From: an uncultured Planctomycetia bacterium
Lineage (GTDB): Bacteria > Omnitrophota > Gorgyraeia > Velamenicoccales > JABMQK01
Assembly (NCBI GenBank): GCA_964520705.1
Contig: CAZFPS010000005.1
Span: 1 to 41,169, forward strand
Reading direction: 5' to 3'
DNA length: 41,169 nucleotides
In this document: positions 1-41,169 of the stretch, in pieces
Layout: each line of letters starts with the position of its first letter
How positions within the stretch are numbered: position 1 is the first letter of the stretch
Position numbers and translations under genes: made by a program
Notes under the pieces: generated by a model
The model's input: only the letters and a program-made list of their open reading frames with translations
Database searches by the model: none
Told to the model about the DNA's origin: nothing

Positions 1-68
1 ACAATCTAAGGGAATGCTTCAATACGAAAGTGCGAAATAATCCTTGCATTACTGTTCAATACTACATA

Positions 69-97
69 TTGACACCGTGGTTTCATTTGCTTATAAT
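69..97 (+). promoter_or_regulatory. sigma70-type promoter for the DUF192 gene
   Basis: TTGACA (69-74), 17 bp spacer, TATAAT (92-97): perfect consensus, 53 bp upstream of ATG 151. Confidence 0.8.
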
Positions 98-150
98 AGA
101 ACAAGTAGGCTTATATAGTAACAAAATTATATCTCCAACATTCAACAAAA

Positions 151-504
151 ATGGAACCATTAAAGAAAATCATCAACTCCACAAAACATACAATATTGGC
201 AGAAGAAACAGAATTCGCCAATACCCCCTTTAGGCGCCTCAAGGGTTTGCTTGGCAGGACATGCCTAGAAGAAGGACATAGTCTGGTTATCAAGCCCTGC
301 AGTTCTATACATACCTTTTTTATGCAGTTCCCCATTGATGTGATATTTCTGGATAAAGAGAACAAGGTAGCGGCTCTAGCAGAAGCTCTCACGCCCTGGC
401 GGTTGTTTGGAACACCCCTAAAAGGTAAATTGGTCATAGAGCTACCTTCCGGAACAATCACTAGAACTAAGACCTCCAAGGGCGATACTATTGAAATAGA
501 TTAA
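151..504 (+). CDS. DUF192 family protein (often Tad-locus associated)
   Basis: 117 aa with family motifs 'FRRLKGLLGR', 'SIHTFFMQFPIDVIFLD' and 'VIELPSG'. Confidence 0.9.
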   Translation: MEPLKKIINSTKHTILAEETEFANTPFRRLKGLLGRTCLEEGHSLVIKPCSSIHTFFMQFPIDVIFLDKENKVAALAEALTPWRLFGTPLKGKLVIELPSGTITRTKTSKGDTIEID

Positions 505-539
505 ACAAACACCAAACCTATAATTATCTTAAGCAAAAC

Positions 540-568
540 TTGACAAATCTATGTTATTAGGGTATAAT
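540..568 (+). promoter_or_regulatory. sigma70-type promoter for ORF 660-2234
   Basis: TTGACA (540-545), 17 bp spacer, TATAAT (563-568): perfect consensus. Confidence 0.8.
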
Positions 569-659
569 TACTATTGAAACAATGTCCAATCTGATAAGAT
601 AGATAGCATAACATATTGATAATTAAGATATAACATGTCGTTAATGTCCAATATCTATT

Positions 660-2234
660 ATGGGTTACTTGTATAAGCTTAAGCCTGCAGTTGAGCGCTT
701 TATTATTATCCAAAAGCGTAATAATTCTTCTTTAAGCAGCAGAAAGCTAGCGGAGGTTGCTAGTAGTAAGTTTAGTTTTAGTATTTCAAAATCTTCAGTT
801 AATTTACTACTTAAGCAAAAAGGCTTGAGTAGTCCGGTTGGCAGAAGGACCAAAAAGCGTATCAATATTCAGGGTGAGATTCTGCACGGAGGATTTTCGA
901 TTCTGCAAGGGGTCGATTATAAATTAGGCATTTCTAACATAGTGGCCAAAACCCTATTTGATCTACAGCCAGGTGCTTCGCGAAAACTATTGGCAGACAT
1001 GGAGAATACTATTCAAGCGCTTGCAATATTTAAGTCAATATTTGACATAACAATCGAGCCTACAAGATGTTACAGAAATAACGACATTTGGACTCTGGTG
1101 GGTAGTCGGCCTTCAAGATCAGTCTACAACCAAATACTCAGCGCAATTGAAAAGTTGCAACTCACTGCAGATGATATTGTTACATCAATTACAAGATTCC
1201 TGACGCCTGTCTCTGGGTTTAGATTTCAGCTGCGAGACAACAGTAATTTTTTTATTGATGCTGAACTGCAGTCCATATGGAGTACGCCAATAGTAAAAGG
1301 GAGTTTTTATACAACATATGGTAGGGCAATGAGTTATGTAGACAGTTTCTTTGGTGAGGATCAAATATTGCCCATTTTTAATGTGCAGGGTTCCAATTTA
1401 TACTCTCCGGAAGTCCTGGATTTTATTTCAGCCCTAAATGGACAAAACTTGTCTAAGAGAATCAGAAATATTGAGATTATAGATTACGAAGGCAATGTCA
1501 TAGAAACGAGGGCAGTCGAAAACCCGAATAAGAGATTTTTCCTTCTGGGATTCTGGCCTTGGCAGCTGGAGACGATCCCGGTATTCGAGAGAAAGCCAGC
1601 TGGTCATAAACTGACATGGAGCGATTTTGGGACAGAGCATTGCTATCAAATAGAAGAGGTAGATTTATCTCAACATCTTGTGGCGCAAGAGGTTAAGTAT
1701 TTGACGCTCTTGCTAAAGAGTAGCCCGCTAGGTGCAGTGAAGGTGGGTATCCTTACAAATATGCCTGAAGATACAATCCATAACTATTTGTCGACGAAGG
1801 AGTTATATCACTGGATACAGCCTGAATCTATGTACAAGAAATTTATTCAGAGAGTTAAAAAACCTCCTTTGATAGATCTAACTTTACAGCCAGAGCAATT
1901 GGAAGCTGCAAAAATTAAAAATTCTGAGAATAATTTGGATAATATTTTCGCTACATTGGCCCAAATTATTTTTCATCAATTCCAGCAAAAAATCCTACCG
2001 GATAGTTGTCGTTCATGGAGCCAGCTTAAAATCAAAGATGTATTTTTGAGGCAGAAGGCGATTATTAAGAGAAGCAAAGAGTACTTATGTCATAACATAT
2101 TGATTGATAACGAGTTATGTAAAGAAAATGATATTAGATACATCTGCAATCAGCTCAATGACCCCGGCTTGATGGAAAGTCGTTCCAAGCTCCCCTGGTT
2201 TTCGTACACCAAGAATCATCCTAACACACTGTAG
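660..2234 (+). CDS. hypothetical protein with N-terminal helix-turn-helix; possibly transposase-derived
   Basis: 524-aa ORF with its own promoter. N-terminal 'LSSRKLAEVASSKFSFSISKSSVNLLLK' looks like an HTH. The rest has only a weak by-eye resemblance to IS1380-type transposases. Confidence 0.75.
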   Translation: MGYLYKLKPAVERFIIIQKRNNSSLSSRKLAEVASSKFSFSISKSSVNLLLKQKGLSSPVGRRTKKRINIQGEILHGGFSILQGVDYKLGISNIVAKTLFDLQPGASRKLLADMENTIQALAIFKSIFDITIEPTRCYRNNDIWTLVGSRPSRSVYNQILSAIEKLQLTADDIVTSITRFLTPVSGFRFQLRDNSNFFIDAELQSIWSTPIVKGSFYTTYGRAMSYVDSFFGEDQILPIFNVQGSNLYSPEVLDFISALNGQNLSKRIRNIEIIDYEGNVIETRAVENPNKRFFLLGFWPWQLETIPVFERKPAGHKLTWSDFGTEHCYQIEEVDLSQHLVAQEVKYLTLLLKSSPLGAVKVGILTNMPEDTIHNYLSTKELYHWIQPESMYKKFIQRVKKPPLIDLTLQPEQLEAAKIKNSENNLDNIFATLAQIIFHQFQQKILPDSCRSWSQLKIKDVFLRQKAIIKRSKEYLCHNILIDNELCKENDIRYICNQLNDPGLMESRSKLPWFSYTKNHPNTL

Positions 2235-2273
2235 TCACAAGAGAAAGCGCTACCAAAAAAATCAGATTTAGCC

Positions 2274-2302
2274 TTGACTATATATTATATATATGTTATA
2301 GT
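2274..2302 (+). promoter_or_regulatory. sigma70-type promoter (extended -10) of the pilin operon
   Basis: TTGACT (2274-2279), 17 bp spacer, TATAGT (2297-2302) preceded by TGn; it lies directly upstream of the riboswitch. Confidence 0.75.
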
Positions 2303-2317
2303 TTTAGTGCAGAAGGA

Positions 2318-2414
2318 TCGGAAACGAAAAGGTAATCCAGTAGTAAATTCAAAGTTATACTGGAGCGCAAAGCCACGGGACAAAAAATTGTATAGCCGAG
2401 CTGCCGAAATCCGA
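2318..2414 (+). ncRNA. c-di-GMP-I (GEMM) riboswitch
   Basis: 'AAAAGGTAATCCAGTA...TACTGGAGCGCAAAGCCACGGG...ATAGCCGAGCTGCCGA' matches the GEMM consensus (GGYAANCC..GG.CGCAAAGCC.C.G...AGC.G.GYTRCC). P2 is CCAGTA/TACTGG and the closing stem is TCGGA/TCCGA. Confidence 0.85.
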
Positions 2415-2446
2415 GATAAGGAGATTGGTAACTCGGTTTTCTTTTT
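2394..2446 (+). terminator. riboswitch-controlled intrinsic terminator
   Basis: AGCCGAGCTGCCGA pairs imperfectly (G-U pairs, one mismatch) with TTGGTAACTCGGTT and is followed by TTCTTTTT. The 5' arm is the 3' strand of the aptamer. Confidence 0.75.
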
Positions 2447-2453
2447 ATAGCCC

Positions 2454-2753
2454 ATGAAACCAATGAGAAAAAATCATTTAATAGGCATGAAGTTAATAAT
2501 AAGTTTTAATAAGTATTTAAGAAGTACTTATTATTATTTTTTATTTATGATACATGGTTCTGTTTTTGTGGCTAATGCCCTTGCTCTGAAAAAGAGAGTA
2601 GGCCAGTCCGTTTTAGAGTATTTCCTGCTGTTTACAGTTATTATTGTTTTTACGGTTATCGGGGTATCTACATTCTTCCCAAATGTACGGGCTAGTTTTA
2701 ACAGCATTCAGAATGCGGCAATTGAAAGGATAATTCATGCTGGCAATAATTAA
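2454..2753 (+). CDS. Flp/type IV prepilin-like protein (true start probably further downstream)
   Basis: Class III signal 'KRVG|QSVLEY' followed by a hydrophobic helix. Confidence 0.8.
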   Translation: MKPMRKNHLIGMKLIISFNKYLRSTYYYFLFMIHGSVFVANALALKKRVGQSVLEYFLLFTVIIVFTVIGVSTFFPNVRASFNSIQNAAIERIIHAGNN

Positions 2754-2949
2754 AAACAAGCTATATTTAATAGGTCCTATGGATAGGGCAAAGATAAGAT
2801 TAGGGCAATCCGTGCTGGAATATACGATTTTAATAAGCGTAGTTGCGGCTGCGCTTTTGGCCATGTCTCTTTATGTGCGAAGGGCGATACAGGCTAATTT
2901 AAAGACCATTGAATACCAGATTAATTTGGAGTCCAACACCACAAATTGA
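2737..2949 (+). CDS. Flp-like prepilin
   Basis: 'RLG|QSVLEYTILISVVAAALLAMSLYVRRAIQ'. Confidence 0.85.
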   Translation: MLAIIKNKLYLIGPMDRAKIRLGQSVLEYTILISVVAAALLAMSLYVRRAIQANLKTIEYQINLESNTTN

Positions 2950-2950
2950 T

Positions 2951-3184
2951 ATGAAGACAGAAGAGCTAAAAACTAGATTTCACATACCCACGATCGCGCT
3001 AAGCAATAATAGCGGACAAATTATTATTGAATATGTGTTGATGTTTACAGTGATAGTCATAGTAATAGTCTTTGCAGCCACGCACTATATTCAGCCATCG
3101 GTTAATAAGCTTTTTAGAGAGACATCTACGGTTATAAATAACATCGCAGATGATTTTGTAGATGGTGCTTATGATTGGTTCTAG
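2951..3184 (+). CDS. Flp-like prepilin
   Basis: 'NSG|QIIIEYVLMFTVIVIVIVFAA'. Start moved to ATG 2951, immediately after the upstream stop. Confidence 0.85.
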   Translation: MKTEELKTRFHIPTIALSNNSGQIIIEYVLMFTVIVIVIVFAATHYIQPSVNKLFRETSTVINNIADDFVDGAYDWF

Positions 3185-3236
3185 GAATCATACATACGTT
3201 ATACTAAAGACTAAAAAAGAAAGGGGGTGAAGGTAG

Positions 3237-3434
3237 ATGAGGAAGTTGAGAAAGAAAAAAGGCCAGAGCACGGTGGAGTACGTTATTGTATTTACGGCTA
3301 TTGCGGCTGCGATTATTTTTGCGGCTACGCAGATAATTAAGCCGGCGATAAACTCAACCTATACAGAAGCCGCAAACAGTATCGAAAGAGGAGCTACTTA
3401 CTTTGGTAATAGTATAGGATTTGGTAAGATGTAG
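3237..3434 (+). CDS. Flp-like prepilin (candidate major pilin)
   Basis: 65 aa, 'KKG|QSTVEYVIVFTAIAAAIIFAA', strong SD AAGGGGGTGA. Confidence 0.9.
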   Translation: MRKLRKKKGQSTVEYVIVFTAIAAAIIFAATQIIKPAINSTYTEAANSIERGATYFGNSIGFGKM

Positions 3435-3473
3435 CTAATGATTATTCTTTATTCTTAAAGGGGGTGACCAGAG

Positions 3474-3812
3474 ATGTTTAGATACTTAAATAATAAAAGA
3501 GGTCAAAATACAGCGGAGTACGCAATATTAATCGGTGTTATCGTAGCTGCAGCTATAGCTATGCAGATTTATGTCAGGAGAGGAATGCAGGCACGTATAA
3601 AGGATGCCGTGGACTACTCCATGACAAATCCAGGCTCGATATTCAACACCGCTCAGTATGAGCCAGAGTATATGAAATCAAGTTATCAGACGACTTCTGA
3701 ATCTGAAGGTTATGAATCCATGGCCATAGGAGGAGAGGTTACCAGAGGTATCACTAATGAATTCACATCCAGGACAGGTTCATTAACATACACCAATACC
3801 TCTAGTTATTAA
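3474..3812 (+). CDS. type IV prepilin-like protein
   Basis: 'KRG|QNTAEYAILIGVIVAAAIAMQIYVRRGMQ'; SD AAGGGGGTGA. Confidence 0.9.
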   Translation: MFRYLNNKRGQNTAEYAILIGVIVAAAIAMQIYVRRGMQARIKDAVDYSMTNPGSIFNTAQYEPEYMKSSYQTTSESEGYESMAIGGEVTRGITNEFTSRTGSLTYTNTSSY

Positions 3813-3852
3813 TTAAAATTTTTGTAGTCTAATTAATAAGGGGGTGAAACAA

Positions 3853-4167
3853 ATGATTCGTTTATTGATAAAAAAGAGAGGCCAGAGCACATTGGAGTAC
3901 GCCATACTGATCGTTGTAGTTATTATGGCCCTCATTGGCATACAGGCTTATTTAAAGCGGGGTATATCAGGAAGAATGCGCGATTCAGCAGATCAAATCG
4001 GAGATCAGTTCAACCCGGGGTATACCACGTATAATTATTCAACTAGCACATATGCTAAAGTAAATGAAACAGTCGAGGATGGAGCTACTACTACAACGTA
4101 TCAGAATCAATGGTCTGAGCGCTGGGGCAGCGAGACGGTACACAACATGGCGGTAGAGTGGCAGTAA
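3853..4167 (+). CDS. type IV prepilin-like protein
   Basis: 'KRG|QSTLEYAILIVVVIMALIGIQAYLKRG'. The track's GTG at 3844 is part of the SD AAGGGGGTGA, so ATG 3853 is preferred. Confidence 0.9.
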   Translation: MIRLLIKKRGQSTLEYAILIVVVIMALIGIQAYLKRGISGRMRDSADQIGDQFNPGYTTYNYSTSTYAKVNETVEDGATTTTYQNQWSERWGSETVHNMAVEWQ

Positions 4168-4240
4168 AAAGAAGCAAATACCTCTGCCCAATTTTATTTA
4201 TTAGTAAGTAATACATAGCTGGGTAGAGTTGGCAAGAGGA

Positions 4241-4600
4241 ATGATAATGATAAGATTACAAAATAAAATATCAGAATCCAAAACAAGGGGCCAGAGTCTC
4301 GCAGAGTATGGTTTGTTAATCACTGTTGTGACTGTGGCCCTACTTGCCATGCAGCTTTATATGAAGCGCGGTATACAGGGCGTGATTAAATACAGCACAG
4401 ATCAATTTGGCAATCAGGAGTATATGGAGACAGATCCGGAGAAGGTTACCATAACGCATTCAGTTATGCAGTCGATTGGGGATAACGAGAATAGGTTTAT
4501 GCAGGAAGGGACGGCCAGCGGCTTTATGACTACCCTTATAACCGACATGAACACGACCACAACCGGCAACACCACTTATTGGAAAGCAGAGGAATTGTAA
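4241..4600 (+). CDS. type IV prepilin-like protein
   Basis: 'TRG|QSLAEYGLLITVVTVALLAMQLYMKRGIQG'; start at ATG 4241 or 4247 after AGAGGA. Confidence 0.88.
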   Translation: MIMIRLQNKISESKTRGQSLAEYGLLITVVTVALLAMQLYMKRGIQGVIKYSTDQFGNQEYMETDPEKVTITHSVMQSIGDNENRFMQEGTASGFMTTLITDMNTTTTGNTTYWKAEEL

Positions 4601-4602
4601 TT

Positions 4603-4959
4603 ATGGCGAAACGCAATAATTTATTATTTATTAAAAACAGAAATGGACAGACCTCAGGGTTGGAGCTGGCCATATTCATCATCTGCCTGGTGATGGCACT
4701 GATCGCTATGCAGGGTTATATATTGCGTTCAATACAGGGAGGATTGCGGCACTCGTCCGATAAAATAGGCGGCCAGTATGATCCAGAACACACATTTGTT
4801 AATTTTACGACTATCTCCAGAAGTGACATGACCACCGAAGTAGTCGTTGATGTAATAAGAGACATAGTTAATGGGGACTCTATTAATGCCACGACAACAG
4901 TTTTTACAGATTTGGATGAACAGACCAGAACAGGCACAGAAATTGTGGGGGCTTTTTAA
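4603..4959 (+). CDS. type IV prepilin-like protein
   Basis: 'RNG|QTSGLELAIFIICLVMALIAMQGYILRSIQG', with the Glu shifted by one residue; ATG 2 bp after the upstream stop. Confidence 0.85.
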   Translation: MAKRNNLLFIKNRNGQTSGLELAIFIICLVMALIAMQGYILRSIQGGLRHSSDKIGGQYDPEHTFVNFTTISRSDMTTEVVVDVIRDIVNGDSINATTTVFTDLDEQTRTGTEIVGAF

Positions 4960-4960
4960 A

Positions 4961-6124
4961 ATGTTTTGCAAAAGATTGCATAAGTCCGGAGACAGATTAA
5001 GTCACAGGCAATCAGGCCAAGCTCTGTTAGAATTGGCTGTGTTTGGCTCTTTAATATTAATGGTATTAGGAGCTATAGTTAGTTATGGGCTTAGATTTAA
5101 CTTTCAGCAACAAGCTGATATGCATGTATTCCGCAAGGCCCAGGAGTTAGCCATGAAGCACGATAATGATAACCAGCCATATGGTTCTTCTTCATACACT
5201 GTCGTACGGGACAGACATTTACCCGATGCCTCAAATCCGTTTGGTATTGGCGGGGTGTCCCCGGTCATGGCCTCAGCTAGTATTACCAGAGACAACAGGT
5301 TGGATGAAACAGCTATGGATTACGACGGCCTGCCCAAGATGGTTATAAATTTCCAGAGCAGCATAGATGGCCAGTTGGTGGAACAGGAAAAAGTGTATGC
5401 CACAGCAGGATTAAAAAATCAGATAGTATGGACAGGATTTTGGAGCGATACTTATTATGAAGAAGTGATTAAAGGAAAGTATGGCTTAGTGTATGGCAGC
5501 GTGGGCAACTGGTGCGAATACAGGGGTGAAGATGAGTGGGAGAAGAATTGCAAGAATAAAAGAATTCCTATTAGAATTCTTGATTCTGTGGAGGGAGAAG
5601 TATTCGATTATGAGAGCGCTGTGAGCCAGGCGCGATTGATAGTAGATCAGGGTTACTGTGTCTCTGAATGTGACAGACAGAGAAAGGCCGGCGAGGATTA
5701 CGACTATAGCTGTGACAGCGTTTGCAGTTACCCTATTCCAGCTCCTTGGTATGTAGCCGGAGCATACGAGCATCCACAGACAGGGGAGTGGGTCTTTCCT
5801 GAAATAGACCAAATGTTAGTATATCCTGGAGTTGGAAAGCCTATACAAGCCCTGGGGCTTCAGCAGGATTCTGTTCAGCACACAGAGACTGATTTTAGAT
5901 TAGATAAGAGCGAAGACGATGATGAAATCAGGACTACAGACAATGTCTTCTTTAGCACGGTAACCACCAGGAACTTAATATTTAACGACCATCTATCACA
6001 GCCTGACGCGTGGAATCAAGGCGGTGGTTTTGTAATAGCAGAAAGAAATTTGCAGGTTGAGCAGGTAGTAACGAATACAACAGATACCAGGAGTTTTACT
6101 TGGGAGACACCATGGCAAGATTAA
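4961..6124 (+). CDS. large TadE-like minor pilin with Cys-rich domain
   Basis: 'QSG|QALLELAVFGSLILMVLGAIVSYG'; paired cysteines (CVSEC, CDSVC); ATG 4961 abuts the upstream stop. Confidence 0.8.
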   Translation: MFCKRLHKSGDRLSHRQSGQALLELAVFGSLILMVLGAIVSYGLRFNFQQQADMHVFRKAQELAMKHDNDNQPYGSSSYTVVRDRHLPDASNPFGIGGVSPVMASASITRDNRLDETAMDYDGLPKMVINFQSSIDGQLVEQEKVYATAGLKNQIVWTGFWSDTYYEEVIKGKYGLVYGSVGNWCEYRGEDEWEKNCKNKRIPIRILDSVEGEVFDYESAVSQARLIVDQGYCVSECDRQRKAGEDYDYSCDSVCSYPIPAPWYVAGAYEHPQTGEWVFPEIDQMLVYPGVGKPIQALGLQQDSVQHTETDFRLDKSEDDDEIRTTDNVFFSTVTTRNLIFNDHLSQPDAWNQGGGFVIAERNLQVEQVVTNTTDTRSFTWETPWQD

Positions 6125-6366
6125 ATATATATAAATATAAGAGAGCGCAGACGAGCCTAGAGACGACACTGGCTTTGATTTGTGTTTTGATATTATTATT
6201 TGGATCGATAAAAATTTTTATCTGGTTTACGAGCAGAATTGTGCACCGGCAGGAAGATTATGAACTAGGTAGAGCAGCTGCCGGTATGATTGGAGAAGAC
6301 CGGGAAGGAGTGTATGTAGATGAATCGAATTATCCGCCACTTGATATCTTCGGCGAATCTAACTGA
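6112..6366 (+). CDS. TadE-like minor pilin
   Basis: 'KRA|QTSLETTLALICVLILLFGSIKIF'. Confidence 0.8.
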   Translation: MARLNIYKYKRAQTSLETTLALICVLILLFGSIKIFIWFTSRIVHRQEDYELGRAAAGMIGEDREGVYVDESNYPPLDIFGESN

Positions 6367-8638
6367 GAGCGGTAAGCTGATAGCTCAAAAGATTCGCAAA
6401 CTATGCCGGATTTTTCTGCGCAGAGAAAGCGGCAGTTCTCTAAGTGTATTTTCTCACTTAGCCAGAAATGTAAGCGGGCAGATAGCCACTCTGCTTACGC
6501 TGGTTATAGTGGTGATGCTTATAATGGTTTTGGTTATAGTGAATATTGGAGATATTTCGCTTAAAGCCACAGCTGTGGCCAATGCCGCGGACGCAGGCGT
6601 GCTCCAGCTGGCTTCTTCGCTTAGTACAACCGCAGGGACGATGTCAGATGGCCTTGGTGGGGGAATTAAATTTTGTAAGAAAGGCGGCCTATTGGCTGTG
6701 GTTTTAGCAGCTATTCTTGCTATAGCTGCTGTGGCAGTTGCGATTTTGAGTTTTGGAGTAGGTACGCCGTTAGCTCTTATGGCTATAGGTGCGCTAGCTG
6801 GCGCGATCGGCGGTTTTGTCGGAGGGCATATTATGGGATTGAATGCAAGCGGGGTTTGGGCAATGACCCTTATGGGCGCTAACATTGGCATGGCAATCGG
6901 AAGCGGCGCTAGTATTTTTGTTAATCCTGCAGGACCAGCAGCAGCTGCAGAAGGAGTCGCTGGAGCAGGAGAAGTAGCAAAAGAAATGAGCACATTGGCC
7001 AAGGTATGGAAAGCCATATCGAGCGGCTATAATGCCACTTTAGGCAAACTAGTAAAATTGGGTGATGGTTTGATATCTTGGATTAAGTTAGAAATAATAC
7101 AGCCCGCAGCAAGCTTTGTCAAGACTATCCCTGTAATAGGAAAGATAGGAACGGTCCTATCAAAGTTTTTTGGCGCTAACATACTGACAGGTTCAAAGGA
7201 AGCAATAACACTAGGAGAGGCCATGAGTATGATGGCATTTGGTGGTGATGCTATTAACGCCCAGGCCCAAGAACAGCGAAGTTCTATTTCGAGCGCAAAC
7301 AAGATGGCGGCTGCTTTAAATAGGCTACCTGAGAGGGATACGTTTAGAGAAGGAGCATTTTTAGCAGCTTTTTCTAAAATCGTAACTGATCCTAGGACTA
7401 CTATAGATATAAATGATTCCAATAATAACGGCAATACAGATGAAGAAATTCCTTATTTTCAATTCTGGTGGGACGTACGAACAAATTTGATTGAAGAAGT
7501 TAAGACGGATGCTGCGGCTATTATAGCACCTTTGATCCAGAGTTTCTTCGGGAATGAACTAAATGGCCTGAAAAATGATGCTAACAGTATATGTATACCC
7601 AGCCTATCGCGCGTAGATATAGAAGGTTCTAATGGAGAGATTACCGAGCTATGTAGTGTTTTAGAGGATCATGGTTATGAAGTGTCTTTTTGGGAACTGG
7701 GTCCAACACAAGCAGAGATGGATTATTGGAGTGAGTGTATCGAAGAAGATCCGGGATGGCCAGATTGCGATGAGGATTATCTTATAGACCGTGGATACGA
7801 TGGCTTGGATCTGGCTATAGATGAATACGCAGATCGCATAGTGGTTGCTGAGACTCAGGATGATGAAACTTGGAATACTCTTGCTGCCACAGCATTTACC
7901 TCAACACCATCTTGGCTGGAATGGTATTATCAAGATCCAGAGGCACCAGGTTACGATCCGGAATTCGATGTCTCCTTTCCTTACATATTTGGTAAAATTA
8001 GAGATGGTAATTCTGAAATGGGTTTTCAAGGCATGAACGAGTGGATACAACGACTAGAAATTATTAAAAATTCTCTTCCAGATTGTCAGTATGATCCAGT
8101 AACGTTCGCGATTACAAATGCGCCTTGCAAGAGCCCTCCTGGAGTTTCGCCAGCTTATTATACAATTGACACAAATCCCGATGATGATTTTCAGCCTGTA
8201 TATAACCGTATAGCCCAGATAATAGGCATTGCAGAAGATTTCAGCGCTGAGTCAGAAGATTTTGGCAGCAATCTAAAGAGTGTCTACGATGCCAATCTTG
8301 GTCCTTTAGATCAACTTGCCGGTGGCCTGAATCCAGCGACTTATGACTGGACAGATAAACAGGGCGGTGTGCATAAAGTAACAGTGGAGACAAAGTATTT
8401 CCCAATTCCTGAAATAACAAAAAGAAAAAGCGGCAACTGGTTATGTAAAAAGACCTGCTGGCACCTTAACAACTATTCCGATAATGGGTCCAGAACTCAG
8501 ATCAAGATTATCAGAGAAGATCCCAGTGAAAGAGCAGTAGGCATATTGGGTTTCTGGAAGACCGGTAAGATAGAGAAGTCAGCCAGCGCCTCGTGGAGCT
8601 ATAATAGTCGACCAGAGTTAACGAATATGCCATGGTAG
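6320..8638 (+). CDS. TadG-like large pilin/tip protein (start uncertain)
   Basis: 'SG|QIATLLTLVIVVMLIMVLVIVNIG...AVANAADAGVL' is a Tad/TadG N-terminal signature. It is followed by a Gly/Ala hydrophobic region and an acidic, Cys-containing C-terminal part. Confidence 0.8.
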   Translation: MNRIIRHLISSANLTESGKLIAQKIRKLCRIFLRRESGSSLSVFSHLARNVSGQIATLLTLVIVVMLIMVLVIVNIGDISLKATAVANAADAGVLQLASSLSTTAGTMSDGLGGGIKFCKKGGLLAVVLAAILAIAAVAVAILSFGVGTPLALMAIGALAGAIGGFVGGHIMGLNASGVWAMTLMGANIGMAIGSGASIFVNPAGPAAAAEGVAGAGEVAKEMSTLAKVWKAISSGYNATLGKLVKLGDGLISWIKLEIIQPAASFVKTIPVIGKIGTVLSKFFGANILTGSKEAITLGEAMSMMAFGGDAINAQAQEQRSSISSANKMAAALNRLPERDTFREGAFLAAFSKIVTDPRTTIDINDSNNNGNTDEEIPYFQFWWDVRTNLIEEVKTDAAAIIAPLIQSFFGNELNGLKNDANSICIPSLSRVDIEGSNGEITELCSVLEDHGYEVSFWELGPTQAEMDYWSECIEEDPGWPDCDEDYLIDRGYDGLDLAIDEYADRIVVAETQDDETWNTLAATAFTSTPSWLEWYYQDPEAPGYDPEFDVSFPYIFGKIRDGNSEMGFQGMNEWIQRLEIIKNSLPDCQYDPVTFAITNAPCKSPPGVSPAYYTIDTNPDDDFQPVYNRIAQIIGIAEDFSAESEDFGSNLKSVYDANLGPLDQLAGGLNPATYDWTDKQGGVHKVTVETKYFPIPEITKRKSGNWLCKKTCWHLNNYSDNGSRTQIKIIREDPSERAVGILGFWKTGKIEKSASASWSYNSRPELTNMPW

Positions 8639-8871
8639 AGAGAAAAGGTTATAAAATGAGATTAAACTTAAAAAATATACGCGGGACAAAAAAAGGAATA
8701 TCCATGCTTGAATATGTCACCGTGATAGTCATAATCGTATCGGCTCTATTGGCCATGAGGTTTTATTTAAAGCGCTCCATAAGCGGCAGTTTTCGTAGCT
8801 CAGGAGACGCGTTTGGCCAAGGCAGGCAGTATGAGCCAGGCGTAACAGTAGAGACTAAGAGTTGGAATTAA
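8632..8871 (+). CDS. type IV prepilin-like protein
   Basis: 'KKG|ISMLEYVTVIVIIVSALLAMRFYLKRSISG...GDAFGQGRQY'; alternative start at 8656. Confidence 0.85.
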   Translation: MVERKGYKMRLNLKNIRGTKKGISMLEYVTVIVIIVSALLAMRFYLKRSISGSFRSSGDAFGQGRQYEPGVTVETKSWN

Positions 8872-8872
8872 A

Positions 8873-9757
8873 ATGGAAGACACTATTTTAAAATTTACGA
8901 TTTTCGTTTTGATCATAGGCTCGGTAGGAGTTCTGGCCTCTCAAGTCAGGCAGCTGACTACATCTGGTTTTAAGGTGTTTACCAACTGGAGATTAAGAAA
9001 GATAGAGAGCCAGAGGGTCAATTTAAAAGAGATGATGCTGTTTATCGATCCTAAAAAATTAGTCTTATTTAATACAGTATGCCCCATAGCCTCGACTGTG
9101 ATACTGGCAATATTTATGGGCATAAACTTCGGCAGCTATGTCTTAGGTGGAGTAATCGGTTTGTTTGTAGGATTTCTTATCCCCAGCTTGATAGTAAGGA
9201 AGATGATTGTCAGCAGGAAGCAGAAGTTTAAAGAACAGATCAGCGACGGCCTGATGATACTCTCAAGTTGTTTAAAAGGCGGTTTGAGTTTGCTCCAGGC
9301 GATTGAGGCGCTTGCGGAAGAGTTGCCTCCTCCGATAAGTCAGGAGTTTGGTATGATTTTAAGAGAAAATAAGATGGGTGTGTCTTTAGAAGAGTCTTTC
9401 GAGAATTTAAATAAGCGGCTTCCTTCTGAAGAGTTGAATTTGCTTACCACAGCTATATTGGTGGCCAGAGAGACGGGCGGTGATATCACACAGTTATTCA
9501 CTACCTTGATTAACACGATCAGGGCCAAGATGAAACTTATGGATAACGTAAGGACTTTAAGTTTGCAGGGTAGGATTCAGGGCATCGTGATGTCGCTTCT
9601 GCCGATAGTGTTTGTGTTTATGGTCGTCTCTTTTCAGAAAGATTATTTTGATATCATGTTGGGTAATCCCACGGGCAGGATGCTTTTAACTGCGGCAGTG
9701 ATTTTAGAAGTTATAGGCGCAATTTTGATTAGGCAATTTAGCAGGTTGAATATATAG
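8873..9757 (+). CDS. tadB: Tad pilus inner-membrane platform protein TadB (T2SSF family)
   Basis: 'LKGGLSLLQAIE..PPPISQEF..G.SLEES', 'RETGGDIT', 'VRTLSLQGRIQGIVMSLLP'. Confidence 0.92.
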   Translation: MEDTILKFTIFVLIIGSVGVLASQVRQLTTSGFKVFTNWRLRKIESQRVNLKEMMLFIDPKKLVLFNTVCPIASTVILAIFMGINFGSYVLGGVIGLFVGFLIPSLIVRKMIVSRKQKFKEQISDGLMILSSCLKGGLSLLQAIEALAEELPPPISQEFGMILRENKMGVSLEESFENLNKRLPSEELNLLTTAILVARETGGDITQLFTTLINTIRAKMKLMDNVRTLSLQGRIQGIVMSLLPIVFVFMVVSFQKDYFDIMLGNPTGRMLLTAAVILEVIGAILIRQFSRLNI

Positions 9758-9766
9758 GGGAAGATT

Positions 9767-10654
9767 ATGGATATAATTGCACAATTAGTTCTGTTTTTTG
9801 CGATAGTGGTCTTCGTGGCCAATGTCTTAGTCATGATGCTGTCCTCTTATGAATTAAGGACAGCGATTCAGAGAAGATTAAAATTAGATTCTTTTGGCAA
9901 GGAGAAGAAGAGGAATTTGCTCACTACCATCTTAGATCTATTTGTCCCGGTAAATTACATGCTGGTCAATAAATTTTTTAAGAGACACAAGATGGAAGAA
10001 AGGCTGTTTGCCGGCAGGATATCTTTTATGCCGGAGCAATTCTTGGCTATAAAAGAGTTATTGGCATTTGCGTTTTTGGTCTTGACATTTTTATTTGTTC
10101 AGACAGGAGACATTCTGCCGCTTATAATACTGCCGGTGGTAGGATTTGTTGCGCCGGATATATGGTTGATCACGAAGATAAAACAGAGAAAAACAAAGAT
10201 TGTCAGGACTCTTGCAGACGTGGTGGATTTATTGTCTTTATGCGTAGACGCAGGGCTTGATTTTATAGCCGCTTCCAGATGGATCGTAGATAAGTCCATC
10301 CCTAATGCGTTTACCGAAGAGCTCAGCCTGGTATTGCACGAGATAAAAGTGGGCAAGTCCAGAAGAGACGCGCTGCAGGCTATGGCTAAGCGCCTTAATC
10401 TTCCCGATGTCACAGCTTTCTGCCGCACGCTCATTCAGGCTGATAGGATGGGTATTCCTATAGCCGAGGCCTTAAGCGTCTTATCAGATGACGTTCGCGA
10501 CAGATTCTTTAGGCGCACAGAGAGAATAGCTCTGCAGGCACCGATGAAGATGCTCATACCTTTGATACTTTTTATTCTTCCGGTTGTAGGCATAATCGTT
10601 GGCGGGCCGGTTTTATTGCAGTTTATGTCCGGAGGCTTTGTAGGATTAAAATAA
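9767..10654 (+). CDS. tadC: Tad pilus inner-membrane platform protein TadC (T2SSF family)
   Basis: 'DVVDLLSLCVDAGLDF', 'GKSRRDAL', 'LIQADRMGIPI', 'APMKMLIPLILFILP'. Confidence 0.92.
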   Translation: MDIIAQLVLFFAIVVFVANVLVMMLSSYELRTAIQRRLKLDSFGKEKKRNLLTTILDLFVPVNYMLVNKFFKRHKMEERLFAGRISFMPEQFLAIKELLAFAFLVLTFLFVQTGDILPLIILPVVGFVAPDIWLITKIKQRKTKIVRTLADVVDLLSLCVDAGLDFIAASRWIVDKSIPNAFTEELSLVLHEIKVGKSRRDALQAMAKRLNLPDVTAFCRTLIQADRMGIPIAEALSVLSDDVRDRFFRRTERIALQAPMKMLIPLILFILPVVGIIVGGPVLLQFMSGGFVGLK

Positions 10655-10762
10655 AATGATTACAATGATGAAAAAAAATGATTACAGTGATAATAAAATG
10701 ATTGCAGTGATGATTCACCGTAATCAAAAAGCAAGTCAACTACAATGGGATCACAGCAATCA
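10655..10762. repeat. gene-less cluster of GATTACA(A/G)TGAT repeats and their inverted copies (MITE-like)
   Basis: Direct units at 10658, 10680 and 10700; inverted units TTCACCGTAATC at 10714 and ATCACAGCAATC at 10750. The same units flank the GxxExxY gene. Confidence 0.75.
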
Positions 10763-10803
10763 ATATATAGGTAATAATAAGTATATATTATATAGATCAG
10801 AAA

Positions 10804-11334
10804 AATGATTAGTCAAGCACGCACAAAAACTAAGAATGATTACAATGATTGATAAAAAAGATTACAGTGATAGGGCAATGAGAAAGGATCCTCTTACAGA
10901 AAAGATAATTTCTTGCTGTTTCAGGGTTCATAAAGAATTAGGCCCTGGATTTAATGAGCGAATATATCAGAACGCTCTAGAGATTTTATTTGAACAAGAG
11001 TCATTAGGATTTAAGACTGAAAGAATGTTTAATGTATTTTTCCAGGGTCAAAAAGTAGGCAGGTTAAAGTTAGATTTATTAGTAGAGGATCAAGTTATAG
11101 TTGAACTTAAGGCAGTAACAGGAATTGTTCCTAAATTATTCGAGTCACAGTTAATATCATATTTAAAGGTTACAGGCTTAGAAGTAGGATTGTTAATCAA
11201 TTTTGGCAATCGTAAGTGCAGCATTAGGCGTTTAATGTTATCTAGCTTTGGACATTCTGAAAATAATCACCGTAATCAGAAATTAAATCAATGTAATCAA
11301 AAATATAATGATTAGTCAAGCACGCACAAAAACT
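10804..11334 (+). mobile_element. putative inserted GxxExxY cassette bounded by 28-bp direct repeats and 12-bp inverted repeats
   Basis: AATGATTAGTCAAGCACGCACAAAAACT is identical at 10804-10831 and 11307-11334. Inside, GATTACAATGAT (10838) and GATTACAGTGAT (10860) face ATCACCGTAATC (11266) and ATCAATGTAATC (11287). Confidence 0.65.
10836..11315 (+). CDS. GxxExxY protein (PD-(D/E)xK nuclease-like)
   Basis: 'VHKELGPGFNERIYQNAL', 'LDLLVEDQVIVELKAV', 'QLISYLK...GLLINFG'. The true start may be ATG 10878. Confidence 0.93.
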   Translation: MITMIDKKDYSDRAMRKDPLTEKIISCCFRVHKELGPGFNERIYQNALEILFEQESLGFKTERMFNVFFQGQKVGRLKLDLLVEDQVIVELKAVTGIVPKLFESQLISYLKVTGLEVGLLINFGNRKCSIRRLMLSSFGHSENNHRNQKLNQCNQKYND

Positions 11335-14300
11335 GGTGGATTCAAGACTTGGATGAGAGTAGTGGCTCTGACCGTGCTGGTAATCTTTACCCCACAGCAG
11401 ATCGCCTGGGCTATTGATTATGATTGGCGCACAATTTGGAGAGCATCCCAGATGCAGTCCTCTGCCGCAAGCTCACCGGCTATGACTATACCTTATGCTG
11501 CTTTAAAGTCAGCGGGCTTTGAGAAACAGCTGGCCTTTAATATAAAGGAGTCTTTGAATTCTCTACGCAGTTCAAACGCGCAGAGCGTGCTATTTTCCAA
11601 TGATGTAGTGGTTGAGCGTACCAACCGAGCAGCAATCACAGAAGACAGCATAGATAGCATATATAAGCAGTTGGTGGATTCAAACAATGATATCATTACC
11701 TGCGGCGCCTACTCCTTATTTAATATGATGCTGGCTTATGGCCTGACCTCTATCAGCGATAAGCAAAAAACCGAAAAAGAAAATTCGCCTTCAATCTTAG
11801 ATATCGCCAATACAATAATTCTTATCGACTTACTTAGCGATCCGGATCTGCTGCCTACCTTTAGAGAAAATCAATTAGAAGTCTCCTTCTACAGTTTAAT
11901 AAAAGCCGCGGAAGCTTACGGGATGAAGCTGGTGCCATTTCATTTGGAGACTTATAAAAAAGATTTAGAAAGTATTAATAAACTAGTTTCCTTCCCATTC
12001 ATCGCTACAATCGATGAGCCGCACACTGTATTAGTAAAACAGATCGATAAGAACGGTGTGTTAGTTATTGATAATGATGTAGAGAGATTAATCGCGCTGG
12101 AAGAATTTAAAGATCGTTTTATGGGTTATTGTTTGGCGATCGAGGTGGCAAAAGATCCCAGCATAAAAGTAATCAGCCCCTATGATGCCAGATCCATAAA
12201 GATAAACAGGAGATCGCGTCAATATAAGATTACTACTTTTAATGATTTATTCCCTGAGCCAAATTGGCAAGATCAGTTTCTCTCTCTGGCCGCTAATCTT
12301 TTGTCGGCTGGGCTGGGCGGAAAAGGTCATAGCAGGAATGTGGCTAATCAAATATTTGCCTCTAAGATATCGCAATTAGCTACGAATGTCGCCGTAAATA
12401 ATTGGGGCTGGAAGCCTAAAAATGCTCAAATTTTTGGATCTGCTGTAGGGGGCGGCATAGCCGGTTTTAATTCTCCAGGGTCTACTTTCTTAAAGGGTGC
12501 TGCGCAAGGAGCAGCGCAGGGATATGCTACTACGGTGGCTTATAAGTGGCTCAAGAATACAGCATTTTATAAGAACAATCCTGAAATCGGTATGCAAGCG
12601 GTCGGTATGATCGGCAGTACCATGAGTACTTTAGGGCTTTCTATTTTCACTAAACAAGGAATGCCTGGGGCCATAGAAGCTAATAAATTCGCTATGGCTA
12701 AAGGCTTTGCTGGAGGTGTCTTTGATTTAGGTATACAGTACAGCGCGTCTCAGGGGTGGCTTGGTAAGGCATTTGAAAAGAATCCTACTTTCTCTCGCGT
12801 TTTAGGCCAATCAGCAAGCGGTTGGTTTAGTAGAAATGACGGATTGAGTACCAGTAAGTTTTTAGGGAAACAGGCTTTGTCTGCAGGCGTATCTTTGGGT
12901 TTAGATGCCCTGGGAGGCGAATACGATAAGAAGACGAATAAGAACCGCTGGGGCATGACTCCCACGCAGATGGCTGCTGTGACATATGGCGGGACAGCTT
13001 TCTTAGAAGCCGGGCTGGCCAGAAGTTTTAATATATTTGATTTTAAGAAGGATGGAATGTGGGATTTGATGAAAAATAATTTCATCAATAACGTTGCTCT
13101 AAATATGAATCCTGGACAGTATGGCATGGTCAAAACCGGAAGAAAAATACTGAATAAAGACACAGGAGAGTTTGTTGATGAACAAGCCTTTGATCTTTAC
13201 GCAGGCTCTATGCATCTCTCCAGGCTGGGTGAATTTAGCGGCGTAGGATATTTTGAGGGCCAAGTTGATTTAGCTGTAGAAGATGGTGGTTACGCTTCTT
13301 GGAAGGAGTTAAAACAGGATCGTGGTTCAATAAATCTCCTGCCCTCGCTCAGTGCTTCTATGGTAAGACAGACAGCGTCGGTCTTGCACACCGCGGCAAC
13401 AAACACAGCAGTGAATATTATAGATAGAAAGCTTATAAAACCATTTATAGCCCATGCGAATTGGCAAAAGAAACAACATAGAGGCCCTATGGCTCTTGTA
13501 GGGGGGGCAGAGCAAGAATTTGCAGATGTCGGCCTAGTTCCAACAGAGATAGACATTTCGCAAAAAGATATTGAAGATATTTACAATGGTAAAATCAACT
13601 CTGTCACATTGCGCAGCAAAGATGCTCCGAATGAGATTCTGGGTGTTTATAAAATAGATCGAGAAACTGAAGAAATCACTATAATAAACTTTGCCAATGA
13701 TAATGCAAGCACTACATTTAAATTGAAAAAAGGCCAGACGCCGATTATGCTTCTTGCGGATGCAGTAGCGGGCAATCTACCTCACATAGAATTAACTGCT
13801 TTATCTGAAAATGCCTATCTGCAGAAAGCCGAGTACTCCAGAGGAATTGGGGGATGGATTTTAGATAAGCTAGGATTATGGGATCCCGCGTTTGAGCCTG
13901 ACACTATCATAGGGCAGAGGCTCAGAGAAGATAAGAAGCACTGGTTTGACCCTATTTTAATGACAGCAGTTCTAAAGCATAATGAGCATCAATTACAGCT
14001 TGATCTCTTGAGCGGTATGAAGGGCACGCAGAAGCTGACCGCCTGGGAAGTCTATAATCTCAAAGTAGAACAAAAAGGTTTACCTATTGGCCTGGTTTCA
14101 TTTGTTGCTGCTAAAGGTTATGAGTCTGGAATATTCGTAAGTATAGGTAAGAATAAGATACAGGTACCAGTTGCTTCACTTTCTGGCACGTGGGTAGATA
14201 AAGGCAAACCCCAGGCGCTATTTTTATTTAACGCAGATTTAAGGGCAAAATTTGAAGAAGAAGGAAATTCTCTTTTCCATAGCAACCTTCCGGGTCAGGC

Positions 14301-17300
14301 TCGTGAAACCTACGGAAGCATTAGTCGTGTTACGGGTAAAGATGATGCTGGTAGAGAGATAGAATTAGGTTGGCAGATAGATAAAGGTTCTTTAGTTGCC
14401 TTCAACCTATCAACTACATCTTCTAGCACTTTCAGGAATAAAGGTACAACCGATCCTTTAATTGAGAAAGAGTGGATAGAGGCATTGAAAAGTAGTCCAT
14501 CCGAGAGTACTCCGTTAGAAGACCAGTTTGGCTATGAAGAAACCGTAAACGATGTTAACAGAGTTTTCTTTTCTGGCTTTACTGTGCTGGGAGAATCTGG
14601 AGGCATAGATGCCGGAAGGCAGAGGACATTTATGTCTGCCGGCGTGGATGGTTTTCAGGGCGAAAGAACATCTGTTATCGAATGGCAGCAGTATGGTTCT
14701 TGGAATGTCTCTGGAAGCTGGGATAGATTGTCAGGATGGGATTATGTTATGGATTTCTCTTACAAAGACAAAGGCGCTGAACATACTGGTCCCCAGATCT
14801 GGGAAGGCCGTAAGACGACAACTCAGAAGAGAGAAGAGGGATTTATAAAAGGAACAGCTGCTTTCCGTCCGCTTTATCAACCCCTCCAGGCAAATATCGT
14901 GCCAGTTGCGTATAATCAACAGGTTGATAGGGGTTTGGGGTATCTCTGGGATACAACTGTTGATATCTATAATAAGCAGACATATGGGCTAAGCAATACA
15001 GATATATTTATGGCAGAAAATTATTTTGGTGGATTTCAGATCCAAAATGAAGATAGAAAAAAGATGCTGTCTTCAGGCCAAATGATAGGGTACCTCAAAG
15101 ATCAAGGGGCTACGGATTCTGTGGCTGAGGCTTTCGAGGATGTTATTTCTTTTGCTGGGGACGGAGAAAGCGGAGATCGCAGCAGACATACTTTTAATAT
15201 GATGTATCAGGATAATAGCGGCACGTATTCACAAAATCCACTATCAGTTGTTGAAGATAAGTCGGGTGACGGTAAATGGACAGGCACGCTTTATTTACTT
15301 AATCTTGATTTGAATAGAAATGGCGATAGCCTGAATGCTCAGATAATGAGAAGTTCTGTTGGTAAGGATGGCACTATAATTCAGCAAATAGATATTTTTG
15401 ATATGAAAGAAGGTGAGAGGCAGAATCAATTTAGCCTAAGTGCTGATTCGCAAAAGAGACAGGATATAGTAACAGAGGGAGATGGATTGCATGCTGTAAT
15501 TATCACCCCCGGTGAAGAGTCTATGCCTATAAATGCTGCTGAAATAGAGGCACTGACTGGAAGTTTTGAGCAGGCAGATGGCAAGGTTGTTGAGACAGGA
15601 CTTTTGATAAACGAAAACTTCAGCACGTCCTTGACTGGTTGGGCAATAAAAAGCGATAGGGAGAATGTGGGCGGCTGGGATAATACAAACAAAGTAGGTT
15701 TTGATTTTGGGGATGGTATCAAAGAAAAAGACATAATTGAGCAGGCTGAAACAATAACAGATGAAACGCCGGTGAACCATTTATTAGTTAACGTAGGAAA
15801 AGATGGCGGCACAAAAGCTTTAATAGAAGCTTGGGGAATAGACATAGATGATAAAAAGAATTTGCAGAATGAAGGCGTACCCAGAAGAGGCAGGTTCGTA
15901 TTAAAAGAAAGTGGAGACCACCAAGTTGCCATAGTAGACAATTTGCCTACAATTACTCAGCATAGCGATTACAGATTTGATAATACGGGAGCTCCGGATC
16001 CGTTGACTGGTTGGTGGGCGTTTGATACCTCTGAAGAGGATGGTTCTACTGCGAATCTGCAATTTGGAGAGAGCATGTTCCCTGACAACATAAATGAGAG
16101 GATCGGAGTAGAGTATGCCATTATAAAATCGATTAATAGCGAGGGCAATTATGCGGATGCTATAACTAGCATTATGCATTTTGATAGAGCTAATCCTCTT
16201 ACTTGGCAGACGCCAAAGACGACCTTAGAAGACGGGACTATTTTAACTTTGCCATCTGGTTGGAGAGTTCAAGGCGCAGATACTGTTGGTGAAGTACAAC
16301 AGTTAATCGACGATGGAAAAATTAAATTAACTACGGCTAAAGACGCACCTAATTTAGGCGGTGTAATTAATAGGTTGCACGCATTTGAGAAAATCAATGG
16401 ACAGTGGCAGCCCTACATGGAAGGTCATGGTGAAATCAGCTTAGGAGTTGTTACCGATGCAGACAATGTTGAGAGATCTCCTTTCGGGGATAGAAAGTAT
16501 GCTTTAGAGCTACAAGCTGATATTAAGGGAGAGGTTCTTCATCCTGGATTATATGTAAGCGTTGACCCTACAAAAAGAGCTGAGGCAATGGAAGCCGCTT
16601 CCGTAGCAATGAGCAGAACAGATCCGCAAACCGGAGAAACTCAGATATACAATAGCGCTGACGATGTTGATCCTAGCGCTCCGACAAGCTTTAGCTTGGA
16701 AGGTTCTTCTTGGGATGGAAGCAATACCCAAATTCAAGTATTAGGCCTATCCGAATCCGGAAACCATAGAGTATCTGGAGATATATCTTATTTATTGTCA
16801 GGCTACAACTTCACTCCATATGAAAATATTGGGACAGGATCAAAGATAGAGATTGCTAAAGGCATGCCAATTACAACAGTATCGCCTGGCATGCAAACCA
16901 TCAATCCAGCTACAGGCACACATTCGATCAGCCAGTATGTTGTGACTAATTTTGAAACAGCGGAAGATACTCAAATAGAATTTGGTGACCTTGCCCTGAA
17001 AAAAGACGGAACCATAGATAGAGTAAATACTACTACAGGAGGAATTTCTGTAGGAGCTAACACCACCGGAGTCTTGTTTGATGATGTCTCTTTAACTACT
17101 CCTTCCGTATTTGGAGATGCACGCGTTATTAATACCATGTATGATAAAGAAGGAGGATTCTTAGGTAGAGATGTAGCTGAGATAAACTTCGGTGATAAAG
17201 ATAACTCAGTAGCTTTAACTACACTAGATCCTAAATATGATGTCAAATTTTATAGATATAGAGACCAAGAGAATCAAGCTGAAATTCAGGGAGATTATTC

Positions 17301-20300
17301 AGGAATAGTAGTTGAGAATTTACAAGAAGGCCAAACATCTGCTTTTGCCGGCAGCGCTACAACAGTTGGCGCTAAGAGGCTAGATAGCTTAAAAGGCGGG
17401 ATAGAGGAAGTGGCAGTTCAATGGACAGGGGCTATTATAGGAGAAAGGAATCCGCAAGTCCTTACTCCTTCAATCTTTGGTACCGACTCATCTGGAACTT
17501 CATCTAGACAGGAGGCTTTTTCAGACGGCGTAGTTATATTGGGTAAATTATTTGATGAAAAATATACTGTGGATGAACAGGATGCAACATTTGAAGGCAA
17601 TCCTTTAACCTTCCACGTTACAGCTGGCGACTGGGATGAAGTCTCCTCGGGTGACCTTTCTATGCTTGCTCCGACCGGAGAGTCTTGGAGTGTAGAACAG
17701 AAAAGCTTATTTAATAATTATGTAATAAATACTGGCTTGGCGGATTTATCCGGATATAAACAGCCAGCACAAGATATATTTGATGCCGAATTCCAAGAAG
17801 CGGATCGAGTCTCAGTAACTCCTCTCATCAGAACTAGACAAGACGGTTCAGGGGCCAGTGTGCTAGAGGGAAATATTCCAAAACAATCTTATATTGTGCG
17901 TTCCAAAGAAGGCTCTCCGAGATTAGGCATGGAGAGTACAGTATTTCTTACTGATAAGACATTATTTAGATTCCGTAGCATAGATAATACTATTGATCGT
18001 ACCATAGGATTAGATCTCCTTCAGCCGGCAATAGATGAAAATATAGCTCCGGTATTTCAAGGCCTTGCGAATTTAAGCTTTGGTGCTAAGAGTAAATATT
18101 TAAAGGCATTTAATCATTTGAGATTATTCAGCAAGAATATGTATTCCAGCAAGGTAGCTAAGGTATGTGCTATGGCATTGTCTGAACAGCTAAGGTCTAC
18201 TCCCGAGTTCAGCGATGCCTTAGGAAGAGCCTTGGCCGATCTTCCTTTAGCTACTCTGGAGATAGACGGCGCGGAGGTCGCCAAACAGAGCATCATAGAT
18301 GCCTTTGAGAAATTTATGAGCAATCCTAGCAGCAGAAATCCTGATGCTTTTGCAGAGTCGGTATTCATAGCGCTAAATAGCAATATTCCAGAAGTAGTGC
18401 AGATTAATTACGAAGAGATTGAAAATAATGGAGAGGTCAATAATGTAGCTTATCAGATGCTTGAAGGCTCGTTAGGAAAGCTTAATCATGTTCCTTTATC
18501 TAATTCAAGGTATTTAGATGATAAACATTGGGATGATGAGCAACAGGCGTTTATTGTACCTGTAGAGTGGCTTGCAAAAGATAAAGATTCAGGTTTAGGA
18601 TACAGATTGATACCAGAAAACGAAGCATTTCCTTCATTTTCATTTAATCCTTTATCCGGCGGAAAAGGTGGCGAGGCAGGAACTGGCATTACACTATCTG
18701 AGAAATTTAATCAGGACGTCCCATATTTCAGTATTTATACTTCTAGCGAAAGAATAAATCCGTTAGCTACTTTTGAAGTATTCCAGAAGACCGGAACTTG
18801 GCAGTTTAATACTTCAGGAGGTTTCCTTTCTGTGGCCGGTCAGCCTATAAGAGATATTGCTGCAAAAGAAGGCGTAAAAGAGATTACATTTGATAATAAA
18901 GGTAGGGCGAAGTTTGATGTTGGCTTGATACAAACATTGGTATTTAATGAGCCTAGTGCAGTCGTTTCTACAGATACCCAAGAAGGATTAGGGCTGGTTT
19001 ACAAAAAAGGAAGTCAGTGGGAATCAAAGCAAATTTCTGAAGACGCTATTGGGTTTGTGCCTTTAGTTGGAGGCAAACCGCTTGGAGCTAATGATTCCAT
19101 ATCCTCACATATAGGAGTTTCCTCTCTCTATAATAATTCAGATTTAGCAGGGACATTCCGCGAGAGCGTAACAGGACCAGGTCCAGTTATTATGCCAGAA
19201 AAAGTTTCTTATTGGGCAGGCCAGGGATTTGTTTTAAGTTTTGATATGGCCGATGGGGAAAATGCCCGCAATTTTGCATTCCTTAGCAATTCTCCGCAAC
19301 CAAGCAATGTTGAACAAAAAGGAAAAATAGCTGATTTTCATCCGGTGGTTGGGAATGAGAATTTAAGTAGATCTAATCTGGATAGGCTTCCTTACTCTGT
19401 TGTAGTCACGGATGCTAAAGTAACAGATAAAACAGTCAAGCTATCTGGGACATTACCTGATTCGCCAGCCGCGCATAAGAGGATTGAAGGAGATGTTTTA
19501 AGAGACGCATTTATTGTGACTCCTTTTGATAACACAGCTCTTCCAGCAGGATTCATTGCTGATACAGCCCTTTCAATGAATGCCGGATACACACTTCCAA
19601 GTTCTATAACGAACGCTCAGCTACAGGAAGTTAGTCAGGAAAGAGTTTTAGGTTCTAATAACGGCGAAGGTTCTATAGATATAGGTAGAGGCACAAGCAT
19701 ATATCAAGGGAATCTATATTTTAAGGATGGCGGGTATAGCATTGGGCAGGGAGCACAGGGAGTTATAAAACAAGAAAGTAAAGTTAAAGGACAGAGCACA
19801 ACAAGCATTCTATTTGATGTGGACTTTAGTTTGTTGGGTAATGGAACCCAGCCGATTAATGTAGATTTTGCTTATCATCAAAGTGCTTCTTCCAGAATAA
19901 AGCCAAATGATTTATGGAAGTTCACAGAGACGCAGCAGGATATAAATAATATAGGTAGAATCTATACATATTTGATAAATTTTGATGAATCTAGTCCTGG
20001 TGTCTTTGGAGTGGCCAAATGGAATGAGATAACCGAGAAGAGAATCGTGAAGAGGAAGAATGACATGGGGATTTATTATCTCGAGGAGTTTGGTACTGGA
20101 ACTTACGCTCCGTTAAGAGAGCTGTTTATTGATTTAGACAATGACTTTAACTTCTACGGAGAAGTTGTCAGCATAGAACAGGCAGGTAGCAAGTGGGAAT
20201 CAAAGGATCAACGAGATAAGATAGAGTTTAATAATTTGCGTCCTAATGTTACTCCAGAGGCATTTTATCAAAACAGTGAAGATCCAAATCTGATAGGGTT

Positions 20301-23300
20301 TTCCTTTAGCGAAGATTCCGGGCGTTCACTGATTTATCAGGATCAAAGCGGCAATGATGTTAATTTTGATTTAAACAGATACGGTTCTTTTGCCGGCAGC
20401 ACCATGTTAGAAGGGCAAGGACCGTTTATAGGAGATTTTACTACATATAGGCCTCAGGGAGAAGAAGGCAGTCTTTGGGAAGGAGCTAAAAATATTGCTT
20501 CTTCAGCTTGGAGTTTGTTGAAGGGTGGTTCAGGTGATGGCTCTGTTCCCGAAGCCACGGCTTATACCGATAAGGCAACCGGCTGGACTCACTATCAAGG
20601 AAAACTTAATTTAGACGTTCAAGCGCCGTTTTCCACTACTTCTTCAGTGTCAGTTAATTTCCAGAACGCAGTATTTAATATTCCCGAAGGAAAAGAACTG
20701 GTTGGTTTCTCGACCAATGATTACGGTGAAGCCCAGATGTCTACTTATTCTTCTAAAACAAAAGATGGGAGAATTATATTTGATAGCGCAGGAGAAATAG
20801 ATGAGCGCATAGATGTTGGACTAAGGAATGATCAGATACTCTATGATTGGAGTCTTATCGGCGGCGGGCGTATGTATAAACCCGGTTCAGAGAGGTATAG
20901 GCCGGGCTTTGATCCGGAATCTACAGGTCCAAGAGAACTGTCTATAAGTGCCGGACCTTCGTGGTGGGAAAATACTTTGGAAAATGTTACTAATTATGCG
21001 GTCCTTGCGTTACTTGTGATTAATCCAGTAGTTTCAACGCTAGCTATGCCTGATGCTTCCAAACAAGCTATACAAGGTGTAAAGAACGATTGGACTTTAG
21101 CGGTATATAAAGCAGAAGAAAGAAGAAGATTTACTTCTGAGATAGGGATAGGAACAACTCATGCCCTTTCAGAATTCATAGTTACTCCAGAAGGAAGAAT
21201 GGTTCTATTAATGCCTTTAGCTGCTTTAGGCGAGACCGCAATAGCAGCCAATTATTTAGCAAGACTTACTACGATATCTCAGGCAATCGGAAGGGCAATT
21301 ACATTCGGCAAAGTAGCTAGTCCTACGCTGCAGGCTCTTGTTGGCGCATCAGCTGTCACAGGAACAACCGCTGTTGTAGGCGGACTAGGTTTTAATGCTG
21401 CAACTGACAAGGGATTAACAGAAGATTTAGTGTCTTATGCTGTAAAGGGTACCTTGCTTCCGGTAGCAGCCTATGCCGCATATACTCGCATTGGAGCGCA
21501 GCTGTTCTTAGCAGGATCGGAGATTTATAAACTTGCCACTACAGGAGAACATCTGACTCTGGGAGAAATGGAAGCAATTTCCATAGCCTCTTTGATACCA
21601 GCAGGCAGAATAGGAAAGTATACTTCATCAGCCTTTCAAGGAACCAGAACAGGTATGGCAATTCAGTGGCTGACTAGGCCTGCGAGTCTTGCTTCTAGTA
21701 CATGGGGAAAAATTGGCTACGCAGCTGGTAGCAGTGCTACGTTAGCCACAATAGGTACTTTAGGAACAGAAGGATTTACTCGGGCATATTCAGGAAAAGG
21801 TTTGACCTGGAAACAACGTGGAACTATTTTCTCAACGTTGTTTTTCGGGAACGTTGCCAGATTGTCAGTCGCAGGTTTGACGCAGTGGGGAGCTAAAGGT
21901 ATAGAGTCAGGTTTAGGATTAGGCAATCAAGGAGCGATTATACAATTAGGATCAAACACAGGTAAGTTGGGGGTAGTAAGGAGTGGATTATTAAGAGTGG
22001 CCAGACCTGTTTTGGGCGGCCTTAATTGTGGTGCAAGTTTAGGATTTGTAGGCGGTGGCGTAGGCCTAATGACCCATAGATGGGAAGAAGATCAGGTAGA
22101 AATTATAGAGGGCTTTGTTGTTCCTCAGGACCCATCACTCTGGAAAACTTTTGGCTCTACATTGAGCGTATTTGGCAAAAGTGCAAAAATTCCGGCCCTG
22201 TTTGGAACTGGGATTGGTTTTGTAGGAGGATTAGGATTAGGTAATGTTTTGAAACCAACTTCGGGATGGTCTTATGCCATTTGGCCGGCATTAGCGCTGA
22301 CTGGAAGGGGTGTATACGACGGAGGTAGATACGCGCTAGGCAATAGAGAGCTCAGTAGATTAGAAGCCAAGCCAGATAAAACCCCGCAGGATGTAGCCAG
22401 GATTAATGAATTAAGAAATAAAGTTTATTTTGAAGGTAAGAATTATGTTGATATTGCTACGCTTGCTGTTGGCCTTCGTTTCCTTAAGGGTTCCAATTTA
22501 ATCAATCCCGCAACATCCACATTGAGCAATTTGTGGCGCCATGCAAAGCTAATGGGTTTCGGGGCAGGCCTTAATGTCGGCAAAGATCTGGCTATGGGGT
22601 ATGCCAACAAGTGGTTTGATATCTCCTTTGGCGAATCCATTGAGATAAAAGATGCTAATGGGGCCCCAGTTTATCTTAAACCCGGATTGACATTTGGTCA
22701 GCAATACTCTGAGGGAAGTTTCTTTGCTAGCGCTTTAAGAGGAGCTGTATGGGCCGAGATAGGTTCTTACGCTGTGAATAACGCTTCCACTGTTTTGGGT
22801 AGAGCATCGGGTAAGTATGGAGCATTGAGGCCACAGCCCATAGAAGGTTCCCCGCTACTGAGGCATAAATTGCCTTTATCTGGAGCTGATAGATTAGGGA
22901 TTGAAGGCTTAATAGGCGCGGTCAAGTGGACTTATATTGGTCCGGCGTTTTCTGTATTCGGCGGTGCATGGAAGTCAAGCATGTATGCTTTGGCTTCAGG
23001 CGGAGAGCTTCCCAATGGTACGCTGTTCAATATCGATTCAGCAATTGATTTTAATAATGATGGGAAAATACAAGATAACGAGAGCGTCCTGATACCTTTA
23101 AAATCAAGAGAAGGAATGAGGAATTTATTAGGAAGCATTAGAGAGAGCCCTATCAGCGGTGTTGTGTTACATCCGATGATTGGTATTGCTTCCCGTAATC
23201 CAGTAACGGCTTCTAGCGGGATAGGTAGGGCTATGGAAAAGACCCAGAGTATGTTTGGGACTAATAGAATTACATCGGAGGCAGGAAACTTGTTTAGAAT

Positions 23301-26300
23301 CGCAGGATTTGTATCTGCGATGGATGTGGCATTAGAGATGGGTTCGACTATTTCTGGTCCGGGCGAGTCTACGGGCTACAACGACCTTGGGACAAGGTAT
23401 ACCAGGCTAAATAGGCAGAATTTAGCGACTGGAATATATGGCACTGAAAGAAGCGCGGCAAGTTGGGGCTTATTGTTTAATTTACCTACATTCACTGGGC
23501 CAAGGGCGACTGGATTGGTTGATAATCAAGGCCGGCCTTTAGACTCTGAAGGTAATGCAATTCCGCAAAAAACATCTTTGTATGACCATACAGGCAGAGA
23601 AATAGATTCAAACGGTAACCCAATCCCTGTCCCTGGAAAGCCTGTAAAATTAGTTGGTGCTACCGGCCAACCAATAGTCAAAGGCAGGCAGGTTAAGCAT
23701 TCAAAGGCTAGTGAATTCTATGAGAAGGTATATGGTTCTTCTGTGCTGCCTTCAGATAGCCATGCAGATTTTGCCGAAAAAATGGTAAGAATGTCAGAGA
23801 TATTATCCAGTTATGAGGGTCCCACTCTAAGGATCTTGGAGCAGGGAGATACAGGTGTAGGTAAGGATTCAGTCACAGCGGCATACCAGAATTTTGCCAC
23901 AGGAAAACGTTCTGTACTTATGGTTCCCACAAATGCAAATGCAAAGAATGCTGCAGCTGAAGCCAAGAATGCCTTTGCGCAATTAGGACTTCATGGCAAG
24001 AGTGTGGAGATTATAGAGCTTGGCAAAGAAGGCTCTTTTGCGAAACTTTCCACAAATCCGGATGTGGTGATATTAACAGATATAAACGCTAAGTCGTTTG
24101 CTAGCTTCTTGAGGGATAGGAATAGTCTATTAAGCAGATTCGGGAGAGAGATATTCGAGGATAGCAATGTGATTATTCCAGAATGGATATATAGCCCAGA
24201 CCTGCAGACGCCATCTGGGAACACAGGGGGCCTGTCTCAGATAAAGAGTTCTATTGAAGGAAGGTCTATGAGGCGCCAAGTAAATAGAGAGGCAAAGATA
24301 TACAAAGAGTTAAAGCTTTGGGAGCATATTGAATTTGAAATTCCCATTGATGGTGAAACTATATATAACCCTCATCTCAGTGAAACTGGAATAAATAAAT
24401 ATGTAGAAAGACATAAAGCCGATAATTTAACTGCCTTGAAGTCACAAAAGGGTGGAGAAGAAAAGGTTGCTGCTATTCAATCTTTAGTTCAAGCTCATGC
24501 ATATGCTATCGAGGCTGGCAGTAAGAATGTGGTGCCTATAAGGGGCAAGACAATTCGCCTTGTTGAGAGGTATGGCTATCAATATGATGTAGTCTTACAT
24601 GATAGGATAAAAGCTCATGCTGAGTCAATGATGGGCGCTAAGTTAGCCAGAGAAGCGGGACGTAAAGACTTCGGCAAGTTAGATCCTTTGCATAAGTATA
24701 GCGCAGGTAGATTTGATAGAATTAGCACAGGAGATGTTTTTGATGTTGCCGAAAGATTCGGAGCAAGATCAATACAAGCCTGGAGCGCCGGCATAGATAA
24801 GATAGAAGCTCGAGAACTTCAGTCCATTCACGGATTCCAAAGAATTAATGATAGGGGGTTGCCAGAAAGATACAGCCTTACAGAGGGAAGAATACCATTT
24901 GATTCACAAAGAAACTTTAGGTTCAGCGAAAAATCTTTGGACCAAGAAATTAATGGCATGGTCCAGTTGGCCATAAGAGATAAACAGGGTCCGTTGGTCT
25001 TAGAAGAGAATATGCCTGGTCATAGTTGGGATGATATTCTTATGTCAACTGTTAGAGCGGCTAGAAAATCTGGGGCTGATGTCTTGGTTTTAGAATACAG
25101 TGGTGAGATGAAAGAAATAAAGACAAGCAGATTAAATGTAGATAGGGCAATGAGGACTGCTAAGAAAGTTGAGCTTTGGGGAAATAAGCAAAAAGATACC
25201 ATAGGAGCATTAGATAGAGTCGCCAATGGAGAGAAAGTGGTTTTGCTTATGGCCAGAGGCCATTTGCGTGGTACCAATGTAAAATTAGGAGCAAGAGGTA
25301 CTCAAAGAATATTGAATGATTTAAAGAGTACAGAGACTCTAACCGCCCAAGGTAAAGACCGCGTAAGAGGTCTATATGAAGAAATTGATAAAGGCAAGTT
25401 TGATGTAAATTTTGAAAAACCATTTACTAATGTAGATTTAAACGCTGAGGCAGGCAAAAGAGGAATGGAAATAGTTGTTTTTGGAGCACCTCGCGATATG
25501 ACCTTCAAAAGATACAGCGAAGCAATGAAAGTTAATGATGTTACTTTTGCAAAAGAAGGGCGCTATCAAACACGCATGGAATACACTCTTAATATGGCTC
25601 ACAGATTTAATCGGGATATCTTAAATCGTGTTGACTCTAAGGCCGCACGCAAATTAATTGAGGATGCTGACTGGGAATTAAGAAAGACTAATGAAATCTG
25701 GTTGCATCTAGATCTTAAAGGAGAGCTAGGCAGAGCTCCGGATAGATTACAGGAGACACTTAATCGTAGCATTGATTCGTTAAGGAAGATATATAATAAG
25801 GATGGTAGGTTATATAAATCACTATCGGAAGAATTAAGGAATTTTGTAGACACAGAGCTCCAGCCTAGAATTTCTACAGCCATTGAATGGGGCAGAGAAG
25901 TTAAGGGTGCAAAACGCCTCGATGCAATGACTACGCCGGAAGAAGCGAGAATAGCACTCGGCCACCACACAAGAATAGAAGATTTGCCAAAACACACCCC
26001 TAGAACTATGGAGGGTCAGGTTGTGCGCAGCGGCGTAAAGGGAGTAAGGGAAGTTTTGCAAATAATAGAAAGCTCAACAATTGAAAGTGGCAGAGATTTA
26101 ATGAATATAGCTCCCGCAGTGGGATATCAGACTTTTCTTGATATAGAGTTCCAGGACGATGATCCTAATAATAAGCAAAGGGTGCAGTGGTTAGCTAATT
26201 CTCAAAATAATGCAACCCAAGGTGGAGTATTTACGCATGATTTAGCATTTGTTTATACCTATGCTGGATTGAAAGAAATCGCTCGAAGCCCCAGCCAGGT

Positions 26301-29300
26301 CACCGCTTATAATACAGCTATAGGGCAAAGTTCTTTCTTGTCACAAGATGAAAAAGAAGCCTTGATTCTTCCTATAGGAGAAAAAATTTCTGATGCTCAG
26401 GCTTTTGATATAGCGGTTAAACTATCTGAGACTAAAATGGTAGATTTAGCTAACTATGATAGGAGAGGCTTAGATTCAATTGTTACAGTAGGAAATGCCT
26501 TGAGAGGATTGTGGGCTGCGAGCGATATTTCTGGAAGAACGGATTCAAAACCATTAGACCGTGAGAACTTTAATTACTTAAGGGATAACTATGGCATAAC
26601 CCAAACAGGTGCGCATAGAGTAGCATTGGGATTAATTGATAAGGATCAAAATAGCACTGCCCACTCAATATTAGCAAAGTCATTAGAAGACAGGGTTAGT
26701 GCCCTAAGATTGGTTGAGAGATTTCATGATTCAAAGATGCTGCGTCCTTTAGTGCCGCTGGTCAACAAATTATACTCGACTAAGTTGTATGGTGGCAAGG
26801 TGTCTGATTTAATTGATTTATCCGATGCCTTAGTAAGTGGCAGCGAATTAGATACATCTATTCTTAGCTTGCCTGGAGAATTAGCCAATATTTATATGCC
26901 ATCCAGGCTTGACTTCAACTATAGTTACAATGATTTAGTCGAATTAGGCGTGACAAAGTTTAATAAGATAAAAGTAGCAGACTTAGCTAAGCTTGGTAGC
27001 AAAAACATAACTAAAAAGCAGCTTTCAAAATGGGGAGTTAGCAGTAGGGAGATAAAGAAAGTTGCTAAAGAAATAGGCAAAATAGCTAAGTCTAAGAAGC
27101 AGTTAACATTTGAAGCATTGGATAAGTTTGTAGAAGATAAAAGGATTGATCAAAGAAATTTGAATACATTAGCCTTTGGCTTGGGCGCAGGAACTCATCC
27201 AGAAATTCAGCTCAATCTGATAAAACTAAGAGGATTTATCAATAAAACAGACTTAGGCCGCAGCTTTACCTCTGATAAGCTTAAGAGAATTGATTTAACG
27301 CATACTACTGCATTTGGATTAGCAGATGGTGTTTATAACTATTCTACTTCTTTAAAGGCTAAGCCTAAGAAAAAAGATATTGACGCTGTTCACATAGATA
27401 CAGCTATCACTCAGGGCATCGCAGGACACACTAGCATTCCAATGACGAATATGAATAAATTCGCTAAGTTGTACACATACAAAGAACGTGAAACTTTAGA
27501 TATGGGTGATTTGCAAGATTTATTCTTTAAGCTTACTGATAAAATATTGCCGGTGGAGAACCATGATATTATCATTCAAAGCGGTAATTTACTGGAGGAT
27601 GTATCGTTTGACCTGCAGCAGCTTACCCTACGCTTGAATATAAATATTAATAAGACACTATCCCATCAGCTCGCCATTGGCAGAGAAGCTATTAGGCTAG
27701 GGCTAGAAAATAATAATATAGAATTGCGCTCCCAGAAGGCCATAGAGACTGCAAAGACGATTATCGGAGAAAATCATAATCTGCTTCACGTTTGGAACTC
27801 AGTAAAGCCGAAGAGAGCGCTGTATGATATTCCACAGAAGCTGCTGGATGTTAAGGATAAAATTGAGCTACAGGCCAACGAAGAAATAGAAGGAAACGTT
27901 GATGATTTGATAGATGCTACTCTTTCAACCTTAAAACAATTAAGTCCAGAGTTAGATATCCCCGCAGATTTTAAAATAGACAGAGATCGTTTAAGAGCAT
28001 TTGTTTTGAGTTATAAAGTGAAATTGATGATGCCGGAAGAGATGCGGCATGCCGGCCCGGCGGAAAGTATTTCAGATAAAAATTCTAATACTATAGCATT
28101 AGATATTAGAAATATAGATGAGCAGGGTTTAGGGTTAAAGCCATTTACGCGTTCTTTAATATTAGGCCATGAGCCAATTCACGTCATTTTGCAGGGAGTC
28201 GCCAATCAGTTAGAAGAAAATATTGGGAAAGACCAAGAAGACCAATTAGATAAAATTAGGAAATTAAAAATAGGACAGCTAGAGAATGAACCTATTGTAT
28301 ATTTGCTTAATTTGCGCACTATGGGTAAGATTTTTGGCAACAGAAGCAAGGAGGTAACCGCTCCAGCTGTAAAACAGCTTATAAGAAAAGTTGTCCCTGG
28401 TAGCAAGGGTAGATTAAGAGATTTGCCAAAGAGCAACAAAGAACTTTATGCAAAATTAAAGGGGCTAGAACAAAGACATGGATTGGGAGTTGCAGCTAAT
28501 TTAGAGGAGTATGCTTTAATAGATTTACCAGATTTAGGGCAGGCAGATAATGGTCTTACTCCTCCTAGAGGAACTACACCGCCAATTGGGCCGTCTTCCG
28601 GCGGAGGATTTGGTAATGATGGTCCATCTATAAGTGATTATACGCCAGCTCCTCCGATAGATCTACTATCACCACCATCGCCAGATAGACCATTAGGAGG
28701 TAAGTCTTCACCGCTATCAATGCCTAAGATGGGCAAGGTAGATATCAAGAGTATCGGAATTGGATTAGCTCTGGCTGTGATTTCTATGCTGCCTTCTTTC
28801 GGTGGAGATCTCCAAGCGCAGCAGCTGCCTGAGATACCCGAGATAGGTTCTTCTTATCAACAAGTAGGAGCATTAGAATTAGATGCTTTACCGTCTTTGC
28901 AGTCATTATCTTTTGGTCCATTATCCTCTGCAGGATATCAATCTTACTTGCCTACTTCATTTATGTCGATGTCTGGTATTGATAATCAGAAGTGGCTTGT
29001 GAAGTTAGTTCAAGACATGGAGAAGCTGAAAGCGGAATTGAGAGAAGTGGAGATGGAGAAGGCACAGGCAAAGATGGATCAGATTCGGGAAGATATTAAG
29101 AAAACCCGTATAGAATTTGCAAAGATAGCAAAGGAGATAAGCTCTTTGAAAATCGATCCTCCGGCGACAATAAGTTCACTCGAGACCAGCATGTCTTCGC
29201 CGATGGCACAACAGCAATTACCACAGCCCAAGCCGATAGCCGTCTCCTCGCCGCTCGTGCCTTTGGCACTCGAGACTTCGTCGGAACTCGCTCTCGCTCG

Positions 29301-32300
29301 TTCCGACTCGCCGCTCGCTCGGCCCGGGAAACCAAGATTCTCCAGATTTGCTAAATTCTTAGGTGTGCTTGGCATAGCTATTGTGGCTAATCTTTGGGGA
29401 TGGGGCGCAGGTGCAGGCGCGGCAGACAATTCCGCCGCCGAGGCTAGAAAATTGCTGGCTATGCAGGCGCAGGCACCAAAGCCAGCACTCGGGATACTTG
29501 AGAGAAAGGCATTGGACTATCTCGAAGATATTAATTTCACTCATATAATTTCCAATGCGCTTGCCAACGCATCACCAGAGGAGCGATATGACATAGTCTT
29601 TAGATTAGCAGATGGATTAACAAGAGCGAATAATTATTATGCAGTTAAAATTGCACGGAAATTTGCATCTATGCCATCAGACGATCCTCTCAAAAGTGTG
29701 GGTGTGGTTGCTTTAGAAGATATGACTATACCTAATGCCAGAGTAGCTCTTGAGGGCATTTTGAATTCTCACCCTCGCGGCAAGGGCAAGGCTCTTGCTA
29801 TGATTATTGAGCCGGAACCCGATGATCCCGCAATGGAAAATTTTGTTAATTTAGAGGTGAAGCCATTGAGGCTGGCTGGCTATGAGACTGTTGTTGATAC
29901 AATAAGAGGCGATACAATAATAGGCCCATTTGGAATTATTGATGCCGTTGCTTCTATAGGCGACAATGGCGAGATGTGGAATAGTTTGCTCATATCTTCA
30001 CATGGTAATTCCAAATTTATATATTTTCCTGTCTCCAAAATGCATCTAACTGTTGACGATTTTAATTTTATGGAGTCTTTTGGTTTAGATCGTTATGTCG
30101 ATCCTAATGCACTGCTTATTAATAGCAGCTGTTATTCATTAGATACGACCATTGTAGATAATTTTGGCAGAGGTATGGGGCATCTTTTAGGAGTCGAAGA
30201 GGTTCAGGGGGCTGTGGATAGAATAGAAGCAAGGCTTACATTTTCTAATAATAGGTGGGGTGTGAAACTATCATCAATCTATGGCGAAGTTGCTTCATAT
30301 CACCCTGTTGATAGCACGCTTATTGTTAGACCATATGAGAATGAGAAAGCGCCTCGTAGTTTTTTAATAGACAACGCGCAGTTAAATGAAATCATTTATT
30401 ATGTTATTGACGATCTCAGAGGATACGAAAAATTTATAAGACAACAGCCGCCAGGAGAACAAACTGAGCGGTTTGAGATATTTAATAAGAGGTTAGCCTT
30501 ATCTTATACGCTATCTGCTGAATACTTACTCGGTGTTGATACCAGCAGTGTTGATATAGGCAGATTTTATGCTAAGTCCTTACAATTATTTCCTGAATTA
30601 GAGGATAGTTTAACAGATTCCGAAATAAGATTAGCTGAACAAGCAGGGCATACAAAACCCATTGATTTTTCAAAATATATTGATATAGGCATTGGGAGTG
30701 GTCTGTTAATATTAGTAGCCCTTGGCGGTATAGTGAGTGCATATAATAATATAGGATGGGGTGGTTTAGCATATTATAGGCGCAGAGAAGGAGATGGGCA
30801 GCAAGCCGAGGTCAAAAACGTTGCAAACAAACGATCCGCCTCCTCGCCGATGAGCGTAACCACGGAAACACGGAAAATTAACAGAAGCACAGGTGGTCTT
30901 AATGATTTAACACTTAATCTTTCTTTCGATAACAATGGAGCGCCGCAGCTCGTCTTAGAACAAGAAGGCAATAGTTCGCCAGTGGCAGTTGCAGAGATAG
31001 ATTCTTATAATCCTCAAACTCGTACGCTTAGATTTAGAGATATACAATCAAGTAGCCCGTTAGCTACACAAGCATTAGTCACCAAAGTATTAGATCAGGG
31101 AATAGCTGTTAAAGTTGAAATCGGCGCACCAATATCCAGCCCAACAGTAGTATCAAACATCGACGCTATAAATAGAGAATTACGTAATTTAATACTTAAT
31201 TCTTCAGAGTTAAAAGCAGTCTCTTCGCCTATTTTTGTAGGAAGGTCACCGATTACTGGCGAGGCAGTCCATAGATTGGATATCAGCAGAAATGATATCA
31301 GTAAGATTTCTTCATCTCCGCTAGCTGAGCAGTTGAAACAACTGCCGTCTTCTTCTCCAATAGCAGTGGATTCAATTAGAGTTCCGCAGAGCAATATAGT
31401 TTCTTTAAGAAGCGCGGTAAAACAGATTGTAGAAAGAGGAGATGATTTCACAGAAGGAGGATTTTTGTTGTTTGGTCGTCAGGACGGAGAGAATTATTCT
31501 ATAAGTGGAATAGTTCCGATAAAAAGATATAGTGATCAGCGCTATGAAGGTTTTGTACCTGACAGAGAAAGCATGGTTAAACAGATCATCGAGCATGCTG
31601 TCGCAGATATAAAATTGATCGGGGTCCTACATTTGCAGCCTTTTGACATGACAAAGTTATTGCAAAAACCAGGCCCGAGCTGGGAAGACCGTATTGGCGA
31701 TGACTTCCTTCTTCCTGAATTAAATGATAAGATCGCGAAAGTTCCTTTAGGAATTGTAATTGAACCTACAGTTCCTAGGGACATCCCTGTATCTCAAATA
31801 GCAAAATTTGTCCCTAAAAACTTTAGCACATATTTCTATTTGCCGGTAAGTAAAACAACAAGAGAGATCAAGATTATTGGCGATCCTGTTGATTTTGAGC
31901 ATTGGGTCAGTCAGGCCAGATTTGCTTCTTCGCCAATTAAGCAGATTGAGCCATTAGCTTTACCTGTGTTAACAGCAGACCCTATAAGTTCGCCAATACA
32001 AGCTGGAAGAATTGATATTCCAACAGGAGTTGAAGCTCAATTAACTGCGCAAATATTCTCAAGCCCGGTTCGCGCACCACCATTAGACGCAGATAATTTG
32101 CGTGTATCTGCGTTAGATTCGCGAGAATTTGCGTTAACAAGCTCACCACTCAAAGCACAAATAAAAACCGCCCTGCCATCCACAAGCTCACCACTCATAG
32201 AAGGCTTCAGACCTTCAAGAACCCTAAAAGAGCTAGAAGCTGAAAATTTCAGACAATTAGGGCAAGAATTCATTAAAGAGGTGATTATTGGATTTTATGT

Positions 32301-35300
32301 TGATAAGATGACACTAATTTTTTCTGACGCAGTACTTGCTGATAGATTCTCAGGAGATATTGATAGTATAGCACAAAAAGCAAAAGATCTTGTAGGCGCT
32401 TTATTGGATATAAGAGATAAGCAGGTTTTCGCGAGAGAGGAATGGTCAAGATACAAACCAGTCATTTCGATACTGACTACTTTAAGTCTTGGAGACCCCG
32501 CAGATATCGATATTATCAATAAAGGATTTAGTCCTATCGTGGAATATTTAGCTCTTCTTGCATCGGATTCTTCTCCCAAGCAGAATATTATTGTGGAAGG
32601 ATTTAGCAGATTAAGACATATACTTAATAAATTTAATGATTGGTTGTCGAATCAAAAGTCTATAGAGTTAGGACATTATTTAGGTGATGAAGAGCGAGAG
32701 ATTATCGCAATAGATAGACAAGATTTGGTAGAGTTTGAATATCCGCCTGTTGTTTCTTCGCCACTATTAGAGCCAGCCGTTTTAGGGCGTAATGATATAA
32801 ATAATATAGGTAAGGCTGGAGTTGGCGGTTTTGGCATTGGTGGAGCTGTAACTATAGGCGGTGGCGCAGGCGTAGGCGGTGGAATGTCTTCACCAATGGG
32901 CAGTGGAACTAGCGGTTTTGGCAGAAGCGGAGCAGGCATTGGTGAAATGGGCTCCAATTTAAGTGGAGCTAATAAGCTGCTTAAGCTTGAGATAAAGCCA
33001 ATTGAAATTATTCCGGAGATTTCTCAGCAGTCTTCACCCATAGGTGAAACATTTATAGATTTTAAAGGAAGATTTGATAGAGCTTCAGCGCCATCTTCAC
33101 CAGTAAAATCAAACAGGGACAGGGCTGACCAGAAGCCTATTTTGCCTTCTCAGGTCCCTGGCACTATGCCATTTATGCCATTACCAATGTCAACGCCAAT
33201 ACAGGTACCTGCGCAAAATGCTAGCAGTCCTGTTATAGATTTAGCAGTTCCCGCATTAAGTGCCTCACCTAGCAGCCTATTCGGTCCTTCTGCACAAGTG
33301 CCAATAGGCGAACTTGTGATGAGCGAGCGGGTAAAGGCCCAACAAACATCAGTTGGGTATGCACGCGGACCCACAGTGAGTTCGCCACTTGCGAGTTTCT
33401 CTGCTCGCAATTGGCAGAAGGACAAGAGAACTCCACTACAGCCAGTGTTTACGGCGATAGCTTTAAGTCTTATAACTTCTGACTTGAAAAGAAGTTACGA
33501 CGGAAAAGGGCCTTTAAACAGAAAGCCAGATTCCTGGATGCCCACGGTCTATACCTACAAAGCATTAGTGAGCGCACTAAATAGCGCAGCTCTTAATATA
33601 GGTAACGGCCTGAAAGCCGAAGCAACGGCAGTAGCCGGATGGGTCAAGGTTGCCTTAAGGCAGATCAAGGCTCAGATAGCCACTGAAACAGCAGAGGCTG
33701 GCACAATAGCGGCTATGCCTATAGCAGCTATTAGCTCTCCTGCAATAGCAGGATATAGCCGAATAGCTAATATAGGAACAATGGCTCCTATAAAAGACTC
33801 AGCTTACTTCGCAAATCTAGAAGATAATAGCAAAACGCTTAACTCCTCACCATTAACAGAGTTAGGTAGGAATTTTGAAAACATAGTAATTTCCAAAATC
33901 CCAGGTGCCCAGAGTGTAACCTGGAAATTCGCATTTTCTAGACCAATTAGCGATTTAACCTCAGCTCTTGTTACGCAAGAGTATAATGAGGGTCTTTTTG
34001 CGTCCAGTCCCACCATTGATCTAACCAACGAACCAACTAACAAACTAACAAACTATAATAGAAGGGGTGTTTTTGTCTCTGCTGGCACGAATTTCCACGA
34101 ATCTTACACGAATCCACACAAATATTCTCTCAAATTTTCATCTTCGCCTCTATCGCTGAAAGCCAACATAGCTAACCTATATAATAATAAAGTTAAGCTA
34201 AAATTTGTTTATAATTTAGCAGCACAGAATTTTAGAAATAGTCTGAAAGATGATAAAGATTTTCTGAAAGATATTCTGGGATATGCATGGAAGATGACAA
34301 TAATTTCCGCAATCGGTATTTCGATAATGGTAGCAGTAACGATACGTCACGGTCCAAAAGAAACAAATTGTATGCTCAACTCCCGTAACGAAAATATAGA
34401 GGTAGTAATTAACGTGGATTTTGGCGGGCGCCTACGTTCAGATTCATACGCAAATGAACGCGCACAATCGATATTCAATAGAATTATAGAGACAAACAAA
34501 CTTCCTCCTACATATAAACTATTTGTAGTAAATGAAGGTCGTGATGCTTATGCTAAGTTTGGTAACATTATCCTTCCTCTGTGGATGTTGCAAATCTTCG
34601 ATGATGAGATGGTTAGTTGGATTATTAGTCATGAAATTGCTCATTTTACCTTGGAATCAAGTAACAACAAAAACGCAGACAAACTAGGTTTTGAGTATGC
34701 AAAAACAGCTGGGTATTTAAAAGAAATCAAATCCCCCAAGAAATTTAGAAGAACAGTTGAAAAAGAAAGCAGAGAATTTTTAAAGATACGTCCTACTGGC
34801 AGGCTCTGCGGCAGCAGCTGCGGCTCCAGCCCGGTCAATAATCTAACAAACTATATATCCGCCTCCAAATTCGCCTCATTATCAGCAAGTTCGCCAGCTA
34901 CTTCATTACTACCGGATTCTCCAGTTTTAGCTGATGCGAGAAGCTTTGAGACGTTCCTTTACACAGAGCCAATGAGACAGGCATTAGGTAATATTATCCA
35001 AATTTTAGATATAGAAAGTGTAGAATCAGCCTTTGTCACTCATGTTACCGCGGCACCAGGAATGACCGAACCTTACTTTGTTAAGTCAGAAAGAAAAACC
35101 CAGTCAGAATGTCCCTTAGTGCCCTTTGAAGTCGAGCATGAAACCGTTAGTATTCATTCTCATCCCTTTATTCCTGTAGGTGTAGAGTCTTCGGACGGTA
35201 GTATATCTCAAAAAGTAGAGGTTGCTATTTTGCCAGGTTGCGAGGATTTTGATGTTTTTATCCGCCAGAATGGTAGGGGAGTTTTAGGCATAATATGGGG

Positions 35301-38300
35301 CAATAGAAACGTAGGATTCTACTTAACAGCAATTATTACTAATAGGATTCCAGATTACATTACATTAATTAGTCACCACGAAAAAGACGTTAGAAAAGCT
35401 ATCGATGTTTTAAAGCAGAACCAAGCAATAGCTTTTTATCGGCTTAATTTTGGAGTTGAGACTTTAAGTCCGTATTTTATAGAAGAAGGAGTCATTGTTG
35501 AACCTGAAAGAATAGCTGCGCAAGATGCCATTGCGGTTACAGAACGTCTAGTTGCCAATCCTGATTTAGTAATTGAAGACGATATAAGGGTTCTTGCTGG
35601 TTTTAGTAGGTTAGCCCAGGAACAGTTTAGAAACAGAGAATTTTCAGAGATATCTGATGCTGCAAGCACAATAGAGGCTTATCTAATGAAGATAGGTGAT
35701 TCATTGAAAAAGAAGATTTTTTCTGCTGATGGCGTAAGAGAACAAATAGCAAGAGAACAAATAGCGATGGCATGGGAAATGAATCGCTTGTCTGCTATAC
35801 TTAGAGGTCTTAAAAGAGCGCTTAGTGAAAAGGGCGTTTCAGTCTTCCCTGCTTCTGCCACCGCTTCTTTAACTTCAGAAGAATTATTTCAGTCCATCTG
35901 GCTTTCATCGTCACCTGTAGCCAGCTTGCTATCCGCCTCCAGCCCTTTGCTTCGCTCAGGACGTCAGCCCCAGGAGGAATATAACCTTGATAATTTAGCT
36001 GGTGCCTCCAGCCCGGTTGAAAAATCCAAATATGATAAAGAGAGGGATGCAGCCATAACCAAAATAGCACGCCTAGTCATAGCTCTAAGGCCTCAGGGAG
36101 GTAACTTCTATAAGGCTGTAAAAGAGTCGATGATGTCTCAAGGCAAATCAGGACGAGAGGCATGGAGTTTTGCAAATTATGTATTTACCGACAAAGGAGA
36201 ATTGAAAATTGACCCTTACAAATATGTGCCACGCAGCAGTGAGTTTGATGGCACTATATTAGAAGGCAAAGACCCAGAATTCGAGGGCACTATATTAGGA
36301 TACACCGATTCAAGCTATCCCGCCTCCAGCCCTTCGCTTCGCTCAGGACGTCGGCCCCAGGAGGAAAATAACCCTGATAATTTAGCTGGTGCCTCCAGCC
36401 CTATGAAGGAAAATGCTCTGCCGATAGATGCAGGAGCTGATACAAGAGTTAATAACAAAAATGGCAAAGTTAGTGGTTTAGCCAGCCCAGTGAAATTAGA
36501 TACAAGATACATAATGCATGATGCAGGAATGACAGGTAGCTCGCCAATGGTCTTAGATCTCATAAGGTTAGGACGTGCACAAAATATTTCACCGAATCCA
36601 TTTATGGCGGCTGGCTCATCGCCCCTCCAAGAAACCGAGCCAGGTCGTCAGAGCACGAATTCCCGCAAATTCCACACTAATACACACGAATATTCATTCG
36701 AATCCACATTCTTCGCTTCCGCTCGGAATCCTTCGAGGAATCCTGAGCAAGGCGAAGGACCAATATCCTCACCAATAACGATAATTAATAATAATTTAGA
36801 TAGATTTTCTTCACCATTAACAAAGGCCAAAAATGTATTATTAGGAAGCATAAGAGGCTTATTTGTAAGGCTTACCCAAGTAATTTCGTTTCGAGCAATA
36901 CGTAATTTTATATTATCTATATTACTAACCATATCAGTAGGTATGTCTTTCATTTATTTTCCAAAAGGAATTATTTCTATCGTTTATCCTCCTAAAGATA
37001 ATCTTACAGTATTGATTAGTTCAGAATATAAAGAGGGCTACGTATTGGATTATTTCTTTTTCAATACGTATGGGGCAGTATATTTTGGATTGAAAGGAAT
37101 AGAATTAGATATAATCTACGCAGCAACAAAAAATGATTTAAGAACTGTATCAGGTGATTCGACTAAACCTAACATAGCCGTTATGGGTCATGGAACATGG
37201 AATGAATGGATAGCTTCTGATAGCGTCGTCACAGAAGATGATATTAAGAGATGGTATTCTTCAGGAGAATTCCCTAGGAAAGAGTCGATTATCCGCTATA
37301 CATGCGGCTCAGGCCGTTTTCTCTTTGATGAGCAATTTGGCCATCATGCAGTTGAGGATCCCCAGACACAGATTAGAGGTTTTGATTTCACGGTGTCTCC
37401 CATAGAATTTTTAGTAAAACCCACAGCTTTTTCTCAAAAAGAATTAGATTCAGAAAAAGGTAATTGGCTATTGAATGCTATGAGAGCTCTCAGAGGAGTC
37501 GAGGATCCTATCACTACTACTGATTATATGAGAGCTGATAAAGAAGTTGAGGATACTATCTATGGAAGAATGATGGGAAATCCCAGAATGCTAAGAAAAT
37601 TTAGATTACCATTATATATAGTAGGGGAAGAAGAAGACCACAGAAATATCAATGGTTCTACTTCATTGCAGACCATCCTAATCTATGACCAAGCCTATTC
37701 CGATAGTTCTTCTTCACCTTTAACAGAAACCAATTTAACAAAAACCACGCAATCTTCACCTGTAACCTACCGTGGCAGGTTGAGTGAGGAGATTGTAGCC
37801 AATTCAGGGGTAAATGTTAGCAGAATCACCCCCTCCAGCCCTCTGGTTTTAGGTAAATTTTTAAACTTTGACAACAGCTCCTCACCTACCGTGGCAGGCC
37901 TCGTTAGAAATATTGTTAATAAATTTAAGAGATTTAATTTGATTATTTCTACCGTGGCAGGTATTGGGGAACACACCAATCCAGCAGGGTTTGTTAGAAT
38001 TACCCCCTCTAGCAGCCCTCTGGATGAAAATTTTGACAACAGTTCCTCACCTACCGTGGCAGGTATTGGGGAACACACCAATCCAGCAGAGGCTGTTGTT
38101 GGCAACACCCCCGCCATTAGCAGCCCTCTGGATGGGGTAAGAATTTCAAGTCCTTTGAATTCAAACGAATATTTAGAGGATATGACAAAACGCATAATCA
38201 ATGAATGCAGACAAGACAATTACTCTTCTTTGAAATTAAGCTGGGAGATGGCAGTATATGATTATCAGGAATTTATAAAGCATGCCGCTGCCATAAATGC

Positions 38301-41169
38301 TGCGCTTAAAGAAATTTTAAATTCTAAAACACATCGAGCTCAGAGTTTTGTCAATTTTATGACTTTTCTAAAGAGTGCCATAAATACAAGAATAGATATG
38401 ATTGAGCATTACCAGGCACCATTATCAGCGACAGGAGAAAATAACATACTTTCAATTAAGCATCTTATAAGTCGCTCTGAGGATATAGATAGTCTTTTTG
38501 ATACGTTCAAAGATCTTATGAATCCCTCAGATACTTGGTTTATTCCTTTATTTGATGAGGAAAGAAAGAAGATCATTTCGTCAAGGGGTATTTTAGCTAC
38601 TAGGACTATAGGTACTTGGGGTTGTTCTACTCAATGTGACCACTGTGATGACGCAAGCCTCATCCAAGTCACACCTTCTCCATCGAAATGGCTAAAGGAA
38701 AGCAAGGAGTATATGTTTAAACTAGACGAATTCCACAACGGCTCCTTTATAGATTATTATTGTTTTGTCTATGATAAATATGGTAGTTATGTGGCGTTGT
38801 TATTTGATAGAAATAGTATAATAACTTCTCCATTTGAGATAGGTTCTGTACCAGATAGGAGTTTAAAGAACTTATTAGAAATGGGTAAATTAGATTATTT
38901 TGTGTTAAGTGTTGCTCCTAGCGCTTTGATGCGTAGAATTGGAATTGAGAGATATTATGAATGTATATATCACATTATAGAATTACTTAAGAAAAATAAA
39001 ATTTCCTATAAATGTTTCTTACATATGTTTAGGCGTCAAAAGGATCCTTTAGATATTAACAAAATCCCAGAGAAGGCTAAATCGCTATTAAAAAATGATT
39101 ATATTGAAAGAGACTTATTTAGATGTGGTAGACTTTGGCAGTTAATAGAAAAAGGTTCAATAGATTCGACTTCGATAGGTAATCTCATTAATAGTTGTTC
39201 TACATTTTTTACTCATAAAGATGTTGGTAGTTCTTTTCTGCTTCCTGATGGTCAAATTGTCTACGGAGAAAACTATAGACAGGGTATTTTATGTCGTATA
39301 TATAGAACTGTCCCGGGGCTCGAATCTATAGGCAGAAGGTCTATTAAGTGTTGGTATTGTAAATTGGATTGTAAAGGAAAATCAGAAATTGGATGCCCAG
39401 GGCGACAACAGGTATTTAAGCCATGGAATTTGTCTGCTGATGGCGGATTTCTTGAAGATAAAAACAGTTCACCATTGAGCCTGACACAATTGGATGAGTC
39501 CTTAGCAACCTTCGTACCGATAAGTGAGTTAATAATAGGAGATAGAGAGACTATAAGACAAACCAGTTCCCCACTTACCGTCTCGCCCGCCACAAATCTT
39601 GGCGGGACTTCGTCGTCGCTCGGCAAAGCTTCCTTTGCTTCGCTCAGGACACTTCGAAGGACACTGAGCGCAGTCGAAGTGCGCTCCTCCTCGCCTGCGG
39701 CTCGGGGAAATTCTGATGCAACTCTAAGGGGTATCCTCGGTGATTTTTCCGTCGGAAAAACTGGCTCGTTACGTAACATGTTACGTAACAACCTGGAAGG
39801 TAATGCTATCGAATTCAGCTCCAGCCCGGTTGAAGGATCAAATGAGGTGCCTGCCAAATTTGAATTCCAAGCAAAAATAGGGAATCAGATGACTTTAGGG
39901 GTAGTAATAATAATACTTAGAGAAATTACGAGAGCAGCAAAAGAGGATAATCTAATAGAGGTTATAAGACAATTATATAGACTAAGAACACCTCTTACAA
40001 CGACAAACTGGTTAAAGATACCAGAAGAAATAGAAAGGGCAAAACAGATAATAATTAGCCACCATATTAGAAGTTTAGATGATTTGATAAAATATACCGA
40101 AGCTGATGTGTTAGGCTTATCTGAAGCTGTTAAGATATTTCTAAGAATATATAAAAAGTTGTTAGAGAATCGTATTAATATTACCTTAGACCGCATTGCT
40201 GAAGGCACAGCTTTTAAGCGCAATAAAATGGGCGATGTGTGGAAATATGAACTGCGGCCTATTTTAGAAGCCTCAAAGCACAATTGGCAAGATGAAACAA
40301 TACTGGTCGACGATAGTAGGCATATTAACAAAATTGAAAAGGATGAATTAGCTGCTTTAGAAGATATGGAGGATGTAATACGTGATGATATCGATAAAGG
40401 CAATGTACTTATTTATGATGAACTTGTGGAATTGGTTAGAGGATTGCCAACTCCACCATACGGTAAGCAACTACCAAAAGACAAAATAATAACCTTATTA
40501 GAAAAGATTGGGCTCAGCAGAGCACAATTCAATAGAATAATAAAGAAGAGAGAGAAAGACAAAAGTAAGGTACTAATTATCGAAGAAAAAGAGGAGGAGA
40601 TTCCCGATCTTGAGGTAATTATAGGGATGAGCGAACCGGGGAAAATTGAATATATATATAAAGTTTTGGGAGATATCCGTAAAGGTGCAATAGAGGGAGC
40701 ACAACAAGGAACCATAAGCAATCTCAGGTCCCTAACACTTAAATGTGTAAAAGAGGCAATAAATAGAAATTTATTTAAACTATTAATTGGCAGAAGTAAT
40801 TTACCAGCCAGTGCATCAAAAGAAGATATCAAGAAAGCCTATCTAGAAGGAAAGAGAACCCGTGATAGCCAAATACTTAAAGGAGTTGAAGATATGCAAC
40901 AAAAGAAAATTAGGGCAGCTAAGTTACGCCGCCAAAGAGAAATTGCCTTCCAGATTTTAATGAATGATGAGTTGAGAGTTGTGTATTTAGGAATGAGACC
41001 AACTCATATTGATATCTTTGAATCCGCTAAAGCAATTACTGCATCTAAAACTACTAGTAAGAAACGCAGTGGTAAAGGTTCCTCACCAATAAAACAAACC
41101 AGCTCCTCACCTACCGTGGCAGGCCCCGTTAGAAATATTGTTAATAAATTTAAGAGATTTAATTTGATT
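11308..41169 (+). CDS. giant secreted/membrane multidomain protein, at least 9,954 aa, 3'-truncated by the window edge
   Basis: ATG 11308 in frame +1 begins MISQARTKTGGFKTWMRVVALTVLVIFTPQQIAWA|IDY (Sec signal, AxA site). Every segment I translated is open, through to ...KRFNLI at 41169. The ORF track shows no closed frame +1 ORF here, as expected if there is no stop. Confidence 0.93.
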   Translation, partial: MISQARTKTGGFKTWMRVVALTVLVIFTPQQIAWAIDYDWRTIWRASQMQSSAASSPAMTIPYAALKSAGFEKQLAFNIKESLNSLRSSNAQSVLFSNDVVVERTNRAAITEDSIDSIYKQLVDSNNDIITCGAYSLFNMMLAYGLTSISDKQKTEKENSPSILDIANTIILIDLLSDPDLLPTFRENQLEVSFYSLIKAAEAYGMKLVPFHLETYKKDLESINKLVSFPFIATIDEPHTVLVKQIDKNGVLVIDNDVERLIALEEFKDRFMGYCLAIEVAKDPSIKVISPYDARSIKINRRSRQYKITTFNDLFPEPNWQDQFLSLAANLLSAGLGGKGHSRNVANQIFASKISQLATNVAVNNWGWKPKNAQIFGSAVGGGIAGFNSPGSTFLKGAAQGAAQGYATTVAYKWLKNTAFYKNNPEIGMQAVGMIGSTMSTLGLSIFTKQGMPGAIEANKFAMAKGFAGGVFDLGIQYSASQGWLGKAFEKNPTFSRVLGQSASGWFSRNDGLSTSKFLGKQALSAGVSLGLDALGGEYDKKTNKNRWGMTPTQMAAVTYGGTAFLEAGLARSFNIFDFKKDGMWDLMKNNFINNVALNMNPGQYGMVKTGRKILNKDTGEFVDEQAFDLYAGSMHLSRLGEFSGVGYFEGQVDLAVEDGGYASWKELKQDRGSINLLPSLSASMVRQTASVLHTAATNTAVNIIDRKLIKPFIAHANWQKKQHRGPMALVGGAEQEFADVGLVPTEIDISQKDIEDIYNGKINSVTLRSKDAPNEILGVYKIDRETEEITIINFANDNASTTFKLKKGQTPIMLLADAVAGNLPHIELTALSENAYLQKAEYSRGIGGWILDKLGLWDPAFEPDTIIGQRLREDKKHWFDPILMTAVLKHNEHQLQLDLLSGMKGTQKLTAWEVYNLKVEQKGLPIGLVSFVAAKGYESGIFVSIGKNKIQVPVASLSGTWVDKGKPQALFLFNADLRAKFEEEGNSLFHSNLPGQARETYGSISRVTGKDDAGREIELGWQIDKGSLVAFNLSTTSSSTFRNKGTTDPLIEKEWIEALKSSPSESTPLEDQFGYEETVNDVNRVFFSGFTVLGESGGIDAGRQRTFMSAGVDGFQGERTSVIEWQQYGSWNVSGSWDRLSGWDYVMDFSYKDKGAEHTGPQIWEGRKTTTQKREEGFIKGTAAFRPLYQPLQANIVPVAYNQQVDRGLGYLWDTTVDIYNKQTYGLSNTDIFMAENYFGGFQIQNEDRKKMLSSGQMIGYLKDQGATDSVAEAFEDVISFAGDGESGDRSRHTFNMMYQDNSGTYSQNPLSVVEDKSGDGKWTGTLYLLNLDLNRNGDSLNAQIMRSSVGKDGTIIQQIDIFDMKEGERQNQFSLSADSQKRQDIVTEGDGLHAVIITPGEESMPINAAEIEALTGSFEQADGKVVETGLLINENFSTSLTGWAIKSDRENVGGWDNTNKVGFDFGDGIKEKDIIEQAETITDETPVNHLLVNVGKDGGTKALIEAWGIDIDDKKNLQNEGVPRRGRFVLKESGDHQVAIVDNLPTITQHSDYRFDNTGAPDPLTGWWAFDTSEEDGSTANLQFGESMFPDNINERIGVEYAIIKSINSEGNYADAITSIMHFDRANPLTWQTPKTTLEDGTILTLPSGWRVQGADTVGEVQQLIDDGKIKLTTAKDAPNLGGVINRLHAFEKINGQWQPYMEGHGEISLGVVTDADNVERSPFGDRKYALELQADIKGEVLHPGLYVSVDPTKRAEAMEAASVAMSRTDPQTGETQIYNSADDVDPSAPTSFSLEGSSWDGSNTQIQVLGLSESGNHRVSGDISYLLSGYNFTPYENIGTGSKIEIAKGMPITTVSPGMQTINPATGTHSISQYVVTNFETAEDTQIEFGDLALKKDGTIDRVNTTTGGISVGANTTGVLFDDVSLTTPSVFGDARVINTMYDKEGGFLGRDVAEINFGDKDNSVALTTLDPKYDVKFYRYRDQENQAEIQGDYSGIVVENLQEGQTSAFAGSATTVGAKRLDSLKGGIEEVAVQWTGAIIGERNPQVLTPSIFGTDSSGTSSRQEAFSDGVVILGKLFDEKYTVDEQDATFEGNPLTFHVTAGDWDEVSSGDLSMLAPTGESWSVEQKSLFNNYVINTGLADLSGYKQPAQDIFDAEFQEADRVSVTPLIRTRQDGSGASVLEGNIPKQSYIVRSKEGSPRLGMESTVFLTDKTLFRFRSIDNTIDRTIGLDLLQPAIDENIAPVFQGLANLSFGAKSKYLKAFNHLRLFSKNMYSSKVAKVCAMALSEQLRSTPEFSDALGRALADLPLATLEIDGAEVAKQSIIDAFEKFMSNPSSRNPDAFAESVFIALNSNIPEVVQINYEEIENNGEVNNVAYQMLEGSLGKLNHVPLSNSRYLDDKHWDDEQQAFIVPVEWLAKDKDSGLGYRLIPENEAFPSFSFNPLSGGKGGEAGTGITLSEKFNQDVPYFSIYTSSERINPLATFEVFQKTGTWQFNTSGGFLSVAGQPIRDIAAKEGVKEITFDNKGRAKFDVGLIQTLVFNEPSAVVSTDTQEGLGLVYKKGSQWESKQISEDAIGFVPLVGGKPLGANDSISSHIGVSSLYNNSDLAGTFRESVTGPGPVIMPEKVSYWAGQGFVLSFDMADGENARNFAFLSNSPQPSNVEQKGKIADFHPVVGNENLSRSNLDRLPYSVVVTDAKVTDKTVKLSGTLPDSPAAHKRIEGDVLRDAFIVTPFDNTALPAGFIADTALSMNAGYTLPSSITNAQLQEVSQERVLGSNNGEGSIDIGRGTSIYQGNLYFKDGGYSIGQGAQGVIKQESKVKGQSTTSILFDVDFSLLGNGTQPINVDFAYHQSASSRIKPNDLWKFTETQQDINNIGRIYTYLINFDESSPGVFGVAKWNEITEKRIVKRKNDMGIYYLEEFGTGTYAPLRELFIDLDNDFNFYGEVVSIEQAGSKWESKDQRDKIEFNNLRPNVTPEAFYQNSEDPNLIGFSFSEDSGRSLIYQDQSGNDVNFDLNRYGSFAGSTMLEGQGPFIGDFTTYRPQGEEGSLWEGAKNIASSAWSLLKGGSGDGSVPEATAYTDKATGWTHYQGKLNLDVQAPFSTTSSVSVNFQNAVFNIPEGKELVGFSTNDYGEAQMSTYSSKTKDGRIIFDSAGEIDERIDVGLRNDQILYDWSLIGGGRMYKPGSERYRPGFDPESTGPRELSISAGPSWWENTLENVTNYAVLALLVINPVVSTLAMPDASKQAIQGVKNDWTLAVYKAEERRRFTSEIGIGTTHALSEFIVTPEGRMVLLMPLAALGETAIAANYLARLTTISQAIGRAITFGKVASPTLQALVGASAVTGTTAVVGGLGFNAATDKGLTEDLVSYAVKGTLLPVAAYAAYTRIGAQLFLAGSEIYKLATTGEHLTLGEMEAISIASLIPAGRIGKYTSSAFQGTRTGMAIQWLTRPASLASSTWGKIGYAAGSSATLATIGTLGTEGFTRAYSGKGLTWKQRGTIFSTLFFGNVARLSVAGLTQWGAKGIESGLGLGNQGAIIQLGSNTGKLGVVRSGLLRVARPVLGGLNCGASLGFVGGGVGLMTHRWEEDQVEIIEGFVVPQDPSLWKTFGSTLSVFGKSAKIPALFGTGIGFVGGLGLGNVLKPTSGWSYAIWPALALTGRGVYDGGRYALGNRELSRLEAKPDKTPQDVARINELRNKVYFEGKNYVDIATLAVGLRFLKGSNLINPATSTLSNLWRHAKLMGFGAGLNVGKDLAMGYANKWFDISFGESIEIKDANGAPVYLKPGLTFGQQYSEGSFFASALRGAVWAEIGSYAVNNASTVLGRASGKYGALRPQPIEGSPLLRHKLPLSGADRLGIEGLIGAVKWTYIGPAFSVFGGAWKSSMYALASGGELPNGTLFNIDSAIDFNNDGKIQDNESVLIPLKSREGMRNLLGSIRESPISGVVLHPMIGIASRNPVTASSGIGRAMEKTQSMFGTNRITSEAGNLFRIAGFVSAMDVALEMGSTISGPGESTGYNDLGTRYTRLNRQNLATGIYGTERSAASWGLLFNLPTFTGPRATGLVDNQGRPLDSEGNAIPQKTSLYDHTGREIDSNGNPIPVPGKPVKLVGATGQPIVKGRQVKHSKASEFYEKVYGSSVLPSDSHADFAEKMVRMSEILSSYEGPTLRILEQGDTGVGKDSVTAAYQNFATGKRSVLMVPTNANAKNAAAEAKNAFAQLGLHGKSVEIIELGKEGSFAKLSTNPDVVILTDINAKSFASFLRDRNSLLSRFGREIFEDSNVIIPEWIYSPDLQTPSGNTGGLSQIKSSIEGRSMRRQVNREAKIYKELKLWEHIEFEIPIDGETIYNPHLSETGINKYVERHKADNLTALKSQKGGEEKVAAIQSLVQAHAYAIEAGSKNVVPIRGKTIRLVERYGYQYDVVLHDRIKAHAESMMGAKLAREAGRKDFGKLDPLHKYSAGRFDRISTGDVFDVAERFGARSIQAWSAGIDKIEARELQSIHGFQRINDRGLPERYSLTEGRIPFDSQRNFRFSEKSLDQEINGMVQLAIRDKQGPLVLEENMPGHSWDDILMSTVRAARKSGADVLVLEYSGEMKEIKTSRLNVDRAMRTAKKVELWGNKQKDTIGALDRVANGEKVVLLMARGHLRGTNVKLGARGTQRILNDLKSTETLTAQGKDRVRGLYEEIDKGKFDVNFEKPFTNVDLNAEAGKRGMEIVVFGAPRDMTFKRYSEAMKVNDVTFAKEGRYQTRMEYTLNMAHRFNRDILNRVDSKAARKLIEDADWELRKTNEIWLHLDLKGELGRAPDRLQETLNRSIDSLRKIYNKDGRLYKSLSEELRNFVDTELQPRISTAIEWGREVKGAKRLDAMTTPEEARIALGHHTRIEDLPKHTPRTMEGQVVRSGVKGVREVLQIIESSTIESGRDLMNIAPAVGYQTFLDIEFQDDDPNNKQRVQWLANSQNNATQGGVFTHDLAFVYTYAGLKEIARSPSQVTAYNTAIGQSSFLSQDEKEALILPIGEKISDAQAFDIAVKLSETKMVDLANYDRRGLDSIVTVGNALRGLWAASDISGRTDSKPLDRENFNYLRDNYGITQTGAHRVALGLIDKDQNSTAHSILAKSLEDRVSALRLVERFHDSKMLRPLVPLVNKLYSTKLYGGKVSDLIDLSDALVSGSELDTSILSLPGELANIYMPSRLDFNYSYNDLVELGVTKFNKIKVADLAKLGSKNITKKQLSKWGVSSREIKKVAKEIGKIAKSKKQLTFEALDKFVEDKRIDQRNLNTLAFGLGAGTHPEIQLNLIKLRGFINKTDLGRSFTSDKLKRIDLTHTTAFGLADGVYNYSTSLKAKPKKKDIDAVHIDTAITQGIAGHTSIPMTNMNKFAKLYTYKERETLDMGDLQDLFFKLTDKILPVENHDIIIQSGNLLEDVSFDLQQLTLRLNININKTLSHQLAIGREAIRLGLENNNIELRSQKAIETAKTIIGENHNLLHVWNSVKPKRALYDIPQKLLDVKDKIELQANEEIEGNVDDLIDATLSTLKQLSPELDIPADFKIDRDRLRAFVLSYKVKLMMPEEMRHAGPAESISDKNSNTIALDIRNIDEQGLGLKPFTRSLILGHEPIHVILQGVANQLEENIGKDQEDQLDKIRKLKIGQLENEPIVYLLNLRTMGKIFGNRSKEVTAPAVKQLIRKVVPGSKGRLRDLPKSNKELYAKLKGLEQRHGLGVAANLEEYALIDLPDLGQADNGLTPPRGTTPPIGPSSGGGFGNDGPSISDYTPAPPIDLLSPPSPDRPLGGKSSPLSMPKMGKVDIKSIGIGLALAVISMLPSFGGDLQAQQLPEIPEIGSSYQQVGALELDALPSLQSLSFGPLSSAGYQSYLPTSFMSMSGIDNQKWLVKLVQDMEKLKAELREVEMEKAQAKMDQIREDIKKTRIEFAKIAKEISSLKIDPPATISSLETSMSSPMAQQQLPQPKPIAVSSPLVPLALETSSELALARSDSPLARPGKPRFSRFAKFLGVLGIAIVANLWGWGAGAGAADNSAAEARKLLAMQAQAPKPALGILERKALDYLEDINFTHIISNALANASPEERYDIVFRLADGLTRANNYYAVKIARKFASMPSDDPLKSVGVVALEDMTIPNARVALEGILNSHPRGKGKALAMIIEPEPDDPAMENFVNLEVKPLRLAGYETVVDTIRGDTIIGPFGIIDAVASIGDNGEMWNSLLISSHGNSKFIYFPVSKMHLTVDDFNFMESFGLDRYVDPNALLINSSCYSLDTTIVDNFGRGMGHLLGVEEVQGAVDRIEARLTFSNNRWGVKLSSIYGEVASYHPVDSTLIVRPYENEKAPRSFLIDNAQLNEIIYYVIDDLRGYEKFIRQQPPGEQTERFEIFNKRLALSYTLSAEYLLGVDTSSVDIGRFYAKSLQLFPELEDSLTDSEIRLAEQAGHTKPIDFSKYIDIGIGSGLLILVALGGIVSAYNNIGWGGLAYYRRREGDGQQAEVKNVANKRSASSPMSVTTETRKINRSTGGLNDLTLNLSFDNNGAPQLVLEQEGNSSPVAVAEIDSYNPQTRTLRFRDIQSSSPLATQALVTKVLDQGIAVKVEIGAPISSPTVVSNIDAINRELRNLILNSSELKAVSSPIFVGRSPITGEAVHRLDISRNDISKISSSPLAEQLKQLPSSSPIAVDSIRVPQSNIVSLRSAVKQIVERGDDFTEGGFLLFGRQDGENYSISGIVPIKRYSDQRYEGFVPDRESMVKQIIEHAVADIKLIGVLHLQPFDMTKLLQKPGPSWEDRIGDDFLLPELNDKIAKVPLGIVIEPTVPRDIPVSQIAKFVPKNFSTYFYLPVSKTTREIKIIGDPVDFEHWVSQARFASSPIKQIEPLALPVLTADPISSPIQAGRIDIPTGVEAQLTAQIFSSPVRAPPLDADNLRVSALDSREFALTSSPLKAQIKTALPSTSSPLIEGFRPSRTLKELEAENFRQLGQEFIKEVIIGFYVDKMTLIFSDAVLADRFSGDIDSIAQKAKDLVGALLDIRDKQVFAREEWSRYKPVISILTTLSLGDPADIDIINKGFSPIVEYLALLASDSSPKQNIIVEGFSRLRHILNKFNDWLSNQKSIELGHYLGDEEREIIAIDRQDLVEFEYPPVVSSPLLEPAVLGRNDINNIGKAGVGGFGIGGAVTIGGGAGVGGGMSSPMGSGTSGFGRSGAGIGEMGSNLSGANKLLKLEIKPIEIIPEISQQSSPIGETFIDFKGRFDRASAPSSPVKSNRDRADQKPILPSQVPGTMPFMPLPMSTPIQVPAQNASSPVIDLAVPALSASPSSLFGPSAQVPIGELVMSERVKAQQTSVGYARGPTVSSPLASFSARNWQKDKRTPLQPVFTAIALSLITSDLKRSYDGKGPLNRKPDSWMPTVYTYKALVSALNSAALNIGNGLKAEATAVAGWVKVALRQIKAQIATETAEAGTIAAMPIAAISSPAIAGYSRIANIGTMAPIKDSAYFANLEDNSKTLNSSPLTELGRNFENIVISKIPGAQSVTWKFAFSRPISDLTSALVTQEYNEGLFASSPTIDLTNEPTNKLTNYNRRGVFVSAGTNFHESYTNPHKYSLKFSSSPLSLKANIANLYNNKVKLKFVYNLAAQNFRNSLKDDKDFLKDILGYAWKMTIISAIGISIMVAVTIRHGPKETNCMLNSRNENIEVVINVDFGGRLRSDSYANERAQSIFNRIIETNKLPPTYKLFVVNEGRDAYAKFGNIILPLWMLQIFDDEMVSWIISHEIAHFTLESSNNKNADKLGFEYAKTAGYLKEIKSPKKFRRTVEKESREFLKIRPTGRLCGSSCGSSPVNNLTNYISASKFASLSASSPATSLLPDSPVLADARSFETFLYTEPMRQALGNIIQILDIESVESAFVTHVTAAPGMTEPYFVKSERKTQSECPLVPFEVEHETVSIHSHPFIPVGVESSDGSISQKVEVAILPGCEDFDVFIRQNGRGVLGIIWGNRNVGFYLTAIITNRIPDYITLISHHEKDVRKAIDVLKQNQAIAFYRLNFGVETLSPYFIEEGVIVEPERIAAQDAIAVTERLVANPDLVIEDDIRVLAGFSRLAQEQFRNREFSEISDAASTIEAYLMKIGDSLKKKIFSADGVREQIAREQIAMAWEMNRLSAILRGLKRALSEKGVSVFPASATASLTSEELFQSIWLSSSPVASLLSASSPLLRSGRQPQEEYNLDNLAGASSPVEKSKYDKERDAAITKIARLVIALRPQGGNFYKAVKESMMSQGKSGREAWSFANYVFTDKGELKIDPYKYVPRSSEFDGTILEGKDPEFEGTILGYTDSSYPASSPSLRSGRRPQEENNPDNLAGASSPMKENALPIDAGADTRVNNKNGKVSGLASPVKLDTRYIMHDAGMTGSSPMVLDLIRLGRAQNISPNPFMAAGSSPLQETEPGRQSTNSRKFHTNTHEYSFESTFFASARNPSRNPEQGEGPISSPITIINNNLDRFSSPLTKAKNVLLGSIRGLFVRLTQVISFRAIRNFILSILLTISVGMSFIYFPKGIISIVYPPKDNLTVLISSEYKEGYVLDYFFFNTYGAVYFGLKGIELDIIYAATKNDLRTVSGDSTKPNIAVMGHGTWNEWIASDSVVTEDDIKRWYSSGEFPRKESIIRYTCGSGRFLFDEQFGHHAVEDPQTQIRGFDFTVSPIEFLVKPTAFSQKELDSEKGNWLLNAMRALRGVEDPITTTDYMRADKEVEDTIYGRMMGNPRMLRKFRLPLYIVGEEEDHRNINGSTSLQTILIYDQAYSDSSSSPLTETNLTKTTQSSPVTYRGRLSEEIVANSGVNVSRITPSSPLVLGKFLNFDNSSSPTVAGLVRNIVNKFKRFNLIISTVAGIGEHTNPAGFVRITPSSSPLDENFDNSSSPTVAGIGEHTNPAEAVVGNTPAISSPLDGVRISSPLNSNEYLEDMTKRIINECRQDNYSSLKLSWEMAVYDYQEFIKHAAAINAALKEILNSKTHRAQSFVNFMTFLKSAINTRIDMIEHYQAPLSATGENNILSIKHLISRSEDIDSLFDTFKDLMNPSDTWFIPLFDEERKKIISSRGILATRTIGTWGCSTQCDHCDDASLIQVTPSPSKWLKESKEYMFKLDEFHNGSFIDYYCFVYDKYGSYVALLFDRNSIITSPFEIGSVPDRSLKNLLEMGKLDYFVLSVAPSALMRRIGIERYYECIYHIIELLKKNKISYKCFLHMFRRQKDPLDINKIPEKAKSLLKNDYIERDLFRCGRLWQLIEKGSIDSTSIGNLINSCSTFFTHKDVGSSFLLPDGQIVYGENYRQGILCRIYRTVPGLESIGRRSIKCWYCKLDCKGKSEIGCPGRQQVFKPWNLSADGGFLEDKNSSPLSLTQLDESLATFVPISELIIGDRETIRQTSSPLTVSPATNLGGTSSSLGKASFASLRTLRRTLSAVEVRSSSPAARGNSDATLRGILGDFSVGKTGSLRNMLRNNLEGNAIEFSSSPVEGSNEVPAKFEFQAKIGNQMTLGVVIIILREITRAAKEDNLIEVIRQLYRLRTPLTTTNWLKIPEEIERAKQIIISHHIRSLDDLIKYTEADVLGLSEAVKIFLRIYKKLLENRINITLDRIAEGTAFKRNKMGDVWKYELRPILEASKHNWQDETILVDDSRHINKIEKDELAALEDMEDVIRDDIDKGNVLIYDELVELVRGLPTPPYGKQLPKDKIITLLEKIGLSRAQFNRIIKKREKDKSKVLIIEEKEEEIPDLEVIIGMSEPGKIEYIYKVLGDIRKGAIEGAQQGTISNLRSLTLKCVKEAINRNLFKLLIGRSNLPASASKEDIKKAYLEGKRTRDSQILKGVEDMQQKKIRAAKLRRQREIAFQILMNDELRVVYLGMRPTHIDIFESAKAITASKTTSKKRSGKGSSPIKQTSSSPTVAGPVRNIVNKFKRFNLI
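11680..12140 (+). other. peptidase C39-like domain of the giant protein
   Basis: 'TCGAYSL' (Cys 11701), 'SFYSLIKAAEAYG', 'PFIATIDEPHTVLV' (His 12022), 'VLVIDN' (Asp 12070), 'EEFKDRFMGYCL'. Confidence 0.8.
20990..23490 (+). other. Gly/Ala-rich multi-helix hydrophobic (membrane) region of the giant protein
   Basis: Successive segments such as 'YAVLALLVINPVVSTLAM', 'ALVGASAVTGTTAVVGGLGF', 'GASLGFVGGGVGLM' and 'LFGTGIGFVGGLGLG'. Confidence 0.65.
23760..25620 (+). other. degenerate SecA-like (SF2 DEAD motor) domain of the giant protein
   Basis: Walker A-like GDTGVGKD (23845-23868), then collinear SecA landmarks: ATGKRSVLMV..AFAQLGL, FASFLRD, VIIPE..QTP, EARELQSIHG, RGTNVKLG, GMEIVVFG. Confidence 0.7.
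27960..28330 (+). other. zincin-like HExxH metallopeptidase motif region
   Basis: 'IALDI...SLILGHEPIHVIL' (HEPIH 28168-28182), with downstream 'ENE' as a possible third ligand. Confidence 0.5.
29780..30250 (+). other. caspase-hemoglobinase fold (clan CD) peptidase-like module 1
   Basis: 'LLISSHGN' (His 30001) and 'LLINSSCYS' (Cys 30130), each after a hydrophobic strand and 43 aa apart. Confidence 0.6.
31375..31900 (+). other. JAB/MPN-like module 1
   Basis: 'TEGGFLLFG', 'LIGVLHLQP', 'PSWED', 'LGIVI'; the second His of HxH is replaced by Gln. Confidence 0.65.
34400..34730 (+). other. M48 (HtpX/Ste24-like) metallopeptidase module
   Basis: 'DAYAKFGNIILPLWML..FDDEMVSWIISHEIAH...NADKLGFEYAKTAGY' (HEIAH 34630-34644). 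Confidence 0.75.
34950..35340 (+). other. JAB/MPN-like module 2
   Basis: 'VESAFV', 'VSIHSHP' (35155-35166), 'LPGCED', 'VLGIIWG'. Confidence 0.55.
35933..36401 (+). repeat. 82-bp direct repeat pair flanking a roughly 100-codon insert
   Basis: 35933-36014 versus 36320-36401, 4 mismatches; each copy begins and ends with GCCTCCAGCCC (ASSP). Confidence 0.9.
37000..37430 (+). other. caspase-hemoglobinase fold (clan CD) peptidase-like module 2
   Basis: 'NIAVMGHGT' (His 37189) and 'SIIRYTCGSG' (Cys 37303), 38 aa apart, preceded by a TM helix. Confidence 0.55.
38560..39420 (+). other. radical SAM-like module with SPASM/twitch-like Cys tail
   Basis: CxxxCxxC 'GCSTQCDHC' (38623-38646); later 'NSC...LLPDGQI' and 'CWYCKLDC...GCP'. 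Confidence 0.7.
40780..40992 (+). other. J-domain-like module lacking HPD
   Basis: 'LPASASKEDIKKAY' and 'AFQILMNDELRVVY' match DnaJ helices II and III-IV; there is no HPD between them. Confidence 0.55.

Follow-up and report, generated by a model that had tools for sequence, protein, structure and literature searches.

The window analysed here is a stretch of 41,169 nucleotides that makes up the whole of one contig (C5). All of the features described below lie on the plus strand (+), and the opposite strand contains no ORF of more than 194 amino acids. The first gene (151..504) encodes a DUF192 protein (Pfam E 2.8e-20) and is followed by a 524 amino acid protein without a Pfam family (660..2234) that is kept in 6/6 of the relatives examined. 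An array of small pilin-like genes comes next (2454..4959), in which five short ORFs match class III signal peptide, Flp or TadF-like families at E 0.0013-0.028; all of these fall under Pfam cut-offs and the array itself is kept in 6/6 relatives. Beyond it lie a 417 amino acid protein that has no Pfam family and is conserved in relatives (4871..6124), and a conserved 772 amino acid TadG-like protein (6320..8638) with a weakly TadE/G-like N-terminus and a Pfam Tad match of E 7.8e-4, below the cut-off. Two T2SS-F platform proteins then follow, one TadB-like (8873..9757; Pfam T2SSF E 4.5e-19, 59-73% identity to relatives) and one TadC-like (9767..10654; E 3.7e-15, 54-81% identity to relatives). 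The remainder of the window is occupied mainly by a giant ORF, which begins at 11308 and runs to the contig end.

Gene order is identical in 6/6 relatives, across two families, and in each of these the giant gene is the last gene of the cluster, directly after the two T2SS-F genes. In the complete relative G007 the syntenic locus is closely preceded by genes for RcpC, a secretin and a TadZ-TadA ATPase, and the same DUF192 gene comes after them, from which it is predicted that our window starts inside a Tad locus; since the contig begins at DUF192, the TadA ATPase, secretin and RcpC fall outside the window and are known from their position in G007 only. A linkage of the giant frame to Tad genes had been suggested in an earlier reading made from the sequence alone (hereafter the sequence-only reading), and the association proves to be tighter than was stated there. 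A single gene interrupts the arrangement in this genome. It encodes a PDDEXK_3 nuclease-family protein (10836..11315; Pfam E 7.3e-36), it has no tblastn match in 6/6 relatives, and the insertion is specific to this genome. Direct repeats at 10805-10831 and 11308-11334 flank this inserted PD-(D/E)XK gene, the upstream one (10805..10831) being an orphan copy of the first 27 nt of the giant gene.

The giant ORF (11308..41169) is a single frame of 9,954 codons that is open at its 3' end, so that the gene has at least this length. It is open because the contig stops inside a 70-nt internal repeat (41100..41169, a 99% copy of 37875-37944), and it is this assembly break, not biology, that ends the frame. 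The last 31 nt of the window were found in no other contig of the assembly. Continuity was checked by placing Logan contigs from four groundwater metagenomes, generated in three studies, on positions 21170-41169, and over this interval they showed no substitutions, indels or joints. Coverage was 30/30 bins for X1 and 25/30 for X2, with some bins bare in X2-X4; the pieces are all shorter than 2 kb, so that long-range continuity is not proven by them. One Logan record each in X1 and X2 extends beyond 41169. Logan contigs were also seen to diverge at 38023-40229, and these may be repeats or strain variants. The open frame of at least 9,954 codons that had been proposed for this locus is thus borne out, and the misassembly or in-frame stops that had been named as grounds for its rejection were not seen in the Logan pieces over 21170-41169. 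Giant genes make up approximately 15% of this small genome.

At its N-terminus the giant protein carries a signal peptide (11308..11415), recognised by inspection from a basic n-region, a hydrophobic core at aa 18-36 and the sequence AWA followed by I/V-DY. This AWA, I/V and DY arrangement is conserved in 7/7 proteins, and the signal peptide looks cleavable. A Peptidase C39 domain lies shortly downstream (11590..12162; Pfam E 1.4e-7, 31.8 bits against a cut-off of 22). Its Cys (in TCGA), His (in H.VLVK) and Asp-Asn are invariant in 7/7 proteins. The region as a single sequence matched nothing in the PDB at E<=1; a profile of seven C39 sequences gave as its best match the double-glycine protease 6mpz, weakly (E 0.018). 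The Cys, His and Asp segments align to the matching segments of 6mpz, the Cys segment at a sub-threshold level, and the residues aligned there are presumably the catalytic residues of that enzyme. The C39 cysteine peptidase is apparently active.

Behind the peptidase is a Gly-rich amphipathic segment (12295..13167) that is conserved across the order, with tblastn matches to query aa 454-699 in many relatives. Gly content is 11% over aa 251-750. A large conserved block, which we call the chassis, extends over aa 1280-3520 (15145..21867) and shows 52% identity to a same-genus homologue; an AlphaFold2 model of aa 1280-2279 from 3 sequences was unusable (pLDDT 27.4). The first strict transmembrane (TM) helix after the signal peptide was placed by a hydropathy scan at aa 3227-3245 (20986..21042), and by this crude method there are 6 such helices in the 9,954 amino acids. 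From its composition, the region of aa ~3250-4000 is hydrophobic and Gly-rich, with the one strict TM helix at 3227-3245. Of the calls that the sequence-only reading made over this part of the protein, the signal peptide and the C39 domain are present as described, the 'Gly-zipper' segment is Gly-rich by composition, and the hydrophobic region can be recognised, by composition only. The stretch of about 2,400 amino acids that it took for beta-rich stays a putative call.

The N-terminal 700 amino acids were matched in 26/40 relatives, and the relatives so matched are Candidatus Omnitrophota bacteria. Where a listed match lies on a long contig it opens a huge frame, the longest having 39,687 codons, and identity to the heads of giant frames in same-order genomes is 27-33%. 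Comparison with the same-genus homologue G001 divides the protein in two, with 84% of aa 1-3520 aligning at 50-52% identity as against 8% of aa 3521-9954. The first of these parts is collinear between the two proteins and two later blocks keep their order. The tail of the G001 protein contains methyltransferase, M24 and receiver domains, none of which is found in the present ORF. A layout of conserved chassis followed by variable tail, as had been proposed, therefore holds on the alignments, with a boundary near aa 3,520 (~21.9 kb in the window) in place of the 28.5 kb (aa 5,700) originally given. A boundary at this place puts both the presumed SecA-like stretch and the first of two HExxH motifs into the variable part. 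Among the giant frames within this genome paralogy is almost nil, being limited to a 126 amino acid block shared with C1 (two HSPs) and a 285 amino acid block shared with C4. The sharp transition from a conserved head of 3,500 amino acids to a tail that cannot be aligned even within a genus, together with the strict operon linkage to a Tad pilus, marks out machinery from a fast-evolving payload.

These comparisons also bear on whether the long frame could be an artefact, produced by chimeric assembly or left by a pseudogene in decay without a single expressed product. With 134 contigs the assembly is fragmented and of metagenome type, the contig ends in a repeat, Logan contigs branch off at 38023-40229 as noted above, and other giant frames of the same genome (C8, C7 and C1) are broken by a single stop or frame change, all of which might be taken to favour such an origin. 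Chance, however, should not be able to produce 9,954 stop-free codons at 40% G+C, contigs from independent studies carry neither indels nor substitutions, and there is collinearity with the same-genus homologue over aa 1-3520 and a shared order of the two later blocks. Homologous frames of 12,652 to 39,687 codons occur elsewhere, one of them in a single-contig genome, and the Ser-Ser-Pro (SSP) sites described below show purifying selection. An artefact is in our view extremely improbable.

A SecA-like domain had been assigned by the sequence-only reading to the region that follows the hydrophobic stretch. This region contains a stretch resembling a P-loop and SF2-helicase motifs I-Ia (23797..24132), with GxGK at aa 4180, that matches Pfam DEAD at E 0.007, below the cut-off, and the region around the P-loop matches RecG at E 0.009-0.024, also sub-threshold. 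It is conceivable that aa ~4150-5060 are a true SecA motor, diverged in the extreme, through which the giant protein brings about its own export; such a role has been proposed for other giants of the Omnitrophota. The GxGK P-loop with its motif Ia-like sequence and these sub-threshold matches would be in agreement with such a motor, and stretches after the P-loop resemble SecA motifs by eye. In an AlphaFold2 model of aa 4100-5060 (6 sequences), unusable as a whole (pLDDT 39.4), the surroundings of the P-loop reach pLDDT 55-75 and show an alpha/beta pattern. It has also been reported that most giants carry divergent SecA_DEAD and SecA preprotein-binding domains (West-Roberts 2023).

The assignment nevertheless fails every profile test. 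When the whole genome was scanned with Pfam SecA_DEAD (PF07517) at E<=10, the genome's own SecA on C20 (8e-129) and the C1 giant (3.4e-52) were recovered but contig C5 gave no match, nor did PF07517 find anything in the C39-headed giants of five relatives. SecA_DEAD was likewise absent from Pfam searches of the ORF halves and sub-pieces, and SecA from PDB searches by sequence and by profile. BLASTP of the region against the two true SecA_DEAD regions that this genome possesses reached a best E of 0.82, and Foldseek on the low-confidence model of aa 4100-5060 returned no match at E<=0.001. At the putative Walker B position the sequence reads P-E and not D-E, by inspection and without a reliable alignment. 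An exhaustive HMMER search with aa 4260-5459 found 6 relatives among 1.84 billion representatives (best 2.7e-29); the sequence from aa 4260 onward, a query that lies downstream of the P-loop, had no match in 40 related genomes, and aa 4260-5760 had no homologues at E<=0.001 among proteins of 5,474-17,420 amino acids. We regard a SecA motor as unlikely at this position.

The modular tail (28705..41169) contains 51 SSP sites, gathered in linker clusters between 11 modules of 106-532 amino acids. The crude hydropathy scan places TM helices in the tail at aa 5811, 6460, 7661 and 8531. The sequence-only reading had seen an HExxH motif followed by a train of unrelated enzyme modules. Two such motifs are present. 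The first (aa 5621; 28168..28182) has no family match, and the block around it is weakly conserved in G005 and G006. The second is an HEIAH at aa 7775, within the core of an M48/DUF5700-type zinc peptidase (34453..34653; Pfam M48 E 1.5e-4, DUF5700 E 7.7e-5); here the M48 match reaches 22.1 bits against a cut-off of 20.3 and covers the N-terminal 78 of 186 profile positions only. A module with a CxxxCxxC motif at aa 9106 (38155..39465) has no Pfam match at E<=1 but shows 24% identity to one of the modules in the giant frame on C4, and among its atlas neighbours, which score 0.94-0.96, are clusters where 18-92% of the members have Radical_SAM, which provides a radical-SAM/SPASM-like lead. An orphan module with a His...Cys pattern at aa 6040-6459 (29425..30684) has no Pfam match and no homologues at E<=0.001 among proteins of 231-735 amino acids; it gives a weak lead to C80-type cysteine peptidases at scores of 0.86-0.90. 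The train of modules is therefore real in that 11 linker-separated modules can be delimited, whereas only M48 among them is supported by a family, one has a radical-SAM lead and the rest are orphans. With functional leads in only 2 of approximately 11 tail modules, the term 'enzymes' is largely extrapolated from homologues and the literature.

The 3' part of the gene may be represented elsewhere in the assembly. One continuous ORF of the homologue G002 joins the tail blocks of the window to the frame on C7, and on this collinearity with one homologue only the C7 fragment is probably the 3' part of the same gene. The C7 frame contains a Peptidase_M23 domain (E 7e-22) and a weak GH2 match. Further fragments rich in SSP are present on C2, C17, C35 and C8.

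The sequence-only reading drew an analogy with MARTX and large clostridial toxins, and the layout found here, in which peptidase modules (C39 and M48) lie inside the chain and a variable modular tail comes after a conserved N-terminal part, is in agreement with it. A polyprotein of that kind would possess an N-terminal translocation device, an internal autoprotease and C-terminal effectors that are injected into a host, and the linker motifs could then be cleavage sites. The C80 lead for aa 6040-6459 points in the same direction, with a language-model score of 0.86 and PF11713 in 13% of the members of the rank-26 cluster. That score, however, lies under the 0.9 line of the tool and belongs to one orphan module for which no homologues were found, and neither Pfam nor NCBIfam scans of the ORF report a family of RTX repeats, of toxin translocation regions or of C80. 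TM helices of their own stand in front of several tail modules, which fits membrane anchoring over release, and the domains found in homologues and on the 3' fragment (M23, GH2, methyltransferase, receiver) are of surface-acting or housekeeping type. The function read into such proteins in the published accounts is cell-wall degradation at the surface (West-Roberts 2023; Seymour 2023). Nothing favours delivery into a host cell over display on the bacterium's own surface, and we consider a toxin-like polyprotein improbable.

The most conspicuous feature of the tail is the SSP motif itself. Ser-Ser-Pro occurs 54 times in the giant ORF against 3.5 expected, in 50/54 cases as SSP[LIVMTA], and its general form is a small or aliphatic residue, Ser-Ser-Pro, then an aliphatic residue, Ala or Thr. 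This is approximately 45-fold above the genome background, in which only 2 ordinary ORFs have 2 or more copies; one of them, with 2 SSP[LIVMTA], is the 524 amino acid Tad-locus protein (660..2234). SSP is the top enriched tripeptide in 6/7 giants and is enriched in the long same-order homologues (G001, G002, G005-G008 and G013), with no such enrichment in two distant class-level relatives. A cause at the DNA level was rejected, as the 54 sites use 34 codon combinations and 7/54 lie in detectable DNA repeats. The sequence context of SSP is linker-like (disorder-promoting residues z 3.6, aromatic residues plus Cys z -3.8). Of the spacings between sites, 38/50 are of 60 amino acids or fewer and 11 are gaps of 106-532 amino acids, and the linkers between modules carry 2-8 SSP copies each. 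Within blocks of just 24-48% identity 13/23 SSP sites align exactly to SSP. The ends of homology blocks fall within 7 amino acids of an SSP in 6/10 cases against 1.8 expected, a figure that is biased by conserved SSPs anchoring the alignments. The idea that the modules are fused pre-proteins, each with its own signal peptide after an SSP, was rejected by a permutation test, in which tail TM helices with an SSP 1-60 amino acids upstream numbered 22/121 against 21.5 by permutation (p about 0.5).

Neither the SSP linker motif nor the chassis/tail boundary is described in the main text of West-Roberts 2023 or of Nielsen and Lui 2026 (the supplements may contain them); in these main texts the word 'linker' does not occur and 'motif' occurs only in a reference title, and 'polyprotein' is absent from the main text of West-Roberts 2023. 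A literature search on Omnitrophota or archaeovorin polyproteins, cleavage sites and linker motifs gave only viral papers among the best matches listed. The SSP linker motif is a new observation made here, and it is a candidate for a processing or modification code.

We tentatively favour the view that an enzyme reads SSP as a signal for a junction, with proteolytic processing into separate modules, and rank this narrowly above a role in modification or as a hinge in an uncut chain. We know of no protease that prefers Ser-Ser-Pro, and C39 enzymes canonically cut after Gly-Gly. An uncut, membrane-anchored 'coat' chain is a real possibility ranked next to it, in which SSP would provide hinges, either passive or modified; these might be sites of O-glycosylation, or helix caps by which the linkers are held extended and protease-resistant. 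The linker-like context would be expected of such hinges, a Pro adjoining the scissile bond disfavours most proteases, and bacterial O-glycosylation sequons have a hydrophobic position that the L, V, I, M, T or A after SSP resembles. Archaeovorins are furthermore reported to be rich in glycosyltransferases (West-Roberts 2023), although no glycosyltransferase family was found by Pfam in the window's ORF. A passive hinge, moreover, needs no exact tripeptide, yet one is kept at more than half of the aligned sites. By the crude hydropathy topology, SSP sites are present in adjacent inter-TM segments; if each helix spans the membrane once, they would probably lie on both membrane faces, an arrangement that suits neither one periplasmic protease nor a glycosylation system well.

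Nucleotide repeats occur within the linkers, and because of this the linkers are likely to be joints for the gain and loss of modules. Taken further, SSP followed by an aliphatic residue might be a polyprotein junction code, by which a precursor is cut or modified into dozens of membrane and soluble proteins, while linkers with shared nucleotide repeats act as recombination joints that shuffle modules between strains. This fuller proposal is speculative and we rate it as unlikely; if true, the giant genes would be cassettes the size of an operon that process themselves, re-assort quickly and are tied to a pilus. The motif, specific to these proteins and confined to their linkers, has practical value in that it gives concrete sites to inspect in existing proteomic data, and rational cut points for dividing giant proteins into modules that can be expressed or submitted to structure prediction.

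The frame of at least 9,954 codons probably represents the 5' part of a gene that closes a Tad/Flp-pilus operon, and a member of the published class of Omnitrophota giant membrane proteins, with a signal peptide, a C39 domain and a conserved part of ~3,500 amino acids leading into a variable modular tail. After the Gly-rich, hydrophobic, membrane-associated stretch comes a hypervariable string of modules of 106-532 amino acids, some of which are separated by single TM helices. The N-terminal part would be exported and, with the Tad pilus, may form a contact apparatus on the cell surface. To this the tail would supply a fast-evolving set of enzymes, including cell-wall hydrolases such as the M23 domain on the probable 3' fragment. 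The SSP motifs in the linkers may be read by an enzyme as junction signals, and the nucleotide repeats may serve as the joints at which modules are gained and lost. The carriers of giant proteins of this published class are putative predators or episymbionts, and giant genes are thought to be the main tool of ultra-small Omnitrophota for attacking or living on other cells.

The general picture of this gene class has already been published, and the present frame is a further member of it. Omnitrophota are reported to have giant ORFs that encode a signal peptide and C39 and adjoin Tad/T2SS genes (West-Roberts 2023; Seymour 2023; Nielsen and Lui 2026), and in Velamenicoccia, which have Tad loci and giant ORFs, peptides of the giant protein were 3-fold up in attached cells (Seymour 2023). 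The Archaeovorin-type set comprises proteins of more than 30,000 amino acids, including the 39,678 amino acid protein of Velamenicoccus archaeovorus LiM, with glycosyltransferase, methyltransferase, glycosyl hydrolase, NUDIX and peptidase modules, as reported by West-Roberts 2023. Our frame resembles these in its Omnitrophota host, in the order of signal peptide then C39, in a long domain-poor N-terminal region, in scattered TM helices, in having peptidase and other putative enzyme modules, and in the adjoining pilus/T2SS genes. It differs in that no SecA_DEAD, glycosyltransferase, methyltransferase, NUDIX or HEAT is detectable by Pfam within its first 9,954 codons, the modules in the window being the peptidases C39 and M48 only, with M23 and a weak GH2 on the candidate 3' fragment C7. 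In size it has at least 9,954 codons, to the contig end, and homologues reach 39,687; its tail shares almost nothing even with the same-genus homologue.

With MARTX and the large clostridial toxins the likeness is conceptual only, in that a large part is conserved, one or more proteases lie inside the chain and variable modules are joined by unstructured linkers, whereas the giant ORF is without RTX repeats, Pfam C80, glucosyltransferase or translocation-region families and its modules have TM helices of their own. The C39 domain of bacteriocin/PCAT ABC exporters such as 6mpz is related to ours by a Pfam match above the cut-off and by the aligned Cys, His and Asp segments, but there it is the cytoplasmic N-terminus of a transporter whereas here a secretion signal precedes it and a giant protein begins with the two, and the recurrent motif of the giant chain is Ser-Ser-Pro and not Gly-Gly. 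The Tad/Flp pili of predatory Bdellovibrio-like organisms and of V. archaeovorus are matched here by two T2SS-F genes, a TadG-like gene and small pilin-like genes, and by RcpC, secretin and TadZ-TadA ATPase upstream in the syntenic G007 locus. The present locus differs from them in that its pilin-like genes lie below Pfam cut-offs and in that it has, as its conserved last gene in 6/6 relatives, the giant gene.

Under translation table 11 the frame 11308..41169 of the forward strand runs for 9,954 codons without a stop up to the window end, and the longest ORF on the opposite strand inside it reaches 194 aa. The single uninterrupted giant frame proposed in a sequence-only reading of this DNA is therefore upheld at the level of the reading frame. 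The window is one of 134 contigs of a 1.88 Mb assembly with a completeness of 88.8%, and the 70 nt at its end duplicate 37875-37944 with 99% identity; the frame is open at its 3' end because the assembler stopped in this internal repeat. Comparison of 21170-41169 with Logan contigs from four groundwater metagenome runs (X1-X4, three studies) revealed no substitutions, indels or joints, with coverage of 30/30 bins in X1, 25/30 in X2, 19 in X3 and 6 in X4; the listed pieces are all shorter than 2 kb and so confirm the letters but not the long-range order. One record each in X1 and X2 extends past the end of the compared stretch. The giant open frame is genuine. Single Logan contigs from X1 and X3 diverge at 38023, 39429, 39630, 39669, 39750 and 40229, with two of the places within 38023-40229 common to both runs and 38023 lying beside a linker repeat, and further branch points occur at 31176, 31208 and 33238 (X2, X3). 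The other divergences within 38023-40229 may represent strain variants with different module joins.

The proposed link between the giant gene and a Tad locus has been confirmed and can be made more precise. The window opens with a DUF192 gene (151-504), followed by a 524-aa protein with no Pfam family (660-2234), an array of small ORFs with class III signal, Flp and TadF matches that are all sub-threshold, a 417-aa protein, a TadG-like protein (E 7.8e-4, under the cut-off), a small pilin-like ORF, two T2SS-F genes (E 4.5e-19 and 3.7e-15), a PDDEXK_3 gene and finally the giant gene. When the regions upstream of the giants of six relatives (G001, G002 and G005-G008) were searched by tblastn this order was kept in 6/6, ending with the T2SS-F pair and then the giant, and the only genes missing from all six were the PDDEXK_3 gene and the 50-aa ORF that precedes it. 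In G007 the region just upstream of DUF192 encodes a SurA-like PPIase, RcpC/CpaB, a secretin and a CbiA+T2SSE (TadZ-TadA) fusion. A complete Tad cluster thus has the giant as its conserved last gene, and in the window this cluster is merely cut by the contig start. The opening 27 nt of the giant gene are found twice, as exact copies at 10805-10831 and 11308-11334 that bracket the PDDEXK_3 gene. This direct repeat is the footprint left by an insertion right at the beginning of the giant gene. The PDDEXK_3 gene (PD-(D/E)XK nuclease family; 10836-11315) seems to be a small mobile insertion placed exactly at the start-codon region, with an orphan start of 15 codons remaining upstream of it.

As had been predicted, the N-terminal part of the product has a signal for secretion and a C39 peptidase domain, whose active site looks intact. 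By inspection the signal has a basic n-region and its hydrophobic core spans aa 18-36; an AWA followed by I/V-DY is conserved in 7/7 proteins. The C39 domain scores 31.8 bits against a Pfam cut-off of 22, and in the same seven there is no variation at the Cys of 'TCGA', at the His of 'H.VLVK' or at the Asp-Asn behind it. The best PDB match of a seven-sequence C39 profile was 6mpz, a solved double-glycine protease domain (E 0.018), in which the His/Asp segment lines up with that of the enzyme, as does the Cys segment at sub-threshold level. The domain is probably active. Of the Gly-zipper helices suggested downstream, what stands is a Gly-rich composition (11% in aa 251-750) and conservation of this segment across the order. 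For the putative beta-rich region, an AlphaFold2 model of aa 1280-2279 built from three sequences had a pLDDT of 27.4. The proposed hydrophobic helical bundle is matched in composition by aa ~3250-4000 (Gly 12-16%, hydrophobic residues 40-43%), with only one strict TM helix (3227-3245). The presumed exported head is nearly devoid of Cys: of 26 such residues 3, including that of the C39 active site, lie in aa 1-3226 and 22 after aa 5800.

The protein consists of a conserved head and, behind it, a modular tail that is hypervariable. Against G001, a genome of the same genus, aa 1-699 align at 50% identity and aa 1280-3520 at 52%, but beyond aa 3520 the match is confined to aa 7246-7580 (37%) and aa 9549-9731 (28%), which lie in the same order with positions shifted by 1,800 and 3,800 residues. 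The alignment covers 84% of residues 1-3,520 and 8% of those that follow; by comparison, the neighbouring T2SS-F proteins are 73-81% identical. The tail of G001 carries a SAM-methyltransferase (E 4.6e-22), a Peptidase_M24 and a receiver domain, none of which is present in this window. Since the alignment mostly ends at aa 3520, the earlier expectation of a conserved chassis with a variable tail was right in kind but wrong in place, the boundary falling at ~21.9 kb of the window and not at 28.5 kb.

Among the tail modules, the predicted HExxH motif is present twice. The copy at aa 7775 lies inside matches to Peptidase_M48 (E 1.5e-4; 22.1 bits, with the cut-off at 20.3) and DUF5700 (E 7.7e-5); that at aa 5621 is without family support, and its surrounding block aligns weakly with G005 and G006 at similar positions. 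The module at aa 8950-9385 has no Pfam match but contains a CxxxCxxC at aa 9106 and has language-model neighbours at 0.94-0.96, including clusters with Radical_SAM in 18-92% of members. For aa 6040-6459 no homologues were found among proteins of 231-735 aa (E<=0.001) and there is a language-model lead at 0.86-0.90 only, with C80 in 13% of one cluster. The analogy with MARTX-like injection and toxins finds no family-level support. NCBIfam added nothing further for the giant ORF.

A SecA-like domain had also been proposed, and this was not borne out. A genome-wide Pfam search for SecA_DEAD at E<=10 recovered the ordinary SecA on contig C20 (8e-129) and a domain inside a giant frame on contig C1 (3.4e-52) but nothing in the window's contig, and in five relatives it picked up a SecA of ~950 aa alone and no C39-headed giant. 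There is a P-loop GxGK at aa 4180, and this with its downstream region gives sub-threshold matches to generic SF2 helicases, namely Pfam DEAD (E 0.007; 16.6 bits, with the cut-off at 26) and RecG (E 0.009-0.024). SecA was absent among the PDB matches of a six-sequence profile of the region, and a BLASTP comparison with the two true SecA_DEAD regions encoded in this genome reached E 0.82 at best. An AlphaFold2 model reached a pLDDT of 39.4, and Foldseek with this low-confidence model returned nothing at E<=0.001. For aa 4260-5459 six relatives were found among 1.84 billion representatives, and aa 4260-5059 had no match in 40 related genomes. To the eye, some stretches after the P-loop may resemble SecA motifs.

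The tail is marked by the tripeptide Ser-Ser-Pro (SSP), which occurs 54 times against 3.5 expected from composition, with 50/54 after aa 5800 and 50/54 followed by L, V, I, M, T or A. The sites are spelled by 34 codon combinations, which places the selection at the level of the protein. SSP[LIVMTA] reaches 5.0 per 1,000 aa compared with 0.11 in the genome's 100-1,199-aa frames, and only two ordinary frames carry two copies; one of these is the 524-aa protein of the Tad locus. Among over-represented tripeptides SSP ranks first in 6/7 giants and second in the remaining one. The counts, observed vs expected, are 61 vs 4.1 in G001, 32 vs 2.2 in G002 (same family), 93 vs 7.4 in G007, 25 vs 3.0 in G005, 38 vs 4.1 in G006, 22 vs 3.1 in G008 and 21 vs 2.6 in G013, with a weak 8 vs 2.1 in G011 (only 7,822 aa to count) and an uninformative 4 vs 1.3 in G025 (only 5,696 aa). 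Two distant class-level frames are not enriched (G031, 2 vs 1.0; G027, 2 vs 0.7). In the homologues of G001, G002 and G005-G008 the first SSP appears only beyond aa 2,355-5,494, which indicates that it marks the tail. In tail blocks that are 24-48% identical, 13/23 SSPs of the giant ORF align exactly to an SSP (5/7, 5/13, 3/3). The motif is thus a conserved, protein-level linker motif specific to these giants.

The flanks of SSP are richer in disorder-promoting residues (65.5% vs 60.1%, z 3.6) and poorer in aromatic residues and Cys (5.0% vs 8.4%, z -3.8). Of the spacings 38/50 are <=60 aa, and 11 gaps of 106-532 aa delimit modules. Ends of homology blocks fall within 7 aa of an SSP in 6/10 cases against 1.8 expected (p 0.004), a figure biased by conserved SSPs anchoring the alignments. 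All four of the longer DNA repeat families of the tail (D1-D4), including the contig-ending repeat, lie in SSP linkers. Local duplications in these linkers at 35933-36401 (82 nt, 95%) and 37863-38097 (36-47 nt, 94%) are recent and yield near-identical peptide stretches ahead of successive SSPs. A permutation test rejected the suggestion that, after an SSP, modules start with signal peptides of their own (22/121 tail TM helices with an SSP 1-60 aa upstream vs 21.5 expected). The SurA-like parvulin peptidyl-prolyl isomerase that opens the Tad cluster of G007 (locus L037, 1884-2852) is intriguing beside a giant protein with conserved Ser-Ser-Pro in its linkers.

In the mechanism that we propose the head would be exported and act with the pilus at the contact site, the tail would supply enzymes, including cell-wall hydrolases, and the SSP sites may be read by an enzyme. 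We tentatively favour proteolytic processing as the role of SSP. Modification, or a hinge in an uncut chain, is only slightly less likely, and other readings together are somewhat less probable again. The sites occupy adjacent inter-TM segments, which argues against a simple one-compartment process. The main text of West-Roberts et al. (2023) describes the cleavage points as not known, and neither that main text nor that of Nielsen and Lui (2026) mentions a linker or cleavage motif.

The assembly holds only one C39 head. In G002 one continuous frame contains blocks matching the window's tail (aa 5453-5936) and then a stretch of 2,800 aa (aa 10189-13008) that is 33-35% identical to a frame on the minus strand of contig C7 (3-20195 in reverse-complement coordinates, C7:16062-36254). 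This frame of 6,731 codons ends in a stop and encodes a Peptidase_M23 (E 6.8e-22) with weak PG_binding_1 and GH2 (GH2_C) signals, and by collinearity with this one homologue it is therefore a candidate for the 3' part of the giant gene. If so, the full product would exceed 16,000 aa, and more if SSP-rich whole-contig frames intervene. Stop-free frames of 1,581-16,934 codons occur on C1, C2, C4, C7, C8, C17, C35, C98 and C115 of the same assembly, those on C2, C17 and C35 being open from end to end of the contig, and taken together, with some 98,000 codons, they account for about 15% of the assembly of 1.88 Mb. On the minus strand of C8 three SSP-rich giant frames lie in a row, the first two (6,072 + 1,718 codons) split by a single in-frame stop and the next (3,888 codons) overlapping in another frame; for this arrangement tandem genes, recoding, a pseudogene and a sequencing error are all conceivable. 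SSP marks the frames of C2, C4, C8, C17 and C35 and one frame of C7 but not the SecA_DEAD-bearing frames of C1, so that this genome has giant genes of at least two kinds. The SecA_DEAD domain of C1 (minus strand, 53782-54909) lies within a frame of 13,693 codons in which SSP is not enriched (5 vs 1.3).

Giant genes of this type have been described in three papers and the present gene therefore belongs to an already known class. In Omnitrophota, giants with N-terminal signal peptides, C39 domains, many TM helices, divergent SecA_DEAD domains, enzyme modules and T2SS neighbours have been reported (West-Roberts et al., 2023), Tad loci and ORFs >20 kb that are 'poorly conserved' with 'few annotated domains' were found in 77/116 Velamenicoccia genomes (Seymour et al., 2023), and a C39 architecture cluster and Tad cassettes flanking giants have been presented (Nielsen and Lui, 2026). 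The reading of a Tad-linked Omnitrophota giant with a conserved head and a variable tail is thus right and already in print. New here are the strict operon linkage of the giant to the Tad cluster, the location of the boundary between head and tail, the footprint of an insertion where the gene begins and the SSP linker code, which makes the processing question directly testable. Matches to aa 1-700 were found in 26/40 related genomes, and in those listed with a long contig the match heads a huge frame: 14,691 codons in G001 (cut by the contig end), 13,008 in G002, 12,652 to 19,748 in G005, G006 and G008 of a sister family, and 39,687 stop-to-stop in the single-contig genome G007. This last is of the same size class as the ORF of 39,678 aa in Velamenicoccus archaeovorus LiM (quoted in Seymour et al., 2023).

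Follow-up and report, generated by a model that had tools for sequence, protein, structure and literature searches.

How did a small nuclease gene come to stand between two perfect copies of the first codons of a giant gene, and what could have kept the giant gene in working order? The question is raised by a 41,169-nt stretch of DNA, the whole of contig C5 of a 1.88-Mb assembly, which we refer to as the window.

Organisation of the locus

The features described here are annotated on the plus strand. Upstream stands the second T2SSF (TadC-like) gene (9767–10654; PF00482, E 3.7e-15). Downstream runs a giant ORF of at least 9954 aa (11308–41169), which is cut by the contig end and carries a Peptidase_C39-like domain at aa 188–279; its orthologues have open frames of 13,008–14,691 aa in the family and of 39,687 aa in genome G007. 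Between the two genes an earlier note on this DNA had described a perfect 28-bp direct repeat around a GxxExxY gene, and a repeat search found both copies (10804–10831 and 11307–11334) at 100% identity, with a start-to-start distance of 503 nt. The 28-mer occurs exactly twice in the assembly, and by our own arithmetic about 1e-8 matches of this length would be expected by chance within 41 kb. The upstream copy, made up of A, ATG and eight further codons, opens a 15-codon remnant ORF that reads MISQARTKTKNDYND up to a stop (10805–10852), just as had been proposed. It is in the downstream copy that the giant gene has its working start, the ATG at 11308, which is overlapped by the TAG of the nuclease frame (10836–11315), and the target gene is left intact in that the giant ORF keeps its own start. 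Recombination between the repeats would remove 503 bp, the figure that the note had given.

All elements of that description were recovered, and two points in it had to be corrected. The nuclease gene likely starts at ATG 10878, and an additional gene-less copy of the repeat unit, mini element A, lies at 10656–10761, with forward motifs at 10658, 10680 and 10700 and reverse motifs at 10714 and 10750. It is followed by an AT-rich piece (10762–10803), which is also present in the sister species G001 as compared by eye, and was therefore probably inserted before the two species split. No strong plus-strand promoter match was found in the AT-rich piece; the promoter scan gave 4 sites against 4.1 expected, and no promoter was assigned.

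Could the repeat have been made by a chimeric join during assembly? The assembly is of the fragmented metagenome type, with 134 contigs, yet both junctions are covered at 100% identity by contigs of three independent groundwater studies, and we consider an artefact practically negligible as an explanation. The left junction is crossed by contigs X1 (10790–11243) and X2 (10769–11047), the right one by X1 (11254–11493) and X3 (11248–11398), none of them with any difference. These are contigs from independent runs rather than reads; no single one covers the whole stretch, and X1 lacks cover at 10678–10785. In the contigs of the three studies no empty-site joint, loose ends or circle were seen, nor was a second identical copy encountered.

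Inverted arms and gene-less copies

Just inside the direct repeat we located the two inverted 12-bp pairs reported in the note, F1 (10838–10849) with R1 (11287–11298) and F2 (10860–10871) with R2 (11266–11277), each with at most one mismatch to the 12-nt motif GATTACARTGAT. Either arm consists of two phased copies of this motif, 22 nt apart in the left arm (10835–10871) and 21 nt apart in the right arm (11266–11298), within a general spacing of 20–22 nt; the repeat search returned an inverted match of 14 nt with 93% complementarity. The window holds eight motif matches against 0.58 expected, a number that none of 100 shuffles attains, and seven of the eight fall between 10658 and 11298. Across the genome, with one mismatch allowed, there are 21 forward and 20 reverse matches against 8 and 17 in the control, an overall enrichment so weak that the clusters alone are informative.

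Gene-less clusters of this kind occur in the same genome (G000) at C36:14522–14605, C64:7691–7747, C64:9658–9777 and C5:10656–10761, the last being mini element A, and at C13:8177–8344 a decayed copy retains a C-terminal gene fragment between its arms. Copy number is low, a handful per genome, with several clusters in G001, which is a poor fit with an actively spreading element. When the genome was searched de novo for 2+2 inverted exact 7-mers, three clusters emerged, as many as in the control, the criterion being too strict; two of the three are the window locus and a cassette with a PF05635 gene.

The nuclease gene

The gene between the arms (10878–11315, 145 aa, with the frame open from ATG 10836) matches the GxxExxY profile TIGR04256 with 127.6 bits (cut-off 35) and PF13366, PDDEXK_3, with 123.5 bits (E 7.3e-36, cut-off 22). 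Comparison with homologues favours ATG 10878 as the true start (MRKDPLTEK...). Five homologues (L030, L031, L034, L035 and L046) end inside the first downstream repeat, and the frame in the window continues for 26 codons past that point, through the right arm, to the TAG on the giant ATG. Seven residues (G17, E22, D61, E71, K73, Q86 and Y90) are invariant in 23 sequences, that of the window included, and Y25 is conserved in at least 90% of them; the E, D, ExK and QxxxY residues are all among the invariant ones. The structure was predicted with a pLDDT of 96, and its top fold matches in the PDB are the Cas4 protein SSO0001 (E 6.5e-4, TM 0.58), the AddAB nuclease, the Cas4 protein Pcal_0546 and lambda exonuclease. 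As predicted, the fold is restriction-endonuclease-like, of the RecB/Cas4-like kind, with a QxxxY helix. Profile matches, conserved catalytic residues and the Cas4-like predicted fold agree with the note in placing GxxExxY among the PD-(D/E)xK-like proteins.

The protein core comprises about 115 aa. A sequence search of the PDB with the nuclease gave no matches, Pfam revealed no DNA-binding domain beyond the nuclease core, and Pfam and NCBIfam found no transposase of any known family in the cassette, returning PDDEXK_3/GxxExxY alone. The best relatives among the matches listed are at most 63% identical. To our knowledge, GxxExxY (TIGR04256/PF13366) is a large family that is common in genome annotations and has no known function. 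In those portions of the literature that were accessible, it receives a passing mention or has its function listed as unknown.

Empty and occupied junctions

Do the gene and its inverted repeats form a unit that was inserted here? In two sister genera (G002 and G003) the giant ATG, ATGATTAG, follows the T2SSF stop after 7–11 nt with no insert, so orthologous loci need not contain the gene; such empty sites in relatives are what the earlier note had proposed to look for. In the sister species G001 the same junction holds a 193-nt insert with a gene-less element whose motif is of another type and which resembles the arms of that genome's own second GxxExxY cassette. We also considered a duplicated gene start in G001 and rejected it, the upstream sequence there matching an arm of the other cassette. 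A metagenome scan for the start of the giant gene returned two contigs, both from one relative in which a third type of gene-less element, 135 nt long, occupies this junction, and found no close strain. In G055 the junction is occupied by a PF05635 gene. One junction upstream, G051 and G055 carry GxxExxY cassettes and G001 a 276-nt gene-less insert, and the gap is 8–9 nt in G000, G002 and G003. The tad-like/giant-gene operon would appear to be a repeated landing place for cassette elements.

A comparable picture emerges in Pedobacter, where one junction is found in three states: empty, with other repeats, or with a cassette. Among 29 species, 11 have gaps of at most 33 nt, 6 of 117–197 nt and 12 of 489–596 nt; ten of the twelve long gaps are GxxExxY cassettes, two broken. 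These cassettes are 57–95% identical to one another, and their distribution is also compatible with one old insertion followed by losses instead of repeated gains. Horizontal exchange was sought by correlating cassette divergence with flank divergence (r = 0.04) and dropped, the range being judged too narrow. One Pedobacter genome, G061, carries seven GxxExxY copies.

With the sister-genus junctions empty, the architecture recurring across phyla and the Pedobacter junction either empty or filled, the view of the note that the gene and its inverted repeats were inserted together is supported. Compared sequences indicate that the two form an insert that is gained and lost, and it is from such comparisons that we infer cassette movement.

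A wider class of cassettes

How general is this architecture? An inverted 7-mer present at least twice on each side was found at 47 of 97 GxxExxY loci from many phyla, against 1.1% of 1000 random segments and 1.2% of 583 random ORFs, both controls being taken from the genome of the window only. Inverted 8-mer matches between the flanks have a median of 7 and direct ones a median of 1; the cross-locus control of this comparison is uninformative, since the motif is common to many loci. Eighty loci came from a profile search with an alignment of nine sequences from one subfamily and are biased accordingly. Neighbouring genes are co-oriented downstream at 82 of 98 loci, upstream at 84 of 92 and on both sides at 67 of 87, with median gaps of 71 and 92 nt; such narrow gaps, of tens of bases only, can hardly accommodate a separate promoter for the cassette. 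The survey thus bears out the note as to the inverted arms, which recur, and contradicts it as to flanking duplications of host sequence, of which the 99 other loci surveyed have none.

The cargo is not always the nuclease. Both in this genome and in G055, genes for PF05635, the protein of 23S rRNA intervening sequences (IVS), are found in cassettes built alike, with the same arms and no nuclease, so that the cargo need not be a mobility enzyme. The cassette at L026 lies between two tRNA genes; tRNA neighbours as a general feature were considered and discarded (1 of 60 loci scanned, plus L026). Taken together, the surveyed sequences point to a widespread class of cassettes that exists in full, decayed and gene-less forms and comes and goes where one gene of a string stops and the next starts. 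The class is apparently undescribed: full-text literature outside subscription journals contained no account of this architecture at protein-coding junctions.

The position of the arrays directly 5' of co-oriented genes at those 82 of 98 loci could also suggest a regulatory module, in which GxxExxY would regulate the downstream gene by binding DNA, with the motif arrays as its operators. A spacing of 20–22 nt approximates two helical turns (the DNA helix having about 10.5 bp per turn) and suggests protein binding. However, the cassette is present or absent at one and the same junction among congeners, stands between unrelated genes, and encodes a protein whose nuclease catalytic residues are invariant and which has no DNA-binding domain besides the nuclease core. 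We regard regulation as a very unlikely purpose of the arrays.

DNA or RNA elements

Another possibility is that the unit acts as RNA in the manner of an IVS, its arms pairing in the transcript, RNase III cutting the stem and the unit being removed or processed as RNA, with the repeat in the DNA as an incidental feature. Pairing of the two ends, which the note had suggested checking by folding, is indeed predicted: the minimum free energy fold of 10790–11345 pairs F1 with R1 and F2 with R2 at -115.7 kcal/mol (z -2.55), and none of 100 shuffles folds as well. The presence of PF05635, the classical IVS ORF, in cassettes of the same build here and in G055, and the one cassette between two tRNA genes, are in keeping with such a role. 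Against it stands the pattern of mismatches between the arms. In arm alignments from 55 loci with 2706 matches, mismatches of the wobble type are unbiased between the strands (143 sense, 132 antisense), and 451 transversion mismatches dominate. Likeness between arms is concentrated in the motif copies instead of forming a continuous helix, and both 12-nt pairs of the window have, by eye, a non-wobble mismatch on the sense strand. The ORFs that cross the arms mean that ribosomes would melt the stem, and 10300–11700 has no Rfam match. A search of sequencing runs for this stretch listed no RNA run. The mismatches suggest that the arms are to be read as DNA rather than RNA elements, and an IVS-like function, which would be compatible with the explanation preferred below, is doubtful.

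Origin of the direct repeat

What could be the source of the 28-bp repeat? The earlier note took it for an unusually long target duplication and the unit for a non-canonical mobile element. A canonical transposon, whose own enzyme would make cuts staggered by 28 bp and leave a long target-site duplication as a regular signature, is suggested by the perfect repeat around the unit. The gene-less C36 copy is flanked by a 12-bp direct repeat (14486–14497 and 14636–14647), a length present in just 9 of 3000 random window pairs, and possible short duplications were noticed by eye at the cassettes of G055 (6 nt) and G051 (11 nt). The candidate duplications, however, vary in length (4–6, 11, 12 and 28 nt), host coding sequence is not directly repeated around any of the 99 other loci in the survey, no target duplication was seen by eye between the filled and empty Pedobacter alleles, and the cassette contains PF13366 only and no transposase family. 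Where long direct repeats were inspected at other loci, they turned out to be built of entire repeat units or of the motif belonging to the element itself. A long target duplication as a property of the element was thus not borne out, and a transposon of this kind is unlikely.

A further origin to be weighed is a local event independent of the cassette, in which slippage or unequal exchange would have duplicated the 28 nt either before the cassette arrived or afterwards. The upstream repeat copy begins with the 8-nt word AATGATTA, as does the forward motif unit, and this word occurs at 10655, 10677, 10804, 10835 and 11307, so that an exchange between such words would find ample microhomology in an AT-rich, repetitive region; a perfect 28-nt repeat could also arise later and locally. 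Yet only 3 nt on the left and about 7 nt on the right separate the cassette from the two 28-bp copies, a simple tandem event would copy the cassette as well, and no relative has the duplication without an insert. We judge this origin improbable, to about the same degree as the transposon.

As a reading of the 28-bp repeat, we favour a single join out of register over a canonical target-site duplication. The giant gene natively starts with (A)ATGATTAG, which resembles the opening of a motif unit, (A)ATGATTAC, in the few junctions on which this likeness is based; ATGATTA, the first bases of mini element A, stands at the expected place of the ancestral giant-gene start, and in three empty Pedobacter alleles the downstream gene begins ATGATTAC. 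An older gene-less copy (10656–10761) and the AT-rich piece would have been inserted first and the nuclease cassette later. The right end of the cassette would have joined a few bases upstream of the ATG, like ordinary copies, and the left end 28 nt inside the giant gene, with the result that those 28 nt came to lie on both sides of the cassette as a single, insertion-linked duplication. Such a join may have come about through homology-facilitated illegitimate recombination (an illegitimate join on the left with a homologous or microhomologous one on the right), a replication template switch or a staggered cut, three routes that would give one and the same product. The nuclease probably acts on the motif arrays as DNA, and would promote the spread or maintenance of the cassette.

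The best explanation as a whole, to which we assign a probability of roughly 60%, is that a nuclease cassette of a widespread class was inserted off register and that the giant gene was kept through coupled ORFs.

Survival of the giant gene

Abutting or overlapping ORFs lead one after another across the 652-nt insert. One nucleotide past the T2SSF stop begins a 50-codon ORF (10656–10808) that spans mini element A and whose TGA overlaps the next ATG (ATGA); the 15-codon ORF opened there is followed by the nuclease frame, which ends in the TAG/ATG overlap with the giant gene. If the nuclease starts at ATG 10878, a 25-nt gap is left after the 15-codon ORF and the chain is not strictly continuous. 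Open frames cover entire inserts, and shuffles match the observed open run in 12, 36, 124 and 1144 of 5000 cases, the third figure being that of 10656–10808 and the last making one of the four tests non-significant. The series of ORFs would keep translation coupled up to the giant gene.

Implications

If GxxExxY is systematically the cargo of cassettes that are gained and lost and that inverted repeat arrays delimit, the family gains a role that can be tested, that of a selfish or mobility nuclease. It would also be tied to PF05635 and to the question of how rRNA intervening sequences arose and spread. The bridging ORFs suggest a general way for inserts to persist in tightly coupled operons, and in the giant genes of Omnitrophota the 5' junction would be a recurrent landing site, which may affect their expression. 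Culturable Pedobacter with several copies make the cassette idea testable at the bench.

A more far-reaching proposal, which we put forward as possible and tentative, joins these strands. GxxExxY nucleases and PF05635 four-helix-bundle proteins would be alternative cargos of one ancient and widespread class of palindromic cassettes with arrays of short repeats as arms, 23S rRNA IVS being one of its habitats. Sites near start codons with a likeness to the cassettes' own end motif would serve as homing targets; the GxxExxY nuclease would mobilise the cassettes as RAYTs mobilise REPINs, and open frames that pass translation on would render them harmless in operons.

Comparison with known systems

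Inverted ends and gene-less miniatures, together with the direct repeat that flanks this single locus, are reminiscent of insertion sequences and MITEs. Their target-site duplications usually measure 2–14 bp, far less than 28 bp, whereas the cassettes have no known transposase family and no regular duplication, a repeat of host sequence being found at 1 of 100 loci. Integron cassettes with their attC sites are likewise co-oriented, leave no room for a promoter and have imperfect palindromes with two inverted pairs of boxes; here, in contrast, the ORF usually lies inside the palindrome and not beside it, and the boxes, which repeat one motif, are of greater length.

Free-standing homing endonuclease genes, such as seg and mob of T4-like phages, provide another parallel, as small nuclease genes wedged between conserved neighbours, present or absent at orthologous sites, and the target resembles a sequence on the cassette. 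Homing leaves no duplication, and homing endonuclease genes are not known to have flanking inverted repeat arrays or gene-less derivatives, whereas the cassettes have both inverted arrays and gene-less forms, and here a 28-bp duplication.

RAYT/REPIN systems combine REP-associated tyrosine transposases of the HUH Y1 type with REP doublets dispersed in tens to hundreds per genome. They share with the cassettes an enzyme gene between inverted short repeats and gene-less palindromic copies in intergenic positions of the same genome, of which G000 has four, with one decayed copy in addition, and G001 several clusters. The enzyme of the cassettes differs in being a PD-(D/E)xK protein of the Cas4/RecB-like kind and not HUH Y1, and the cassettes number a handful per genome, 5' of genes and inside gene strings.

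The IVS of 23S rRNA, as characterised in one account (PMC4990558), are small, sporadic and horizontally acquired, with complementary termini and an optional small ORF, and their origin and spread are said there to be still unresolved. For the Coxiella IVS it describes a 28-bp stem between the inverted termini, heptameric direct repeats ahead of the ORF and cleavage by RNase III (PMC4990558). Like the IVS with S23p/PF05635 ORFs in Coxiella burnetii and Leptospira, the cassette is a small unit of sporadic distribution and horizontal origin, with complementary termini around a small ORF and short direct repeats before that ORF. Unlike them, it lies between T2SSF and the giant ORF and not in 23S rRNA, its cargo is a nuclease, and its arms are phased copies of a short motif instead of one continuous stem and have no wobble bias of the RNA type.

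Organization of the cassette locus

Two identical copies of a 28-nt sequence, at 10804-10831 and 11307-11334, stand 503 nt apart and are its only occurrences in the 1.88-Mb assembly. A 15-codon ORF (10805-10852, MISQARTKTKNDYND) starts in the upstream copy. The downstream copy supplies the start codon (ATG, 11308) of the giant gene, whose frame meets no stop before the window ends and reaches at least 9954 aa, a lower bound since the window is the entire contig C5. The gene between the repeats matches the Pfam profile PF13366 (PDDEXK_3, E 7.3e-36) and TIGR04256 (GxxExxY, 127.6 bits), the latter well above its cut-off of 35, and its frame terminates in a TAG that overlaps the ATG of the giant gene. 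Just inside the 28-mers lie two inverted pairs of a 12-nt motif, with F1 (10838) and F2 (10860) in the left arm and R2 (11266) and R1 (11287) in the right arm; the window holds eight matches to this motif against 0.58 expected, seven of them within 10658-11298. Both cassette junctions are spanned with zero differences by contigs from three independent groundwater studies, so the structure represents real DNA. The arrangement described in the earlier note (a perfect direct repeat around a GxxExxY gene, two inverted pairs just inside it, and a stop/start overlap) is thus confirmed, while its interpretation is supported in part.

Insertions in the T2SSF operon

Two T2SSF (TadB/C-like) genes, identified by profile match, precede the giant gene. 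Upstream of them, at 3474-4959, four small ORFs (107-126 aa) share the N-terminal motif G-Q-(N/S)-(T/L)-(A/L)-EY, which we take to resemble that of Flp/TadE-type pilins, and the operon therefore looks tad-like. The giant protein, for which 32 of 61 related genomes have an orthologue, carries a Peptidase_C39-like domain (E 6.1e-9) near its N-terminus (aa 188-279, in the stretch 11308-14307); in relatives, the open frames of homologous giant ORFs extend over 13,008-39,687 aa.

In the sister genera G002 and G003 the second T2SSF stop lies only 7-11 nt before the giant gene start ATGATTAG..., a spacing that suggests translational coupling; in the genome of the window, G000, the distance is 652 nt. 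Relatives with an empty junction do exist, then, and mark the nuclease cassette as an inserted unit. The ATGATTAC directly after the T2SSF stop in G000 is the presumptive old giant-gene start, now fused to the first motif copy. The insert is made up of four parts: a gene-less copy of the repeat unit with motifs in forward (three) and reverse (two) orientation (10656-10761), an AT-rich piece that also occurs in the sister species G001, then the upstream 28-mer, and finally the nuclease cassette. G001 itself is without the nuclease gene here and has a 193-nt insert whose repeats, of another type, are closely like the arms of its second GxxExxY gene on a different contig. A further relative, represented by two metagenome contigs, has a 135-nt gene-less element with a third motif type, and in G055, which belongs to a different family of the class, a PF05635 gene occupies the site. 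The neighbouring junction between the two T2SSF genes holds GxxExxY cassettes of different subfamilies in G051 and G055 and a 276-nt gene-less insert in G001, and measures 8-9 nt in G000, G002 and G003. Such varied inserts at two neighbouring junctions mark the operon as a repeated landing place.

Among the groundwater contigs over this stretch we saw no movement, empty allele or circle, and the best relatives among the matches listed are at most 63% identical. The second T2SSF gene of G001 has a C-terminus (L004, about 1290-1310) unlike those of G000, G002 and G003, which is consistent with a deletion that took the gene end along with an older gene-less element.

A class of palindrome-armed cassettes

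The unit belongs to a class of palindrome-armed cassettes that appears to be undescribed so far. We surveyed 23 full-length GxxExxY genes from the bacterial class of the window and 80 from many phyla (including Omnitrophota, Planctomycetota, Nitrospirota, Bacteroidota, WOR-3 and Chloroflexota), the latter biased to one GxxExxY subfamily. By eye, nearly all of the 23 have a short motif upstream in at least two copies, and its reverse complement downstream, at a spacing of about 20-22 nt; the motif varies from locus to locus, and the two arms of one locus agree. The wider occurrence of inverted repeats that the earlier note proposed to look for is evident from the counts: an inverted 7-mer is present at least twice per side in 47 of 97 GxxExxY loci, against rates of 1.1% among 1000 random segments and 1.2% among 583 random ORFs, both drawn from G000. 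The genes sit tightly within co-oriented strings, with median gaps of 71 and 92 nt and a same-strand neighbour downstream in 82 of 98 cases, upstream in 84 of 92 and on both sides in 67 of 87. One cassette of G002 (L026, 1323-1994) is flanked by a tRNA-Val and a tRNA-Asp gene on the same strand; tRNA neighbours are otherwise rare (1 of 60 loci scanned).

At L043, L057 and L125 entire repeat units are present on both flanks of the gene. The inventory of G000 comprises one full cassette, four gene-less copies (C5:10656-10761, C36:14522-14605, C64:7691-7747 and C64:9658-9777) and one gene fragment between arms. This last, a C-terminal GxxExxY fragment of another subfamily within its own inverted repeats (motif CACGAAT; C13:8177-8344), is flanked by a response-regulator-like ORF on one side and the next gene on the other, and resembles a cassette in decay, on its way to becoming a gene-less element.

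Our search of the open-access literature returned only passing mentions and no description of this architecture for GxxExxY, PDDEXK_3, PF13366, PF05635 or S23p; in a 2012 survey PF13366 appears as a family with many transfers whose function is unknown (PMC3424549).

Gain and loss in Pedobacter

We traced one cassette-holding junction of Pedobacter kyungheensis through this culturable genus (41 genomes, 40 matched, 30 loci retrieved as L139-L168, 29 scored). The junction spans at most 33 nt in 11 of the 29 species (including L145, where the gene start is uncertain), 117-197 nt, occupied by other hairpin repeats, in six, and 489-596 nt in 12. Ten of these 12 long alleles contain a GxxExxY gene, broken in two (L140, L154); L148 and L153 have a different small ORF of about 90 aa instead. 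In three empty alleles the downstream gene opens with ATGATTAC, the beginning of the motif. The cassettes at this junction share 57-95% identity, and a single old insertion followed by losses is a possible explanation of the pattern.

Origin of the 28-bp repeat

What could have produced the long direct repeat in the window? The earlier note read it as an unusually long target duplication of a non-canonical mobile element. The longest direct repeat between flanks reaches 12 nt or more at 14 of 100 loci versus 1 of 100 controls, and the long repeats inspected, this locus excepted, consist of motif or whole repeat units. Host-sequence repeats at the flanks do not characterize the family, and neither the duplication as a feature of the element nor its expected recurrence at other GxxExxY loci is upheld. 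The gene-less C36 copy (C36:14486-14647) has a 12-bp flanking direct repeat about 25 nt outside its motif arrays, with a small GC-rich hairpin on each side between repeat and array (9 of 3000 random window pairs contain a direct repeat of at least 12 bp); candidate duplications at other elements measure 4-11 nt and are uncertain.

The 28-mers closely flank the cassette, with no more than 3 nt between repeat and cassette on the left side and some 7 nt on the right side. They open with AATGATTA, with which the motif unit (its first 8 nt) and the native gene start of the empty relatives both begin; this tight bracketing and motif-like start tie the repeat to the insertion. Likeness between target and motif is seen at a few junctions. 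The right junction is as in ordinary copies, with the last reverse motif, a few AT-rich bases and the ATG; on the left the join falls within the giant gene, 28 nt from its start. The simplest account is an off-register double join, in which the right end joined at the motif-like gene start through homology or microhomology and the left end joined illegitimately 28 nt downstream. Three routes could equally lead to this product: homology-facilitated illegitimate recombination, a template switch and a staggered cut. We read the long duplication as an accident of this one insertion and not as a mark of the class.

Translation across the inserts

Open frames bridge all four inserts examined from end to end, with stops that overlap or adjoin the start of the following gene. 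In the window (10656-11315) they comprise 50, 15 and 159 codons; in G001 a 64-codon ORF overlaps both neighbours (ATGA, TAATG; L004, 1307-1501) and a 90-codon ORF at the other junction ends in TAATG (L133, 3288-3560); in the metagenome relative a 38-codon ORF ends, by eye, 3 nt before the ATG (L134, about 1384-1497). Given in rising order, 12, 36, 124 and 1144 of 5000 shuffles attained the observed open run. In the homologues L030, L031, L034, L035 and L046 the nuclease frame stops in the first downstream repeat; that of the window continues through the right arm up to the giant gene. The bridging frames suggest selection for coupling across the inserts, whereby translation would be passed over the insert and the giant gene would still work.

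Nature of the nuclease and of the arms

Without exception, the 23 sequences compared carry E22, D61, E71, K73, Q86 and Y90. The confident AlphaFold model of the protein (pLDDT 96) has as its top PDB fold matches Cas4 SSO0001 (E 6.5e-4, TM 0.58), the AddAB nuclease domain, Cas4 Pcal_0546 and lambda exonuclease; by sequence, the PDB yielded no match. The invariant catalytic residues and the Cas4-like fold identify a predicted minimal RecB/Cas4-type nuclease with an active site under selection.

Folding, a check that the earlier note proposed, predicts that the two cassette ends can pair as RNA (-115.7 kcal/mol, z -2.55), and the arms might work mainly through such pairing, in the manner of rRNA intervening sequences (IVSs). 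A conserved RNA stem, however, should favour wobble pairs on one strand, and arm alignments from 55 loci, with 2706 matches and 451 transversion mismatches, contain 143 wobble-type mismatches in sense versus 132 in antisense. Arm likeness is moreover concentrated in the repeated motif copies, and their recurrence 20-22 nt apart inside the arm, or about two helical turns of DNA, points to protein binding on DNA. From these three observations we favour, with moderate confidence, a role of the arms at the DNA level. Pairing as RNA keeps weight because PF05635 genes, the classical ORF of the 23S rRNA IVS encoding a four-helix-bundle protein, sit in cassettes of the same build: all four examined, three of three in G000 (C4:16351-16653 on the minus strand; C13:653-979; C13:12749-13063) and one at the T2SSF/giant junction of G055 (L131, 2906-3271), lie within inverted short-motif arrays between co-oriented genes. 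The Coxiella IVS is reported to have inverted termini as well as heptameric direct repeats, and to be cleaved by RNase III (PMC4990558). In build the cassettes are akin to the rRNA intervening sequences, in logic to the RAYT/REPIN systems.

Follow-up and report, generated by a model that had tools for sequence, protein, structure and literature searches.

Ser-Ser-Pro motifs at module borders in a giant open reading frame of an Omnitrophota bacterium: candidate sites for the processing of a proposed polyprotein

In the MARTX and large clostridial toxins, a cysteine protease domain of clan CD (C80) processes the protein that carries it, strictly after Leu. The gingipain/HagA polyproteins of Porphyromonas, the adhesins of Mycoplasma hyopneumoniae (cut at S/T-X-F↓X-D/E in disordered stretches) and the substrates of PPEP-1 (with repeated Pro-Pro sites) are large surface-related precursors cut at short reiterated linker motifs. 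Viral polyproteins and multi-core RiPP precursors (cyanobactins) are split at a short sequence that recurs along the chain and evolves together with the protease recognizing it. C39 bacteriocin-processing peptidases cut behind double-glycine leaders (Gly-Gly or Gly-Ala/Ser), with a conserved leader upstream.

Omnitrophota encode giants of 10,000 to >80,000 residues, and in the accessible parts of the papers on this phylum it is an open question whether each is a single chain or many proteins. In one of these, as far as its text was available, such giants are named “Archaeovorins” and post-translational cleavage is proposed, with missing cleavage-point information blocking the authors' approach (West-Roberts et al., 2023; 10.1101/2023.11.21.568195). 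The giant open reading frame (ORF) described below resembles them: as in the available description, it has a C39 domain near its N-terminus beside a signal peptide (here, a signal-like segment), many transmembrane segments (TMs) and adjoining secretion genes (here, secretion/pilus genes); its relatives are Omnitrophota; and cell-wall-degrading modules are found here in the relatives (SLT). Relative to the same text, three things are new: the motif, the lineage dependence of its flanks and the connection with internal export signals. “SSP” is absent from the accessible main texts, as distinct from the supplements, of 10.1101/2023.11.21.568195, 10.64898/2026.06.07.730766 and PMC10066038. A literature search for Omnitrophota and polyprotein found nothing, and one for Ser-Ser-Pro as a bacterial cleavage site only unrelated work.

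The window analyzed here is a 41,169-nt stretch (contig CAZFPS010000005.1, assembly GCA_964520705.1) from an uncultured Planctomycetia bacterium placed by GTDB in the Omnitrophota. Its giant ORF, 3'-open at the contig end, translates to 9954 aa with 54 SSP tripeptides: three in the head (aa 55, 1062, and 2895, all before nt 28705) and 51 in the 4164-aa tail. A preliminary description had put about 50 SSPs from 28.7 kb onward and only two upstream; the first figure is borne out, as are all 14 SSP starts it gave as examples, while the second was one too low. The features of the window are:

3474..10654, + strand: Tad-type pilus genes upstream of the giant ORF (pilin-like ORFs, a TadE/G-like ORF, a T2SSF pair)
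11308..41169, + strand: giant ORF, with an SSP-poor head (aa 1-5790) and an SSP-rich tail (aa 5791-9954)
11359..11415, + strand: N-terminal hydrophobic segment (aa 18-36) with a K/R-rich start before it, ending AWA; by eye, like a Sec signal peptide or anchor
11869..12144, + strand: peptidase C39 domain, aa 188-279 (PF03412, 31.8 bits, E 1.4e-7)
28705..28824, + strand: first tail SSP, then directly a signal-peptide-like stretch (K-rich, IGIGLALAVISMLPSF, LQAQQ), from the sequence
29194..29253, + strand: SSP pair, aa 5963 and 5980, from the sequence
29314..30789, + strand: unit shaped like a complete membrane-protein precursor, by pattern reading
30841..31359, + strand: cluster of seven SSPs, aa 6512-6682, four of them within a predicted small alpha/beta fold
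31354..31926, + strand: JAB/MPN-like module with SSPs at both ends (Atlas Prok-JAB clusters 0.92-0.94; no Pfam match)
31927..32193, + strand: cluster of five SSPs, aa 6874-6960, from the sequence
32569..34149, + strand: 12 SSPs, aa 7088-7612, with two helical segments; several position-conserved in G001 and G002
34288..34827, + strand: TM (34288-34344), then an M48-like zinc peptidase module, HEIAH at 34630 (PF01435, 22.4 bits, cut-off 20.3)
34825..34896, + strand: SSP pair, aa 7840 and 7861, from the sequence
34888..35910, + strand: unit with H-S-H-P...S-x-x-D (HSHPF at 35155), resembling a JAMM metal site by eye; no Pfam match
35908..36816, + strand: nine SSPs, aa 8201-8501, with a duplicated 82-nt block (35933-36014 and 36320-36401, 95%)
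36910..37707, + strand: TM, then a second clan-CD-like His-Gly...Cys module (MGHGT at 37183, YTCGSG at 37297), by pattern only; no Pfam match
37711..38154, + strand: cluster of eight SSPs, aa 8802-8947, with short DNA repeats, from the sequence
38155..39468, + strand: unit with CxxxCxxC (38623-38646) and a Cys-rich end (39349-39396); paralogue on contig C4; no Pfam match
39466..39828, + strand: cluster of four SSPs, aa 9387-9505, from the sequence
41080..41169, + strand: final pair of SSPs; the contig end falls within a 70-nt copy of 37875-37944 (99%)

In the Tad region the small pilin-like ORFs have weak class III signal matches, the TadE/G-like ORF lies at 6320-8638, and the T2SSF ORFs (TadB/C) are at 8873-9757 and 9767-10654. 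The Cys (ITCGAYSL, nt 11695-11718) and His (DEPHTVLVK, nt 12013-12039) of the C39 domain are invariant in five related heads; of three loci with related C39 heads, two are in Candidatus Omnitrophota bacterium and the third in an uncultured Planctomycetia. Further along, the head has a Walker-A ATPase region and weak RecG-like helicase matches (aa 4164-4229). At the start of the tail, aa 5983-6511 reads SSP, signal, module, TM, basic tail, SSP (the last at nt 30841): within the unit at 29314-30789, a signal-like segment (aa 6003-6039) follows D-S-P-L, the first clan-CD-like module comes next, marked by SSHGN at 29995 and NSSCYS at 30121, and the unit closes with a TM whose tail is RRRE (30685-30789). 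The clan CD resemblance of this module is based on its His-Gly...Cys pattern, one homologue (P0013) and a weak Atlas C80 lead of 0.86, which is below the trust level; a MAFFT alignment for the module was poor. The first JAB-like module has a degenerate metal motif (H-L-Q), with one metal ligand missing.

Pfam gave no match in the window to a C80 cysteine protease domain, RTX-type repeats, a SecA-related domain, or dockerin/TSP3 repeats, and neither NCBIfam profiles nor a PDB sequence search matched the tail. No homologue of the whole tail was found among proteins of 5474-17420 aa. A protein-representative search returned 21 matches, mostly to the JAB-like module, and DNA contigs of two runs match the tail piecewise.

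The abundance of SSP in the tail is far beyond what its composition predicts (51 observed, ~2.35 expected); 2000 shuffles, the control suggested in the preliminary description, gave a mean of 2.34 and a maximum of 8. The head has three, with 1.36 expected. Close variants show no such excess in the tail (TSP 1, ASP 3, GSP 0, SAP 1, SPS 3, PSS 5, SSA 1), so the signal is not one of general Ser/Pro richness. At each of the two serines both TCN and AGY codons are used, in agreement with the earlier argument for a signal at the peptide level, and the tail DNA contains only five short direct-repeat families, recent duplications that account for ~4 extra SSPs of the 51. A tandem DNA repeat or composition artefact was rejected on these grounds. 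In the genome as a whole, frames of at least 1500 aa (n = 17) hold 241 SSPs vs. 17.7 expected, 81% of them followed by L, I, V, or M, while ordinary frames of 150-1499 aa (n = 1189) hold 64 vs. 64.5 expected, 25% of them so followed.

The distribution within the tail is clustered: 39 of the 50 gaps do not exceed 62 aa, the other 11 span 106-532 aa, and the coefficient of variation of 1.45 was reached by 18 of 5000 random placements. A low-complexity setting had been proposed for the motif, and 25-aa entropy is indeed lower at SSPs than overall, if only mildly (3.31 vs. 3.45). The residue after Pro in the 51 tail copies is L (20), V (9), I (7), or M (5) in 41 cases, the preference first described, and otherwise T (5), A (3), K (1), or S (1). 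A logo of 240 sites covers five residues, with further information only at -1 (S/A/T) and +3 (V/L/I/M), the pattern left by a site that is recognized in extended conformation. The sulfatase formylglycine motif C/S-x-P-x-R is a poor match, position +4 being A (8), V (7), T (7), K (5), S (4) and others, with R not among the commonest.

SSP enrichment recurs in the giants of relatives from at least four families. Observed and expected numbers are 61 and 4.1 in G001, 32 and 2.2 in G002, 8 and 0.63 in G003, 14 and 1.9 as well as 18 and 1.45 in G324, 56 and 3.6 in G007, 25 and 2.2 in G005, 16 and 1.0 in G129, 14 and 1.1 in G218, 9 and 1.3 in G234, and 8 and 1.0 in G269. The motifs are conserved islands within otherwise diverged linkers: in HSPs to G001 or G002, at a background identity of 23-34%, an SSP stands opposite 18 of the 33 window SSPs, while only 50 of 1420 other triplets are conserved. 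The flanks differ by lineage. They are [S/A/T]-SSP-[V/L/I/M] in the window's genome (G000), G001, G002, G129, G218, G269, and G234, and are swapped, [L/V/I]-SSP-[A/S/T], in G007 (n = 56) and G005 (n = 25), a sister family in the same order. On the question whether homologues share the linker motif, then, the SSP core recurs with its positions kept, but its flanks change with lineage. This swap fits a reader that co-evolves with the motif.

Where the motif lies with respect to folded modules can be judged best in G005 and G007, where Pfam recognizes 12 domain stretches (1730 of 19,998 aa): none of 59 SSPs is inside one, vs. 5.1 expected. Near-absence from folded modules, as earlier proposed, therefore stands for Pfam domains of relatives; for the window its basis is only SSP spacing and a poor model. 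In other multi-module proteins, the conserved start of the JAB-like module comes 5 residues after an SSP. An AF2 model of aa 6500-7649, from a seven-row alignment, has a mean pLDDT of 38, so that its map of order and disorder is weak; in this low-confidence model most SSPs are in coil, but four of 23 are inside a small alpha/beta domain, and confinement to linkers holds only in part. A VIA-align search with the model found common small folds only (Alba/IF3-C-like, Z 9.6; helical bundles).

Punctuation of this kind could in principle arise with no reader at all, either as a structural element that breaks linkers or opens a helix with a Ser N-cap and Pro, or as a scar of earlier gene fusions retained by habit. 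In the model three of 23 SSPs are just ahead of a helix start, vs. 5% of all positions; the units resemble former independent genes; and M, V, L, and I are the residues given by start codons, NTG being raised as the codon after SSP (66 of 195, 34%, vs. 20%). A structural motif would, however, be expected in ordinary proteins too, where the ratio of observed to expected is 0.99. A scar would not use both serine codon families, would not be kept at more than half of the aligned sites amid such divergence, and would not explain the prevalence in G007 and G005 of Ala, given by no start codon. We regard this explanation as distinctly unlikely. Internal start codons as a general explanation were rejected for the last reason and for the limited NTG fraction.

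Some of the units bounded by SSP appear to carry export signals of their own. A Tat-type pattern (S/T-R-R-x-F-L-K, then a hydrophobic region) occurs at six internal sites in the SSP-using genomes G005, G007, and G218; all six have an SSP 4-29 aa upstream, three of them at exactly 4 aa, and the following SSP is 241-366 aa on. In a single-unit scan, Pfam TAT_signal (PF10518) matches five of the six, one above cut-off, and SLT/Tse3 muramidase domains lie downstream of four. No Tat-type signals were found in the giants of G000, G001, and G002. TatC was not found in G005, G007, and G218, so the signals may be relics, or used otherwise. On contig C17 a lipoprotein signal with the lipobox LIGC starts after an SSP, and in P0016 and P0013 Sec-type signals directly follow one. 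A tie between SSP and any hydrophobic segment was rejected; near signal-like segments in general the association is weak (15 of 90 vs. 9.5 expected; 7 of 93 vs. 5.7) and is clear only for the Tat-type and lipobox signals. In the chains of G005 and G007, enzymes of cytoplasmic type (GT2, ATP-grasp, UDPGP, CoaE) occur together with lytic enzymes that are exported.

We propose that SSP is recognized where one autonomous unit meets the next and that endoproteolysis is the most likely event there, in which case the ORF would encode a polyprotein; we give this a probability of about 0.5. [S/A/T]-S-S-P-[V/L/I/M] would then be a short linear recognition motif in the giant ORFs of an Omnitrophota clade, delimiting autonomous protein units, and an endoprotease would cut the giant translation product there, probably acting on the cytoplasmic side before units with their own Sec, lipoprotein, or Tat-type signals leave. 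Cutting at the motif, the position of the cut within it, and the enzyme are what we infer. Of the reiterated processing signal suggested in the preliminary description, the signal itself is supported: SSP followed by a hydrophobic residue is reiterated at the peptide level, selected beyond composition, and found at module borders; processing there is putative. The further suggestion that the tail is a polyprotein fits the specificity for giant ORFs, the conservation, the lineage-dependent flanks, the avoidance of Pfam domains, and the export signals downstream.

The described systems provide partial parallels. Like the MARTX and clostridial toxins, this is a very large protein with several enzyme or effector modules, with the putative cuts in unstructured linkers beside an aliphatic residue, and it has two His-Gly...Cys modules with the tentative C80 lead. 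Unlike them, Leu follows only 20 of 51 sites, with V/I/M as common, and the aliphatic residue is on the other side in G007 and G005; there are 51 sites rather than a handful, and the units have their own export signals, of which the toxins have none. The gingipain/HagA precursors, mycoplasma adhesins, and PPEP-1 substrates have few sites, a known protease, and products that stay on the surface, whereas here dozens of sites would part cytoplasmic-type from exported enzymes in a single ORF. Viral polyproteins and cyanobactin precursors share the principle of one translation product with a short reiterated recognition sequence, but the present case is in a cellular organism, with units of hundreds of residues carrying their own targeting signals.

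As cutter, the C39, clan CD, and zincin domains had each been put forward, but none could be tied to the motif, and 18 of the sampled giants have a C39 domain yet no excess of SSP. The missing metal ligand likewise counts against the first JAB-like module. The window's C39 has the conserved Cys and His of the bacteriocin peptidases, and two small residues in a row ([S/A/T]-S) are reminiscent of Gly-Gly; Gly-Gly itself is not seen, however (G at -1 in four of 51), nor is there a conserved leader helix (240 sites). To judge from its place behind a signal-like segment, this C39 is probably outside the cytoplasm. A predicted complex of the C39 domain (five-row alignment) with a 98-aa linker containing five SSPs scored 0.01 in a run without controls, which speaks neither for nor against C39. 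Ala-Ala-Pro-Val/Leu/Phe substrates of subtilases resemble SSP plus an aliphatic residue. An S8 subtilase was rejected as lead candidate: PF00082 turned up in G001, and across the 41 relatives in 12, without any relation to the use of SSP, and was not found in G000 (89% complete), G002 (92%), and G003. SSPs are in places 8-60 aa apart, and cutting there would yield many short peptides without obvious use.

The same short serine-centered motif, with one flanking specificity residue, could instead be a sequon for O-glycosylation or phosphorylation in linkers, for example stiffening or protecting a chain that stays uncut. Its location mostly in predicted coil and outside Pfam domains would suit this, and the lineage-specific flanks would suit a co-evolving transferase or kinase. 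Bacteroidota are known to have general three-residue O-glycosylation sequons with an aliphatic position, D-(S/T)-(A/I/L/V/M/T); here -1 is S, A, or T rather than D, and the aliphatic residue is separated from Ser by Pro. No stretch from one predicted tail TM to the next is free of SSPs, which, if the TMs span, would place them on both sides of the membrane, so periplasmic glycosylation would not reach all of them. Modification also gives no reason for an SSP 4 aa before Tat signals or directly before Sec-type signals, and the ordinary secreted proteins of the genome make no use of the motif. We consider it unlikely.

Another possible role is that of a docking handle for a chaperone, a helicase or SecA-like ATPase of the head, or a secretion apparatus, which would hold or thread the chain uncut. 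In G000, G001, and G002 the SSP zone begins only after a head of ~5300-5800 aa; the sampled part of the G007 giant ORF has a SecA preprotein-binding domain (SecA_PP_bind) and the window's head its Walker-A region; Tad/T2SS-type genes are directly upstream; and reiteration and flank co-variation suit a binding site as well as a cut site. The order of SSP and signal and the mixture of cytoplasmic and exported enzymes, however, are hard to fit with one uncut product. It seems to us quite unlikely, slightly more so than modification.

A codon signature accompanies the motif. Synonymous constraint is found exactly at codons -1 to +2 of SSP, with GC3 of 0.62-0.65 vs. a background of 0.34. The first serine is TCY or AGY in 90% of sites, the second avoids TCC and TCT, and the proline is CCG in 32-51% (G000, G001, and G002). 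Favored codons are rare in 25 ribosomal-protein-like ORFs (TCC 9%, TCG 7%), for which reason an optimal-codon (accuracy) cause was rejected. This synonymous bias is not something a purely post-translational cut predicts.

Such constraint, with favored codons that are rare in ribosomal-protein genes, could conceivably reflect a co-translational event at SSP: a ribosome pause, chain separation of a 2A “stop-go” type, or a cut by a ribosome-bound enzyme. The three genomes are related, however, so the codon bias cannot be counted as independent in each; duplication of founder sequences (TCCTCGCCG/C, at 35 of 241 SSP sites) could account for some of it; and there is no conserved upstream peptide able to act in the exit tunnel. 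We know of no 2A “stop-go”-like mechanism in bacteria. This is the least probable of the explanations considered. Barely less remote is a more radical version, in which the giant ORFs would be operons without stop codons and SSP would separate chains at or on the ribosome, by bond skipping or ribosome-coupled cutting. If so, dozens of cytoplasmic and signal-bearing exported enzymes would be made separately from one frame, and the signal would include the rare-codon signature, which is confined to the four codons of the motif.

A conserved border motif with lineage-tuned flanks offers candidate cut points at residue resolution, and SSP borders allow giants to be split in silico for structure prediction, searches for chain ends in proteomes, and design of reporters. 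A proteome of Velamenicoccus archaeovorus was reportedly described by Kizina and colleagues in 2022. Confirmed cutting would make these the largest cellular polyproteins by a wide margin, a mixture of metabolic cytoplasmic and exported cell-wall-lytic enzymes, and a new mode of organizing gene expression in a reduced predatory or parasitic genome.

Giants without SSP also occur. A scan of the phylum with the helicase-like part found one further genome (G268) among 300, in whose SSP-less giant no alternative motif was seen. The SSP-less giant of G236 uses TPT/PTP, and P0012 has seven D-x-M-M-[A/G/L] sites.

From 11308 on the forward strand to the end of the contig the frame stays open, giving a stop-free ORF of 9954 aa; the window is one entire contig of the 1.88 Mb, 134-contig source assembly. 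The features of the ORF and its neighborhood are:

Upstream of the giant ORF: Tad-type pilus genes (a TadE/G-like ORF and two T2SSF genes)
Upstream of the giant ORF: small ORFs resembling pilins, which match class III signals weakly
10836-11315: PD-(D/E)XK nuclease gene (PF13366, E 7e-36), its 3' end 8 nt inside the giant ORF start
11308-41169 (+): giant ORF
aa 188-279 of the giant ORF: C39 peptidase, the sole Pfam match in the giant ORF scan
aa 7690-7840: M48 zinc peptidase, a Pfam match barely above cut-off with this stretch scanned alone
aa 8947-9387: unit recognized by sequence pattern, with CxxxCxxC at 38623-38646 and a Cys-rich end at 39349-39396

This layout is consistent with that of the C39-headed Omnitrophota giant genes in the main text of 10.1101/2023.11.21.568195, and related heads were found on records labeled “Candidatus Omnitrophota bacterium.” The Cys patterns of the last unit resemble a radical-SAM enzyme with an additional cluster; a Pfam scan of the unit gave no match, and a paralogue is present on contig C4 of the same assembly. 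The final 70 nt of the window (41100-41169) are a direct repeat, 99% identical, of 37875-37944 in the same ORF, and the contig ends within it; the assembly break was therefore probably caused by the repeat, and the ORF would continue past the window. Contigs of a second groundwater DNA run carry an in-frame CGC insertion at 39654, with no differences in the remaining matched pieces.

The ORF encodes 54 Ser-Ser-Pro (SSP) tripeptides: three in the head (aa 1-5790) and 51 in the tail (aa 5791-9954). The preliminary description, with about 50 after 28.7 kb, was accurate in this and in all 14 positions it quoted; it was also right that they are scarce before the tail, where it counted two rather than three. 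Tail composition predicts 2.35, and 2000 shuffles gave a mean of 2.34 and a maximum of 8, so composition is insufficient to explain the count. The next residue is usually L/V/I/M, as described (41 of 51), and T or A in another eight. Since the near-variants TSP, ASP, GSP, SAP, SPS, PSS, and SSA occur 0-5 times each in the tail, the exact tripeptide is selected, not Ser/Pro richness. TCN and AGY codons are indeed both used, at both Ser positions, and five short families of direct repeats in the tail explain ~4 of the 51 sites, the others having no DNA in common.

Across the source genome, the 17 open frames of at least 1500 aa contain 241 SSPs vs. 17.7 expected, with LIVM next in 81%, vs. 64 observed and 64.5 expected, with LIVM next in 25%, for the 1189 frames of 150-1499 aa (419,748 aa). 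SSP is the top over-represented tripeptide in eight of these 17, setting aside runs of X (= N). In a logo of 240 sites, information beyond SSP itself is found only at position -1, before the first Ser (S 40%, A 13%, T 12%), and position +3, after the Pro (V 27%, L 25%, I 23%, M 7%). The 17 frames total 105,178 aa, ~17% of the 1.88-Mb assembly, and may be fragments of a few far larger genes; they lie on contigs C1, C2, C4, C5, C7, C8, C17, C35, and others, and several span whole contigs or break only at N runs.

The motif also has a codon signature. Codons -1 to +1 have a GC3 of 0.62-0.65 vs. 0.34 overall, and this synonymous-site bias is limited to the motif codons in the window, the other source-genome giants, and giants of two relatives (G001, loci L010-L013; G002, loci L014-L016), these being related genomes rather than independent observations. 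The first Ser is TCY or AGY in 90% of sites; the second is mainly TCG, TCA, or AGC, with TCC and TCT avoided; and the Pro is CCG in 32-51%. Either TCCTCGCCG or TCCTCGCCC accounts for 35 of 241 sites, and the favored codons are rare in ribosomal-protein genes. These patterns may reflect a component at the level of translation, or else founder sequences. Co-translational reading of SSP would fit a synonymous bias placed exactly at the motif codons; its probability is low.

SSP enrichment extends to homologous giants: 61 vs. 4.1 expected in G001 (same genus), every one after aa 5493; 32 vs. 2.2 in G002 (same family), at aa 5328-8952; and 8 vs. 0.63 in G003. The more distant G324 has none in a 2521-aa head, then 14 vs. 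1.9 and 18 vs. 1.45. Tail modules are mostly not common to relatives, even inside the genus. In alignable linkers, 18 of 33 window SSPs match an SSP, vs. 50 of 1420 other triplets, at a background identity of 23-34%; SSPs are islands of identity there, in alignments that may be partly motif-anchored. A survey of 24 further genomes of the phylum, sampling one to three stretches of 6666 aa from their C39-bearing giant frames, found enrichment in six: G007 (56 vs. 3.6), G005 (25 vs. 2.2), G129 (16 vs. 1.0), G218 (14 vs. 1.1), G234 (9 vs. 1.3), and G269 (8 vs. 1.0). The other 18 showed none, a null that holds for the sampled parts of the frames, since SSP zones are regional.

A search of 1.84 billion representatives with aa 6050-7249 matched 21 proteins, chiefly via a JAB/MPN-like module (Atlas 0.92-0.94). 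Five are SSP-enriched: P0002 (10 vs. 0.46), P0004 (10 vs. 0.52), P0016 (8 vs. 0.74), P0013 (6 vs. 0.45), and P0014 (4 vs. 0.29); the other 16 have 0-3. P0003-P0010, P0016, and P0018 form a secreted multi-module family of 1200-3300 aa, with modules inserted between a common N-terminal domain and a common C-terminal “GGIDFR.LP” domain; SSP separates modules in some members, not in others.

The flanks depend on lineage. Position -1 is small and +3 aliphatic in the source genome, G001, G002, G129, G218, G269, and G234. In G007 and G005, of the same order and a different family, the sides are exchanged: -1 is L/V/I in 43 of 56 and 17 of 25 sites, and +3 is A/S/T in 46 of 56 (G007) or A in 16 of 25 (G005). 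A constant core with flanks that swap sides by lineage is what would be expected of a co-evolving reader, not of a generic structural motif. A test for co-variation with C39 had been suggested; the flanks do vary with lineage, but the motif is not tied to C39 specifically.

Gaps between tail SSPs are bimodal (39 of 50 no longer than 62 aa, 11 of 106-532 aa), with a CV of 1.45 equaled in 18 of 5000 random placements. With the motif masked, flanks are slightly lower in complexity and moderately more disorder-prone on the TOP-IDP scale, the observed mean being reached by none of 5000 random sets. A poor AF2 model of aa 6500-7649 (mean pLDDT 38, from an alignment of only seven sequences) has 88% of motif residues in coil vs. 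66% overall. The placement of SSPs in linkers is thus mostly true (17 of 23 in coil with pLDDT <40) but not strict: four of 23 sit on the loops and helix starts of a small alpha/beta fold modeled at pLDDT 60-71.

Our favored reading, at a confidence of about 0.5, is that SSP marks the borders of autonomous protein units, most likely as a site of proteolytic processing. Borders were examined in G005 and G007, where Pfam recognizes more modules. The 12 Pfam domain stretches there cover 1730 of 19,998 aa and would be expected to contain 5.1 of the 59 SSPs; they contain none (P ~0.006), and several domains begin 24-26 aa past an SSP. These giants (L033 in G007, L056 in G005) combine cytoplasmic-type GT2, starch-synthase-type GT5, UDP-glucose pyrophosphorylase, ATP-grasp, and CoaE-like enzymes in frame with lytic transglycosylase/Tse3-like muramidases.

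Export signals also follow SSPs. A scan of 399,517 aa of giants for RR.F[LIVM] plus a hydrophobic stretch gave eight matches; all six in SSP-using genomes have an SSP 4-29 aa upstream, five match Pfam TAT_signal, and three fit SSP-x-x-[I/L]-S-R-R-x-F-L-K. Four of the six precede SLT/Tse3 domains, with the next SSP 241-366 aa on. Canonical twin-arginine signals lie deep within giant ORFs at L032 (G007), L056 (G005), and L067 (G218). TatC is present in the source genome and G002 and was not found in G005, G007, or G218, so Tat-type signals may not serve the producer's own Tat pathway. On contig C17 an SSP is followed by a lipoprotein signal made up of a basic stretch, a hydrophobic one, and LIGC, and P0016 and P0013, as read from sequence, have apparent full Sec signal peptides directly after an SSP. 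In window aa 5983-6511 an SSP and a signal-like stretch are followed by a His-Gly...Cys module, then by a TM segment with an RRRE tail, and then by another SSP. Weighing against this, association with hydrophobic segments of any kind is weak overall (15 of 90 vs. 9.5 expected, and 7 of 93 vs. 5.7).

SSPs occur in every interval between consecutive predicted TM segments; given this and the N-terminal-type export signals that units carry, a reader of SSP should work on the cytoplasmic side, ahead of export. Candidate proteases within the ORF, judged by sequence, are an H-S-H-P...S-x-x-D unit (aa 7861-8201), the M48-like module, two His-Gly...Cys modules (a weak C80 lead), and C39. The last lies behind a signal-like segment and is also present in giants without SSP. 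No S8 subtilase was found in the source genome, G002, or G003.

The nearest functional analogues are linker-cut MARTX multi-effector toxins, gingipain polyproteins, Mycoplasma adhesin processing, and viral polyproteins. SSP sites have neither the Leu-only sites of MARTX/C80 systems nor the Gly-Gly sites of C39 systems. “SSP” is absent from the main texts of three Omnitrophota papers (10.1101/2023.11.21.568195, 10.64898/2026.06.07.730766, PMC10066038), and a literature search returned no paper pairing “Omnitrophota” with “polyprotein.” As a putative polyprotein-type border signal, SSP converts the cleavage points of Omnitrophota giants, stated as not known in the main text of 10.1101/2023.11.21.568195, into a direct proteomic test.

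Other motifs recur in two further giants. P0012, a JAB-module protein of 7277 aa without SSP enrichment, has seven D-x(1,2)-M-M-[A/G/L] sites at aa 3377-5911 (MM 9 vs. 3.3 expected), which may be the border motif of another lineage. In the 59,091-aa frame of G236, sampled at L038-L040, the top tripeptides instead of SSP are TPT and PTP (30 and 29 vs. 1.9 expected).

Follow-up and report, generated by a model that had tools for sequence, protein, structure and literature searches.

How does a gene of many thousands of codons gain, lose or rearrange its parts while its reading frame stays open? We addressed this question at a locus in which a short segment of a giant frame is bracketed by direct repeats. 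The answer bears on the origin, poor conservation and possible processing of the giant genes of Omnitrophota, which run from 10,000 to over 100,000 codons. The original prediction took the segment to be a recently acquired cassette and the repeats to be linkers that act as recombination joints for modules.

A giant frame in a relative of Velamenicoccus

The window is an entire contig (C5; 41,169 nt) of a 1.88-Mb assembly that is 89% complete. Its host belongs to the Omnitrophota order that includes Ca. Velamenicoccus archaeovorus LiM, for which a giant ORF of 39,678 aa is cited in Seymour et al. 2023 (PMC10066038). Most of the window is taken up by a single frame.

11308..41169, + strand: giant ORF of 9,954 codons; 5′ end complete, 3′ end of the frame cut by the contig end

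Since the window ends with the contig, the length of the frame is a lower bound (at least 9,954 aa). A Peptidase_C39 domain (PF03412; aa 188-279, E 1.4e-07) lies near the N-terminus. Immediately upstream of the frame lie two ORFs with T2SSF matches (E 4.5e-19 and 3.7e-15); a Tad match there is weak and falls below the cut-off (E 0.00078). The Tad-type secretion locus is only partly inside the window; such loci near giant genes have been described with more than 10 genes (West-Roberts et al. 2023, 10.1101/2023.11.21.568195). Archaeovorin-type genes are also characterised by a divergent SecA DEAD domain, numerous transmembrane helices and full lengths of tens of thousands of aa; no SecA family was found at E <= 0.01 within the 9,954 aa present, the 3′ part of the frame lying beyond the contig end. 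The sole Rfam match in the window at gathering scores is a c-di-GMP-I riboswitch (2321-2408). A frame of at least 9,954 aa, it resembles Archaeovorin-type genes in its N-terminal C39 domain, the Tad/T2SS-F locus before it and the order of its host.

The repeat pair is reproduced in separately built contigs

The direct repeats (35933-36014 and 36320-36401) agree at 78 of 82 nt (95%). They start 387 nt (129 codons) apart and are read in one frame of the giant ORF, and each opens and closes with A-SSP. The predicted arrangement of 82-bp repeats that begin and end in SSP codons around an in-frame unique segment, here of 103 codons, is therefore what the DNA contains. The four differences between the copies are all non-synonymous (L/S, Q/R, Y/N and L/P). 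A BLAST search of the whole 1.88-Mb assembly with copy 1 recovered copy 2 at E 5.7e-32 and no third full copy. Each repeat contains a 78-nt linker element.

35938..36015, + strand: linker element copy 1, 78 nt (26 codons), SSPLLRSGRQPQEEYNLDNLAGASSP; model R1, 76.4 bits
36325..36402, + strand: linker element copy 2, SSPSLRSGRRPQEENNPDNLAGASSP; model R1, 80.8 bits

Logan contigs match this stretch with 0 other letters in run X1 (34112-36057 and 36057-36767), in run X2 from another study (35833-36044 and 36082-36232) and in run X3 (35713-36084). The passage from copy 1 into the enclosed segment is crossed by contigs of three runs from at least two studies, and one contig runs from the segment through copy 2 into unique sequence, again with 0 other letters. 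Because independent contigs from three runs bridge both copies, the repeat pair is real, and the concern that it might be an assembly artefact is removed.

The enclosed cargo is an orphan

36016..36324, + strand: enclosed cargo, orphan of 103 codons (VEKSKYDK...GYTDSSYPA), with about three weakly predicted helices followed by a disordered tail
36241..36298, + strand: 36-nt tandem duplication within the cargo, EFDGTILEGKDP / EFEGTILGYTDS (family D10, 19/22 over the seed)

The cargo has no Pfam family, and an AF2 single-sequence model (pLDDT 46) was too poor for a fold search. The rest of its own genome and 26 further genomes of the order gave no match, nor did proteins of 182-2000 aa (weak evidence). 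A phmmer search of 1.84 billion representatives returned one match, a low-complexity repeat protein aligned over aa 73-91 only. A degenerate linker array was rejected as the identity of the cargo, as model R1 with filters off found nothing in 36016-36324. With neither a stand-alone nor an embedded homologue, the search for a source cassette came back empty.

The acquisition was also predicted to be recent, and this part was not supported. In the 78-nt comparison, the window copies match each other at 73/78, no closer than copy 2 matches a copy from another genus (72/78). Their likeness thus does not date an event, and the copies need not be a recent duplicate; sequence constraint could explain the likeness. 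Neither the joint of a 387-nt deletion allele nor a recombinant of the window locus occurs in Logan contigs of 4 runs; such contigs drop rare variants, and the uncovered parts of the stretch in runs X2-X4 carry no information on the allele. An exact 36-nt probe of the left junction matched 0 metagenome contigs in a search that possibly left out the records of the window's own genome.

SSP marks joints at the protein level

The SSP motif occurs 54 times in the giant frame against 3.5 expected, compared with 6 occurrences of SPS and 8 of PSS. The joints are encoded by 34 different 9-mers, which indicates that SSP is a protein-level motif rather than a DNA recombination site. Fixed SSP codons (TCCAGCCC) occur only in the linker family. 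SSP is also enriched in V. archaeovorus (93 found, 7.4 expected), where 0 of the 93 lie inside the 31 Pfam domain stretches (11.5 expected, P 4.8e-6). A gene-fusion scar, in which SSP would precede a former start codon, was rejected because the codons that follow include CTA, CTC, TTA, GTT and ATA.

The linker family is conserved at the nucleotide level

We collected 15 copies of the linker (SSP-SLRSGRR...NLxxLAGx-SSP; 26 codons) from 8 genomes. These represent 14 distinct sequences, all exactly 78 nt without indels, and all lie in the same frame and on one strand within open giant frames. Every copy with translated surroundings sits in a long open frame. Of the 41 relatives searched, 8 gave DNA matches over the full length, all within families f1 and f2. 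Across genomes of the class, model R1 matched 7 of 151, with strong matches from the window's own order only (16 in G006, 6 each in G007 and G008, 2 in G000).

Linker copies occur singly or as tandem arrays with a 69-nt period, and each borders different cargo. Neighbouring units in the arrays of G006 share one SSP. The window's own genome has 2 full copies, both in one giant frame. The giant gene of V. archaeovorus LiM holds the same element three times, a further likeness between the window's frame and Archaeovorin-type genes. V. archaeovorus also repeats the layout of the window, with a pair (76/78) at 144404 and 148593 around 4.1 kb of cargo. Further full copies came from related genomes, in which the same element borders different cargo.

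Between genomes, linker identity at the three codon positions is 0.76/0.77/0.70, falling to 0.63/0.57/0.67 in codons 11-20. Codons 1-10 and 21-26 are best kept (0.84-0.89 at positions 1 and 2). In a comparison with a same-genus genome (G001), agreement at the third positions of identical 4-fold residues is 14/17 and 15/16 in the linker (82-94%), versus 77/206 and 287/722 by the same measure in orthologous N-terminal parts (37-40%). The linker shows 89% nucleotide identity where the adjoining module has 37% amino acid identity. On these comparisons, the linker element is kept as DNA and not only as a peptide.

Folding of the 82-mer does not exceed that of shuffled sequences (z 0.39 and −0.14; reverse strand 0.31), and Rfam has nothing at the repeats. 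A structured RNA or attC-like hairpin was therefore rejected. A Shine-Dalgarno-like AGGAGG and off-frame stops (TGATAATTTAG) were also rejected as the function of the element; neither is conserved in f2 copies.

A REP-like core within the linker

35944..35962, + strand: 19-nt core CCTTTGCTTCGCTCAGGAC, a decayed 7-bp hairpin (CCTNNGC-TTC-GCNNAGG); twin at 36331-36349
36653..36780, − strand: REP-like hairpin (36700-36780; fold z −2.04) and CACGAAT-type repeat (36653-36703), both translated through in frame
39615..39700, + strand: full palindromic REP-like element with the same 19-mer, translated in another frame (..SFASLRTLRRTLSAVEV..) with an SSP motif on either side

Both repeat copies contain the 19-mer CCTT(C/T)GCTTCGCTCAGGAC, and the REP-like half-site predicted in each is borne out by palindromic REP-like elements across the genome, some of them intergenic, that share it. 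The stem of the core is perfect in the copies of G001 and G016. Elsewhere in the window, the 19-mer recurs exactly at 39632 and with 3 mismatches on the minus strand at 36740 (0.01 expected by chance). Allowing up to 3 mismatches, we found 15 sites genome-wide: 6 lie outside long frames, and the 9 within giant frames occur in all three frames and both orientations. A link of the repeats to RAYT was rejected: there are 4 Y1_Tnp (PF01797) matches, all on contigs that lack the hairpin pattern.

Modules turn over at SSP joints in related genomes

The comparative support comes entirely from other genomes, which are mutually related and not independent. The same-genus orthologue in G001 is colinear to aa 7564, and synteny ends exactly at its single linker copy, which follows directly; the next 3,900 aa or so show no homology.

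Among five genomes of the Velamenicoccus genus, entire modules and linker blocks are present in some and missing from others, and the breakpoints fall at SSP. The module order is U-M1-M2-M3-M4 in G008 and G005, U-M2-M3-M4 in G007, U-M1-M4 in G010 and U-M4 in G023. One orthologous joint consists of a single SSP in G005 and of three mini-modules, including two linker-family members, in G007; in G008 it carries different linkers, differently ordered. The flanks of this joint are 81-84% identical. A linker block inserted at an orthologous joint is bounded by TCCAGCCC on both sides. A block consisting of the linker and ERxELxLPMKEG occupies joint 'c' in a metagenome relative and joint 'a' in G007.

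Whole-module breakpoints in Velamenicoccus are ordinary SSP joints coded AGYTCNCCGGCG with about 10 nt shared, not the 78-nt element, which is therefore not needed for module indels. A role of the linkers as joints for module turnover is supported by these alignments. The prediction of recombination joints thus stands as far as modules and linkers come and go at joints in relatives; recombination is the mechanism that we infer for it.

Candidate explanations for the linker pair

We propose that the linker pair provides portable in-frame homology at SSP joints and so drives the gain, loss and movement of modules, a reading to which we give an even chance of being right. It builds on the element family, its conservation as DNA, its position at joints and the turnover at SSP joints in relatives. 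The 5′ part of the linker would derive from, or be common to, the REP-like hairpin repeat of host genomes, and the linker itself occupies module joints of 'archaeovorin-like' genes in one Omnitrophota order, with SSP on either side. Because copies are in the same frame and a multiple of three in length, any pair would supply portable homology of 70-80 nt, through which recombination, gene conversion or slippage could add, delete, duplicate or move modules with the frame intact.

Recombination between linker copies is also the presumed source of the repeat-cargo-repeat layout in the window. The layout resembles what would be left by a 'module + linker' unit integrated at a resident linker; alternatively, a linker may have been copied to a neighbouring joint. 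The 103-codon module would be deletable as an in-frame 387-nt unit. The window's own genome probably offers few exchange partners, as its 89%-complete assembly contains 2 full copies only.

Two other explanations place the function or the mobility elsewhere. The linker may be chiefly a functional peptide, either a flexible tether or a polyprotein processing site cut by the N-terminal C39 domain (at or next to SSP, or after ...NLxxLAG(A/S)), with the copies as punctuation around a small module; selection on function, and no recombination event, would then have kept them alike. The single frame and strand of all copies, the well-kept peptide ends, the protein-level nature of SSP and the C39 domain at the start of the giant frame are all consistent with this explanation. 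The C39 double-glycine consensus has G at −2, G, A or S at −1 and hydrophobic residues at −4 and −7. Before the second SSP, 9 of 14 linker copies read ..L-A-G-(A/S), which places G at −2 followed by A or S, but the other 5 have V or S instead of that G. Cleavage of giant proteins by C39 or S8 peptidases has been proposed, with the cleavage points stated to be unknown (West-Roberts et al. 2023, 10.1101/2023.11.21.568195). A predicted complex of C39 (aa 95-300) with the linker peptide (aa 8334-8373) scored 0.00; the controls did not fold, and the result is uninformative either way. What makes the peptide explanation unlikely in our judgement is the DNA: synonymous sites are kept far above background, and selection on the peptide alone would not predict that the middle ten codons drift alike at all three positions or that all 4 differences between the window copies are non-synonymous. 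Moreover, giant frames translate the same 19-nt core in each of the three frames and also from the opposite strand, and in G005 the joint functions with no linker at all.

A selfish mini-insertion derived from REP and comparable to Rickettsia palindromic elements, landing in frame at SSP sites and duplicating TCCAGCCC, would account for several of these features; the window pair would then be two independent insertions flanking an older part of the gene, and the cargo would never have been mobile. Its core is common to intergenic palindromic repeats, congeners differ in whether they carry the element at an orthologous joint in a block bounded by TCCAGCCC, and units of its tandem arrays share one SSP. 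Synonymous-site likeness across genera would fit an element younger than the genomes, and in run X2 a variant contig departs from the window sequence at 36649, a hint of polymorphism in the REP-bearing stretch that follows. We nevertheless consider independent insertions about as unlikely as the peptide explanation: the 78-nt family is seen in giant frames only, on one strand and in one frame; the 82-mer lacks a fold beyond shuffles; none of the Y1_Tnp matches shares a contig with the hairpin pattern; and copy number is low (2 here, at most 16 per genome). Mis-assembly or chance as the source of the pair can practically be dismissed. The contig does end in another repeat, but the match within the genome is far too strong (E 5.7e-32) and the contigs of three runs that cross the repeats refute an artefact unless all runs share one mis-assembly, which is unlikely for separately built contigs.

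Extending our preferred reading, portable homology at joints, to the genes as a whole is more speculative. Giant genes of Velamenicoccus-like Omnitrophota may be in-frame cassette arrays, in which unrelated enzyme modules are connected by a universal joint of SSP and a small or hydrophobic residue. Some joints would carry REP-derived, nucleotide-conserved linkers that serve as frame-preserving recombination sites without a dedicated recombinase, so that cargo is continually reshuffled, and the same SSP joints may be polyprotein cut sites. We regard this full picture as possible but doubtful.

Comparison with known systems

Rickettsia palindromic elements (RPE) are repeats inserted in frame into protein-coding genes. 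The linker is likewise a nucleotide-conserved short repeat that keeps the frame, adds a peptide segment and is kin to intergenic hairpin repeats. In contrast to RPE, the window's 82-mer does not fold as a palindrome; what hairpin remains is the decayed 7-bp stem of its 19-nt core. RPE are scattered through many unrelated genes, whereas linker copies were seen only at the SSP joints of giant genes, with strand and frame always the same, and they form tandem arrays as well as module-flanking pairs; both copies in the window's genome lie in one giant frame. REP/BIME repeats with RAYT resemble the core in its imperfect 7-bp hairpin, its roughly 15 copies, the intergenic location of some and their inclusion in longer palindromes. 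They differ in that no Y1 transposase is near linker or core copies here, and most core copies are coding and translated.

Integron cassette arrays share with this locus cargo between repeated sites and relatives whose arrays differ in entire units; an event between two sites would similarly excise the cargo with one site. Integron attC sites fold as imperfect hairpins, the cassettes are separate promoterless ORFs and an IntI integrase is present. Here, the sites lie in one reading frame of one gene and are translated together with the cargo; they are direct repeats without an attC-like fold, and the proposed exchange would be driven by homology and not site-specific. Modular megasynthases and repeat adhesins also have multi-module architectures altered by in-frame recombination at conserved boundaries. 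The giant frames differ from these in having a dedicated 26-codon element and a three-residue joint, and their modules are unrelated enzymes, not repeats of a single kind.

Work on giant genes has treated domains, topology and neighbouring loci (10.1101/2023.11.21.568195; PMC10066038). In the main text of two preprints, linkers, SSP and recombination are not mentioned by these words (10.1101/2023.11.21.568195 and 10.64898/2026.06.07.730766), nor are shuffling, mosaics and fusion in the 2026 preprint (10.64898/2026.06.07.730766). The giant-gene passages of these papers describe no SSP joint, no 78-nt element and no indels of modules at joints.

The locus offers several handles on giant genes. 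The SSP joint avoids every recognised domain, and whole modules come and go there among close relatives. Some joints are marked by a linker element at the DNA level that is copied between joints. The joints also give a simple way of splitting giant proteins into modules for structure prediction. Neo-termini at SSP can now be sought by proteomics, and homology-driven module turnover can be tested at linker elements.

Other repeats in giant frames

37875..37944, + strand: second in-frame direct repeat, copy 1; 69/70 with 41100-41169, spacing 3225 nt (1075 codons)
41100..41169, + strand: partner of the 37875-37944 repeat, cut by the contig end

The contig end thus falls inside another repeat, and this assembly therefore does break at repeats. 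For eight giant-frame contigs of the window's genome, 62 direct repeat pairs with both copies on one contig were listed, and in 57 of them the spacing is a multiple of 3. One of the 5 others is the 82-nt pair itself, reported with a one-base alignment gap. We also identified a second SSP-flanked hairpin linker family, with at least 10 copies on contigs C4 and C8.

Linker repeats inside a giant gene

We found a single open frame of 9,954 codons running from position 11308 to the end of contig C5, the 41,169-nt window, which derives from a 1.88-Mb assembly (134 contigs, 89% complete). An N-terminal C39 peptidase domain (aa 188-279) is the sole Pfam family recognised in this frame. Its 5′ neighbours are a weak Tad hit, two T2SS-F ORFs and a PD-(D/E)XK_3 ORF. 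The order of this genome also holds Ca. Velamenicoccus archaeovorus LiM (G007), reportedly the subject of a study by Kizina et al. Because of the frame, the C39 domain, the Tad/T2SS-F surroundings and the order shared with V. archaeovorus, we assign the frame to the Omnitrophota giant genes described by West-Roberts et al. 2023 (10.1101/2023.11.21.568195) and Seymour et al. 2023 (PMC10066038). Supplements apart, the terms 'linker', 'SSP' and 'recombination' do not occur in the giant-gene preprints 10.1101/2023.11.21.568195 and 10.64898/2026.06.07.730766, nor do 'shuffl', 'mosaic' and 'fusion' in the latter; a search on 'archaeovorin' found no literature beyond these two.

Other giant open frames of the assembly include 16,934 codons (all of contig C2), 13,693 (C1) and 10,428 (all of C17). 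Contigs C1, C2, C4, C7, C8, C17 and C35 together carry 11 open frames longer than 3,000 codons, with C2 and C17 open from end to end. On C2, 23156-24108 and 25121-26073 are copies of one 953-nt repeat (100% identity), and an identical 63 nt occurs at the ends of C2 and the C17 reverse strand.

The repeat pair at 35933-36401

The pair and the sequence it encloses are arranged as follows.

35933-36014: first copy of the direct repeat
36016-36324: cargo, 103 unique codons between the copies
36320-36401: second copy of the direct repeat

The copies match at 78/82 nt (E 5.7e-32 within the genome), and all four differences are residue changes. Their spacing of 387 nt equals 129 codons, so both are read in one frame, and each copy starts and ends with A-SSP (SSP, Ser-Ser-Pro). 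The original observation of an in-frame repeat pair around some 100 aa thus holds. The pair is also real: separately built contigs from three sequencing runs, representing at least two studies, run from the first copy into the cargo (X1, 34112-36057; X2, 35833-36044; X3, 35713-36084), and an X1 contig continues from cargo through the second copy into unique sequence (36057-36767), all with no differing letters. These contigs rule out an assembly artefact. An allele lacking the 387 nt was not found among the run contigs, which drop rare variants.

A 78-nt linker family

We compared the 634-aa protein around the pair with relatives and found that almost all matches were to the linker itself, with peptide identities of 75% in G002 (another genus), 59% in V. 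archaeovorus and 56% in G015; a fifth match, also in G002, covers a stretch downstream of the pair. The G002 and V. archaeovorus linkers lie in frames of 29,111 and 39,687 codons. Full-length DNA copies occur in 8 of 41 genomes searched (G000, the window's own; G001, of the same genus; G002, G016, G007, G008, G015 and G006), all from families f1 and f2, and 4 further genomes match an 18-24-nt core only. R1, a model of the element built on sequence alone, was applied to 151 genomes taken from the class, under the stricter filters used for more than 40 genomes; it matched in 7, and strong matches came solely from the window's order (16 in G006, 6 each in G007 and G008, 2 in G000).

Each of 15 extracted copies (14 distinct) has a length of exactly 78 nt (26 codons) and no indels, with the peptide consensus SSP-(S/A/L)(L/F/V)(R/H)xGR(R/Q)...N(L/P/F)..(L/S)A..-S(S/G)P, and the sequences before and after differ for every copy. 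In G006 the copies stand in tandem, two to four at a time, repeating every 69 nt, with one SSP common to each adjoining pair. The window's A-cargo-A layout recurs in V. archaeovorus, where two copies matching at 76/78 lie 4.1 kb apart. Further copies beside different cargo are therefore present in related giant genes; the window's own assembly, 89% complete, yielded no third full copy.

The last linker and ~180 aa around it are identical in V. archaeovorus (C1:148593, L032) and its congener G008 (C2:123667, L019), against 82-86% identity elsewhere in the giant gene. The 3′ end may have been recently exchanged between them.

Module turnover at SSP joints

A 1,025-aa segment of the V. archaeovorus giant gene served as the reference for comparing five Velamenicoccus-genus genomes. 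In all five the upstream module U ends in ...EPSSF-SSP, followed by:

G007 (V. archaeovorus): oxidoreductase module M2
G008 and G005: 240-aa methyltransferase-like M1, SSP, M2
G010: M1, SSP, M4
G023: M4 directly

The M2/M3 joint, with flanks 81-84% identical, is SSP alone in G005, three mini-modules in G007 (two of them 78-nt family members) and other linkers in another order in G008. One G007 family member has an internal frame shift, the DNA still being alike. A 'linker + ERVELPLPMKEG' block stands at the C-terminal joint in a metagenome relative and at the M2/M3 joint in G007. In the window's genus, the G001 gene is colinear with ours at aa 1-699, 1279-3520, 6527-6678 and 7183-7564; directly after aa 7564 comes its only linker copy, and then homology is absent for ~3,900 aa.

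These comparisons support linkers at SSP joints as sites of in-frame module gain, loss and movement, the role originally proposed for them. The 78-nt element itself is not required for module indels, since breakpoints of whole modules within the Velamenicoccus genus fall at ordinary SSP joints coded AGYTCNCCGGCG.

SSP as a protein-level joint

The window's frame contains 54 SSP against 3.5 expected (SPS, 6; PSS, 8), 51 of them beyond residue 5,800, and the next residue is L, V, I, M, T or A in 50. They are coded by 34 different 9-mers. The V. archaeovorus frame contains 93 SSP (7.4 expected; 43 different 9-mers), mostly followed by A or S. In a Pfam scan of that frame (13 pieces, E <= 1e-5), merging the best stretches gave 31 intervals, and no SSP of the 93 falls inside any of them, compared with 11.5 expected from coverage (binomial 4.8e-6), a coverage that is a lower bound because the best stretch per family per piece was used. 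SSP is thus a protein-level joint, separate from the 78-nt element.

In V. archaeovorus (29823-148883) the joint reads (L/V/I/F)-SSP-(A/S), the hydrophobic residue preceding SSP in 28 + 19 + 19 + 7 of 93. It follows SSP in the window's gene, so the joint has lineage-specific flavours.

Hairpins and other repeats in giant frames

The 19-mer CCTT(C/T)GCTTCGCTCAGGAC is a decayed 7-bp hairpin, its stem perfect in the G001 and G016 copies. We identified 15 sites in the window's genome (<=3 mismatches). Nine lie in giant frames, reading PSLRSG, FASLRT, VLRFAQD or the opposite strand; the other six lie outside long frames, and some of them can be seen to form the 5′ arm of a larger palindrome. 'REP-like half-site' was therefore an apt description. 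No Y1 transposase was found near 19-mer copies in this genome.

In the giant frames of C4 and C8 we found at least 10 copies of a second SSP-flanked hairpin linker family, SSP-LTSFLARSRTSSSLRS-SSP. It is built on an 8-bp hairpin, CCTTGACC...GGTCAAGG; copies (C4 20721-39757, C8 11403-14232) are 85-100% identical and the neighbouring sequence differs each time. Direct repeat pairs with both copies on one contig were listed for eight contigs that carry giant frames; in 57 of these 62 pairs the spacing is a multiple of three, and the five exceptions include the 35933/36320 pair, reported with a one-base gap.

Another in-frame pair (37875-37944 and 41100-41169; 69/70, spacing 3225 nt) brackets 1,075 codons. 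The contig ends inside the latter copy, so it is at a repeat of linker type that the assembly breaks off, and the giant gene extends further. Within 36605-36765, an X2 contig matches to 36649, then enters other sequence soon reaching TCCTCCAGCCC (SSP); on one 44-nt piece, it is similar to the joint of G002, which is shorter. A CACGAAT-type repeat and an opposite-strand REP hairpin lie beyond 36649, and on the same evidence a related population may lack this stretch, which would then be an in-frame insertion.

Origin of the linker pair and its cargo

Known systems for comparison with the linker element are RPE, REP/RAYT, integrons and megasynthases. The element may well be, at about even chances in our judgement, a REP-derived DNA repeat acting via recombination, conversion or slippage. 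On this reading the repeat would have settled in a single frame as a linker from SSP to SSP, and homologous recombination, gene conversion and slippage would act on its copies; the window's pair would be a product of such copying and would in turn make the enclosed module deletable.

Nucleotide comparisons show that the element is conserved as DNA. Its SSP codons are nearly always TCCAGCCC. Against G001, linker identity is 89% (nt) and that of the adjoining module 37% (aa); where a four-fold-degenerate residue is unchanged, the third position is the same in 14/17 and 15/16 cases in the two linker alignments, compared with 77/206 and 287/722 in orthologous N-terminal parts of the gene. The 82-mer is no more structured than shuffled controls. 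The linker could also function as a peptide or as a processing site, perhaps one for the C39 domain, a reading we hold to be rather unlikely: between-genome identities at codon positions 1, 2 and 3 are 0.76, 0.77 and 0.70 overall and 0.63, 0.57 and 0.67 in the middle ten codons, where there is thus no excess of synonymous change.

A selfish in-frame mini-insertion, its two copies arriving independently, is unlikely too. Both this and the peptide reading are compatible with linkers as recombination substrates.

Our data do not demonstrate recent cassette acquisition, the history originally proposed for the cargo. The window's copies match each other at 73/78, no closer than the second copy matches that of G002 (72/78). 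Pfam, protein-database and relative-genome searches yielded no homologue of the cargo, an orphan with a weak three-helix prediction; neither run contigs nor a metagenome contig probe contained a cargo-free allele, and close relatives provided no orthologous joint able to polarise the event.

Other features of the locus

Upstream of the giant gene we also identified:

2321-2408, forward strand: c-di-GMP-I riboswitch (40.1 bits; gathering score 35)
3246-3282, 3486-3522 and 3865-3901: three short repeated starts (..KGQSTVEY..; Flp-pilin-like by eye), 3′ of the riboswitch
10655-10701 and 10835-10881: 47-nt direct repeat (83% identity) preceding the nuclease ORF
10836-11315, forward strand: PD-(D/E)XK_3 nuclease ORF (E 7.3e-36), its end overlapping the giant-frame start by 8 nt

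The riboswitch also lies upstream of the Tad/T2SS-F genes preceding the giant gene, and c-di-GMP may control this pilus and giant-gene locus.
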